Assembly: GCA_035221665.1 (NCBI GenBank)
Contig: JAVHYY010000297.1
Location: 124,001-188,000 of the forward strand
Length of the DNA: 64,000 nucleotides
Source of the DNA: Okamejei kenojei
Taxonomy: Eukaryota
Direction: 5' to 3'
Below are positions 1 through 64,000 of the stretch, one piece after another. The position numbers were made by a program, and so were the translations under genes. Position 1 is the first letter of the stretch, and every line of letters begins with the position of its first letter. The notes beneath the pieces were generated by a model. That model saw nothing but the letters and a program-made list of their open reading frames with translations. It was not told the origin of the DNA and ran no database searches.

Positions 1-378
1 TGAATCTGTGGAATTCGTTTCCACAGAAACTGAAGAGGCCAAGTCAGTTTATACTGTTAAGGCAGAGATGATAGATTTTTAATTAGTACAGGTGTCAGAG
101 GTCATGGGGTGAAGGCAGGAGAAAGGAGATGGGAGGAAGAGATAGATAGCCATAAGTGAATGGCGAAGACGATGGGCCGAATGGTCTAATCCTATTCCTA
201 TCACATGACCTTATGACTTATGAACCACTTTGGCCTATTGGAAAAGCATGTCTGCATTGACAAATATCTCAGTGTTGCCTCTCCAGTGTTCAGTCGGTTT
301 TGAAATCTGATCACTGTCCTTAAAAGTCCCTCGCCACATGTGGATGGGAATTTCCTCTAAGGTTGGTCACGTGTTGCT

Positions 379-383
379 TCATC
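379..383 (-). CDS. Copy A candidate terminal coding segment (G|GA TGA), followed by putative 3' UTR
   Basis: cag|GATGA conserved in A, B and C. The acceptor is weak. An upstream ttcttaatag acceptor would give GPCKPNVLINHTG* in A. Confidence 0.3.
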
Positions 384-1016
384 CTGTATGGTTAATTAAG
401 ACATTCGGTTTGCATGGGCCTATTAAGAATGGTGTGTCTCAATGATGGCAGCGGGAGGGGTGGCGGGATTTCCGACCATATAGCCTCCTCGGGAGGTTCC
501 AATTGCCGGACCGGTACGTTTTCCACATTACTGGAGAATATCTAACACGTTTCAAATTAACTTAATTTTGGGCTGTGCCATGTCCGCAACTGGTAGAGTT
601 GCTGCACTCTCGCCACCGCAAAAGCGGCTTCTAGTCTGACCGTGTTTATTTCTGTTAATTGGTTTAGTGTATGGTCACTTTTACCGAGGTACTGTAAAAA
701 TATGTTTTTGGTCGCTTGATATCCAGTAAGCAAAACGACTCTACATTATTACGATCCATAATGTACAGGTACAGAATTGGAGAATATCATGTTTAAACCG
801 CGTACGTTTAATCCGGTTCTCCCGGTTTCCTCCCTCATCTAAACGCCGTGTGAGTGTGTCGAGTAGCTGGTCTCTACAAAGTGCCTACAATGTGTAGGGA
901 GTCGACGTGATGGTGCGATAACATAGAAATATTATGACTAGGCGATCTATGTTCAGCGTTGGATCGTTGGGCCATGGGTGATGATTTTCATGACAACAAT
1001 TAGGCTCTTTCACACT

Positions 1017-1262
1017 GCGGCACAGTGACGATGCGGGTAGAGTTGCTGCCTCACTGCACCAAAGACCCGGGTTCGATCCTTACCTCGAGTGCTGCCTTGT
1101 GGGGTTTGTACGCTCTCCCTGTGTCTTCGTCTGCTTCTTCGTGGAGTTCCCGTTTCCTCTTGCATTCCAAAGACAGCAGCTTTGATAGGCCACCGTAAAT
1201 TAGCCCTTATGTGTCGAAAATGGATGGAGCTAACGTAAGTTGCATAAGACGCGGGTGATGCC
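1017..1262 (+). mobile_element. tRNA-derived SINE (HE1-like); paralogs at ~31763-32010 and ~61771-62020
   Basis: gcggcacagtg..gtagagttgctgcctcac..gacccgggttcgatcct. Confidence 0.8.
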
Positions 1263-2095
1263 GCATTTAGAGTATTGTGTTTAGTAACTGGCACCAAGTT
1301 ATTTGAAAGATGTCGTCAAGCTGGAAAGGGTACATAGAAGATTTACGATGATATTGCCAGAATCAGATTATCTGATCTCCAGGGATGGGTTGACAAGACT
1401 GGGATTCTATTCCCTGACAAGCATGGTGGATGAGGGGTGATATTATAGAGGTCTATAAAAACATGAGAGGAATAGATCGGGTAGAAGGGACAGAAGTTTA
1501 GGGTAACATGAGGGGGAACTTCTTTACTGAGAGAGTGTTAGCTGTGTGGAATGAGCTCCCAGTGGAAGTGTGGAGGCAGGTTCGATTTTATCATTGAAAA
1601 ATAATTAGATAACTATATGGACGGGAAAGGAGTGGAGGGTTATGGTCTGAGTGCAGGTAGATGGGACTAGGTGAGAATAAGTGGTCGGCTAATAAGAAGG
1701 GCCGAGATGGCCTGTTTCCGTGCTGTAATTGTTATATAGTTATATGCTTATATAGATGCACAGAGTGTCCTCTCCAGAGTAGTTGAATCGAGAACCAGAG
1801 GACATAGATTTAAGTTGAAGGGGAAAATATTTAATAAGGATCTGAGGGGGGAACGTTTTCACACAAATGGTGGTCGGAGTCTTTATTTTTGTAGTTCACT
1901 TTTATTGTGATAATTACTTTATTGGTTATTTGCTTAATTGACATTATCCATTCGCGTAGAGCTTGTCGATCTGTTATGCCGCAGCTAAAAAGATTTTCGT
2001 TGTTCCTTTGACCGTGCATACTACAGTTAAATCCTTTTGATTCTTGATTCATAATATTGATTTATGTGGCGCTTTTCATTGAATTCATGTCTCAC

Positions 2096-2101
2096 CTTCT
2101 C
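2096..2101 (-). CDS. Copy A putative 6-nt microexon (GAGAAG)
   Basis: ctctttctgtttcgattccag|GAGAAG|gtgagac: a polypyrimidine tract, AG, 6 nt and a strong donor. Frame-preserving and identical in all three copies. Confidence 0.55.
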
Positions 2102-4189
2102 CTGGAATCGAAACAGAAAGAGTAGTACTACAGCTGACAAATTCTGGATTTAATGTGTTATGCTGGGATGGAAAATTCCACCTGCAATTGATGTCATAAA
2201 CTATTGACAATGAAAGTTCGAAAGCCGCGAGTTTGTGAACAGGGCACGGTGCTCGAGACAGTCTTGGCAACAGCGCTGCCTGATTGTGTGCCTTCTGAAT
2301 ATTTACCAATGTCAGCTGCAGGTCAATGGGCTGCACTCTTGATCTCTTATTCGCTTTGCACTCTCCCTGACGCTTTCTCTCTCTATTCCAGTCTATTTAT
2401 TTCAATATGTTGTATACTGATATCTCTCTCTATCTCTTTCCCTCTCGCCCTCCCTCTCCCCCTCACTCTCTTCCTCCCTCTCCCCTCCCTTGCTTTCTCT
2501 CTCTCTCTCTTTCTCTTGCTCCCTTTCTCCCTCCCATTCTGTCGCCGTCTCCATCCTTTCCGTCCTCCTTCCCTCTCTCTCCCCCCATTCACATCCCCCT
2601 CGCTCATTCTCTCTCGCTCTTTCCTCCCTGTTCCTCCCCCCCTCTCATAAAGAAAACCATGACTTCATGCCTCAGACCAAAAATCCCCATTGATACTTGT
2701 CCTCCACGAATCCCAAGTTGTTCTTTCCACATTCCAATCAACTTTCCCGCAGGTCCCGCAACTCAACCCCACACACATCAGGAGCGATTAACCGTATCCA
2801 ATTAACCCAACACAGTACATCGTTGGATGTTTTGAACCACCCTGGTTATGACGTCAATGCAGTTTCTGGGTGAGTAGGGATAATCTGAAAGGTAATGTTG
2901 AGCAGCAGGATCTCTTCTTTGTAGCTACAGACCTAGACAGGAAAAGTTAGGAGGTCACGTAGAGTGAACATAGTGAATTAAGAAACAAGGGGAAGAACAG
3001 GGTCTCTTGAGTGTAGTCTCAGAATTGCTGTGTCACCTTCTAGTGAGCGTGGAGTGAAAATATTAGGAGAACGAGTGTGTGGCTGAGGAGCAGGTGCGGG
3101 AGGGAGAGTTCAGGTTCTTCGAGCATTGGGGTCCCGTTTTGGGTAAAAGTGACCAGTAGAACTGGAATGCGTTGCACCTGAAAAAGGGGGAAACTACGTT
3201 TGTAAGAAGTTTGTAAGACACGATTTCCCTTGCACTAAGCCATTTCTAAAGTTTATTCAGTCTGTACTTTGCAGTCTTGATACATTAGTTGATTTGAGAA
3301 TCTTCTCCTGCTACTTGCGTCTGGTTAAGCTGCCATATAATGTTGTAGTTTGACTTTTCTTACCATCATTTACAGAGGGAAAACAATGGGTACTATATCA
3401 CCCTCTAGTACCTCGTTTGTTGCTCACGAATGGAGACACGGTTGTTGTGAAAAATTGAAGCAGGATCTTGATGGAATGGCCAGGTGGTCTCAGGGATGTT
3501 TTACGGATATGAGGTGAATGTGGTAACTGAGAGGTGTTGCATTTTCGGGATGTCTAACATGGCAGGGCCGACACTGTGCATGGTAGGGCGGTGGGGTGTG
3601 TTGTGGAGCAGACGGATCTAAGCGTGCATGTGCATAGTACCTTGAAGGTTGAGTCGCAGGTAGAAAAGGTGGGCGAAAGGGCACCCGGGCGTGGCGCCGA
3701 CAGACAAGTAGCCGAAGCAAATAAATCGAAGCCAAGGAACGGAATGGAAACGAGGCCGAAACGTACATAAACCGAAAGAGTCCGAAGGCCAACCGCCTAC
3801 TAACCGAAACGGCGGGACGCCTACATCCCAAGGAACCAAAAAGCAAATACTAAATGGCCACTCTGTCGAAACGCCACCTACCCGAGAGGCGGCGTCGCCT
3901 ACAAGCCAAAGGGCCGACTGCCGCTCAACAGAAACGTCCAATAACGGACCAAACGTTGCCGGGGTCGGGACATGTCAGCGATTGGTCCAGACCCCCGCGT
4001 CCATCACATCACCGTGAAGGCATGAACATTGTTCCAAACCTGCGCTCCCCCCGGCCCGCAGTCCACGGAGGGTGGCCGTGGGAGAGGGGGGGCTGTCCCG
4101 AGCAATGCACACCTTTGGTCGCTTTTAACTTGGTGATTGGGTCCAGATTGCCCAGTCACCTATGACTTGTGTGGGAAAATGAACCCCAC

Positions 4190-4640
4190 GCTCCCGTCTC
4201 CCCCTCTCTCGCCCCCTCTGTCTCTCCTTTTCTCTATCTCCCTTCTTTCTCTCCCTTCTCTCCCCTCTTCTCTCTCCCATCTACTCTCCTTCTCTATTCA
4301 CTCTATTTTCTCTCTGTTCCCCTCCTCTCTCCCTTATCTCACCCTCCTTTCTCTCTCTCCCCATTCTCTCTCTCCCACTTCTCTCCCCACTCACCCCTCT
4401 TCCCTCTCCCCTCTATCTACCCCTCTCACTCTCCCTTCTCTCTCACCGTTCTCTCTCTCTCCCGTTTCTCCCCTCTTCTCCCTCCCATCTTCTCTCACTC
4501 CTCTCTCTCCTTTCCTCTCTCTCTTCTTCTTTCTCTTCTTTCTCTTCTCCTCTCTCTGCTTTCCTCTCTCGCTTCTCTCTCTCTCCCCCTTCTCTCCCCC
4601 TTCTCTCCCCCTTCTCTCTCTCCTCCGTCTCCTCCCGCGG
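4190..4640. repeat. CT-rich low-complexity tract (another at ~2420-2645)
   Basis: Almost pure C/T. Confidence 0.95.
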
Positions 4641-5484
4641 GAGCGTCCCACAGTCACTCACCGTGGTAGGAGGGCAGGGGGAGAATCACCCTGGTTTGGA
4701 GGTTGCTATGCCCTCTTGTCCTGGACTCTTTCAGTAGTGGATACATCTTTACCATATCCACTGTATTCGTGCCCTTCATTATGTTGTATGTTTCAATTAC
4801 CACCCCCCCCACCTAGTCCTAATATCCAGCGAGTAGAGGCCTAGAGCCGTCCAACGCTCGTCACACTTTACACCATTCATCCTCAACATCATACTCGTAA
4901 ACCTTCTATCGAACTTGTGCGACGCAAGCGCATCTCCCCTCAGATGTGCGGCCCAAAACTGCAAACAATACTACAAATGCTGTCTGGCTAGTGTCTTATC
5001 AAGCCTCAACATACGAACCAGTTTATGAAAACATATATAGTCCTCTCAAATTAGATGAGCACAATGCATTGCCTTACTTACTACGGATTCGTTTTGTAAA
5101 TTTCAATTTGGAAATCCGGCACCAGCTCTCCCAAGTCCCTATACACCTGCGGTTTCTGAATCCACTCCTCATTTAGAAAATTGTCTATGCCTTTATTCCC
5201 ACTCGGAAAGTGCATGACCGCGCACTTTGCTGCGATGTATTTCATCTCCCACCCAGTCACACGGAGAACTCGAAAACTCCACACAGAAAACGGCGGAGGT
5301 CGGAACTAACCCGGGTCGTTCGAGCCACAAGGCGGAGGCTTTGCCCGCTGCGCTAGGTTTGCGTGTGTTATATGCAACAGCAAGAGGCTGGAATGCCTGG
5401 TGCTACTTCAATTTGGCATGTTCTCTTCGCGCCAACCACACCTCTTCCAATTCCGTCGCGTTCATCTTTACACTCAGTTCTTAC

Positions 5485-5793
5485 CGTCTCCCGTCCTATC
5501 GACTATCTTGACCTCCAGTTCCGCCCGCCACTGAGGGTTGGATGCCGAGAGGTTCACAGTTTCCATCGTCAGGTTTGCCCCGTGGACGATCAGTATGATG
5601 AACACCCGCGAACCGACACGAAGGCAATCTGCCCGGACGTCCTCGGCCGTGTCCGTCATTGTGATCGTCCGGTTCAGGAATCCCCATGTGACGTTGACGG
5701 GGGAGTTGGATTGCACAATGCCGCGGCAGTTCACGTTGGTGCGATACTTCGAGCATCTGGCCCAGGACATACCGGCCGCTTCATCTGTAAGGT
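5485..5793 (-). CDS. Copy A Ig domain 4 exon (resembles MAG membrane-proximal domain; degenerate Cys pattern)
   Basis: Acceptor ttttctccccccaag| (alternative in-frame acceptor at 5784), donor GAC G|GTAAGA. Reads SWARCSKYRTNVNCRGIVQSNSPVNVTW..SASNP. Homologous open exon in copy B. Confidence 0.8.
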
Positions 5794-5851
5794 CTTGGGG
5801 GGAGAAAAACGAGTTTATACAATCGTCCACCATTAATGCAAATGTCCATTC

Positions 5852-8505
5852 AGAGAAACATAACCTGTGCAGGAGGAGGCCATTCGGCCCTTCGAGCCAT
5901 ACCGATATTCATTGTGATCATGGCTGAACGTCCCGTATCAATAACACATGCCTGCATTCTCCTCATATCACTTGACCACTGCCCTAGAGCTGTATCTAAC
6001 GTTCTCTTAAATCCATCCAGTGATTTGGCCTGCACTACCCTCTGTGGCAGGGAATTCCATACATTCACAACTCTCTGGGCGAAAAAGCTTTTTCTCACCT
6101 CAGTCTTAAATGACCTCCCCTTTACTCTAAGACCGTGGCCCCTGGTTCTCGACTCACCCAACATTGGGAACACTTTTCCTGCATCGAACGTGTCCAGTCC
6201 GTTTAATAATTGTATATGTTTCTATAAGATCCACCCTCATCCTTCTAAACTCCAGTGAATACAAGCCTAGTCTTTTCAACCTTTCCTGGCATGACACTCC
6301 CGTCACCCCAGGGATCGATCTCGTGAAACTACGCTGCACTGCCTCAATCACAAGGATTTTCTTCCTCAAATTAGGAGACCCAATCTGTACACAATACTCC
6401 AGACGTGGTCTCACCATAGCCCTATACAACTGCAGAAGAACCTCTTTACTCCTATACAGAAATCCTCTTGTTATGAAGGCCAACATTCCATTAGCTTTCT
6501 TCACTGCCTGCTGTACCTGCACGCCGACTTTCAGTGACCGGTGTACAAGGACACCCAGGTTTCGCTGCACATCCCCCTTACCTAACCTAACCCCATTGAG
6601 ATAATCTTCCCCCTTGTTTTTGCCGCCAAAGTAGATAACCTCACATTTATATATATATTTTACTGCAGTTGCCACGCATCTACCTACTCGCTCAACCTGT
6701 CCAGGTCACCCTGCAACCTCCTAACATCATCTTCACGGTACACACTGCCTCCCAGCTTTCTGTCATCCTCAAACTTGCTAGTGTTGCTCCTAATTCCCTC
6801 TTCCAAATAATTAATATGTATGGTAAACAGTCGCGTCCCCAACACCGAGCCTTGCGGCACTCCACTTGCCATTGCCTGCCATTCTGAAAAGGACCCCTTT
6901 ACTCCAATCTTTGCTTCCGGTCTACCAACTATTTTTCTATCCATGTCAACACCCTACCCCCAAAACCATGTGTTCTGATTTTAGTCACCAGTTTCCCGTG
7001 CGGGGCCTTATCAAAGTCTTTCCCAAAGATTAGATACACTACATCCACTGGCACCGCTTCATCCATTTTAAATGTCACATCCTCATAAAATTCCAGAAGA
7101 TTAGTCAAGCATGATTTCCCTTTCAAAATCCATGTTGACTTGGACTAATCCTTTTACTACTATCCAAATGCCCCATTATTACCTCTTTAATAACTGACTC
7201 CAGCATCTATCCCAGCACCGAAGTCAGGCTAACTGGTCTGTAATTCCCCGTTTTTTCTTTCGCTCCTTTCTTGAAAAGTGGGATAACATTAGCTATCCTC
7301 CAATCCACATGAACTGATCCTGAATGCATTTAACATCGGAAAATGATCACCAATGTGTCCTCTATTTCTCGAGCCACCTCCCTGAGGACCCTGGGATGCA
7401 GTCGATCAGGATGCTGGGATTTATCATCCTTCAGTACCATTAGCCTACCCAATACTATTTCTCGCCTAATGAAAAAGTAATTCAGTTCCTCTCTCCCTTT
7501 GATCCTCTGTCGTCCAGTATATCTGGAAGATTGTTTGTGTCTTCCTTAGTGAAGACAGATCCGAAGTACCTATTCAACTCTTCTGCCATGTCCTTGTTCT
7601 CCATAATAATTTCACCCGTGTCTGCCTTCAAGCATTTGACTTTGCTACTCGTTTTCCCTTAACATATCTAAATAAGCGTTTACTGTCCTTCTTTCTATTC
7701 CTGGCCAGTTTCCCCATGTACTTCAAATTTTCAGCCCGTATTGGCCGTTTTGTTTCCTTCTGTTGTCCTATGAATGTTTCCCAATCCTCTGGCTTCCGGC
7801 TACTCTTTGTTGTGTTATACATCTTTTATTTTAGTTGCATTCTATCCCTAACTTCTCTTGTCAGCCAAGGTTGCCTCCTACTCCCCTTAGAACCTTTCTT
7901 CCTGTTTGGAATGAAATGATCCTGCGCCTTCCGGATTATGCCCAGAAATTCCTGCCATTGCTGTTCCACCATCATTCCTGCTGGCATCCCTTTCCAGTCT
8001 ATCTTGGCCAGCTCCCCTCTCATTCCTTCACAGTCCCCTTTGTTCAACTGCATCACCGCTACTTCTGATTTAATGTTCTCCTTAAATTGCAGCTTAAAAC
8101 TAATCATATTATGATCACTACCTCCAAGCAGTTCCTTTACCTCTAGTTCTCCTGTGATATCTGTTTCATTGGACAACACTAAATCCAGAATTGCCTTTTC
8201 TCTGGTCGGCTCCATGACAATCTACTCTAAGAATCCAACTCTGAGGCATTCGACAAATTCCCTTTCCTGGGGTCCTGAACCAACCTGATTTTCCCAGTCT
8301 ATCTGCATATTGAAATCCCCAATCACCACAATGGCATTACTTTTGTTACATGCCAGTTTTTACTCCTGCTGCAACTTACACCCTACACACAGACTGTTTT
8401 TTGGACGTCTGTAAATAACACAAATTAGTGTCTTCTTGCCTTTAAATTCCTCACCTGAATCCACATTGACCCTACCTCGTCCGTCCCTGTGTCTTCCCTC
8501 GCATG
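5852..8505 (-). mobile_element. CR1 LINE, 5'-truncated (endonuclease end plus RT), specific to copy A
   Basis: ORF pieces ILDLVL..GSDHN, GKSCLTNLLEF, SGVPQGSVLG, RPRLEYCVQ and VWNSLP. The empty site is seen in B (gtcctttc|gttgattgg at ~41187). Confidence 0.95.
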
Positions 8506-9882
8506 GTTGATTGATCTAGAAAACTGTGAGAGGCATCCATCGTGTGAAGTTAAAGTCATTTTTCGCAAAGAGGAAATGTCAAAGACTAGAGAACATATGT
8601 TTCGGGTCCGGAGACTTTAACGTTCCAGTAAACAAAAACCATGTTTGACCTTGGACGTAAGTGTAGGTAAGTAAGGATGTACGTTTGTAAATGTCGCAGA
8701 AATTGTGGCGCTTCGGATACTGATGATGCGCGAGACGGAGACAACCCAGTTCCGAATCCTACTGAAAGGGACTGTAGATGCTGACCAATCAATGTGATCA
8801 ACTATCGTCCACATTTCTCCACCGTACTATAATCAATCTGAATTTGTCAAGAAGGATTTGTTCGCGCAGCATCTATGCGGCAGCATCAATCTGACTCGTT
8901 CTGCCTCGCCGCTTTTCCAGCTTTCTCTCCCATTTACTCACTGCAATCGTTGAAGAAGTGTCCCGACCCGAAACATCGGTTATTCTTTCTCCAAATATAC
9001 TGCCGGATCTGTTCAGTTAGACCAACCAATAAACATGTTGTTTGAGAGGTGAATTGGACGATGTAGGTTGTCTCCGATGCATAAATGAGTGGTGTAATCT
9101 TGCCATAGTTGTACAATAGGGATATGGAACAATGAACCAGGCCATTGGGCCGAGCAAACGCATGCTGGCCATCAATTGCACATGTACGCGAATTACAATT
9201 TAATTTGCTTACATTTTCATCAAGGGCGCAGATCCTGCTACTCATTCATCATCTAGTGGAAACCTAAGCGTTGATGGGAATGTGGAATGAAATGAATTGA
9301 GCAATGATCAGTGTACATTTCGAGGTTTGATGTTAGGTGTGGTGCGCCAAAGGGCCTGTATCTGTGCTGTATTGTTCTATGACAATCCTGCTCTATGACA
9401 CATACCTCTTCTCCACAGATGTTTCCGGACCCGTTCATTTACCCTTGCATGTTGTGTCTATCTGCTGAACGATCAGAATGGCATTAAGGTATATAGGTTC
9501 TTCACAATCGTGTGTATGACATGGTAAACTAAAGGGTCCTAATGATATCGCCCTGTGTCTAGGTATTGTTACGATTCGATGTGGTTTGTTTGAGTATTAT
9601 TGACAGTTAAGGGGAGCGGTAGGTGGAGCAATGTGTGGAGTTGGATCGCAAATTACAACCAGTATCCGGAGGAGTAATACAAACGGCTGCAGTGAAAGTT
9701 TGAGTTCCTTCTGTACTTGCGTCAAGTTTTTCCAAGGCACTCACTGTGATGAATTAGTGGATAGGCTGCTTCAAACAGGTAGATGTTTAGCAAACGTGGA
9801 AATAGACATTTATCGGAGGAAGTCCTTAGCTCAGATACCAAGCAGCCGAAGGCTCGGTTATCCGATCACAACAAATACTCAC

Positions 9883-10143
9883 GCTGACTGACGACTCGCA
9901 CGGGAGCGGAACGTAAGCTCCCAAGAACGTTTCTCGCCGTGCAGCTGTAGGATGTAGTTGCCCTTTCCGACTCAAGGTGAATGGTGATATATGGACGTTC
10001 CCATCTTAGATCAATCTCAACGCCACGGGTGATCTTGAACCAGGAGAAACTAGTGGCACTGGGCTGGGCGTCACTGGAACAACGCAGAGAAATCGTGTTG
10101 GCTTCTCTGAAGATCCACTCGACCACCGTGATCTGGGGGGAAT
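9883..10143 (-). CDS. Copy A Ig domain 3 (C2/I-set) exon
   Basis: tgtttccaag|AT TCC...CAG C|GTGAGT, 261 nt. The junction rebuilds LNVN-YSP. Motifs LRCSSDAQPS..FSWFK..YSCTARNVLG resemble CD22/MAG/sialoadhesin domains. Confidence 0.92.
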
Positions 10144-10689
10144 CTTGGAAACACAACATCATCGGCATGTTAGCGGGATAGAAATGGAAATCTTTCGGCT
10201 CCTGTCGTGTCGTATGTCTGGCAACTGCCAAACAACGAGCACAAGCAGCCCAGTTAACTGCCACAATATCCACCAGCAAAACACCGACACTGCCTCCGAC
10301 AACAGTCATTTATGTCCACTCTTACAACTTCTTACAGTATGTAAGCTTTTACGTACTGAGGCCGCAAGCTACATCTTCTACCGGCAATATTGACCGAGGA
10401 TTTGGACGCAGGGTAGAGGAACTCCTACATTTTACACGCGTCCCACATCACTGTCGAAATATATCATCAGCTGCCTGTTATAGAAGGACCTGAGTCGCAA
10501 AGGCTTGACCTGTTCAACTGGGTAAAACTGTCATAACCGCATGGACATTTTCCAATCGGTAAAGCGTACCAGAAAATACCAAGTATCCAAAGTCAGTCTA
10601 CTGTGAGAAATAATATGTTGCCCCTCGGGTTCTAAATCTAAATCTTGCTATTTCCATTTAAAACAAACTCGCCTGATTCTTCATTCCCC

Positions 10690-11347
10690 TACTTGACTCT
10701 CCCTCTTTTCTCCCCTCTCCTCCTCTCCTCCACCACTCCCTCCCTCACCTCTACTTAATTCTCATTTCCCCTACCCTCAGACCCCCCCCCCCTCTCCCTA
10801 CATAACCCCTTTCCTAACGCCCAGCTCCACCACTCCTCACCTCTCCCCTATCCCACTCCGCCACTAAACCCAATGTTTAAATAAGATTTCTCATCATCCC
10901 CTCCCCGATTCCATCTCTCTTTTTGCAACATTGTCACAAACCTCTCCCTATACTGGGTGGAACACTGATGCTGGGCAGTGTAAATGAGATCCCATTGTGA
11001 TGTCATTGTCGATTGGAGCACTGCTCACGTGCAGTTTATGTAAATTAGATCCCATTTTGACGTCATATCTGCTAACTGCCACTGCAACTGCCACAGAAAG
11101 TTCAAGTGATTCTTTCTCAAATTGGATTTTGTAAAGTTAAAAATGTGAATAACTTGAAAACTATATAATCACTCTGAACGAAACTTGATTAAAAAACACA
11201 TCACAAGACAATTGTGAGTACGGTCGTACAAAAATTGTAGCGTTATCGTATTCCGTTTTAGCGTAGTTTCGGGAGCACTTGGGTACGCACACAGACACGC
11301 ACGCACACAGAATCACAAACAAGATTATAGTTTTAGTAATATATAGA
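10690..11347 (-). mobile_element. Helitron-like element, paralogous copy with the 3' end deleted
   Basis: 5' TCTATATATTACTAAAAC at 11347; homologous to ~43700-44317. Confidence 0.55.
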
Positions 11348-11616
11348 CAACAGCAGACACTTGACCAGTTGGTCAAGTGGGCCGATTAATCGATCATGAT
11401 GCAGATAAATGCGAGGTGGTGCATTTTGATAAATCAAACCAGGGCAAGACCCACACAGTAAAAGGCAGGGCGCTGGGCAATGTCTTAGAGCAAAGCAGTG
11501 CAGTTACATAGTTAACAAAACGTTCCGTCACAAGTATTTACGTTGATCAATCATGCTTTCGGTACATTGGTCTTCATCAGTTTGGGTTATGACTATATAA
11601 GTCAGGATGTTATAGA

Positions 11617-14600
11617 GAATAGAAAATAGACAATAGAAAATAGACAAATGGCTGATCATCCCCAATCAGTACTCCGTCCCTGCCTTCCTCGCATAACCAC
11701 TGACTCCGCTATTTTTAGTAGCCCTATCTAGCTCTCCCTTGAAAGCAGCCAGAGAACCTACCTCCACCGCGATTTGAGGCAGACAATTCCAAAGCCTCAC
11801 CACTCTCTGTGAGAAAAAGTGTCCTCGTCTCCGTGCTAGATGGCATACTCCGTATTTTTAAACTGTAGCCAATGGTTCTGGACTCCCCCAACATCGGGAA
11901 CATGTGTCCTGCCTCTAGCGCGTTCAAACCCTTAACAATCTTCTATGTTTCAATGAGATCCCCTCTGTTCCTTCTAAACTCCAGAGTGTACAAGCCCACA
12001 TACAGATTGGGTGAATCAAATTGGCAGGGGTGCTGAGGAAGAGGATTTCTTGGAATGTATGCGGGATAGTTTTCTAAACCAACATGTGGAGAAACCTACG
12101 AGAGAGCAGGCTATTCTAGACTGGATATTGAGTAATGAGGAAGGGTTAGTTAGCAGCCTTGTCGTACGTGGCCCCTTGGGCAAGAGTGACCATAATATGG
12201 TTGAGTTCTACATTAGGATGGAGAGTGACATTGTTAATTCAGAAACACGGGTCCTGAATTTAAAGAAAGGTAACTTTGAGGGTATGAGACGTGAATTGGC
12301 CAAGATGGACTGGCAATTGATTCTTGAAGGGTTGACGGTGGATATGCAATGGAAGGCATTTAAAGACTGCATGGATGACCTACAACAATTGTTCATCCCA
12401 GTATGGCAAAAGAATAAATCAGGGAAGGTGGCGCATCCGTGGATAACGAGGGAAATCAGGGGTAGTATCAAAGAAAAAAGATGAATCGTACAAATTAGCC
12501 AGAAAAAGCAGCCTACCAGAGGACTGGGAGAAATTCAGACCAACAGAGGACAAAGGGCTTAATTAGGAAAGGGAAAATGGAGTATGAAAGAAAACTGGCA
12601 GGAAACATAAAAACTGACTGCAAATGTTTTTATCGATATGTGAAGCGCAAAAGATTAGTTAAAACAAATGTAGGTCCCTTGCAGTCAGAAACGGGTGAAT
12701 TGATCATGGGGAACAAGGACATGGCAGACCAATTGAATAACTACTTTGGTTCTGTCTTCACTAAGGAAGACATAAATAATTTGCCGGAAGTAGCAGGGGA
12801 TCGCGGGTCAAATGAGATGGAGGAAATGAGTGAAATTCAGGTTAGCCGGAAAGTGGTGTTAGGTAAATTGAATGGATTAAAGGCCGATAAATCCCCAGGG
12901 CCAGATAGGCTCCATCCCAGGGTACTTAAGGAAGTAGCTCCAGAAATAGCAGATGCCTTAGTGATAATTTTTCAAAACTCTTTAGATTCTGGAGTAGTTC
13001 CTGAGGATTGGAGGGTAGCTAATGTAACCCCACTTTTTAAAAAGGGAGGGAGAGAGAAAATGGGGAATTACAGACCAGTTAGTCTAACATCGGTAGTGGG
13101 GAAACTGCTAGAGTCAATTATTAAAGATGGGATAGCAGCGCATTTGGAAAGTGGTGAAATAATTGGATAAAGTCAGCATGGATTTACGAAGGGTAAATCA
13201 TGCCTGACGAATCTTATTGAATTTTTTGAGGATGTAACTATTAGAGAGGATAAGGGAGAAGCAGTGCATGTGTTACATCTGGACTTTGAGAAGGCTTTCG
13301 ACAAGGTCCCGCACAAGAGATTGGTATACAATCTTAAAGCACACGGTATTGGTGGTTCAGTATTGATGTGGATAGAGAACTGGCTGGCAGACAGGAAGCA
13401 AAGAGTAGGAGTGAACGGGTCCTTTACAGGATGGCAGACAGTGACTAGTGGGGTGCCGCAAGGCTCAGTGCTGGGACCCCAGCTAATTACAATATACATT
13501 AATGATTTCGACGAGGGAATTAAATGCAACATCTCGAAGTTTGCGGATGACACGGAGCTGGAGGGCAGTGTTAGCTGTGAGGAGGATGCTAGGAGACTGC
13601 AAGATGACTTGGGTAGACTGGGTGAGTGGGCAAATGCATGGCAGATGCAGTATAATGTGGATAAATGTGAGGTTATCCACTTTGGTGGCAAAAACAGGAA
13701 GGTAGACTATTATTTGAATGGTGACCGATTAGGAAAAGGGGAGATGCAGCGAGACCTGGGTGTCATGGCACACCAGTCATTGAAAGTAGGCATGCAGGTG
13801 CAGCATGCTGTGAAGAAAGCGAATGGTATGTTGGCATTCATAGCAAAAGGATTTTACAAGAGCAGGGAGGTTCTACTGCAGTTGTACAGGGTCTTGGTGA
13901 GGCCACACCTGGAGTATTGCGTACAGTTTTGGTCTCCTAATCTGAGGAAAGACATTCTTGCCATAGAGGGAGTACAGAGAAGGTTCACCAGACTGATTCC
14001 TGGGATGGCACGACTTCCATATGAAGAAAGACTGGATAGACTCGGCATGCACTCGCTGGAATTTAGAAGATTGAGGGGTGATCTCATAGAGACTTACAAA
14101 ATTATTAAGGGGTTGGACAGGCTAGATGCAGGAAGATTGTTCCCGATGTTGGGGAAGTCCAGGACAAGGGGTCACAGTTTAAGGAAAAGGGGGAAGTCTT
14201 TTAGGACCCAGATGAGAAAATCGTTTTTCACACAGAGAGTGGCGAATCTGTGGAATTCTCTGCCACAGAAGGTAGTTGAGGCCAGTTCGTTTGCCATATT
14301 TAAGAGGGAGTTGGATGTGGCCCTTGTGGCTGAAGGGATCAGCGGGTATGGAGAGAAGGCAGGTACAGGATATTGAGTTGGATGATCAGCCATGATCATA
14401 TTGAATGGCGGTGCAGGCTCGAAGGGCCGAATGGCCTGCTCCTGCACCTAATTTCTATGTTTCTATGTTTCTATGTTTCTATCTGCTCCATATGACAGAC
14501 TCACCATCCTGGGAATTAACATTTATACCTGCGCTGCACGCCCTCCATTGCAATAATATCCTTCCTCAAATAAGGGGACCAAAACTGCGCACAATACCAC

Positions 14601-14726
14601 AAGTGTGGTCTCACTGGGGCTCTGCACAACTGCAGAAGGATCTCTTTGCTCCTATATTCGATTCCTCTTGTTATAAAGGCCAACATGCCGTGCGATTTCT
14701 TCACTGCCTGATGTACCTGCATGCTC
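11617..14726 (-). mobile_element. CR1 3' fragment with 10-bp TSD, split by the + strand CR1 at 12000-14481
   Basis: ATGTTATAGA at 11607-11616 and 14727-14736. Tail at the left end; the RT segment resumes at ~14482. Confidence 0.85.
12000..14481 (+). mobile_element. Young CR1 LINE with (TTTCTATG)n tail
   Basis: ORFs 12011-12484, 12577-13170 and 13264-14376 (KSPGPD, NYRPVSLTS, SGVPQGSVLGP, KFADD); tail at ~14452-14481. Confidence 0.97.
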
Positions 14727-15446
14727 ATGTTATAGATGTGCAAAATATTGGTGCGACCGCATTTCTGGAAGTGTTTGATTATGGTCAGATTGTTACTGGA
14801 AGATGTCATGAAACAAGAAATAATGTAGAGACGATTTACAAGTATATTGCCAGGACTATATTGCCTGAAATATGAGGAAAGGTTTGAGCAAGCTAGGACT
14901 ACGTTCGTTGGAGCAAACGAGAAAGAGGGATGATCTTATACGTGTGAGAACGATCATGTGGGGAATAGGTAGATTAAATGCACTGAGTCTCTTCTCATAA
15001 GTAAGGGTACACGAACCAGAGAACGTGCGTTTAATGCGAAAGGGACAACAAATAATAGGAAACTGTGGGACAACTGTTTACATGGTGGGTGGTAGGTGTA
15101 ATGAACGAGCGACAATAAGCGTTAGTTGAGGCAGAAATTATAGCAACATATCAAAGGCATTTTGACAGGTAGATAGATAGGAAAGGTTTAGAGGATTAAG
15201 GGGTAAATGTAGGCAGGTCGAACTAGGATAGGTTGTAGACATTGTAGACAGGGGTAAGTTGTGCCGACCGGGCTGTATGATACTAGCTTCATCCACCACG
15301 ATTCGTGTATCCTATCCGTGTCCGATACTTTTTGTATGGTCTAACCATGATAAAAGACATAGAAAATAACATTTAATGCGCTGTCTATGATCTAATCAAA
15401 GACCACAAGGACGGAAGATGTGCACATTCTTCCAAGAGCCGCCGTA

Positions 15447-18400
15447 TAATAGTAAGATTAAACGATAATTTACCAAGTTATTTTATGAGGAGTTACGATG
15501 AGGGATTACGTGAAGAAGTCCCGCCTGGCGCATGATCGGCATACTTCAAATCAGCGGCATGAAAAACACAGAACCAATAGCCGGAGTAAGATAGCAAGGT
15601 TCAATATAGACTAGAACTACCAGATGATAATTTATTTTATGAGGGTTGGGAGTGGAGGGCACGTAATCCCTCATCGTAACTTCTCATAAAATAACGATCA
15701 AACTTCAAACTTGGTAAGTTCTCGTTTAATCTTACTATTTTACTTCGGAGTCACGTGAGTGACTACGTGAACATTTTGTAGCTCTGTGTTTTTTATGTCG
15801 TAGATTCATTCCATACGACACTCTGGCCCAATCAACACATTAGTGAGTAAATAATACAACTTTAAAACATTTATTTAGTTTATGTAATAAGTCTTTCCAT
15901 GATAAAAGAATGAAAGTAACAACCCTTCTATCGTAGATAACCAAAGATATAAATTGATAATATAAAAGAAAGCACAATCAAAGAGAACCCAACACTGCGT
16001 GTCCAACCCTCACAACCGTGAGAACCGGTTTCTTGTAAACTTTGAAAAGTTTATTTTACATTATACTACGGCCTCTATTTTTTTGATCGAGTGGCCCGTC
16101 CCCTGCCTTTGCCGTGGATGTACCTACCTCCCTGGTTGGAGTGATTTTTAACATCTCAATGTCTACTGCTGAGTTCCAAAACCTGTTTTAGCCATCTGGA
16201 ATGTAACTATCTAGAACCATCAGTTTGTACTGATACTTTTATGTGTTTTTTGTGTGTAATAAATAGCGCTGTCTCACCACCATGGAGACTCTTTCCTACT
16301 TCAACATATTGAGTCAATGCTTAACCACACACAATTTTCGGTCGACAGGATATGCTTTAAAATTTACCTTGGTTCCAGCTCCTCCTGGTCTGCATTGTTT
16401 GGTTAAGTCATAAACATATAAGACAATGTTATCTGTAGCCACATGCATACAGTCTAACGCAACATTTGCAACGCTTGCACTCTTTGTGCTGATATGAGCA
16501 TTGAGCATTATTACTTCAAATGTTAACTTCCGAAACAATTATAGAATTGGAGCCCATTGCCTAGGCAAAGTAACAACTATGCTGACCTCCAAACTTCTGT
16601 ATTTTTACTTTGGGCAGATTTTAATATATATTCCTTTCCGAATCGGGATATTAACGGATGAGATCCGCTAGATTCATGGTCAGCAATTTGTCCTAAATGG
16701 GACGATAAAGCACTATGAGCCCTATTAATGGTCCTATCGCTTAGGTGCTGATCAAAAAATGCAATCCAGCAAGGAACTACAATATATCTGATATGTTAGC
16801 AGTATGTTAACATATCTTTGAATGTCTACCAAATACTTCCAATTTCTTTATATAAACAAAATACTGCTTTTGTTGCTATTTTTCCAAGCTGCAGTTATAA
16901 CATTCATGGTCCTATCCGACAGTCCGAGCTCTTGTAATGGTGTGGTCAGAACCTGCAGATTAACAAATTCATATGATCATGCCATGGATGAATTTTTCCA
17001 CAAATTACTGCAGCTATGAATCGTCATACATGGTTCAATTATTATTCTAAACATCAATGAGAATCATTCAATCACAATTATTACAACCACGACTGTGTCC
17101 GATTTGGGCCACCAAACAGCCCGTGGCAGAGTCTTGCTATATTTTCATCAGACATTGCCTAAGCAGGCAGAAAGGGGAACATAAAATAACATATTTCCCC
17201 CCCAATGTAGTGAGAATGCATCAACCGCTACTGCCCCTAGGTTGGGTTCCCATGAGACGTATTTGGGCAATTAGTGATATAATCTAGACACAAACAGATC
17301 AATGTCAGGTGATCCATACCACTGACAATGTCTTCCAACTTGTGGATTTAATATCCATTCTGTATTGTCTTTAAATATTCGTGATCTATTGTCTTCCACA
17401 ATATTGTCTCTCCCTGAGATAGACAGCTGAAAGCCAAATATTCTTAAAGATACACCAATGCCACTTCTGGTTAACCAGTTAATCACATAATAATGATCTT
17501 ACTCGTCCCATGTGATTGATATATGCCACAGCTGTGGTATTGTGTACTTGTAATTGGACATGCAAATCTTTCATAGTAGAACAATAAGTTTTTAATCCAT
17601 AAAAGCTCCTAACAACTACAAATAATTACTACCAAATGTTTCGGAGAAATAGGTTTCTTGGACAATCCATCTGCCACCACCTGGTGTTATTGTCCGTAGC
17701 CCCCTAGATAAGGGACGTATCAGATATTAACCTGATAAGAACAAATATTACACTTATCTTAGCCCCAAAAAAACAAGAAGCTATCCTCCATAGAACTGAA
17801 TACTTGCTTCAGTTTGCAATGACTGCTGGCTGCTGAGCTAATATGTTTTTAAGCAGATTGTGGAACATTCTCAATCCACCACTGTAATTCTTATAAAGCT
17901 TCCTTTGGCAATTGCATAGGCCTGTCAAAATGGCCTGCACACTCTTCTAGTGTTTGTGTTTTTGCCCTTTTTAAAGTTTTTTTGGTAATGCAGTGGACCA
18001 ACTCAACTGCAGAAATAGTGTTACTAATGTACCTAAGCTCCTTCTCGGATGGAGGGATAAGGCTTGTCAACAAGGCAACGATACACATTTGTAATATTGA
18101 CACTTTGTCTCTTGGTAAATTTACCGAACATGGTACTGAATCAATCACAAACCCCGAATAATAAATTGTTGGGAATGGCTGAAGCTTAGATTTTGTTGGA
18201 TGGATCAGGACCCTAGTCTTTCAACAGGCTTGTAATTGCTGCACTAATTTTTCAGGTGACCCCTGATCATCACTGCCAATTAAAAATGTCATCAAGATAA
18301 CCATGACCATGTGTCCTTATCAGTGCAAGTATTGGTTTCACCATTGTGTGAACAGCCTAGAAGCTGAGCTTAATCCATTAGATAATGCCTTAAATTGCCA

Positions 18401-19880
18401 TAGCTGACCCATTGAATTAATTTTCAATTACCTGTGCACATGATGATAAATTGGTACTAAATCATACGCATCCTTCAAACCTATAGTAACCAATTACAAC
18501 TTGTTGATAACAACTGCCTTGCAGTGTTGATGGTGTCCATTTTGAAATGTTTTATACTGGACAAATGTATTAAAGAGTGCGATGTCTAGAATGACCCTTC
18601 AGCCACCATCTTTCTTCTGCCTGGGGAAATTATTTGATACAAATTGTTGTTGATGCTTACTCTTGTTTTTTTCCCGCATTACACTTTCCCTAAAAAAATT
18701 CATACCTTTTCTTTAGTTGAGATTTTTCAGGTGCATAAACATACACTAGGATTTGGTTAACTCTGTACAGGTGGATCAACTCCTTCTACAAATTTTATTG
18801 TAGATCCGTACACAGTGTCTAATATAAACCGTTCAGCTGTTATGCAATATCATTTATCATAACACAGCTGTAATCTACCACCAATCGGAGGTTCAACAAA
18901 AGCTTCCTCTGTGATAGAATAAAGTTTTTCTACCTCTCCAAATGCACGTGATGGCCTTCTTTCCCCAACAATATGGGTTAACATAAGGCTGTGCTGGATG
19001 AAAATACTTCCTCACCATACATCTGCCTCTGTTTGATCCATATATCAAGTTCCCTTCACATTGGACCACCAATTTTGCAAAAGTTTTATGAGGCTGATAT
19101 CTTTGCCTCTTTAACAATGACTTTGATTGTTTTAGGCAGGTTCACTCCGTATGACCAAGATTTTCAACATAGCTTGAACATTATTGACCTGCAAATCTAA
19201 AGTGCAAAATGATCCGAATGGCAATTTTGCTCTCATACCATTGAGCTCAACATATGAGCTATAAACAATGCCACTTATCCTTTTTTAAATTTTGGTCATT
19301 GCACAATCTTTCACTTGCTTCCCATAAGCAGTGAAGCCACCCGCAAACCTGAAATTCTTTGGAATCATATTCCCTGTACCTCCACACTATTGAAGACATG
19401 GGTGCCTTAATCGGATTCACCGTTGACACCCCAGTAAAGCACAATTGTCTTCATATAAATCTGCTGTTTCAACCACAACAGCCTCCTGAAGCTGGTGAGA
19501 AACCAATTGATGTTGGCCACCATGGTTACCTTCCTTGGCCTCACAGCTTCCTTCAGGTATCGTACTTTGTACCTATTAAGTACACCTGGATTTATACTTG
19601 TGTTGTGGTGGGTACACGACCAAAACACCACTTTTAGGGTCAGTTTCTTTACTGCCCTGGTACTCCTGAGACTACCAAGGAGACTAGCTCCAGCCCAATC
19701 TGAGGTTCATATTCCCACCGTGGTAAAATCACCACATACTTGTATATGGAACCCCTCAGGGGCTGCCTGGGAATATTCTGTTTTTTTAGACCCTTGGTTG
19801 AAAATAATTTGGAGTATTTCTCCATTTAATTTATTCTGAGCCATAAGGCTTTCTTGTCTGGACGATCAGTCAGATTGTAA
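15447..19880 (-). mobile_element. DIRS1-type tyrosine-recombinase retrotransposon, decayed and 5'-truncated
   Basis: Minus-strand RT motifs LKDAY (~18470) and YLDD (~18290), RNase H TEAS..GGRW, PDIDLFVSRL, and YR motifs SRWLKQVL/HS-TR/FYKKP (~16030-16200). Inverted repeats at 15448-15512 and 15660-15740 (terminal repeat and ICR). Absent at the homologous site in B (~45299). Confidence 0.9.
17701..17784 (-). pseudogene. U2: U2 snRNA 5' fragment (~nt 1-80), retro-inserted inside the DIRS element
   Basis: Reverse complement atagcttctt..ggctaagataagtgtaatatttgttcttatcaggttaatatctgatacgtcc aligns to U2 (ATCGCTTCTCGGCCTTTTGGCTAAGATCAAGTGTAGTATCTGTTCTTATCAGTTTAATATCTGATACGTCC). Branch-point-pairing motif mutated; no Sm site. 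Confidence 0.92.
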
Positions 19881-20086
19881 TCGGTATCTGAATCTCTTTG
19901 CATGGGGAAGCTATGAAATAAAATTATAACTTTCCAAGGACGGCTTTGCAAATATATGGATGGGAAGTATTTCGAGGGATGGGGCCCAAATGCAAGCAGA
20001 TGCGAAGCCCCCACGAACGCCAATTAGCTCAAGCTGTGCAGATCGGTGACTCTTTGACTATAATACTTTGTATAACAAATACTTAC

Positions 20087-20377
20087 AATTTACATTCAGG
20101 GTGACGGAGTTTTCCAGTCTGTGACTCGTATCAAAGTAGTCAACCGTACAACGAACAGTTTGCCCGTCATGAGACGCGGAAGGAATAAATATCAAGACAG
20201 TTGAAATTTCTCCGCTCATTTCCTCCCCAAGCGTATGGCTGATGGAATTTGGCAGCTCACTCCAGGTGAGAGATGCGCGTTGAACGGGGCAGGTGTAGAG
20301 GGCTTTGCAGAGGATATTCACCGGGATCCCTTCGATGAGAATTTCCGGGATTAAAATCTCCGGTTTATCAGGTGTAT
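20087..20377 (-). CDS. Copy A Ig domain 2 (Siglec C2-set) exon
   Basis: ctccag|AT ACA CCT...AAT T|GTAAGT, 291 nt. Reads DKPEILIP..CKALYTCP..LTW..HDGQTVRCTV..VTLNV, with the extra Cys typical of Siglec domain 2. Confidence 0.92.
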
Positions 20378-21414
20378 CTGGAGATTGAAAAGATCTAGTA
20401 AAAACAACATGCATGACTGAAGTGGGGTGGGTGTGGGGCTGGTATTGCGAGTTATTTTTTAGACTCAAACTGCTGTTATTCCAGAACGCGCTGCCTTGGA
20501 GGGAGCAAAGAACAATCTGCTGATGGAACACCACCTGCTGAGCAGCATTTGTGGAGGGAAAGAGATGGTATGGAAGGCGCAATCTCAAACCAAATTGTCC
20601 ACCATCATTTTCACTACATTGATGTTGCTCTCTGAGTCACTCCAACTATTTTTATTCTCTTGCTCCACAAGTGAGTGAGGCATGCTATGATTCTCCGATA
20701 ATTTAAATATTCACCTGTCAATCCATCTATCCACCCATCTGTCCACCACCAGACCACCAACCGTGCACCATCTGTCCACCACCTCTCCGCCCATCCATCC
20801 ACCATCCACCCATCTATCCATCGATCTATCCATCTACATATTCTCTATATCTACCAATCCAATTTATTAAGAGTGTCGCCGAGGACAAATCGCCATGACT
20901 CCAGTTTCCACAGTCTGAGGTCCCGGGAATCACCGCAGTTCCACCGATGGATTTCACCAGGGGGCTTTCACAGTTGTTTTACTTCCCTGCCTATTAGACC
21001 AATTAACCTACAAATATTGAACGTCTGGGGAGTGCGGTAGAAAACCGTAGCACCCCGAGAAATCCCACGTACTCCCAGGGAGAACGTGGAAAGATCACGT
21101 AGAAAACACTCGTAGACAAGATGGAACCCCCGTCTTTGGCGCTGTGGGGCAGCATCTCTACCACTCGCTAGAACCATGCTTGTTGGACGCCAATCCGTTA
21201 TTAGCACCACTCTCTCCTTGAACATTTCGCCCTCTGTACTGTCGCTGTCCCAATACGCATTCCCATTGCTGTGCAATTCCCCAAGCTGCAAACCTCCTGC
21301 GCTCGCTCTAAAGCGCGGGACTGAGAAAGAACTTAGAAAAGAAATTTCAAAACGGAGCGAAACCAACTTTGAAGTACGTGTGCACAGCGGACGCAAACTT
21401 TGAAGGGGCCTCAC

Positions 21415-21771
21415 CCAGAACGTGCAGTTGGACGGGGGTTATGAAGGTGTAAGTATCAAAGCCGTCCACTTCCACGTAGAAGTAGTACACATCAGAGTCT
21501 TCGGATCTGAGGTGGTTGATCTGCAGCGAGCAGTCTTTCTCTCCCAGGTTGCCAACGATTTTAGCCCTCCCCTTGAACCCGGCCATTCCGTAGTTAGGAT
21601 CTCTGGAGTAATACACCGTGTACTTCCAGTAGTACCAATACTTGAACCACGCTCCGTGGATAGCGGTGTAATGATGCGAGGGGAAGTCGAACGTACAAGG
21701 TATCACCACGCAAGAATTCCTGATGGCACGATGGGACCGAGCCCGCATGGTCCATTCACCCGACTGCACGC
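21415..21771 (-). CDS. Copy A Siglec-type V-set Ig domain exon
   Basis: ccattccag|...CTG G|GTGAG, 357 nt, phase 1-1. Motifs SCVVIPCTF, GAWFK, FKGRAKIVGNLGEKDCSLQI and DSDVYYFYVE match the Siglec V-set (B-E intrasheet Cys pair plus the interdomain Cys). Confidence 0.92.
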
Positions 21772-22365
21772 CTGGAATGGTGGAGCAGATAAGTTGAAAC
21801 CAGTGTTAAATGGTGCGGCAGGAACAACTAAAACAGCAATAGACAATCTACTTGAATGATTAAAGTTAAGTCATTGGTACCTTCAACAGAAAAAATAACA
21901 TTCTGACTTGCTGCACATTTTATACAATTACATACTATGCCATAATTAAAAACATCAGAAAATAACATTTCTGCTGTCATAGAGTTAAGGTGAAGGGGGA
22001 ACATTTAATATGAATCTGAGGGGTACCTTTTTCGCCACAAATGTTTAGTTTAGTTTAGTTTAGATACCGAGCGAAATCTGGTCCTTCGGCTCTCCATATC
22101 GGCGCCGACCGCCGATTCCCGCACACTAACATTATCCTACACGGTAGGGCCAATTTCCAATTTTACAGAAGACAATTGAACTATATTTCTTTGGCGTGGT
22201 GGGTGTACGAAACGACAGAGGAGGTAGTCGACGCAGGGACTATTGCAACGTTGAATAAACTTTTAAACTGGTACTTGGATATGACAGGTTTGGATGGATA
22301 AGGGCCACACGTATGCAGGTGGGACTAGTGTACACTGGCATGCTGGCCGGTGTGGGCAATGTTGA

Positions 22366-23176
22366 NNNNNNNNNNNNNNNNNNNNNNNNNNNNNNNNNNN
22401 NNNNNNNNNNNNNNNNNNNNNNNNNNNNNNNNNNNNNNNNNNNNNNNNNNNNNNNNNNNNNNNNNNNNNNNNNNNNNNNNNNNNNNNNNNNNNNNNNNNN
22501 NNNNNNNNNNNNNNNNNNNNNNNNNNNNNNNNNNNNNNNNNNNNNNNNNNNNNNNNNNNNNNNNNNNNNNNNNNNNNNNNNNNNNNNNNNNNNNNNNNNN
22601 NNNNNNNNNNNNNNNNNNNNNNNNNNNNNNNNNNNNNNNNNNNNNNNNNNNNNNNNNNNNNNNNNNNNNNNNNNNNNNNNNNNNNNNNNNNNNNNNNNNN
22701 NNNNNNNNNNNNNNNNNNNNNNNNNNNNNNNNNNNNNNNNNNNNNNNNNNNNNNNNNNNNNNNNNNNNNNNNNNNNNNNNNNNNNNNNNNNNNNNNNNNN
22801 NNNNNNNNNNNNNNNNNNNNNNNNNNNNNNNNNNNNNNNNNNNNNNNNNNNNNNNNNNNNAGATCGATNNNNNNNNNNNNNNNNNNNNNNNNNNNNNNNN
22901 NNNNNNNNNNNNNNNNNNNNNNNNNNNNNNNNNNNNNNNNNNNNNNNNNNNNNNNNNNNNNNNNNNNNNNNNNNNNNNNNNNNNNNNNNNNNNNNNNNNN
23001 NNNNNNNNNNNNNNNNNNNNNNNNNNNNNNNNNNNNNNNNACAGATCTNNNNNNNNNNNNNNNNNNNNNNNNNNNNNNNNNNNNNNNNNNNNNNNNNNNN
23101 NNNNNNNNNNNNNNNNNNNNNNNNNNNNNNNNNNNNNNNNNNNNNNNNNNNNNNNNNNNNNNNNNNNNNNNNNNNN
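22366..23176. other. N-run (others at 33597-33799, 52590-53127, 63610-63830)
   Basis: Ns fall at homologous positions in both duplicates, with the same 8-nt island (agatcgat), next to simple repeats. Probably masked low-complexity sequence. Confidence 0.9.
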
Positions 23177-24005
23177 AACAACCCACAGATCGATCAACAA
23201 ACAGATCAATCAATCGATCGATCACTCCACTAATCAATCAATCAAAGAATCAACATAAAACTAATTAATCAATCAAACAAACAATCAATAAGCATGCAGA
23301 TACATAAATAAATATATAAATGGAACAGAGAAATAGATAGATAGATCGATAAATAAATTAACTGATAGATCAATAACTAAATACGTAGATAAATAACTAA
23401 ACAATAAATACATGAACAGAAAGATAAATAGATAGATGAATGGATAAATACATAAATAGATAAATAATTAAATAGGCAAATGAATAAACACATAGATAAA
23501 CAGATAAATAAACAAATGTAGATATAGAAAAATACATATATGAGGATAAATAAATAGATAAATTAGAGGGCAAATTGATCAATAAATTGATAACTTGAAA
23601 AATAAATAAAGTAAAAACATAAATGGGTAAATAAATAGATAAATAAACAAACAAACAAATAGATGGACAAATCAATCAACCAATCAATTAACTAATCGAT
23701 CAATCGATGAATCGATCAATCGATCAACTGATCAATCATACATTCAGTTGTTGAATCAATCAACAAATCAAGCATACACTCCATCAATCAACCAACCATT
23801 CAATCAATCAACGAATCAATCGATCGATCAACCAACCAACGAATCAATCATCCAATCGATCAATCGGTCAATCAATAAATCAGTCAATGAATCGATTAAC
23901 GGCTCGATCAATCAACCGACCAATCAATCTAACAATCAACCACTCATTCAATCAACCATCAATGAATGAATGAATCAATAAATAAATCAATCAATCAATC
24001 AATTT
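23177..24005. repeat. Degenerate (ATCA)n/(ATAG)n/(ATAA)n tetranucleotide array; duplicate at ~53128-54045
   Basis: Visible 4-nt periodicity; abuts the N-run. Confidence 0.9.
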
Positions 24006-24675
24006 TATCTCCCCTATATCTTGTGCTTCTTATCTCCCTTCTTCTTTCAGACGGGTGAAGCGCCTCGACCCGGAACGTTGTTTGTCCAGTTCTCTGCACA
24101 ATGGTTGCCTGATTTGCTGGGAAATTCAGAAGATTGTTTGTTTATCCACAACATTCTCCTCTGCAAATATCCAAGATCGCTGTCCCAACGATGCGCTGAT
24201 ATGGATTTCATATTTCTCCTCCATCTCACCGCAAACATAGAACCGTAGTCCAGGGCCACCATTCTTGTGCCGAACGTGATGCCACATCAATCAACTCCGC
24301 CTACACATAAATCATACCACACCATTCGCTGCACATCTATGGACCTATTTAAAATAGTTTTAAATGCCACTATCGTATCTCCCTCCACCACTACCCCCAG
24401 CTGTGCATTCCCGGCACCCGCCATTCTCTGTGCACAAAGCGTGTCCCGTGCAACTGCTGTTGGCAAAGTGGCAGGAAGGAGGAATGATCGCAGGATGGAT
24501 GATAGACGATGATTCCACAAATGAGATGTTGAACTAATTGGCTCCATGGCCTCAACGGTGGTGGCCGACTCGTGTGCGTTATTACACTGCGTCCATGCTG
24601 AAATTAGCCCCATCGTATCACTATTATAATTTGCAAGGGATGTAAGCAATACGTGCGAAACGTTGCCGATTTTAC

Positions 24676-24715
24676 CATGGAGAAGTAACAGGGGGAAGCA
24701 ATATTGCCAGATCAT
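24676..24715 (-). CDS. Copy A signal-peptide exon, coding part MIWQYCFPLLLLH-G (whole exon 24676-24757)
   Basis: Acceptor ctctttttttttacag| at 24758, ATG at 24715, phase-1 donor G|GTAAAA. Joins in frame to G-VQS of the V exon to give a hydrophobic leader. Confidence 0.85.
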
Positions 24716-24792
24716 TGTGTTTTCTTGAACATATCGTCCGTTTACGGTTATCAGGATCTGTAAAAAAAAGAGCAATCAAATAATGTCACTAT

Positions 24793-25115
24793 GGGCGGCA
24801 CGGTGGCACAGCGGACAGAGTTGCTGCCTTACAGTGTGGAGAGACTCGGGTTCCATCCTGCCTCCGGGGACTGTCTGTCCGGATTTTGTACGTTCTCCAC
24901 ATCACCTGCGTGGGTTTACGGTTGTGTCTGCGCTTTCCTCCCACACACCAAAGACGTTGTGGTTTGTAGGTCATTTGGCATCGATAACATATTGATAACA
25001 TTATACATTGTATCTAGTGTGTGTAGGGTTATTTTCGTGTGCAGAAACGTTGGTCGGCGCGGACTCCGCAGGCCGAAGAGCATATTTCCCCGCTATATCT
25101 ATAAATTAAGCTAAA
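24793..25115 (+). mobile_element. tRNA-derived SINE (HE1-like); duplicate at ~54834-55155
   Basis: ggcggcacggtggcacagcgg (A box)...gggttccatcct (B box)...ctaaactaa tail. Confidence 0.85.
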
Positions 25116-26389
25116 CTAATTCTTTAGAAATATATTCTCGCTTCGCGGTTTTTGCGCCTCAAAGATCAAAACCACACATATTAATAACATAATTGATATA
25201 CCAACAGATCGCAGGAGATCCTGGAGAAAATCTACGCAGTTCACTGCGAGAACGTACACATTCGTACAGACAGCATCCGTAGTCGGGAGCGGACATAGTT
25301 AAAGCAGCAAATCCACGGCTGCGCCAGCGTTCCACCTTGCCACCGTATAGTTATATGAAGAGGAAAGATGCATGGAAGTTAAGGTTGTGAGACAGGGTAA
25401 TAGAAGAGCATAGAAAATAAAATTGCACGTGACCCATGATGTTTGTACCGAACACGATGCTGTGTTAAAATATTCTCGCCTGCCTATACGGGGCACACTC
25501 GTCCATATCCTGCATGTCCGAGTGCCTAATACTACTATAGATCTGCTTCCAATACTGCCATTGGCAGCGCGTTCCAGACGCCCCCATCCTTTTCGTAAGT
25601 TGGGACTAGATGTATGAGTCAATGATTCTGTTGGAATCTGTATTTTCTGCAGATAATATCAGTGGACCACTATGGGCTTCACCTTTCCTTGATAATCGTT
25701 ACATTTTGCAAATGTTTCATTCAAATGATCTCTATCTCTATATCACCTGCTGTATCTCGTTTCTCTTTCCCCTGATTCTCAGTCTGAAGAAGTCCCGACA
25801 CGAAATGTCACAAATTCATTTGCCCCAAAGATGCTGCCTTACTCGCTCAGTTCCCCTTCCTTTCGTGTCTATCTTCCAGCTCAGTTAGGTAACATGTTCG
25901 GCACGAACCAGAGGGACTGAATTGTCTGTTCCAGTTATGTATAGCTGGACGATTTTAATCGTCGTTCTGGGTCTGTAGTTCAGCAAAGTTCCCGAATCAG
26001 ATAAAAAAAAGGATTTTGGCTCAAAAAGAAACATATTTGAATTGTGATAGTGGCTGTCAACACACTCATTCCCCTAATTAAATTGCTCAATCGTCCAGGG
26101 CCAGAACCGTTAGTTACCCTACCCATCATGAACTTCACCACCTACATGACTCCTGGACATTTAGCAGTGATGAATTTGCCTTTGAGTTCTGCTGTGGGAT
26201 TTGTAGCCAAATTCGTTTGGGTCTAAAACGGCATTGCCGCATCTGCGAGAGGCCACGTTGCAACACTTTTACCAGAAACAAACAGAAGTTTACATTTCCC
26301 AATGCATTTCAGAGAGTCAAATGGACATTTTATTTTGGCAAGGAGGCGATAATGCAGAGCGTACATACAGACTTGCACCAACACACTCG

Positions 26390-26530
26390 CATACACACAC
26401 ATATACCTACAAACACACACACGCTTACAATCACCCACCCACAAACAAACGCACACGCTTCGAGACACACACACACACACACACACACACTTACAAACAT
26501 ACAAACACACACGTACAAACAAACACAGAC
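26390..26530. repeat. (AC)n-rich microsatellite; duplicate at ~56430-56565 with a shorter pure tract
   Basis: Pure (AC)n core differs in length between copies. Confidence 0.9.
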
Positions 26531-27214
26531 ATACTCGATGAGTCGGCGAGCAGCCGCCAAGATCAGAAGGGGGGGGGGGGCGCCGAGATTGAAGGGGGGA
26601 CCCGGCGGGGAAGCGGGTGGGGGGAGGGGTTGAGCCTGATATCACATGCCGCGGCAGGCAGAAGATAGGACTGCTCGGTAATCATTTGTAACTTCGTCAG
26701 CGCCAGAAAAGTGGCTATATTTGTGAACTGATGACGTGATGTCTGACATACGATTTTACCGGGTTGTGTGCAAAACAAAGCATTTCGCTGTAGCTAGGCA
26801 CTTGTGAACAATAAATCATAATTGATCATCTGATCATTGAATACACACATGCACACAAGTACAAATCCACCCCAGGCATGCACACACACCCCACCCCGCG
26901 CTCACACGTGCACCCAATACTGCATATAGAGAACACACAGAACACAGCATATACAGAACACACACGCGTTCAATAAACGCACACATACACAGACGCCCTC
27001 GCAAATAAAACGCATGCACACCTTCCATAAAGACACACTCGAAGGCGGGCGCGCATTCACACAGACCCACACAGTAGCAGCGCAGGTAACTAATCAAATG
27101 TAACCCCCCATTCACAAAAACAGACCACAACCCCCCCCCCCCCCCCCCCCCCATTATTTTATCATATGAATAGTGAGCAATTTCGCAAACTCGAGAGAAG
27201 ATAGTCCTACTTAC

Positions 27215-27410
27215 TTTCAAAGCTGTCGGGGTTGCAGCTTGCACTGAGCTTCTGTGAATCTGCGGGGTCGTCTCTGTGATTCTGCAGGTTTGGTCACTTC
27301 GGTTCGAAAACCGTCGCAACTGTAAATTGCGGATAAAGCCGCGTTAAAACAGGCCACGGGGCCCGCACGTTGCACTGATCTCTCCTCAGAACCGATGTTG
27401 ATTTTGAAAT
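27215..27410 (-). other. Siglec-like gene copy A, putative non-coding exon 1 (5' boundary approximate)
   Basis: Strong donor GAAA|GTAAGT at 27215/27214. Lies just downstream of a CATAAA/TGACGTGG/CCAAT/CCGGAA motif cluster. I saw no ATG in it, and the next exon has an acceptor upstream of its ATG, so an upstream exon is required. Confidence 0.6.
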
Positions 27411-27434
27411 GTCCAAATGAGCTGGATCGAACGG

Positions 27435-27540
27435 TTTATGTAACAGCAGTGGGACGACCACTAGCCACGTCAGAGAGGCGCCGATTGGACGTCCTGTTAG
27501 AGGGTGTTTCCGGGTCCATATTTCGAACAGTTTCCGGAAT
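27435..27540 (-). promoter_or_regulatory. Putative promoter of copy A
   Basis: Minus-strand motifs: ETS-like CCGGAA (27508-27513 and within TTCCGGAA at 27532-27539), CCAAT (27484-27488), TGACGTGG (27465-27472) and TATA-like CATAAA (27435-27440). Locally CpG-rich and conserved in copy B. Confidence 0.5.
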
Positions 27541-27681
27541 GATTGAACATCTGTGAAACCGTAGACATTTTGAATAAGTTATTATTTTCGAGATAGACGA
27601 CATAAACCACCACCATTTGCAAATCACAATGGAAGTGCAAATACAATCTTCCGTAAGAATCGCTTTTCAAATTCAGTGAGC

Positions 27682-30200
27682 TAGAAACATTAAAACATAG
27701 AAAATAGGTGCAGGGGGTGGCTATTCTGCCCTTCTTGCCAGCACCACCATTCATTGCGATCATGGCTGATCGTCCCCATTGAGTAACACGTGCCTGCCTT
27801 CTCCCCATATCCCTTGGCTCCACTAGCCCCTAGAGCTCTATCTAACTCTGTCTTAAATCCATCCAGTGAGTTGGTCTCCACTGCCCTCTGTGGCAGGGAA
27901 TTCCACAAATTCACAACTCTCTGGGTGAAAACTTTGTTTTTACCTCAGTTTTAAATTGTCTCCCCTTTATTCTAAGACTGTGGCCCCTGGTTCTGGACTC
28001 GCACAACATTGGGAACATTTTTCCTGCATCTAGCTTGTCCAGCCCATTTATAATTTTATTTGTTTCTATGAGATCCCCATCATCCTTTTACACTCTAGTG
28101 AATACAAGCCTAGTCTTTTCAATCTTTCCTCATATGGCAGTCCCTCCATCCCATGATTCAATTTCGTGAAGCTACGCTGCACTACCTCAATCACAAGGAT
28201 GTCCTTCCTCAAATTAGGAGACCAAAACTCAACGCAATACTCGAGATGTGGTCTTACCAGAGCCCTATACACCTGAAGAAGAGCCTCTCTACTCCTATAC
28301 TGAAATCCTCTTGTTATGAAGGCCAACATTCCATTAGCTTTCTCAACTGCCTGCTGTACCTGCACGCCAATTTTCAGAGACCCATGTACAAGGACATCCA
28401 GGTCTCCCTGTACCTCCCCCTTACCTAACCTAACCTAATTGAGATAATAATCTCCCCCCTTGTTTTTTGCCATCAAAGTGGATAACCTCACATTTATCTA
28501 TATTATATTGCATCTGTCACGCATCTGCCCACTCACCCAACCTGCCCAGGTCAACCTGCAACCATCTAACATCCTCTTCACGGTTCACAGTGTCACCCAG
28601 CGTTGTGTCTTCCGGAAAATTGCTAGTGGTGCTCCCAATTCCCTCTTCCAAATCATTAATATATATATGTCAAACAGTTGCGGCCGCAAAACCGTGCCTT
28701 GCCGCACTCCACTCGCCGTTGCCTGCCATTCTGAAAATGACCTGTTCACTCCTACTTTTTGCTTTGACCCCCAATACCATTGGGACTAATTTTAGTCACC
28801 AGTCTCCCGTGCGTGACGTTATCAAACGCTTTCCGAAAGTCTAGATACACTACATCCACAGGTTGCAATTCATCCATTTTACTTTCCACATCCTCACAAA
28901 ATTTCAGAAGATTAGTCAAGCATGATTTTCCTTTCATAAATCCATGCGGACTTGCACTAATCCTTTTACTGCTATCCAAATACCCCATTATTACCACTTT
29001 AATAATTGACCCCAGCATCTTTCCCACCACCAAAGTGAGGCTAACTGGGATGTAATTCCCCGTTTTCTCTCTCGCTCCTCTCTACAAAAGTGGGATGACA
29101 TTGGCTATCGTTCAATCCGCAGGAACTGATCCTGAATCTATTGAACATTAGAAAATATCACCAATGCGTCCACTATCTCTAGAGCCACCTCCCTGAGGAC
29201 CCTGGGATGCAGTCCATCATGCCCCGGGGATTTATCATCCTTCAGTACCATTAGCCTACCCAATACTATTTCTCGCCTAATGAAAAATTATTTCAGTTCT
29301 TCGACCCCCTTAGATCCTCTGTCCTCCAGTAGGTCTGGGAGATTGTTTGTGTCTTCCTTAATGAAGACAGATGTACTTGTTCAACTCTTCTGCCATTTCC
29401 TTTTTCCCCATAATAATTCACCCGAGTCTGCCTTCAAGGGACTCACATTTGACGCTGCTACTCTCTTTCCCTTAACATATCTAAATAAGCGTTTACAGTC
29501 TTTTTTTTTATATTCCTGGCCAGCTTCCCTTCGTACTTCACCTTTTCAGCCCGTATTGCCCATTTTGTTTCCTTCTGTTGCCCTATGAAAGTTTCTCAGT
29601 CCTCTGGCCTCGGCTACTCTTTGCTATGTTAAACATATGTTTTTGTTGGTTTATAATCAATCACTAACTTATCTTGTCAGCCAGGGTTGCCTCCTACTCA
29701 CCTTAGAATATGTCCTCCTTTTTGTAATGAAGTGTTCCTGTGTCTTCCGTGTTATGCAAATACATTCCTGCCATTGTTGTTCCACCGTAATTCCTGCTAG
29801 TATCCCTTTCCAGTCTACCTTGGCCAGCTCTTCGCTCATGCCTTCATAATCCTCATTGTTCAGCTGCATCACTGCCACTTCCGATGTAACCTTCGCCTTC
29901 TCGAATCTATTATAAGACTGTGGACCCTGGTTCTGGACTCGCCCAACATTGGGAAAAATTTTCCTGCATCTAGTTTGTCCAGTCCTTTTATAATTGTGTC
30001 TGATTCTTTAAGACCCCCCTCATCCTTTAAAACTCAATGAATACAAGCCCAGTCTCTTCAATCTTTCCTCATATGACAGTCGCGCCATCCCAGGGATCAA
30101 TCTCGTGAACCTATGCTGCACTACCTCAATCACAAGGATGTCCTTCCTCAAATTAGGAGACCAACGTGTACACAATATTATAGATGTGGTCTTACCAGAG
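27682..30200 (-). mobile_element. CR1 LINE (decayed) plus an adjacent second CR1 RT fragment at ~29905-30200
   Basis: 3' tail at the left end; motifs [17 protein letters not shown] and LWNSLP. Duplicated at ~57710-60232. Confidence 0.93.
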
Positions 30201-30329
30201 CCTCGACAAAATCGGCAAAATAGATAGTTCAAACGAAATTTCCATATGACAAACCAAAATTATTTACCACTGATCGGCCAACAGCTACAACAGTACGCAA
30301 ACAGCTGCAGAACATCGATATTTGGGAAA

Positions 30330-30550
30330 GGCAAGAGACGGCAAATGCTGTTGTCTAGAGAAAAGGGTAAAATGCTGGAGGAACTCAGCGGATCGGGTAG
30401 AAAGCGTGGATGATAATGGACAGACGACATTTTTGGGCGGGGCCCTTTTTCAGCCTGGTCCATTTTTCTCCTCATCTTCTTCCCAGCCCACTGAGTTCCT
30501 CCAGCAGTTTCCCTTTTACTCGAGATCCCAGCATCTGCAGTTTCTTGCCT
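30330..30550. mobile_element. Palindromic MITE-like element, probably Penelope-derived; duplicate at ~60364-60584
   Basis: Long imperfect terminal inverted repeats ggcaagagacggcaaatgctg..gctggaggaactcag / ctgagttcctccagc..cagcatctgcagtttcttgcc. Confidence 0.7.
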
Positions 30551-31159
30551 ATGCCAATTAGGGATATTCGGCTCATTATATCTCTAATTTACCAGCGTAT
30601 TCATCGCTGTCCTTCGTGAAAAACAGGCGCTATTCTTTCAATCCCGCATGTGTACTATTCTGGCCGCTTGCAAATGCGTGCTCAAGACGGTTCCAGTTCG
30701 CCCAGAACCATATTTTAGTTATTTTCGGAAGGAGATGAGGAGAGGTTTCCTTAGTGATGGGAATTTAGTTATGGGAAGGTGAATCTGTGGAATTGTTTGC
30801 CACAGAAAGCTGAAGAGGCCAAGTCAGTTGATACTGTTAAGGCAGAGGGAAGAGATTTTTAATTAGTACAGTGCCAGAGTCATGGGGAGAAGGCAGGAGA
30901 ATGGAGCTGAGAGGAAGAGGTAGATCAGCCATGATTGAATGGCGGAGACTTGATGGGCCGAATGGCCTAATTCTATTCCTATCACATCACCTTATGGATT
31001 ATGAACTACTTTGGCCTTTTGGAAAAGCATGTCTGCACTGACAAATATCTCAGTATTGCCTCCCCAGCGCTGAGTCGGTTTCAAAATCTGATCACTGTCC
31101 GTACAAGTCTCTCGCCACATGTGGATGGGAATTTCCTCCAAGGTTGGTCACGTGTTGCT

Positions 31160-31164
31160 TCATC
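31160..31164 (-). CDS. Copy B candidate terminal coding segment (G|GA TGA)
   Basis: aatgcag|GATGA, homologous to 379-383; weak acceptor. Confidence 0.3.
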
Positions 31165-32574
31165 CTGCATTGTTAATGATGACATCCGGCTTGCCGGGCC
31201 TATTAAGAACTGTGTGTGTCCATCTCGGGGAGGGGGGAGAAATTTCCGACCATCTGGCCTCTTCGGGAGGTTGGATGTACAGGACCAGCAGGTTTTCCAC
31301 ATTAATGGAGAATCATTTCAATGTAACTTAACTTGGGGTTGCGCCGTGGCTCAGCTGCTAGAGTTGCTTCTCTCTCACCGCTACAAAAGCGGGTTCGATC
31401 CTGACCGTGTTTAAATCAGTTCAGCTTAGTTTAGTGTTTTGTCACGTTCGCCGAAGTACTATTAAAAAAAACTTTTTGTTTGGTCGCTTGATAACCAGTG
31501 AGAATAACGACTGTACATTATTACGATCATGCAGTCCATAACGTACATGTACATAATAGAAAATATAATGCTTAAATCGCGTACGTTTAATCCGGGTCCC
31601 CGGTTTCCTACCGCATCCAAAAGTCGCGTGAGTTTGTCGAGAAGCTGGTCTTTACAAATTGCCTCCAATGTGCGGGGAGTATGACGAGGCGATCTATGTT
31701 CAGCGTTGGCTCGTTGGGCCAAAGGGCTAGTTTCCAAGATAACCATAAGGCTCTTTCACACAGCGGCACAGTGGCGAGGCGGGTAGAGTTGCTGCCTCAC
31801 AGCGCCAAAGACCTGGCTTTTATCTTTACCTCGATTGATGTCTGTGTGGAGTTTGCACGATCTCCCTGTGCCCTCGTGTGATTATTCGTGGCGTTCCCGT
31901 ACCCTCTCGCATTCCAAATACTGCAGCTTTGAGAGGCCATGGTAAATTCCCCTTCATGTGTAGAAAATTGATAGAGCTAACGTAAGTTGCATAAGGCGTT
32001 GGCGAGACGGCATTTAGAGGATTATGTTCCGTTCTTGGCACCAAGTTATTGGAATGATGTTGTCAAGCTCGAAAGGGTACAGCGATGATTTACGAGGATA
32101 TTGCCAGAACCAGAGGGTCTGAGCTGCAGGGATGGGTTGAGAAGACTGGGATTCCATTCCCTGGCGCTCATTGAGCATGAGCGGTAATCTTATAGAGGTC
32201 TATAAAATCATGAGAGGAATAGATCGGGTAGATGCACATAGTCGTTTGTCCAGAGTAGTTGAATCGAGAACCAGAGGAAATAGGTTTAAGTCGAAGGGGA
32301 AAATATTTAATAGAAATCTGAGGGGGAACGTTTTCACACAAATGGTGGTCAGAGTCTTTGGTTGCAATCATTTTATTTATTTCATTTGTATTGTGATAAT
32401 TACATTATTGGTTGTTAGCTTAATTGATATCATCTATTAGCATATAGCTTGCACATCTGTTATGCTGCTGCAAAATCGACTTTCATTATTCCATTGACTG
32501 TACATACGACAGTTAAATCCATTTGATTCTTGATTCCTCATATCGGTGACGCTTTTCAATCAATCGTATCTCAC

Positions 32575-32580
32575 CTTCTC
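32575..32580 (-). CDS. Copy B putative 6-nt microexon (GAGAAG)
   Basis: ttttctctttctgtttcgattccag|GAGAAG|gtgagat. Confidence 0.55.
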
Positions 32581-34079
32581 CTGGAATCGAAACAGAAAGA
32601 GAAAAGCTACTGTTGATAAATTCGGGATTTAATGTGTTGTGCTTGGATGGAAAATTCCACTTGCAATTAATGTCGTAAGCTATTGACACGGAAAGGTCGA
32701 ACGCTACGAGTTTGGGAACAGGACACGGTGCTCGAGACAGTCTTGGCAACGGCGCTGACTGATTGCGTGCCTTCTGAATATTTACCAATGCCCGCTGCAC
32801 GTCAATGGGTTGCACTCTTGCTCTCTTGTTCGCTTGCCAATATCCCTGACGCGTTCTCGCTCAATCCCAATCTATTTATTTCTACATTTTGTTTACTGAC
32901 ATCTCGCTGTCTCTCTCCCCCTCCCTCTCACCCTCCCTCTCTCCCCCCCTCTTTATCCCTGTCCCCCTCCCTTGCTCTCTCCCTATCTCTCTCCCTCCCT
33001 CCCGTTTAGAGTACAAACTATGCGAGGAATAGACCGGTGTACAAAATCAGGACAGTAAATGTTCGGGTAGAGGCACAGAGTCTCTTACTTCAAGTGCTTG
33101 AATCCAGTACCAGAGGACAGAGGTTTAAGGTGAAGGGGGGGGGGGAGATGTAATAGTAACCCGAGTAACTTTCTCACACAACGGGTTGTGTGTGGGTGTA
33201 TGGGACGAGCTGCCGGAGGATGTTGTTGAGGCAGGTATATAGTATTTGGAACATTTAGACAAATGCATACTTTGGACAGGTTTAAAGGGATACGCGTCAA
33301 ATGCAGGTAGCTGTGCATAGTATATGACGCCATGACTCTCAGACCGTCATCACTATCGGCAGTACTGAAGGATCTTTGCGCTGACAATCCACTTATTTGA
33401 ATCTCCTCCACCTTGCAGTAACTCCTGAAGTTGCTAGGACAATCGCATCGTTATTAAAGTTATTTAACGTTGTAGAATCAAATAAAACGAGTGCGGGTCC
33501 TCGCTCTCTCCCGCCGTCCCTACCCCTGCCCCCTCCACCTACAGATAATCACCAGTATAAAGAATCATCCACGGGTCTCTGGTGCTGGCAGTAACTNNNN
33601 NNNNNNNNNNNNNNNNNNNNNNNNNNNNNNNNNNNNNNNNNNNNNNNNNNNNNNNNNNNNNNNNNNNNNNNNNNNNNNNNNNNNNNNNNNNNNNNNNNNN
33701 NNNNNNNNNNNNNNNNNNNNNNNNNNNNNNNNNNNNNNNNNNNNNNNNNNNNNNNNNNNNNNNNNNNNNNNNNNNNNNNNNNNNNNNNNNNNNNNNNNNG
33801 CCTCTCCCCCCCCCCCCCCCCCCCCACATATAGAAAATCATGTGTTCAGGACTCAGACAACAATCCCCCGTTGATACATGTCCACCACTAATTCCAGGTT
33901 ATTCTTTCCACATTCCCATCCCAGCAGGTCCGGCAACTCAACCCCACACACACCAGGAGCGATTAACAGTATCCAATTAACCCAACAACCTAGTATGTCG
34001 TAGGATGTTTGTACCTGAAAAGAGGGAGGATAGGAAGATTGTAAGACGCCTCTTCCCTCGCACTAAGCCATTTCTAATG

Positions 34080-35100
34080 TTTACATAGTTTGTAACTTTA
34101 GCAGACTTGAGAGATTATTTGAACTTAGAATCTTCACCGATCATTTTCTTGTTACTTGCGTCCGGTTCAGCGGTCTGTAATATTGTAATTTATCTCTTCC
34201 TACCTTCATTTACATAAATAGAACAGTGGGTGCTCTATCATTCTCTAGTTTCTCACAAATGGAGACACGTTTGTTGTGAAAAATGCAGCAGGATCTTGAT
34301 CGAATGGCCAGGTGGTCTCAGTAAATGTTGATGGAATTTAATACAGATGAATGTGAGGTGTTGCATTTTGGGATGTCTAACATTGTAGGGCCTACACTTG
34401 CATGGTCGTGCGCAGGGAGTGTTGTAGGGCAGAGGGATCTAGGAGTGCATGTGCATGGTTCCTTGAAGGTTGAGTTGCAGGTACATAAAGTGGGCAAAAA
34501 GGCTTTTGGTTCATTAGCCTTCATCGGTATTGAGTATGGAAATTGGGAGGTTATGTTGCAGTTGTATAAGACGTTAGTGAGACCGCATTTAGAGTATTGT
34601 CTTCAGTTATTGGCACCAAGTTATTTGAAATATGTTGTCAAGCTGGAAAGGAGACAGAGAAGATTTACGAGGATATTGCCAGAACTAGAGGGTCTGCGCT
34701 GCAGGGAGAGGTTGAGAAGATTTACATTCTATTCCCTGCCGCGCATGTAGGTTGAGGGGTGATCTTATGGAGGTCTATAAAATCACGAGAGGAATAGATC
34801 GGGTAGATGCACAGAGTGTCTTGCCCAGACTAGGCGAATCGAGAGCCAGAGGAGATAGGTTTAAGTTGAAGGGGGAAATATTTTTTAGGGGTTTGATGGA
34901 GAACGTTTTCACACAAATTGTGGTGGCTGCATGAACAAGCTGCCAGAGGAGGATGTTACACAGTCAGACAGATACGTGAATAGGACAGGTTTGGTGGGAT
35001 ATGGACCAAAGATAAGCAGGTGGGGCTAGTGTACCTGGGACAATGTTTGACGGTGTGGGACGCAGGGCCCTGTTTTCCACGCGTTATCACTCTACGACTC
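34080..35100 (+). mobile_element. Old CR1 RT 3' fragment
   Basis: ORF 34325-34750 ([16 protein letters not shown]). Confidence 0.85.
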
Positions 35101-35659
35101 TGTGACCATACTCTGCCACTGGCGGTAATCGCGTAATTTCCTTCCCACAATATCTTGGTATAGATCTCATCAGACCTTGCAACACATCCAGCTTAATATT
35201 CTTGCAAAATAATACCACATCTTTCCAAATATGATCATTCATTAGAATACCGCTTTAGATTGACACCTTACCCTTCTTAAATATCTACACAACCTACTCT
35301 TATGTTACGTCGCCTATTTACCTCTGGCTCTAGGCGTACATTTCCTCCATTGTCTTCAGTGGTCCTATCGCTCCTCTGTTACCCTACTGTTTATAACGTA
35401 TGTGTACCACCTAGGCCCATTTAAGTCTGTGAAGTAACCTGTGCACGGAACCACGGGAAATTGGAGAGGTCTTAAATGCATACCACCCTTCGTATTAGCG
35501 CTAAAGAAGAAACTGACAGAAGAGTGGCCAGTGCTATCCACAAAAAATATCAACATTGCAAAAGTCAGAGCTTTGGAAAACACGTCTGATCAATTTTGTC
35601 AGTGTCTCAGCTCTATAGCACCGAACCTGGCCGTTATGCGCAGTGGGAAGGGTATGTCA

Positions 35660-36070
35660 CGCAGGAAGTCTTCGTGGCAGGAAACTCGTTAGTTATGGGG
35701 GGTGAACAGGGGATTCTATGGAGGAAATTCATACTCCGGATGAGTTGCCTCCCTGCGGCCAGGATTCCGGATCTCTCTCAGTACGGCTACGGCTACGTAT
35801 GTTTCTCAAGGGAGTGGATGGGCACCCAGAATTAGTTGCCCAGGCTAGCACACACGAACTGGATCGGAAAAGTGATGAGGTGCTGCGAAATGCATATCGG
35901 GAGTTAGGCAAAATGTTAAAATCAAGACATACAGCGTAATTTTTCGTTTACTCCTTGTGCTATGTGCTTGTGGGGTGGGAACAGAAATATCTGAAAATGA
36001 ATGCATGGCTGAGAAATTGGTGCACATGGCTGGGATTCTGGAGTTCGGTCAATTAAGATTCTTTCTCATG
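35660..36070 (+). mobile_element. CR1 ORF1 (SGNH esterase-like) relic
   Basis: CLPAARIPDLS and LREWMG..ELG resemble CR1 ORF1 (CLPGARVRDVS). A similar relic sits at ~2835-3185. Confidence 0.55.
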
Positions 36071-38944
36071 ATTTCATGGGTCATAAGTAATGGAGTAGAA
36101 TTGGGCCATTCGGCCTATCCAGTCTACTACGCCATTCAATCATAGCTGATCTATCTTTCTTTCCTGCCCCATTCACCTGCCTGCCCTCTGACAATCTGTA
36201 CTAATCAAATTTCCAGCAAGTACAGCCCAGTGCCGACAAACGCACATTTAGGTTAACCTAACTGGTATCATTATTGTAAACCTCACCAGGACCCCTCTCC
36301 GCAGCCAACACGTCCCTTCCTCAGAAATGTTGCCCACAATTGTCAGAATATTTCAAATGCGGCCTTCCCTGCGCCTTACAGGGCATCAGCAATCCATTCC
36401 TTTGTACCTCAGATTTCTGGTTTCTCCCTAATTTAGAAAAAACGTCAATGCACTTATGCCCTGCCACCAAGATGCTACTCTCCACAATTTGCCACACAAT
36501 ATTTCCATCTGCCACTTCGCTGCCCGCTCTCCCGACTTGCCCAGGTACTTCTGCAGAATCCCCTGCTTCTCTCCACCCTAACCTTGCCTTCCACCAATTT
36601 TAGTATCATCCGCAAACTTGCCCACAAACCCTTCATTCCCCTCGTCCAATCACTAACATACAAGATATTCATATTTATTTCTGGATGTTATTTCATCAAG
36701 TGAGGAGTTGCACTTGAACCAAAATCAACAGATAAGTAGGCTAACTAATGCTACCGGAGGGTTTAATGTAGATGGACAGGATTCAGGATGCAATGCAGGA
36801 CAGTTTCAGGTGAGAGGCTGCAGGTCGGGCTTGTATGAATAATGATGTGAAATTTAAGTCGACAGCACAGGCAGCAGAACGGAAAATAGCGGGAAGGACT
36901 GTTGGATTGAGTTGGATTCATTTAAGTCAAGGATCTGACGCGGAAGGGCGGACAAACCAGGGCACGTGGGATAGTACAGTGACTGGGATGTGGGAGCCAT
37001 TACGAACATTTTGTAACGGGAATGCTCCAACTTTAGAAGGTACCTTCTGGAGATATTGAATGAAGAGTGAAAGAGGAGGAGAGAGGAAGCGTTACTTTAC
37101 ATCTAGGAGTGCATGTACATAGTTCCATTAACGCAACGTCACAGTAGATACTGGACAAAAGGATTTTGGAACCTCGACTTACATTAGGCACAGTATTGAC
37201 ATAGAGTTGGGACGTCTTGTAGCAGTTTTATAATGTTGGGAGACCTGATTCGGATATCTTGTTTCAGTTCTGTGCACCATGCTACTGTAAATATGTTGTC
37301 AATTTGGAAATGTACGGATAAGGGTTGACGCGGATGTTGCCAGGACTCTTCGAAGGGTCAGAATACAGACATAGGTTAAGCAGGCTGTGACTCTATTCCT
37401 TGAGAGCAGCAGGAAGCGAAATGATCTAATACATGCTTATGAAATCTTGAGATGAATAGATCGGATAAATTTATTGCCCAAATACGGGAATCGAGAACCA
37501 GAGAATCTAGATTTAAAAGTGACAGAGGAATGAATTAATAAGATTTTGAAATAGAAAAGTCACTAACTTTTTTCACACGAGGTTTATAGGTATATGGAAC
37601 TGCATGCCAGAGGAAGGAGCTGAGGCAGGACTATTGGCCAATTGAAGAAACGTTATAGACAGTTTACATGGATATGGACAAGTTTAGAGGGACATGGTCC
37701 AAACGTAAAACAGAGGATTAGTGATTGATGGGACATGTTGGAAGCTGTGCGCATAATTGGGTCGAAGGTCCTGTTTGCACGCTGCATATCATTATTCCTC
37801 GTATGTTGCAAAACATACTTCGCGAATAAAGTGTGCTTCTGATTCTGATATATGTTTTTCTATGTCTATGGGAAAGATTATGGCAGTAGTCCGAGGTGGC
37901 AATATTAACGCTTCGTCCAGCGCTATTGTAAGGGTGGAATTCGAAACAAATGGTTTGGAAGATTGCAACCTTCACGTTGTCCACCCTGTTTCGACTAATG
38001 CAATCAACTCGGCGTGCACAAACGGAAGATCAAATAGGACAAGCTGTCCAAGAAGAAGAAACAAATAAGTGAACGATCACATTGTTGCGAGTGCAGCAAG
38101 GCCCCCAAAATAGTCAACGGGAATTACAAGAACACATATCCCAGGAGGTCGCAGGGCAGTTCCCAGGGTTCAATAGGATTGTCATTGTTGGTAATTTCGA
38201 ATTTTCCAATGTAGACTGGGACTATCATAATACGTTTGACTGCGCTGAGTGGAATTTGTCAAATGTTTTCATGATTGCTTCCTCGGGTAGTATGTCGAAA
38301 ATCAAGTTTTGTCCAATCCTTTGCAGGATTTTTCTACTACATACTACCCGGAGGACTAAGTGACTGAAGTGTCCGTGGGCGAGCTGTGTGACACCAGCGA
38401 TCGCTCTTCAATCAGCTTTAGAACACATATGAATGACGACATTTAACGTATCCACAAGATAAAATTGCGAATTTTGGCAACGGCATATTTTATGATATTC
38501 AACAGAAACTTGGTAAAATTTACTCGAGTGGGTTGTTTGCGATCAATGGAACGTCCAGGTAGTGTGATGCGTTTTATAGTGTGATGGCAAAAAATGTTAT
38601 GACATGTATGTTCCTGTTGGAGTGATGGTCAAGGTCGGTCCGAGTGTGGAAGCTTGGAAGACGAGAGAAATTGAATCCTTTCTCAGGAAAATAAGCAGCC
38701 GTGGGGCAGAGATAAGACTTTGCCTTCCATCACAGTGAGGAGGCCATCCGCTGTGATGGATGTCTGTGTAAATTGTGTGTCTTGGCTCTTTTTTTCTTGT
38801 TATTGTTTGTACGACTGCAGAAACCAAATTTCGTTTGAACGTGTGAGGCTCAAATGGCAATACATATATTGTATCATATAATTGTATCATTGTATTGTAT
38901 CAGTGTAGGCAGCTGGAAGGAATTTCGAGGACTGAGGTGCATAG

Positions 38945-39480
38945 TTTGTTTAGGTTAGAGAAACAGGCCGTTCGACCAACCGAGTCCGCGCCGACCAGCG
39001 ATCACCCCGTACTCAAATACTATCCTACATTTTTACTGAAGCTAATTAATCAACAATCACTCACGTCTTTGGAGTGATGGAGGAAACCCAGAGCACCCTG
39101 AAATAAACGCTCGCAGGTCACAGGGAGAACGTCCGAATTCCGTACATATATGCACCCGTGGTCAGGATCCAACCTGGGTCTCGCCGCAACTCTACCGCTG
39201 CGCCACTGTACCTCCAGAGTTAAGAAGGAAATCAGGAGGGCAATAAGATGCAGGAGAGCTCGACCATGAAGGACGATCTCCGCACAGTAACACTATCCTA
39301 CACGTTAGGGACAATTTACATTTATACCAAGCTAATTCACTTACAAACCTCTGGCGTGTGGGAGGAAACCGCAGCTCCCTAGAGAAAACATACACAGGCA
39401 ACGGGGAGAACATGCAGAGAGCGCCCGTATCAAAACCGGTTGATGGCGCCGTAAGACTGTAGCTCTACCGCTGCACCACC
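38945..39480 (-). mobile_element. Two tandem HE1-like SINEs
   Basis: Both end in ctctaccgctgc(g/a)ccac, the reverse complement of the SINE head (~39190-39210 and ~39462-39480). Confidence 0.75.
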
Positions 39481-40809
39481 TATACCTCCCTCTTTCTCAC
39501 TACAAGTTAGGCGCGATCGTCTAGATAAAATGTAGAAGATTCACTGCTATATTACCCGAAATGAATGACTTGAGTGGATAGGCTACTGTTTCCCCTCTCC
39601 TCGATAAGCCACCCCTCTGTTTCCCACACTCTCTAATGATTCCCACCCAATGCGCATTACTCATCCGCATTACCCTAGGATCATAAAATTCAGGTAAACA
39701 CCCTGATAAATCTAATCGATAGATTTCCTACCGTAACCCTAACAATAGCCCGAATGATTTATCTACTTGCCTCTTCTAATCTAAAGAAACAGTCTCTCAT
39801 CTAACCAACCTGTTCCATCACAGGCTCTTGCCAATTTCTGTCTCTTACCAGCTTCAACATATGCACTATAGAAACATCATATACGCTGCATCGTAACTTG
39901 ATTTGCCAACTATTCCGTCCACGACAGCAAGAAACTACAGGGAGATATGGATGTTGCTCATTTCATCACACATATCAACATCGTCACCATGGACACCTTC
40001 TTGGTTCTTAAGCCATGGAAGCAAAATTGGCCCAACGAGTCTACTCCGTCATTCAATAATGGCTGATCTGTCACGTAATTTTATATTCTGTCCTGGACTC
40101 TTCCAGCAGTTGCTACATCTTTCCCGTATCCACTGTATTCATGCTCTTCATTATTCGGTAAGTTTCAATTAAGTCCCCCCTAGTCCTAATATGCATCGAG
40201 TACAGGCCCACGGCCGTCGAACGCTCGTCATATTTTACACCAATCATCCTCAACATCATTTTCGTAAACCTATGGAACTTGTGCGAAGTAAGCGCATCTC
40301 CCCGCAGATGAGGGGCCCGAAACTGCTCACAATACTACAAATGCTGTCTGGCCAGTGTCTTATCAAGCCTCAACATACCAACGTGTTTGGGGAAAGAAAA
40401 TGAGTCCTCTCAAAATAAATGAGAACATTGCATTGCCTTGCATACTACGGATTCGTTTTGAAAATTAACAACTTGGAAATCCTGCACCAGCTCTCCCAAG
40501 TCCCTTTACACCTGCGGTTTCCGAATCCTCCTCCTCGTTTAGAAAATAGTCTACGACTATATTCCCACTCGGAAAAGTGCATGACCGCGCACTTTGCTGC
40601 GATGTATTCAATCTCCCACCCAGTCACACGGAGAACTCCACACAGACAACGGCGGAGATCGGAACTAACCCGGAACTCTCGAGCCGCAAGGCGGAGGCGT
40701 TGCCCGCTGTGCTGGAATGCCTGGTGCTGCTCCAATTTGCCACATTTTCCTGGCGCCAACTACAACCTATTCCAATTCCGTCGCATTGATCTTTACACTC
40801 AGTTCTTAC

Positions 40810-41130
40810 CGTCGCCCATCTCATTGTCAATCCGAACCTCCAGCTCCGCCCGCAAAGGGACCAGCCATAGTGGGTTGGATGCCGAGAAGTTCACAGTCTC
40901 CACCATTTGGTTTACCCCGCTGACTACCAGTGTGATGAACACCAGCGAACCGACGCGAAGGCAATCTGTCCGGATGTCCCCGGCCGTGTCCGTCATCGTG
41001 ATCGTCCGGTTCAGGAATCCCCATGTGACGTTGACGGCTGAGATGGATTGCACAACGCAGCGGCAGGTCACGTTGGTGGGATACATCGCGCATCGCGCCC
41101 AGGACAGAACGACCGCTTTATCTTCAATGT
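40810..41130 (-). CDS. Copy B Ig domain 4 exon
   Basis: Acceptor ttttttgcccgcgag| (or aag| at 41121), donor GAC G|GTAAGA. Reads SWARCAMYPTNVTCRCVVQS..VNVTW, with a 4-aa insertion (LVPL) relative to A. Confidence 0.8.
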
Positions 41131-42586
41131 CTCGCGGGCAAAAAACAGTTAGTACATTCGTCTTGCATCAATGCAAATGTCCTTTCGTTGATTGGTACAG
41201 AAACTATGAGATGCATCCATCGTGTCAAATTAAGGACTGCTTCGCAAAGAGGAAATGTCAAACACGAGAGAACATATGTTTCGGGTTCGGAGCCTTCAAT
41301 GTTCCAGTAAACAAAAACCATGTTTGTCCTTGGACGTAAGTGTAGGTAAATAAGTGTGTACGTTAGTAAATGTCGCAAAAATTGTGGCGCTTTGGAAACT
41401 GATAATGCGGGAGAAGGAGACAAACCATTTCCGTATCCTACTGACAGAGACTGTAGATGCTGACCAATCAATGTGATTTCCTTACCACCCGCTCCCCCCT
41501 CCTCAACTATCGTCTAGATTTCTCCACCGTACTATAATCAATCTTAATTGGTCAAGATGTATTTGTTCGCGCAGCATCTATGCGGCAGCATCAATCTGAC
41601 TCGTTCTGCCTCGCCTCTTTTCCAGCTTTCTCTCCCATTTACTCAATACAATGACATGTCTCGACACGAAACGTCGGTTATCCATTCTCCAAATATACTG
41701 CCGGATCTGTGAAGTTACATCAACCCATAAACGTGTTGTTTGATAGCTCAATTAGACGATGTAAGTTGTCTCCGGTGCATAGATGAGTGGTGTTATCTGG
41801 GCATAATTGTGCAATAGGGATATGGAACAATGAACCAAGCCATTGGGCCGAGCAAGCGCATGCCGACCATCACTTGCCCATGTTCGCGAATTACAATTTA
41901 ATGTGCTCACATTTTCATCAAAGGCCCAGATCCGGCTACTCATTGATCATCTAGTGGAAACCTCAGCGTTGATGGGAATGTGGAATAAAATGAATTGACC
42001 ATTGATGAGTGTACAATTCGAGGTTTGATGTTAGGTGTGGTGCGCCAAAGGGTCTGTATCTGTGATGTATTGGTCCATGCCAATCCTGGTCTATAACCCA
42101 TACCTCTTCTCCACTGATGTTCCCTGACCCGTTGATTTACTCTTGCACGTTGTGACTATCTGCTGGACAATCAGTATGGCATTAAGGAATAAAGGTCGTG
42201 CGCAATCATGGGTATGACATCGTAAACTAAAGGGTCCTAATGATATCGCCCTATGTCTAAGTATTGTTACGAATCCATGCGGTTTGCTTGAGTTTTAGTG
42301 ACAGTTAATCTCCATGGGGGCGGTAGGGGGATCAATGTGTGGAGATGGATCTCAAATCAGAACCAGTATCCGGCGGAATAATTGAAAAGGTTCCAGTGAA
42401 CGTTTGGGTCCCTTCTGTACTTGCGTCAAGTTTTTCCATGGCACTTACTGTGAGGAATTAGTGGATAGGCTGCGTCAAACAGGTAGATGTTTAGCAAACG
42501 CGGCAATAGACATTTATCGGAGGAAGTCCTCAGCTCAGATACTAAGCAGCCGAAGGCTCGGTCAGCCGTTCACAACAAATACTCAC

Positions 42587-42844
42587 TTTGACTGGGGACT
42601 CGCACGGGCGCGGAACGTGAGCTCCCAAGAGCGTTTGTCGCCGTGCAGCTGTAGGATGTAGGATTTTCCGACTCAAGGTGAACGGTGATATTTTGATTTT
42701 CCCGCCTTAGATCAGTCTCAGCGTCACGGGTGACCTTGAACCAGGAGAAACTAGTGACACTGGGGTTCGCGTCACTGGAACAATGCAGGGAAATCGTCTT
42801 GGCTTCTTTGAATATCCACTCGACCACCGTGTTGTGGGGGGCAT
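42587..42844 (-). CDS. Copy B Ig domain 3 exon
   Basis: ttccaag|AT GCC CCC...CAA A|GTGAGT, 258 nt. Reads YAP..LHCSSDANPS..WFK..YSCTATNALG. Confidence 0.92.
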
Positions 42845-43583
42845 CTTGGAAACACAACATCGTCAGCATGTTAGCGGGATAGAAATGGAAACCTTTCGTC
42901 TCCTGCGTGTCTGGCAAACGCCAAACAACGAGGACAAGCAGCTCAGTTAACTGCCACAATATCCACCAGCCAAACACCTTCACTGCCTCGGACAACAGTC
43001 ATTCATATCCACACAAACAACCTCTTCTAGCATATAAGCTGTTACCTACTGAGGCCGCAAGTTACATCTTCTACCGGCAATATTGACCGAGGATTCGGAC
43101 GCAGGAGAGGGGAGCTCCCACAATTTATTTGCGTCCCACATCACTTTGGAAATATATCATCAGCTCCGTAGCCTTATGGAAGGACCGTGGCCGCAAAGCT
43201 TTGACCTGTTCACGGGGTAACTATGTCATAATCGCAAGGGCATTTTCCAATCAATAAAGCGTACCAGAAAATTCCAATTGTCCAAAATCAGCACACTCTG
43301 AGAAAGAGTATGTTGCCCCTCAGGTTCTAAATCTAATTATTGTTAACTTGCTGCGCTCCAAAACAGTAAAGTTCTAGCAGGCCTGTAACGCAGGCCCTCA
43401 AATCTTGGGATCATTCTCGTAATTCCATCCTGTACTCTTTCCAGCATAACGGCACAATGACACGTGAACTCTGATCTAAACAGCGTTTTCCATCTGAAGG
43501 AAATATACGAGGTATGATCAGTAAGTTTGGGGATATCACTGTACCATGGTTATGTCACAGATAACGAAGATATAAATAAACAA

Positions 43584-44317
43584 CTAGATCAAGTGGGACC
43601 CGTTCCCCCAACGCAATATTCCACCACTCACGCATAGCCCCAAGATGCGCAGGCGCGGCACATTTCCTCTCTTCCCCCAACACTACCCACCTCCTTTTCA
43701 ACCTTCCTCTTCTATGCCCTCTCCTCATCTCCTGCTCCACTCCCTCTCCTCTATCTCCCACTCATTTCACCTACCCTCGTTCACTCTCTCCCTCCATCCC
43801 TCCATTATCCCCCTCCTCATCCTATTCTCCTCCTCTCCCTATATCACTGCGCCCCCACTCATCACCTCTCCTGTATCTCACTCCACCGCGAAGCACAATG
43901 TTTAAATAACATTTCTCCTCCCCTCCCACAATCCCTCCGTCTCCATGCAACAATGTCACAAATCTCTCACTGCACTGGGTGGAACACTAATGATGGGCAG
44001 TTCATGTAAATTATATCCCATTGTGATGTAATTGTCCGGTGATGGCGTCATAGCTCCTAACTGCCACTGCAACTGCCATAACAAGTTCAAGTGATTCTTT
44101 CCCAAACTGGATTTTGTGGTTAAAAATGTGAATAACTTGTAAAATATATCATAACTCTGAACGAAACTAGATGGGAAAGAAACACACTACAAGACAATTG
44201 TGAGTAACGTGGTACAAAAATTACAGCGCTATTGTGTACCATTTTAGCGTAGTTCCGGGAGCACTTTGACACGCACAGAGAATTACAAACAAGATGGGTG
44301 TTTTAGTAATATATAGG
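43584..44317 (-). mobile_element. Non-autonomous Helitron-like element inserted into a CR1 relic
   Basis: Minus strand starts (c)ctatatattactaaaac and ends in a GC hairpin remnant followed by CTAG|T. CR1 sequence continues on both sides. Confidence 0.6.
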
Positions 44318-45304
44318 CTACAGCTGAAACTTGACCATTTGGGCAAGGGGGCAGACGACTCATTAATGATAAATGCGAGGTGTTGCATTTTGGTGAATCA
44401 AACCACGGCAAGGCCTACACAGTAAACGGCAGGGTGTTGGGCAATGTCTTATGGCAAAGGAGTGCAGGTATATAGTTAAATTAATATGCCGTCACAGGTA
44501 TTTAGGGTGGTCAATAAGGCGTTCGGTACTTTGGCCTTCATCAGTTTTTGTTATGACTCTAGATTGTCATACATAAATGTCATAAATGTCATACATTTGC
44601 AAAATATTGATGCGGCCGCATTTCCGACACTGTTTAGTTACGGTCACACTGCTAAAGGAAGATGTTGTGAATTTAGAATGAATGCAGAGACGACTTACAA
44701 GTATATTGCCAGTACTATATTGCCTGTGCGTAAAGGTTGGGCAAGTTACTTTAGTTGGTGCAAAGGAGAACGAGGAATGATCTTACACCTGTGAGAACGA
44801 TCATGTGGGGAATAGATAGAGTAAATGCACTGAGTCCCTTCTCCTAAGTAAGGGTACACGAACCAGAGAACATACGTTTAATGTGAAAGGGGAAGAAAAT
44901 AATAGGAACCTGAGGGACAACTGTTTATGTGGCGGATGGTAGGGGTAATGAACGAGCGACCGCAATAATTCGTTGAGGCAGAAATTAGAACAATGTATAA
45001 AATACATTTTGACAAGTAGATAGATAGGAAAGGTTTAGAGGATGAATGGGGTAAATGCAGGCAGGTGGAACTAGGATAGGTGAACATTCATTGCAGACGT
45101 GGGTAAGTTGTGCCGACTGTGCTGTATGCCTCTAGCTTCATCCACCACAATCCGTGTACTCTATCCATGCCCGGTACTTTGGTGTGGTCTAGCCATGATA
45201 TATGACATAAAAAAATAAAATGTAATGAGTTGACTATGATCTAATCAAAGACCACAATGAGGGGAGATGTGCACATTCTTCCAAGAGCAGTCGTATAATC
45301 AAAG

Positions 45305-45710
45305 GGTAGAAAGGAACAGCAGATGCTGGTTTAAGCAGATTATGGACATAAATGTTTGAGCAGCTCAGTGGGACGCCAAGCATCACTGGAGAGGAGGAAT
45401 GGGTGCCGTTTCGGGTCGAGGCCCTTCTTCAGACTAGTTAGGGGAAAGGGAAACGAGAGATATAGGCAATTATATAGATGATGTAAAGTTATATTGTTCA
45501 AATGAATGAAATGTATTTTTAAAAGGTCACAATGTTAAAGGAAACAGGCCATTGTTAGCCGCTTGCTCAGTGACAACGGGAACCTTATGCGACTTGAGTG
45601 GGCGAGGGATGGGAGAGAGGGAGTGCAAGGGTTTCTTGCAGTTAATTAAATCAATATTCATACCACTGGGCTGCAAGCTGCCCAAGCGAAATATGAAATG
45701 CAGTTACTCA
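45305..45710 (-). mobile_element. Penelope-like element 3' relic with a hammerhead-like core
   Basis: Reverse complement ctgaagaagggcctcgacccgaaac at ~45408-45432; cagcagatgctgg..ctcagtgg terminal motif. Confidence 0.6.
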
Positions 45711-46062
45711 AATGGATATCAATTTTAGCCAACGGATTTATTTTTTCATCAACTGTGCCATATGTACGTAACTTGTGATGCCTACTTCGAAGGAATAAGT
45801 TTCGCAATACAGATAAAACTCTGGCAAGTGTTAGCTGTTTTAATTTCATATGCAAACCAGGGCTGGATTTACAGATTATCGGATATGGTAACAAAACAGA
45901 GAGTTCTAGGACAAGATGTGGTGCGCACGCGTCCCTGTATAGGAATTAGAGCGCAGTTTTTTGGAAAGTGTTTTTTTTTAAATGTGGATAGAATGGCAAG
46001 AGGCATTTGGCGTGATTGATCGCATTTGGAATGGTATTGACGGCAACATGTGGGATACCACG

Positions 46063-47545
46063 ATAGAAACATAGAGACTTAGAAAAATAGGTGCAGGAGT
46101 AGGCCTTTCGGCCCTTCGGGCCTGCACCGCCATTCAATATGATCATGGCTGATCATCCAACGCAGTATCCCGTACCTGCCTTCTCTCCATACGCCCTGAT
46201 CCATTTAGCCACAAGAGCCACAACCAACACCTTCTTGAATATAGCCAATGAACTGGCCTCAACGACCTTCTGTGGCAGAGAATTCCAGAGACTCACCACT
46301 GTCTGTATAAAGAATGTTTTCCTCATCTCGGTCCTAAAGGAATTCCCCCTTATCCTTAGACCGTGACCCCTTGTTCTGGACTCCCCCAACATCGGGAACA
46401 ATCTTCCTGCATCTAGCTTGTCCAACCCCTTAAGAATTTTGTAAGTCTCTATAACATCCCCCCGCAATCTTCTAAATTCAAGTGAGTACAAGCCGAGTCT
46501 ATCCAGTCTTTCTTCATAAGAGATTCCCGACATCCCACGAATCATCTGGTGAACCTTCTCTGAACCCCCTCTATGGCAAGAATGTCTTTCCTCAGATTTG
46601 GAGACCAAAACTGTACGCAATACTCCAGGTGTGGTCTCACCAAAACCCTGTACAACTGCAGTAGAACCTCCCTGCTCCTATACTCAAATCCTTTCGCTAT
46701 GAATGGTAACATACCATTTGCTTTCTTCACTGCCTGCTGCACCTGCATGCCTACTTTCAATGACTGGTGCACCATGACACCCAGGTCTCGTTGCATCTCC
46801 CCCTTTCCTAATCTGCCACCATTCAGATAATAGTCTACCCTTATGTTTTCGCCACCAATGTGGATAACCTCACATTTATCCACATTATACTGCATCTGCC
46901 ATGCATTTGCCCACTCACCCAAGTCACCTTGCAGCCTCCTGGCATCCTCCTCACAGCTAACACTGCCCCCCAGCTTCGTGTCATCTGCAAATTTGGAGAT
47001 TTTGCATTCAATTCCCTCGTCCAAATCATTAATGTATATTGTAAATAGCTGGGGTCCCAGCACTTGCGGTACCCCACTACTCACTGCCTGCCATTCTGAA
47101 AAGGACCCGTTTACTCCTACCCATTGCTTCCTGTCTGCCAGCCAGTTCTCTATCCACATCATTATTGAACCACCGATACCGTGTGCTTTAAGTTTATGTA
47201 CTAATCTCTTACGTGTGACCTTGTCGAAAGCCTTCTGAAAGTCCAGATATAACACATCCACTGGTTCTCCCTTATCCACTCTACTAGGTACATCCTCGAA
47301 AAATTCTATACGATTCGTCAGACATGATTTATCTTTTGTAAATCCATGCTGACTTTGTCCAATGATTTCACCACTTTCCAAATGCGCTGCTATCCCATCT
47401 TTAATAACTGACTCTAGCAGTTTCCCCACTACCGATGTTAGACTAACTGGTCTGTAATTCTCCACTTTCTCCCTCCCTCCTTTTTTAAAAAGTGGGGTTA
47501 CATTAGCTATCCTCCAATCCTCAGGAACTACTCCAGAATCTAAGG
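46063..47545 (-). mobile_element. Young CR1 LINE RT 3' half
   Basis: ORF 46542-47465 (NYRPVSLTS, LDFQKAFDKV, KFADD) and ORF 46153-46620; tail at the left end. Same subfamily as 12000-14481. Confidence 0.95.
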
Positions 47546-47589
47546 GGATTCGATGTAGCTGTTAGTGTGATAAGTGCACATGTTATAAG

Positions 47590-48165
47590 ATTACAATTAG
47601 GCCATTCGGCCCATCGAATCTACTCCGTCATTCAATCATGGCTGATCTAATCCCATTGCCCTGCCTCCTCCCCATAACCCTGTATACCCGTTCTAATCAA
47701 TAATATCTACCTCTGCCTCACAAATATCAACTGACTTGGCCTCCACAGCCCTTTACTACGTTCTAACTGAAGAAGTTCCTCCTCACGTCATTTCTAAAAG
47801 AACGCCATTAATTCTGAGGCTATGACCTCTGGTCTTGCACTCTCCCACCAGTGCAACATCCTGTCCACAATCACTCTGTGCATGTCTTCCATTATTCTGT
47901 AAGTTCCAATGAGGTGCCCCCTCAACCTTCTAAATTCCAGAGTGTAGAGGCCCAATGCTGTCAAACGCTGATCACATGCTAACCCAACTATTCCAGGAAT
48001 CATTCTTGTAAACCTCCTCTGGACCCTCTAGCGCCAGCACATCCTTTTTAGATAAGGGGCTCAAATGTTCTCTCAATACTCCAAATGCGACCTGAACACC
48101 GCCTTATGAAGCCTCGGCGTTACATATCTCTTTTTTTATTCCAATCCTCTTAATATAAATGCTCA
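47590..48165 (-). mobile_element. Older CR1 3' fragment
   Basis: LGLYTLEFRRLRG motif and CR1 3' UTR (ggccattcggccc). Confidence 0.8.
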
Positions 48166-48665
48166 TCCCGAGTGAATCCGTTGAGGTGCCCCAGCTAGAG
48201 TTTTCGCCCACAAATTGAAGGATATAATTACGAAGGAAAATATGCAGAACGGATTCATTCGTGATGTCAATATCGTGTAAAGTGTTGGATTATGGAGGGA
48301 GCCTGGGCATACTTGGCCATTTTGTCTTCAGAAAGCAGGACGCTGACGGGTGATTTTATCTTTCCTGTACAAGCGCACGCATAAATTGAACCTCTGGAAG
48401 AAGATTCTAAAGCTGGAGGATCGCAGATTGTATCTGAAACTCTTTGCTAGGGGAAGCTATGAAGTACAATTATAACTTTCCAAAGACGGATTTGCAGATA
48501 TATGGATGGCGAGTATTTCGATGGATAGGGCCCAAATGCAGGCAGATGCGACGCCCAAAGAAAGCCAAACTAGATCCCATGGAAAAGGTGGAAGGAATGT
48601 TCCGTTTCCCTGCTGTACGGATCGGTGAATCATTGATTATAATAATTTATTAAAAGTATACTTAC

Positions 48666-48956
48666 ATGTTACATTCAGGGTAACGGAGTTTGCCAGTCTG
48701 TGACTCGTATCAAAGTAGTCAACCGTACAGTGAACCGTTTGCCCGTGATGAGCGGCGGAAGGAGTAAAAGTCAAGACAGAGGATATTTCTCCGCTCGTTT
48801 TCTTGGCAATCTCAATGATGGTGGAATCTGGCAGCTGACTCCAGGTGAGAGATGGGCGTTCATCGGGACAGGTGTAGAGGGCTTTGCAGATGATGTTCAC
48901 CGGGGTCCCTTCGGTGAGAATTTCCGGGATTAAAATCTCGGGTTTATCAGGTACAT
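48666..48956 (-). CDS. Copy B Ig domain 2 exon
   Basis: ctccag|AT GTA CCT...ACA T|GTAAGT, 291 nt. Motifs CKALYTCP and HHGQTVHCTV. Confidence 0.92.
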
Positions 48957-49665
48957 CTGGAGATTGGAAAGATTTAGTGAAACAACATGTAGGGAGGGGC
49001 TGGGACTGGTGATGCGAGTTATATTTTAGACTCAAACTGTTGTTAGTCCAGAACGCACTGCCTTGGAGGGTGCAAAGAACAAACTGATGAAGGAACACCA
49101 CCTGCTGAGCAGCATTTGTGGAGGGAAAGCGATGGTATGGAAGGCACAATCTCAACCAAAATTATCCACCATCAATTCGACTCCATTGATGTTGCTCGCT
49201 GAGTCAATCCAGATATTTATTGTTCTTTTGCTCCACAATCCACCATCTGTAGCGTCTTATCGGCACAAGAGAGTGGGGCATGCTATGATTCTACGATAAT
49301 TTAAAAATCCACCTGTCCATCCACCTATCCACCCATCTGTCCACCACCTGACCACCATCCGTGCACCATCTGACCACCACCTCTCCACCCATCCATCCCC
49401 CATCCGTCTATCTATCCATCTACCGAAACATCTACCCACCCATCCATCCATCGATCTATCCATCTACCTATTCTCTATATGTACTAATCCCACTTGTTAA
49501 ATGTGTCGCGGAGGACAAATCGCCATTAGTCCAGTATTCCAGAGTGTAAGGTCCTAGGAATCACCGCAGTTCCACCGATGAATTTCACCTGGGGGCTTTC
49601 ACAGTTATTTTACCTCCCTGTCTATTCGGCCAATTAACCTACAAATATGTACGTCTGAGTAGTGC

Positions 49666-51252
49666 TCCCCGATGACCACCAGCCCCTCACACTCAACCCC
49701 TACGGCGTGCACGTGGCACTGAGTAGTATCAATGTACGTAAGGCTGCTGGCCCTGACGGCATCCCCGGGCGCGTCATCAGGACCTGTGCTGCACAGCTGA
49801 CAGACGTCTGGACTGACATTTTCAACCTGTCACTTGCCCAGGCACTTGTCCCCACGTGCCTTAAAACTACCTCCATCGTGCCAGTGCCAAAACACTCCAC
49901 TGCGGCAAGACTTAAGGACTTCCGCCCAGTTCACTCACCCCTATCATCGCGAAGTGCTTTGAAAAGCTGGTCATGGCACACCTCAAATGCTGCCTTCATC
50001 CCAGTCTGGACACCTACCAGTTTGCATAGCGCAAGAGCAGGAGCACGGAGGATGCCATCTCAACGGCACTCCACTCCGCACTCTCACACCTCGACAACAG
50101 AAACACTTATGCGAGAATGCTGTTCATCGGCTACAGCTCAGCATTCAACACCATTATCCCCTCGAAATTGATCGCCAAACTCGATGACCTGGGCATCAAC
50201 CCCTCCCTCTGCAATTGGTTACTGGACTTTCCAACCGACAGACCACAGTCTGTTAGGTTGGATAACCACTCCTACGCTCACCCTGAACACTGGCGTACCC
50301 CAGGGCTGCGTGCCGAGCCCCATCCTCTACTCCCTCTTCACCTACGACTGCATACCTGTATATGGTACCAACACCATCATCAAGTATGCAGATGACACGA
50401 CGGTGATTGGCCTCATCAGCGACAACGATGAGTCGGCCTACAGGGAGGATGTTCAGCTCCTAATACCTGGCCCTCAACTCCAAGAAGACCAAGGAGCTCA
50501 TTGTGGACTTCAGGAGATCGAGAGGCTGCACGCACAACCCCATCCATATCAACGGGACGGAGGTGGAACGTGTCTCCAGCTTCAGGTTCCTGGGGGTCAA
50601 CATCTCCGATGACCTCTCCTGGACCCACAACATATCCTCGCTGATCCAGAAGGCTCACCAGCGTCTCTTCTTCCTGAGGAGACATAAGAAGGTCCACCTG
50701 TCTCCCCAGGTTCTGGTGAATTCTACCGCTGCACCATCGAGAGCATCCTTACCAACTGCATCACAGTATGGTATGGTAACTGCTCTGTTGCCGACCGGAA
50801 AGCTCTGCAGAAGGTGGTGAAGATCGCCCGACGCATCACGGGCTCCTCACTCCCCTCATTGAGTGTGCCCATAGTAAACGATGCCTGCGTACGGCGCACA
50901 GCACCGTCAGGGACAGCTCACACCCCAACCACAGACTGTTTACCCTCCTCCCATCTGGAAGGCGCTACAGGTCCCTGCGCTGCCGGACCAGCAGGCTCAA
51001 GAACAGCTTCTTCTCTGCGGTTGTCACACTTCTCAACGCTGCACCTCAATGACTGCCTGTCTCCACCCCTCACCCCCCGCCCCCTGACTATCCAATCACC
51101 AGCAAATTGCACGGACACCACTGCATATGTATATGTATTAGTTGTTTATTCGTAAGTTCGCCCTTCGGAGATACCAATTGAATTTCGTTTTCTCTGTATT
51201 GTACACTGCACAATGACAATAAAGATTGAATTGAATTGAATTGAATTTAATT
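49666..51252 (+). mobile_element. Rex1/Babar-type LINE, 5'-truncated, with (ATTGA)n tail, specific to copy B
   Basis: Motifs [44 protein letters not shown] and KAHQRLFFLR; AATAAA followed by (attga)n. Interrupts a SINE that is intact in A (~21035). Confidence 0.92.
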
Positions 51253-51627
51253 GAAAACCGTGGCACCCCGAGAAATCCCACATACTCCCAGGGAGAACGT
51301 GGAAAGATCACGTAGAAAACACTGGTAGACAAGATGGAACCCCCGTCTTTGGCGCTGTGGGGCAGCATCTCTACCACTCGCTAGAACCACGCTTGTTAGA
51401 CACCAAGCCGTTACTAGCACCACCCTCTCCTTCAACATTTCGCCCTCTGTCCTATCGCTGTCCCAATATGCATTCCCATTGCTGTGCAATTCCCCAAGCT
51501 GCAAACCTCCTGCGCTCGCTCTAAAGCGCAGGACTGAGAAAGAACTTAGAAAAGAAATTTCAAAACGGAGCTAAACCAACTTTGAAGTACGTGTGCACAG
51601 CGGACGCAAACTTTGAAGGGGCCTCAC

Positions 51628-51984
51628 CCAGAACGTGCAGTTGGACGGGGGTTATGAAGGTGTGCGAATCAAAGCCGTCCACTTCCACGTAGAAGTAGTA
51701 CACATCAGAGTCTTCGGATCTGAGGTGATTGATCTGCAGCGAGCAATCTTTCTCTCCCAGGTTGCCAACGATTTTAGCCCTCCCCTTGAACCCGGCCATT
51801 CCGTAGTTGGGATCTCTGGAGTAACATACCGTGTACTTCCAGTAGTACCAATACTTGAACCACGCTCCGTGGATAGCGGTGTAATGATGCGAGGGGAAGT
51901 CGAACGTACAAGGTATCACAACGCAAGAATTCCTGATGGCACGATGGGACCGAGCCCGCATGGTCCATTCACCCGACTGCACGC
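51628..51984 (-). CDS. Copy B Siglec-type V-set exon
   Basis: 357 nt, phase 1-1. Three aa differences from copy A (TVYYS to TVCYS; DTYTF to DSHTF). Confidence 0.92.
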
Positions 51985-54716
51985 CTGGAATGGTGGAGCA
52001 GATAAGTTGACGACAGTGTTAAATGGTGCGGAAGGAACAACTAAAACAGCAATAGACAATCTACTTGAATGATTAAAGTTAAGTCATTGGTACCTTCAAC
52101 AGAAAAAATAACATTCTGACTTGCTGCACATTTTATACAATTACATAGCTACAATATGCCATAATTAAAAACATCAGAGAATAACATTTCTGCTGTCATA
52201 GAGTTAAGGTGAAGGGGGAACATTTAATATGAATCTGAGGGGTACCTTTTTCGCCACAAATGTTTAGTTTAGTTTAGTTTAGTTTAGATACCGAGCGGAA
52301 TCAGGTCCTTCAGCTCTACATATCGGCGCCGACCGCCGATTCCCGCACACAAACATTATCCTACACGGTGGGGCCAATTTCCAATTTTACAGAAGACAAT
52401 TGAACTATATTTCTTTGGCGTGGTGGGTGTACGAAACGACAGAGGGGGTAGTCGACGCAGGGATTATTGCAACGTTGAATAAACTTAAACTGGTACTTGG
52501 ATAGGACAGATTAGGAGGAATAAGGGCCACACGTATGCAGGTGGGACTAGTGTACACTGGCATGTTGGCCGGTGTGGGCAATGTTGACGNNNNNNNNNNN
52601 NNNNNNNNNNNNNNNNNNNNNNNNNNNNNNNNNNNNNNNNNNNNNNNNNNNNNNNNNNNNNNNNNNNNNNNNNNNNNNNNNNNNNNNNNNNNNNNNNNNN
52701 NNNNNNNNNNNNNNNNNNNNNNNNNNNNNNNNNNNNNNNNNNNNNNNNNNNNNNNNNNNNNNNNNNNNNNNNNNNNNNNNNNNNNNNNNNNNNNNNNNNN
52801 NNNNNNNNNNNNNNNNNNNNNNNNNNNNNNNNNNNNNNNNNNNNNNNNNNNNNNNNNNNNNNNNNNNNNNNNNNNNNNNNNNNNNNNNNAGATCGATNNN
52901 NNNNNNNNNNNNNNNNNNNNNNNNNNNNNNNNNNNNNNNNNNNNNNNNNNNNNNNNNNNNNNNNNNNNNNNNNNNNNNNNNNNNNNNNNNNNNNNNNNNN
53001 NNNNNNNNNNNNNNNNNNNNNNNNNNNNNNNNNNNNNNNNNNNNNNNNNNNNNNNNNNNNNNNNNNNNNNNNNNNNNNNNNNNNNNNNNNNNNNNNNNNN
53101 NNNNNNNNNNNNNNNNNNNNNNNNNNNAATAGATCGAACAACCCACAGATCGATCAACAAGCAGATCAATCAACCAATCAATCAATCAACCAATGTCGAT
53201 CAATCAACCGATCAATCAATCATTCAATCAATCAATCAATCGATCAATCAATCAATTAATCAATAGATGGAACAACCCACAGACCGACGAACAAACAGAT
53301 CAATCAATCGATCGATCATTCCATTAATCAATCAATCAAACAATCAATAAGCATGCAGAAACATAAATAAATATATAAATAGAACATAGGTAGATCGATA
53401 AATAAATTAATTGATAGATCAATAAATAAACACGTAGATAAATAACTAAACAATAAACACATGAACAAAAAGATAAATAGATAGATGAACGGATAAATAC
53501 ATAAATAGATAAATAATTAAATAGGCAAATGAATAAACACATAGATAAACAGATAAATAAACAAATGTAGATATAGAAAAATACATAAATGAGGATAAAT
53601 AAATAGATAAATTAGAGGGCAAATTGATCAATAAATTGATCACTTGAAAAATAAATAAATTAAAAAAATAAATGGGTAAATAAATAGATAAATAAACAAA
53701 CAAACATATAGATAAATCAATCAACCATTCAATTATCGAATCGATCAATCGATGAATCGATCAATCAATCAACTGATCAATCGCACATTCAGTTGCTGAA
53801 TCAATCAACCAATCAAGCATACACTCCATCAATCAACCAACCATTCAATCAATCAACGAATCAATGGATCGATCAACCAACCAATCAATCATCCAATCGA
53901 TCAATCGGTCAATCAATAAATCAGTCAATCTATCGATTAACGGCTCGATCAATCAACCGACCAATCAATCTAACAATCAACCACTCATTCAATCAACCAT
54001 CAATGAATTAATCAATCAATAAATCAATCAATCAATCAATCAATTTTATCTCCCGTATATCTTGTACTTCTAATCTCCCTTCTTCTTTCAGGCGGGTGAA
54101 GCGCCTCGACCCGGAACGTTGTTTGTCCAGTTCTCTGCACAATGGTTGCCTGATTTGCTGTGAATTTCAGAAGATTGTTTGTTTATCCACAACATTCTCC
54201 TCTGCAAATATCTAAGATCGCTGTCCCAACGATGGGCTGATATGGATTTCTTATTTCTCCTCCATCTCACCGCAAACATAGAACCGTAGCCCAGGGCCAC
54301 CATTCTTGTGCCGAACGTGATGCCACATCAATCAACTCCGCCTACACATAAATCATACCACACCATTCGCTGCACATCTATGGACCTATTTAAAATAGTT
54401 TTAAATGCCACTATCGTATCTCCCTCCACCACTACCCCCAGCTGTGCATTCCCGGCACCCGCCGTTCTCTGTGCACAAAGCGTGTCCCGTGCAACTGATG
54501 TTGGCGAAGTGGCAGGAAGGAGGAATGATCGCAGGATGGATGATAGACGTGAATTCCACAAATGAGATGTTGAACTAATAGGCTCCATGGCCTCAACGGT
54601 GGTGGCCGACTCGTGTGCGTTATTGCACTGCGTCCATGCTGACATTAGCCCCATCGTATCACTATTATAATTTGCAAGGGATGTAAGCAATAAGTGCAAA
54701 ACGTTGCCGATTTTAC

Positions 54717-54756
54717 CATGGAGAAGTAACAGGGGGAAGCAATATTGCCAGATCAT
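54717..54756 (-). CDS. Copy B signal-peptide exon, coding part (whole exon 54717-54798)
   Basis: Identical leader MIWQYCFPLLLLH-G; splice sites intact. Confidence 0.85.
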
Positions 54757-57242
54757 TGTGTTTTCTTGAACATATCGTCCGTTTACGGTTATCAGGATCT
54801 GTAAAAAAAAGAGCAATCAAATAATGTCACTATGGGCGGCACGGTGGCACAGCGGACAGAGTTGCTGCCTTACAGTGTGGAGAGACTCGGGTTCCATCCT
54901 GCCTCCGGGGACTGTCTGTCCGGATTTTGTACGTTCTCCACATCACCTGCGTGGGTTTACGGTTGGTGCTGCGCTTTCCTCCCACACACCAAAGACGTTG
55001 TGGTTTGTAGGTCATTTGGCATCGATAACATATTGATAACATTATAAATTGTATCTAGTGTGTGTAGGGTTATGTTCGTGTGCAGAAACGTTGGTCGGCG
55101 CGGACTCCGCAGGCCGAAGAGCATATTTCCCCGCTATATCTATAAATTAAGCTAAACTAATTCTTTAGAAATATATTCTCGCTTCGCGGTTTTGCGCCTC
55201 AAAGATCAGAACCACACATATTAATAACATAATTGATATACCAACAGATCGCAGGAGATCCTGGAGAAAATCTACGCAGTTCACTGCGAGAACGTACACA
55301 TTCGTACAGACAGCATCCGTAGTCGGGAGCGGACATAGTTAAAGCAGCAAATCCACGGCTGCGCCAGCGTTCCACCTTGCCACCGTATAGTTATATGAAG
55401 AGGAAAGATGCATGGAAGTTAAGGTTGTGAGACAGGGTAATAGAAGAGCATAGAAAATAAAATTGCACGTGACCCATGATGTTTGTACCGAACACGATGC
55501 TGTGTTAAAATATTCTCGCCTGCCTATACGGGGCACACTCGTCCATATCCTGCATGTCCGAGTGCCTAATACTACTATAGATCTGCTTCCAATACTGCCA
55601 TTGGCAGCGCGTTCCAGACGCCCCCATCCTTTTCGTAAGTTGGGACTAGATGTATGAGTCAATGATTCTGTTGGAATCTGTATTTTCTGCAGATAATATC
55701 AGTGGACCACTATGGGCTTCACCTTTCCTTGATAATCGTTACATTTTGCAAATGTTTCATTCAAATGATCTCTATCTCTATATCACCTGCTGTATCTCGT
55801 TTCTCTTTCCCCTGATTCTCAGTCTGAAGAAGTCCCGACACGAAATGTCACAAATTCATTTGCCCCAAAGATGCTGCCTTACTCGCTCAGTTCCCCTTCC
55901 TTTCGTGTCTATCTTCCAGCTCAGTTAGGTAACCTGTTCGGCACGAACCAGAGGGACTGAATTGTCTGTTCCAGTTATGTATAGCTGGACGATTTTAATC
56001 GTCGTTCTGGGTCTGTAGTTCAGCAAAGTTCCCGAATCAGATAAAAAAAAGGATTTTGGCTCAAAAAGAAACATATTTGAATTGTGATAGTGGCTGTCAA
56101 CACACTCATTCCCCTAATTAAATTGCTCAATCGTCCAGGGCCAGAACCGTTAGTTACCCTACCCATCATGAACTTCACCACCTACATGACTCCTGGACAT
56201 TTAGCAGTGATGAATTTGCCTTTGAGTTCTGCTGTGGGATTTGTAGCCAAATTCGTTTGGGTCTAAAACGGCATTGCCGCATCTGCGAGAGGCCACGTTG
56301 CAACACTTTTACCAGAAACAAACAGAAGTTTACATTTCCCAATGCATTTCAGAGAGTCAAATGGACATTTTATTTTGGCAAGGAGGCGATAATGCAGAGC
56401 GTACATACAGACTTGCACCAACACACTCGCATACACACACATATACCTACAAACACACACACGCTTACAATCACCCACCCACAAACAAACGCACACGCTT
56501 CGAGACACACACACACACACACTTACAAACATACAAACACACACGTACAAACAAACACAGACATACTCGATGAGTCGGCGAGCAGCCGCCAAGATCAGAA
56601 GGGGCGGGGGGGCACCAAGATTGAAGGGGGGACCCGGCGGGGAAGCGGGGGGGGGGAAGGGTTGAGCCTGAAACCACATGCCGCGGCAGGCAGAAGATAG
56701 GACTGCTCGGTAATCATTTGTAACTTCGTCAGCGCCAGAAAAGTGGCTATATTTGTGAACTGATGACGTGATGTCTGACATACGATTTTACCGGGTTGTG
56801 TGCAAAACAAAGCATTTCGCTGTAGCTAGGCACTTGTGAACAATAAATCATAATTGATCATCTGATCATTGAATACACACATGCACACAAGTACAAATCC
56901 ACCCCAGGCATGCACACACACCCCACCCCGCGCTCACACGTGCACCCAATACTGCATATAGAGAACACACAGAACACAGCATATACAGAACACACACGCG
57001 TTCAATAAACGCACACATACACAGACGCCCTCGCAAATAAAACGCATGCACACCTTCCATAAAGACACACTCGAAGGCGGGCGCGCATTCACACAGACCC
57101 ACACAGTAGCAGCGCAGGTAACTAATCAAATGTAACCCCCCATTCACACAAACAGACCACAACCCCCCCCCCCCCCCCCCATTATTTTATCATATGAATA
57201 GTGAGCAATTTCGCAAACTCGAGAGAAGATAGTCCTACTTAC

Positions 57243-57440
57243 TTTCAAAGCTGTCGGGGTTGCAGCTTGCACTGAGCTTCTGTGAATCTGCGGGGTCGTC
57301 TCTGTGATTCTGCAGGTTTGGTCACTTCGGTTCGAAAACCGTCGCACCTGTAAATTGCGGATAAAGCCCCGTTAAAGCAGGCCACGGGGCCCGGACGTTG
57401 CACTGATCTCTCCTCAGAACCGATGTTGATTTTGAAATGT
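57243..57440 (-). other. Copy B putative non-coding exon 1 (5' boundary approximate)
   Basis: Near-identical to 27215-27410 (offset +30028); donor GAAA|GTAAGT. Confidence 0.6.
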
Positions 57441-57462
57441 CCAAATGAGCTGGATCGAACGG

Positions 57463-57568
57463 TTTATGTAACAGCAGTGGGACGACCACTAGCCACGTCA
57501 GAGAGGCGGCGATTGGACGTCCTGTTAGAGGGTGTTTCCGGGTCCATATTTCGAACAGTTTCCGGAAT
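57463..57568 (-). promoter_or_regulatory. Putative promoter of copy B
   Basis: Same CCGGAA, CCAAT, TGACGTGG and CATAAA cluster as copy A. Confidence 0.5.
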
Positions 57569-57709
57569 GATTGAACATCTGTGAAACCGTAGACATTTTG
57601 AATAAGTTATTATTTTCGAGATAGACGACATAAACCACCACCATTTGCAAATCACAATGGAAGTGCAAATACAATCTTCCGTAAGAATCGCTTTTCAAAT
57701 TCAGTGAGC

Positions 57710-60232
57710 TAGAAACATTAAAACATAGAAAATAGGTGCAGGGGGTGGCTATTCTGCCCTTCTTGCCAGCACCACCATTCATTGCGATCATGGCTGATCG
57801 TCCCCATTGAGTAACACGTGCCTGCCTTCTCCCCATATCCCTTGGCTCCACTAGCCCCTAGAGCTCTATCTAACTCTGTCTTAAATCCATCCAGTGAGTT
57901 GGTCTCCACTGCCCTCTGTGGCAGGGAATTCCACAAATTCACAACTCTCTGGGTGAAAACTTTGTTTTTACCTCAGTTTTAAATTGTCTCCCCTTTATTC
58001 TAAGACTGTGGCCCCTGGTTCTGGACTCGCACAACATTGGGAACATTTTTCCTGCATCTAGCTTGTCCAGCCCATTTATAATTTTATTTGTTTCTATGAG
58101 ATCCCCATCATCCTTTTACACTCTAGTGAATACAAGCCTAGTCTTTTCAATCTTTCCTCATATGGCAGTCCCTCCATCCCATGATTCAATTTCGTGAAGC
58201 TACGCTGCACTACCTCAATCACAAGGATGTCCTTCCTCAAATTAGGAGACCAAAACTCAACGCAATACTCGAGATGTGGTCTTACCAGAGCCCTATACAC
58301 CTGAAGAAGAGCCTCTCTACTCCTATACTGAAATCCTCTGTTATGAAGGCCAACATTCCATTAGCTTTCTCAACTGCCTGCTGTACCTGCACGCCAATTT
58401 TCAGAGACCCATGTACAAGGACATCCAGTTCTCCCTGTACCTCCCCCTTACCTAACCTAACCTAATTGAGATAATAATCTCCCCCCTTGTTTTTTGCCAT
58501 CAAAGTGGATAACCTCACATTTATCTATATTATATTGCATCTGTCACGCATCTGCCCACTCACCCAACCTGCCCAGGTCAACCTGCAACCATCTAACATC
58601 CTCTTCACGGTTCACAGTGTCACCCAGCGTTGTGTCTTCCGGAAAATTGCTAGTGGTGCTCCCAATTCCCTCTTCCAAATCATTAATATATATGTCAAAC
58701 AGTTGCGGCCGCAAAACCGTGCCTTGCCGCACTCCACTCGCCGTTGCCTGCCATTCTGAAAATGACCTGTTCACTCCTACTTTTTGCTTTGACCCCCAAT
58801 ACCATTGGGACTAATTTTAGTCACCAGTCTCCCGTGCGTGACGTTATCAAACGCTTTCCGAAAGTCTAGATACACTACATCCACAGGTTGCCATTCATCC
58901 ATTTTACTTTTCACATCCTCACAAAATTTCAGAAGATTAGTCAAGCATGATTTTCCTTTCATAAATCCATGCGGACTTGCACTAATCCTTTTACTGCTAT
59001 CCAAATACCCCCATTATTACCACTTTAATAATTGACCCCAGCATCTTTCCCACCACCAAAGTGAGGCTAACTGGGATGTAATTCCCCGTTTTCTCTCTCG
59101 CTCCTCTCTACAAAAGTGGGATGACATTGGCTATCGTTCAATCCGCAGGAACTGATCCTGAATCTATTGAACATTAGAAAATATCACCAATGCGTCCACT
59201 ATCTCTAGAGCCACCTCCCTGAGGACCCTGGGATGCAGTCCATCATGCCCCGGGGATTTATCATCCTTCAGTACCATTAGCCTACCCAATACTATTTCTC
59301 GCCTAATGAAAAATTATTTCAGTTCTTCGACCCCCTTAGATCCTCAGTCCTCCAGTACGTCTGGGAGATTGTTTGTGTCTTCCTTAATGAAGACAGACTC
59401 GAAGTACCTGTCCAACTCTTCTGCCATTTCCTTTTTCCCCATAATAATTCACCAGAGTCTGCCTTCAAGGGACTCACATTTGACGCTGCTACTCTCTTTC
59501 CCTTAACATATCTAAATAAGCGTTTACAGTCTTTTTTTTTATATTCCTGGCCAGCTTCCCTTCGTACTTCACCTTTTCGGCCCGTATTGCCCATTTTGTT
59601 TCCTTCTGTTGCCCTATGAAAGTTTCTCAGTCCTCTGGCCTCGGCTACTCTTTGCTATGTTAAACATATGTTTTTGTTGGTTTATAATCAATCACTAACT
59701 TATCTTGTCAGCCAGGGTTGCCTCCTACTCACCTTAGAATATGTCCTCCTTTTTGGAATGAAGTGTTCCTGCGTCTTCCGGGTTATGCAAATACATTCCT
59801 GCCATTGTTGTTCCACCGTAATTCCTGCTAGTATCCCTTTCCAGTCTACCTTGGCCAGCTCTTCGCTCATGCCTTCATAATCCTCATTGTTCAGCTGCAT
59901 CACTGCCACTTCCGATGTAACCTTCGCCTTCTCGAATCTATTCTAAGACTGTGGACCCTGGTTCTGGACTCGCCCAACATTGGGAACATTTTTCCTGCAT
60001 CTAGTTTGTCCAGTCCTTTTATAATTGTGTCTGATTCTTTAAGACCCCCCTCATCCTTTAAAACTCAATGAATACAAGCCCAGTCTCTTCAATCTTTCCT
60101 CATATGACAGTCGCGCCATCCCAGGGATCAATCTCGTGAACCTATGCTGCACTACCTCAATCACAAGGATGTCCTTCCTCAAATTAGGAGACCAACGTGT
60201 ACACAATATTATAGATGTGGTCTTACCAGAGC
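57710..60232 (-). mobile_element. CR1 LINE (duplicate of 27682-30200)
   Basis: Near-identical sequence. Confidence 0.93.
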
Positions 60233-62582
60233 CACATCGACAAAATCGGCAAAATAGATAGTTCAAACGAAATTTCCATATGACAAACCAAAATTATTTA
60301 CCACTGATCGGCCAACAGCTACAACAGTACGCAAACAGCTGCAGAACATCGATATTTGGGAAAGGCAAGAGACGGCAAATGCTGTTGTCTAGAGAAAAGG
60401 GTAAAATGCTGGAGGAACTCAGCGGATCGGGTAGAAAGCGTGGATGATAATGGACAGACGACATTTTTGGGCGGGGCCCTTTTTCAGCCTGGTCCATTTT
60501 TCTCCTCATCTTCTTCCCAGCCCACTGAGTTCCTCCAGCAGTTTCCCTTTTACTCGAGATCCCAGCATCTGCAGTTTCTTGCCTATGCCAATTAGGGATA
60601 TTCGGCTCATTATATCTCTAATTTACCAGCGTATTAATCGCTGTCCTTCGTGAAAAACAGGCGCTATACTTTCAATCCCGCATGTGTACTATTTTGGCCG
60701 CTTGCAAATGCGTGCTCAAGACGGTTCCAGTTCGCCCAGAACCATATTTTAGTTATTTTCGGAAGGAGATGAGGAGAGGTTTCCTTAGTGATGGGAATTT
60801 AGTTATGGGAAGGTGAATCTGTGGAACTGTTTGCCACAGAAAGCTGAAGAGGCCAAGTCAGTTGATACTGTTAAGGCAGAGGGAAGAGATTTTTAATTAG
60901 TACAGTGTCAGAGTCATGGGGCGAAGGCAGGAGAATGGAGCTGAGAGGAAGAGGTAGATCAGCCATGATTGAATGGCGGAGACTTGATGGGCCGAATGGC
61001 CTAATTCTATTCCTATCACATCACCTTATGGATTATGAACTACTTTGGCCTTTTCTAAAAGCATGTCTGCACTGACAAATATCTCAGTATTGCCTCCCCA
61101 GCGCTGAGTCGGTTTCAAAATCTGATCACTGTCCGTACAAGTCTCTCGCCACATGTCACGTGTTGCTTCATCCTGCATTGTTAATGATGACATCCGGCTT
61201 GCCGGGCCTATTAAGAACTGTGTGTGTCCATCTCGGGGAGGGGGGAGAAATTTCCGACCATCTGGCCTCTTCGGGAGGTTGGATGTACAGGACCAGCAGG
61301 TTTTCCACATTAATGGAGAATCATTTCAATGTAACTTAACTTGGGGTTGCGCCGTGGCTCAGCTGCTAGAGTTGCTTCTCTCTCACCGCTACAAAAGCGG
61401 GTTCGATCCTGACCGTGTTTAAATCAGTTCAGCTTAGTTTAGTGTTTTGTCACGTTCGCCGAAGTACTATTAAAAAAAACTTTTTGTTTGGTCGCTTGAT
61501 AACCAGTGAGAACAACGACTGTACATTATTACGATCATGCAGTCCATAACGTACATGTACATAATAGAAAATATAATGCTTAAATCGCGTACGTTTAATC
61601 CGGGTTCCCGGTTTCCTACCGCATCCAAAAGCCGCGTGAGTTTGTCGAGAAGCTGGACTTTACAAATTGCCTCCAATGTGCGGGTAGTATGACGAGGCGA
61701 TCTATGTTCAGCGTTGGCTCGTTGGGCCAAAGGGCTAGTTTCCAAGAGAACCATAAGGCTCTTTCACATAGCGGCACAGTGGCGAGGCGGGTAGAGTTGC
61801 TGCCTCACAGCGCCAAAGACCTGGCTTTTATCTTTACCTCGATTGATGTCTGTGTGGAGTTTGCACGATCTCCTTGTGCCCTCGTGTGATTATTCGTGGC
61901 GTTCCCGTACCCTCTCGCATTCCAAATACTGTAGCTTTGAGAGGCCATGGTAAATTCCCCTTCATGTGTAGAAAATTGATAGAGCTAACGTAAGTTGCAT
62001 AAGGCGTTGGCGAGACGGCATTTAGAGGATTATGTTCCATTCTTGGCACCAAGTTATTGGAATGATGTTGTCAAGCTCGAAAGGGTACAGCGATGATTTA
62101 CGAGGATATTGCCAGAACCAGAGGGTCTGAGCTGCAGGGATGGGTTGAGAAGACTGGGATTCCATTCCCTGGCGCTCATGGTACATGAGGGGTAATCTTA
62201 TAGAGGTCTATAAAATCATGAGAGGAATAGATCGGGTAGATGCACATAGTCATTTGTCCAGAGTAGGTGAATCGAGAACCAGAGGAAATAGGTTTAAGTC
62301 GAAGGGGAAAATATTTAATAGAAATCTGAGGGAGAACGTTTTCACACAAATGGTGGTCAGAGTCTTTGGTTGCAATCATTTTATTTATTTCATTTGTATT
62401 GTGATAATTACATTATTGGTTGTTTGCTTAATTGATATCATCTATTAGCGTATAGCTTGCACATCTGTTATGCTTCTGCAAAATCGACTTTCATTATTCC
62501 ATTGACTGTACATACGACAGTTAAATCCATGTGATTCTTGATTCCTCATATCGGTGACGCTTTTCAATCAATCGTATCTCAC

Positions 62583-62588
62583 CTTCTC
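62583..62588 (-). CDS. Copy C putative 6-nt microexon; upstream exons of copy C lie beyond the window
   Basis: Same acceptor-GAGAAG-donor context. Region is near-identical to copy B at offset ~+30008. Confidence 0.55.
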
Positions 62589-64000
62589 CTGGAATCGAAA
62601 CAGAAAGAGAAAAGCTACTGTTGATAAATTCGGGATTTAATGTGTTGTGCTTGGATGGAAAATTCCACTTGCAATTGATGTCATAAGCTATTGACACGGA
62701 AAGGTCGAACGCTACGAGTTTGGGAACAGGACACGGTGTTCGAGACAGTCTTGGCAACGGCGCTGACTGATTGCGTGCCTTCTGAATATTTACCAATGCC
62801 CGCTGCACGTCAATGGGTTGCACTCTTGCTCTCTTGTTCGCTTGCCAATATCCCTGACGCGTTCTCGCTCAATCCCAATCTATTTATTTCTACATTTTGT
62901 TTACTGACATCTCGCTGTCTCTCTCCCCCTCCCTCTCACCCTCCCTCTCTCCCCCCCCCCCTCTTTATCCCTGTCCCCCTCCCTTGCTCTCTCCCTATCT
63001 CTCTTCCTCCCTCCCGTTTAGAGTACAAACTATGCGAGGAATAGACCGGTGTACAAAATCAGGACAGTAAATGTTCGGGTAGAGGCACAGAGTCTCTTAC
63101 TTCAAGTGCTTGAATCCAGTACCAGAGGACAGAGGTTTAAGGTGAGGGGGGGGGGGGGAGATGTAATAGTAACCCGAGTAACTTTCTCACACAACGGGTT
63201 GTGTGTGGGTGTATGGGACGAGCTGCCGGAGGATGTTGTTGAGGCAGGTATATAGTATTTGGAACATTTAGACAAATGCATACTTTGGACAGGTTTAAAG
63301 GGATACGCGTCAAATGCAGGTAGCTGTGCATAGTATATGACGCCATGACTCTCAGACCGTCATCACTATCGGCAGTACTGAAGGATCTTTGCGCTGACAA
63401 TCCACTTATTTGAATCTCCTCCACCTTGCAGTAACTCCTGAAGTTGCTAGGACAATCGCATCGTTATTAAAGTTATTTAACGTTGTAGAATCAAATAAAA
63501 CGAGTGCGGGTCCTCGCTCTCTCCCGCCGTCCCTACCCCTGCCCCCTCCACCTACAGATAATCACCAGTATAAAGAATCATCCACGGGTCTCTGGTGCTG
63601 GCAGTAACTNNNNNNNNNNNNNNNNNNNNNNNNNNNNNNNNNNNNNNNNNNNNNNNNNNNNNNNNNNNNNNNNNNNNNNNNNNNNNNNNNNNNNNNNNNN
63701 NNNNNNNNNNNNNNNNNNNNNNNNNNNNNNNNNNNNNNNNNNNNNNNNNNNNNNNNNNNNNNNNNNNNNNNNNNNNNNNNNNNNNNNNNNNNNNNNNNNN
63801 NNNNNNNNNNNNNNNNNNNNNNNNNNNNNNGCCTCTCCCCCCCCCCCCCCCCCCACATATAGAAAATCATGTGTTCAGGACTCAGACAACAATCCCCCGT
63901 TGATACATGTCCACCACTAATTCCAGGTTATTCTTTCCACATTCCCATCCCAGCAGGTCCGGCAACTCAACCCCACACACACCAGGAGCGATTAACAGTA

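What the first reader, a model, noticed from the sequence alone, without database searches (positions are those of the whole stretch)
379..62588. Tandem array of apparently secreted, four-Ig Siglec/MAG-like genes with no transmembrane or ITIM exon
Seen: two complete intact copies (leader-V-C2-C2-Ig4, ~422 and ~425 aa) and the 3' end of a third, at ~30 kb spacing. After Ig4, each continuation I could build stops without a hydrophobic helix: intron read-through gives GDGKN*, microexon plus cag|GATGA gives GDGEG*, and the other acceptors give GPCKPNVLINHTG*, a 39-aa hydrophilic tail, or AVCVLL*. The interval from B's Ig4 exon to A's promoter (40810 down to 27540) is almost all TE relics. Known: Siglecs (SIGLEC1, CD22, MAG, SIGLEC15, CD33-related) are type I membrane proteins. 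Inference: an expanding family of soluble Siglec-fold proteins in a cartilaginous fish, perhaps decoys, opsonins or mucosal/secretory proteins.
Basis: partly seen in the sequence, partly recalled or inferred. Interest (0 to 1): 0.82.

Follow-up and report, generated by a model that had tools for sequence, protein, structure and literature searches.

The report
Skate MAG-like Siglec genes without membrane anchor
A skate genome carries a tandem array of immune-receptor-like (Siglec/MAG-type) genes that have no membrane-anchor exon and should therefore encode secreted proteins; their expression could not be shown, and databases already predict similar anchor-less relatives in two other skates.

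Summary
On the minus strand lie two complete genes (A, B) with leader, Siglec-type V, two C2 and a fourth Ig-like exon, plus the terminal exon of a third gene (C), in ~30-kb units. No transmembrane (TM) exon is detectable downstream.

New here:
- Orthologues in Rhinoraja, rays and sharks keep Ig4 followed by a TM helix and a tail.
- RefSeq models of Leucoraja erinacea and Amblyraja radiata paralogues are TM-less. Their alternative short tails map onto the window's downstream region.
It gives GEGET* in A and a 22-aa hydrophilic tail in B and C, with AATAAA about 180-200 nt on.
- A and B differ as much in exons as in introns (dN/dS 0.8-1.4) but have no stop or frameshift (joint chance about 1e-4), so coding capacity is maintained.
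- Ig4 folds as an Ig domain closest to MAG.

Weak points:
- Gene A has a G>T at the donor of its 5' non-coding exon.
- Inclusion of Ig4 in the mRNA is not shown.

The scan had noted the next copy's V exon beyond this window. No follow-up report on this family was returned.

The parts
27318..27495 (-). Gene A, putative 5' non-coding exon 1. Its donor reads CAG|TT in A but CAG|GT in B.
   Evidence: It is homologous to aa 77-143 of the Rhinoraja model P0016, with stops in the window's frame. The A/B alignment shows G>T at donor position +1 in A.
24676..24757 (-). Gene A leader exon (ATG at 24715; MIWQYCFPLLLLH, phase-1 donor)
   Evidence: tblastn with the leaders of P0016, P0022 and P0051; sequence read.
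21415..21771 (-). Gene A V-set exon (Siglec-type; Tyr at the canonical Arg position)
   Evidence: Pfam V-set / Ig_CD22. Best PDB sequence matches are MAG at 2e-14 and sialoadhesin at 2e-13; YYFYVEVDG aligns to MAG YYFRGDLGG.
20087..20377 (-). Gene A C2-set exon 1
   Evidence: Sequence read. It is 75-76% identical to the same domain of P0051 and P0016.
9883..10143 (-). Gene A C2-set exon 2
   Evidence: Pfam Ig_2/Ig_3; exon boundaries.
5485..5793 (-). Gene A fourth Ig-like exon (membrane-proximal type, MAG-D5-like)
   Evidence: It is 67% identical to Ig4 of Rhinoraja P0016. The fold model has pLDDT 76 and its best PDB hit is MAG 5lfu/5lf5.
3110..3177 (-). Gene A terminal exon T1. After Ig4 the tail is GATHSSSTGHFYPKRDPNARRT*.
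   Evidence: It is 82.5% identical to the tail of A. radiata isoform X1 (P0054), with a stop in the window. Coordinates.
2877..2932 (-). Gene A terminal exon T2, homologue of the RWLQ.GRRSPAAQHYLSD tail. In A there is a stop at the third codon.
   Evidence: tblastn with the P0051 and P0022 tails gives 12/14 identical residues, E 5e-5. Coordinates.
1882..2101 (-). Gene A terminal exon T3 (tail GEGET*, stop ends at 2085) with 3' UTR and three AATAAA signals (1923, 1906, 1887).
   Evidence: It is homologous to the EGEIRIE* and ESEIRRE* tails of P0052 and P0050. A/B/C alignment; coordinates.
54717..54798 (-). Gene B leader exon (ATG at 54756)
51628..51984 (-). Gene B V-set exon
48666..48956 (-). 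Gene B C2-set exon 1
42587..42844 (-). Gene B C2-set exon 2
40810..41130 (-). Gene B fourth Ig-like exon
33977..34014 (-). Gene B remnant of T1. The acceptor is kept and the exon body is deleted; after Ig4 the tail is GTNILRHTRLLG*.
   Evidence: B lacks A's 2833-3205. Sequence read.
32376..32580 (-). Gene B terminal exon T3 (tail GEGEIRLIEKRHRYEESRIKWI*, stop ends at 32513; AATAAA at 32381)
62384..62588 (-). Gene C terminal exon T3 (tail ...ESRITWI*, stop ends at 62521; AATAAA at 62389). It is the only exon of copy C in the window.

Best explanation
The window holds part of a tandem array (unit about 30 kb, at least three copies) of MAG/CD22-like Siglec-family genes of a skate. The ancestral gene, still seen in Rhinoraja, rays and sharks, encodes signal peptide, V, C2, C2, a membrane-proximal Ig domain, a TM helix and a cytoplasmic tail.

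In the lineage of this window the TM and cytoplasmic exons are gone. Transcripts should end in one of a few short terminal exons downstream of Ig4: T1, T2 or T3 in gene A, and a T1 remnant or T3 in genes B and C. Each adds 2-22 hydrophilic residues and then a poly(A) signal.

The predicted product is a secreted glycoprotein of about 420 aa with four Ig domains. It would have three Ig domains if Ig4 is skipped, as in the annotated paralogues. The copies diverge fast at the protein level but are kept open, as in diversifying immune gene families.

The most likely role is a soluble binder that competes for, or tags, the ligand of this receptor family. It would not bind through the canonical sialic-acid Arg, which is Tyr here.

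Shown: the gene anatomy, absence of a TM exon in fully read copy A, homology of the terminal exons to RefSeq TM-less models, and maintenance of the ORFs.

Inferred: transcription of these copies, inclusion of Ig4, secretion and function.
For: - Exon anatomy and phases.
- No TM-grade hydrophobic window in A's gapless 5.4 kb downstream of Ig4 (maximum 1.82, against 2.07-2.96 for real TM helices of relatives).
- No tblastn trace of the TM or tail exons of P0004, P0006, P0008, P0015, P0016 or P0017.
- Relatives with Ig4 followed by a TM helix: P0016, P0015, P0017, P0018, P0021, P0004.
- TM-less RefSeq models in L. erinacea and A. radiata have tails that map to window 3175-3056, 2918-2877 and the exon starting at 2101.
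- The exact 325-aa isoform ending in the T3-type tail is also recorded from a Logan run assembly. Because it is a multi-exon product, I infer that this record is a spliced transcript.
- T3 is conserved in A, B and C, with AATAAA downstream.
- Exons C2-1, C2-2 and Ig4 differ by 14.6% between A and B, against 14.1% for non-coding sequence. They carry no frameshifting indel (5.6 expected, P = 0.0035) and no stop (simulated P = 0.026).
- Per-exon trees place A and B with the skates.
- Pristis XP_051864872 is a predicted 444-aa four-Ig TM-less relative.
Against: - There is no RNA evidence for these copies.
- No protein from these genes is in the 5.8-billion-protein collection. The source genome's annotation either skipped them or is not held there.
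- dN/dS of about 1 is also what a pseudogene shows.
- A has a G>T at the donor of its 5' non-coding exon and the longest branches.
- The annotated skate paralogues do not include Ig4.
- B and C have an unread 203-221-base gap in the Ig4-to-T3 intron, next to B-specific sequence, so a small exon there cannot be strictly excluded for B and C.
Confidence: 0.6

Rival explanations
1. The copies are unexpressed, 3'-truncated duplicates (young pseudogenes). Their open frames are left over from recent duplication and gene conversion.
For: - dN/dS is 0.8-1.4, and exon divergence equals intron divergence.
- No annotated protein and no RNA holder were found.
- A's exon-1 donor is mutated.
- T1 and T2 carry early stops in A, and B has lost the T1/T2 segment.
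- Window copies have long terminal branches compared with Rhinoraja.
Against: - At about 14% divergence, 5.6 frameshifting indels and 3.5 stops are expected in the three divergent exons. None is seen (joint chance about 1e-4).
- All splice sites of the coding exons are intact in both copies.
- Cys and Trp core residues are kept.
- A further intact Ig4 exon (P0059) exists in a run assembly.
- Paralogues with the same terminal exons are modelled as coding genes by RefSeq.
Confidence: 0.25
2. The genes are ordinary type I membrane receptors. Their TM exon was missed because it lies in an N run, beyond the window, or is too diverged to recognise.
For: - The Rhinoraja orthologue and all ray and shark orthologues examined, except the Pristis model, have a TM helix after Ig4.
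- B and C have an unread gap in the Ig4-to-T3 intron.
Against: - Copy A is read without gaps from Ig4 to T3 and its poly(A) signals. It has no hydrophobic window above 1.82 and no similarity to any relative's TM exon.
- In B the whole interval down to gene A's first exon holds no hydrophobic segment that resembles a relative's TM exon or is also open in A. The hits are in TE, SINE-like or low-complexity sequence, or are out of phase.
- The gap in B abuts a poly-G / GA-rich tract.
- The annotated paralogues end in these same short exons.
Confidence: 0.07
3. The genes are expressed and TM-less, but Ig4 is skipped. This would match the annotated Leucoraja and Amblyraja models, giving three-Ig secreted proteins, with Ig4 as a decaying relic exon.
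For: - All seven proteins of the P0022 cluster lack Ig4: six RefSeq models that end after C2-2 and one V-exon fragment from a run assembly.
- The Ig4 acceptors are AAG in A and GAG in B, which are weak types.
- Ig4 evolves about 4-5 times faster in the window copies than in Rhinoraja.
- For Ig4 alone the evidence of constraint is modest (P about 0.035).
Against: - Ig4 is open in A, B and P0059, with only an in-frame 12-base indel and good GTAAG donors.
- C2-2 also uses an AAG acceptor and is included in the RefSeq models.
- The Rhinoraja and Pristis models include Ig4.
Confidence: 0.25

Closest known systems
RefSeq-predicted 'myelin-associated glycoprotein-like' proteins of Leucoraja erinacea (XP_055486389.1, XP_055486390.1) and Amblyraja radiata (XP_032872248-50, XP_032872515)
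   Same: - Same leader (MIWQYCFPLLLL...).
- V, C2 and C2 are 72-83% identical.
- Tyr at the canonical Arg position.
- No TM helix.
- The same alternative terminal exons (T1, T2, T3).
   Different: - They are paralogues, not the same genes (about 80% identity, separate clade).
- Their models have three Ig domains and no Ig4.
- The window copies keep an open Ig4 exon and are not in the protein collection.
Rhinoraja longicauda 'sialic acid-binding Ig-like lectin 10' XP_078286300.1
   Same: - V-C2-C2-Ig4 architecture.
- 67-81% identity per exon-domain, with Ig4 at 67-69% over the tblastn span (72% over A's 102 aligned columns).
- The same 5' non-coding exon.
   Different: It has a TM helix (FIYVMVVFLLICFVVAGLM) and a 39-aa cytoplasmic tail after Ig4. 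The window has none.
Pristis pectinata 'sialoadhesin-like' XP_051864872.1 (444 aa)
   Same: A predicted four-Ig protein of the same family without a TM helix.
   Different: It is only 41-69% identical and its C-terminal tail is unrelated. It is a single gene model with unverified support.
Mammalian MAG (Siglec-4), sialoadhesin and CD22
   Same: - The V domain matches MAG and sialoadhesin best (E 2e-14 and 2e-13), with the Siglec Cys pattern.
- The Ig4 model matches the MAG ectodomain best.
   Different: - The canonical Arg is Tyr.
- There are four rather than 5-17 Ig domains.
- There is no TM helix or cytoplasmic tail.
Soluble paralogues of Ig-superfamily receptors such as LAIR-2 (antagonist of LAIR-1), and soluble Siglec isoforms such as soluble Siglec-5
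   Same: An ectodomain-only protein related to a membrane receptor. LAIR-2 competes with LAIR-1 for ligand (PMC6182393, citing Lebbink 2008). Soluble Siglec-5 binds PSGL-1 (PMC8198044, citing Pepin 2016).
   Different: - Mammalian soluble Siglecs are splice or shed forms of membrane genes. Here the gene itself lacks the anchor exon and is tandemly multiplied.
- No membrane-bound partner of this family was found among annotated Leucoraja or Amblyraja proteins.

Membership tests
Siglec family (I-type lectins) | N-terminal V-set domain with the Siglec cysteine pattern (B-E intrasheet pair plus one extra Cys, no F-strand Cys) and best similarity to Siglec V domains | tested here: met
   Pfam V-set and Ig_CD22. 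The top PDB hits are MAG, sialoadhesin, Siglec-5, CD33 and Siglec-8. SCVVIPC...KDCSL aligns to MAG TCVSIPC...RNCTL.
Siglec family (I-type lectins) | Canonical Arg on the F strand that binds the sialic-acid carboxylate (PMC12953582 abstract) | tested here: not met
   YYFYVEVDG aligns to MAG YYFRGDLGG, so Tyr replaces Arg. The consensus of cartilaginous-fish relatives also has Tyr.
Siglec family (I-type lectins) | One or more C2-set Ig domains after the V domain | tested here: met
   Ig_2/Ig_3 hits, and an Ig-fold model for the fourth domain.
Siglec family (I-type lectins) | Type I membrane protein with a TM helix and a cytoplasmic ITIM or ITIM-like motif, or a charged TM residue | tested here: not met
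   No TM-grade segment and no TM or tail homology downstream of Ig4.
Siglec family (I-type lectins) | Binding of sialylated glycans | not testable with these tools
   This needs a glycan array with recombinant protein.
Secreted decoy paralogues of Ig receptors (LAIR-2 type) | Signal peptide plus an ectodomain homologous to a membrane receptor, with no TM helix and no GPI signal | tested here: met
   Leader exon, orthologues with a TM helix, and short hydrophilic tails. This is shown at the sequence level only.
Secreted decoy paralogues of Ig receptors (LAIR-2 type) | A membrane-bound partner in the same organism that shares the ligand | tested here: inconclusive
   No Ig4-TM protein from Leucoraja or Amblyraja was found in searches limited to 244-777 aa and 359-1143 aa. 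The window's own genome could not be searched.
Secreted decoy paralogues of Ig receptors (LAIR-2 type) | The protein is found in body fluids and competes for ligand | not testable with these tools
   This needs proteomics and binding assays.

The most novel reading that the evidence does not exclude
Skates have turned a MAG/CD22-like Siglec receptor into a dedicated family of secreted, fast-diversifying four-Ig proteins, multiplied in tandem. These would act as humoral recognition or decoy molecules with a binding site that does not use the canonical Arg. That would be a soluble arm of the Siglec system not known in other vertebrates.
Probability: 0.3. Interest if true: 0.7.

Novelty: new variant of a known kind. 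Interest (0 to 1): 0.45.

Why it matters
All Siglec genes described in the papers I could search encode membrane receptors, and their soluble forms are by-products of splicing or shedding. A gene family of the Siglec fold that has dropped the anchor at the genomic level, multiplied in tandem and kept diverging would be a natural case of a receptor converted into a humoral factor. It would parallel LAIR-2 or the PSGs, but in the oldest jawed-vertebrate lineage.

The whole cartilaginous-fish clade also lacks the canonical Arg. The family therefore offers a test of what a MAG-like V domain binds without it.

On the practical side, the window shows genes that the protein collections do not hold. 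It also corrects the terminal-exon structure.

Tried and rejected
1. A hydropathy-based search for the leader exon gave only low-complexity hits. The leader was found by homology instead.

2. RefSeq paralogue tails EGEIRIE* and ESEIRRE* read through that GT.

3. T1 as a frameshifted relic of the TM exon. Its third frame reads LSLPHLLLSHTLVLLIFSL (Kyte-Doolittle 1.82) after TQNGTP, resembling Rhinoraja TEQGTP followed by its TM helix. However, 689 of 2000 shuffles of the Rhinoraja tail score as well, so this is not supported.

4. MWKEQLGIRGGQV at 2732-2694 resembles the shark MWKIGLGSVGGAV (E 1.4). It lies in what looks like SINE-derived sequence (my reading of the letters, not tested) that is shared with B at 33817-34010 and is not open in A. 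Rejected.

5. Hydrophobic ORF pieces in B-specific sequence (35549, 38142, 39277, 33996) are too short, out of phase, in sequence that looks SINE-derived (39277), or not open in A (33996). None resembles a relative's TM exon.

The Rhinoraja, Leucoraja and P0059 loci could therefore not be fetched to compare TM-exon DNA.

8. Literature searches for Siglecs in cartilaginous fish or elasmobranchs found no study of this family.

Inside one script the in-frame parts of three exons were strung together, only to count simulated stop codons.

Full report
**What is there.** All features lie on the minus strand.
- Gene A: leader exon 24757-24676 (ATG at 24715, MIWQYCFPLLLLH, phase-1 donor), V exon 21771-21415, C2 exon 20377-20087, second C2 exon 10143-9883, and a fourth Ig-like exon 5793-5485.
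- Gene B: the same five exons, with leader ATG at 54756, then 51984-51628, 48956-48666, 42844-42587 and 41130-40810.
- All junctions are phase 1 with AG/GT sites, and all exons are open.
- Pfam recognises the V-set / CD22-type first domain in both copies, Ig_2/Ig_3 for C2-2 in both copies, and only weak Ig matches for B's C2-1. It finds nothing for A's C2-1 or for the fourth exon.
- A model of the fourth exon, built on an alignment of 12 relatives, is a beta-sandwich (pLDDT 76). Its best PDB matches are the MAG ectodomain (5lfu, 5lf5) and then I-set Ig domains. A profile search also points weakly to MAG residues 402-461.
- The 'four-Ig' description is therefore right.

**Array structure.** A self-comparison shows a tandem unit of about 30 kb.
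- Window 1-21035 matches 30780-49665 at 82-86%.
- Window 21040-33596 matches 51253-63609 at 96-98%.
- The third copy (C) contributes only its 3' region, from 60814 on.
I did not check this.

**The N runs.**
- 22366-23176 and 52590-53127 lie in intron 1 of A and B, inside a CAGATCGATCAA-type minisatellite.
- 33597-33799 and 63610-63830 lie in the last intron of B and C, beside a poly-G tract.
- No exon spans a gap, and no reading frame depends on one.
- The annotated paralogues join the leader directly to V, so no exon is expected in the intron-1 gaps.

**Relatives.** A profile of the two Ig4 exons, searched against 1.84 billion representative proteins, found 8 proteins at E <= 0.001. Six of them are Siglec/CD22/MAG-like proteins of fishes; the other two are long repetitive proteins with no visible Ig-domain content and no source name looked up. 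A word search with the best hit then listed the family across sharks, rays and skates.
- With a TM helix after the Ig4-type domain: Rhinoraja longicauda XP_078286300.1 (V-C2-C2-Ig4, then FIYVMVVFLLICFVVAGLM and a 39-aa tail), Mobula, Hemitrygon, Pristiophorus, Scyliorhinus and Cetorhinus. In most of these the tail carries Tyr motifs such as xxYANL.
- Without a TM helix: Pristis XP_051864872.1 (444 aa) is a four-Ig model.
- The closest annotated skate proteins are all TM-less: Leucoraja erinacea XP_055486389/90 and Amblyraja radiata XP_032872248-50 and XP_032872515. They are V-C2-C2 proteins of 322-365 aa with four alternative short tails.
- Per-exon trees put the window's copies inside the skate clade, separate from the Leucoraja/Amblyraja clade. 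Rhinoraja falls at or near the base. The window copies, A above all, have long terminal branches.
- I therefore take the genome to be a skate's and these genes to be unannotated paralogues.

**The 3' end.** The tails of the RefSeq models map onto gene A's downstream sequence.
- T1: ATHSSSTGHYCHKRYPNAPRTRNLPP... matches 3175-3056 (82.5% identity). This is an exon with a strong acceptor at 3178/3177 and a stop in the window. After Ig4 it gives GATHSSSTGHFYPKRDPNARRT*.
- T2: RWLQ.GRRSPAAQHYLSD matches 2918-2877. In A it is stopped at the third codon.
- T3: EGEIRIE* and ESEIRRE* correspond to the exon that starts at 2101 in A, 32580 in B and 62588 in C.
The models read through the following GT.
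- After Ig4, T3 gives GEGET* in A and a 22-residue hydrophilic tail in B and C. AATAAA follows about 180-200 nt further on in all three copies.
- B has lost the segment that holds the body of T1 and all of T2 (A 2833-3205). It keeps the T1 acceptor at 34015/34014, which would give GTNILRHTRLLG*.
- The exact 325-aa Leucoraja isoform with the T3-type tail is also on record from a Logan run assembly. A multi-exon product can only be contiguous in a transcript, so I take this as indirect evidence that T3 is used in vivo. This is an inference.

**No anchor.**
- In gene A the 5.4 kb from Ig4 to T3 and beyond is read without gaps. The most hydrophobic 19-residue windows on the gene strand score 1.82 and 1.59, against 2.07-2.96 for the TM helices of six relatives.
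- tblastn with the TM and tail segments of six relatives gives only chance-level hits.
- In B, the hydrophobic segments on the gene strand within the Ig4-to-T3 intron lie in B-specific, SINE-like or out-of-phase sequence. Those further down, past T3 and past gene A's first exon, lie in TE and simple-repeat sequence. None resembles a relative's TM exon.
- The only unread part is the 203-base gap. It adjoins B-specific sequence and a poly-G / GA-rich tract, so a hidden exon cannot be strictly excluded for B and C. It can be excluded for A.
- None of the tails ends in a hydrophobic run, so a GPI signal is not expected.

**Are the genes alive?**
- Between A and B the V exon lies in the recently homogenised block (97.5% identity, dN/dS 0.13).
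- The other three exons differ by 14.6%, the same as aligned non-coding sequence (14.1%), with dN/dS of 0.78, 1.43 and 0.79.
- Non-coding sequence carries 6.6 frameshifting indels per kb, so 5.6 are expected in the 858 aligned exon bases. None is seen (Poisson P = 0.0035). The two exon indels are 3 and 12 bases long.
- Random substitution at the observed level leaves the three exons free of stops in 2.6% of simulations.
- Coding capacity has thus been preserved while the protein sequence changed fast. This pattern fits diversifying immune gene families better than dead genes.
- For Ig4 alone the evidence is modest (about 0.035).
- A further open Ig4 exon of this type (P0059, unspliced context) exists in a run assembly.
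- Against gene A: the donor of its 5' non-coding exon, which is homologous to part of the Rhinoraja model, is CAG|TT where B has CAG|GT. Its branches are also the longest.
- B looks the most intact copy.

**What could not be done.**
- No RNA run was listed as holding the Ig4 region.

**Reading.** The best explanation is a skate-lineage loss of the TM and cytoplasmic exons from a MAG/CD22-like receptor gene, followed by tandem multiplication.
- The products would be secreted four-Ig glycoproteins, or three-Ig proteins if Ig4 is skipped as in the annotated paralogues.
- By analogy with LAIR-2, which antagonises LAIR-1 by competing for ligand (PMC6182393), and with soluble Siglec-5 (PMC8198044), a soluble competitor or tagging role is the most likely. 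This is inference.
- The V domain is Siglec-type by sequence and cysteine pattern, and closest to MAG and sialoadhesin. The canonical Arg is Tyr, here and in the whole cartilaginous-fish clade. Sialic-acid binding should not be assumed.

**Novelty.**
- The family and its TM-less isoforms are already predicted in RefSeq for two skates.
- The literature I could search has no study of Siglecs in cartilaginous fish.
- These four-Ig copies and their array are not in the protein collections.
- I rate it a new variant of a known kind, of moderate interest. The rating is limited mainly by the lack of expression evidence.

Noticed in passing
window 27316-27317 versus 57344-57345: The donor of the putative 5' non-coding exon 1 is CAG|GTGCGA in gene B but CAG|TTGCGA in gene A. 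This is a G>T change at +1 inside the 98%-identical block, and it is a possible splice defect of A.
   Followed up: partly
window 21040-33596 versus 51253-63609: A 12.5-kb block is 96-98% identical between units, while the rest of the unit is 82-86% identical. The block covers the V exon, leader, promoter, intergenic DNA and the next gene's terminal exon T3. This points to recent gene conversion or re-duplication.
   Followed up: partly
window 33977-34034 versus 2833-3205: Gene B has lost a 373-base segment that holds the body of terminal exon T1 and all of T2. The T1 acceptor is kept, which creates a new 12-residue tail.
   Followed up: yes
window 22366-23260 and 52590-53270: The intron-1 N runs sit in a minisatellite (unit about CAGATCGATCAA). 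The 8-base islands between N runs (AGATCGAT, ACAGATCT) are pieces of it.
   Followed up: partly
P0016 (Rhinoraja XP_078286300.1) residues 1-150: The N-terminal 150 residues of this RefSeq model look like a mis-predicted extension. The first part reads like a receptor fragment. Residues 77-143 are homologous to the window's non-coding exon 1, which has stops in the window. The true start is probably MIRQCCFLLLFLQ.
   Followed up: partly
window 5486-5791 and 40811-41128 (Ig4): The canonical F-strand Cys of Ig4 is present in the sawfish, ray and shark orthologues examined (VNCSVANP / VSCSVANP). It is replaced in every skate copy seen (VNLSASNP, VNFSASNP, VNFSVSNP, VNVSASNP). Copy A has also lost the second Cys of the CxC motif (NVNCRG).
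   Followed up: no
window 12011-14376 (+), 46063-47543 (-), 27682-29899, 57710-59930, 5867-8083: There are several LINE-type reverse-transcriptase relics of one family in introns and between genes (Pfam RVT_1, E down to 9e-25).
   Followed up: partly
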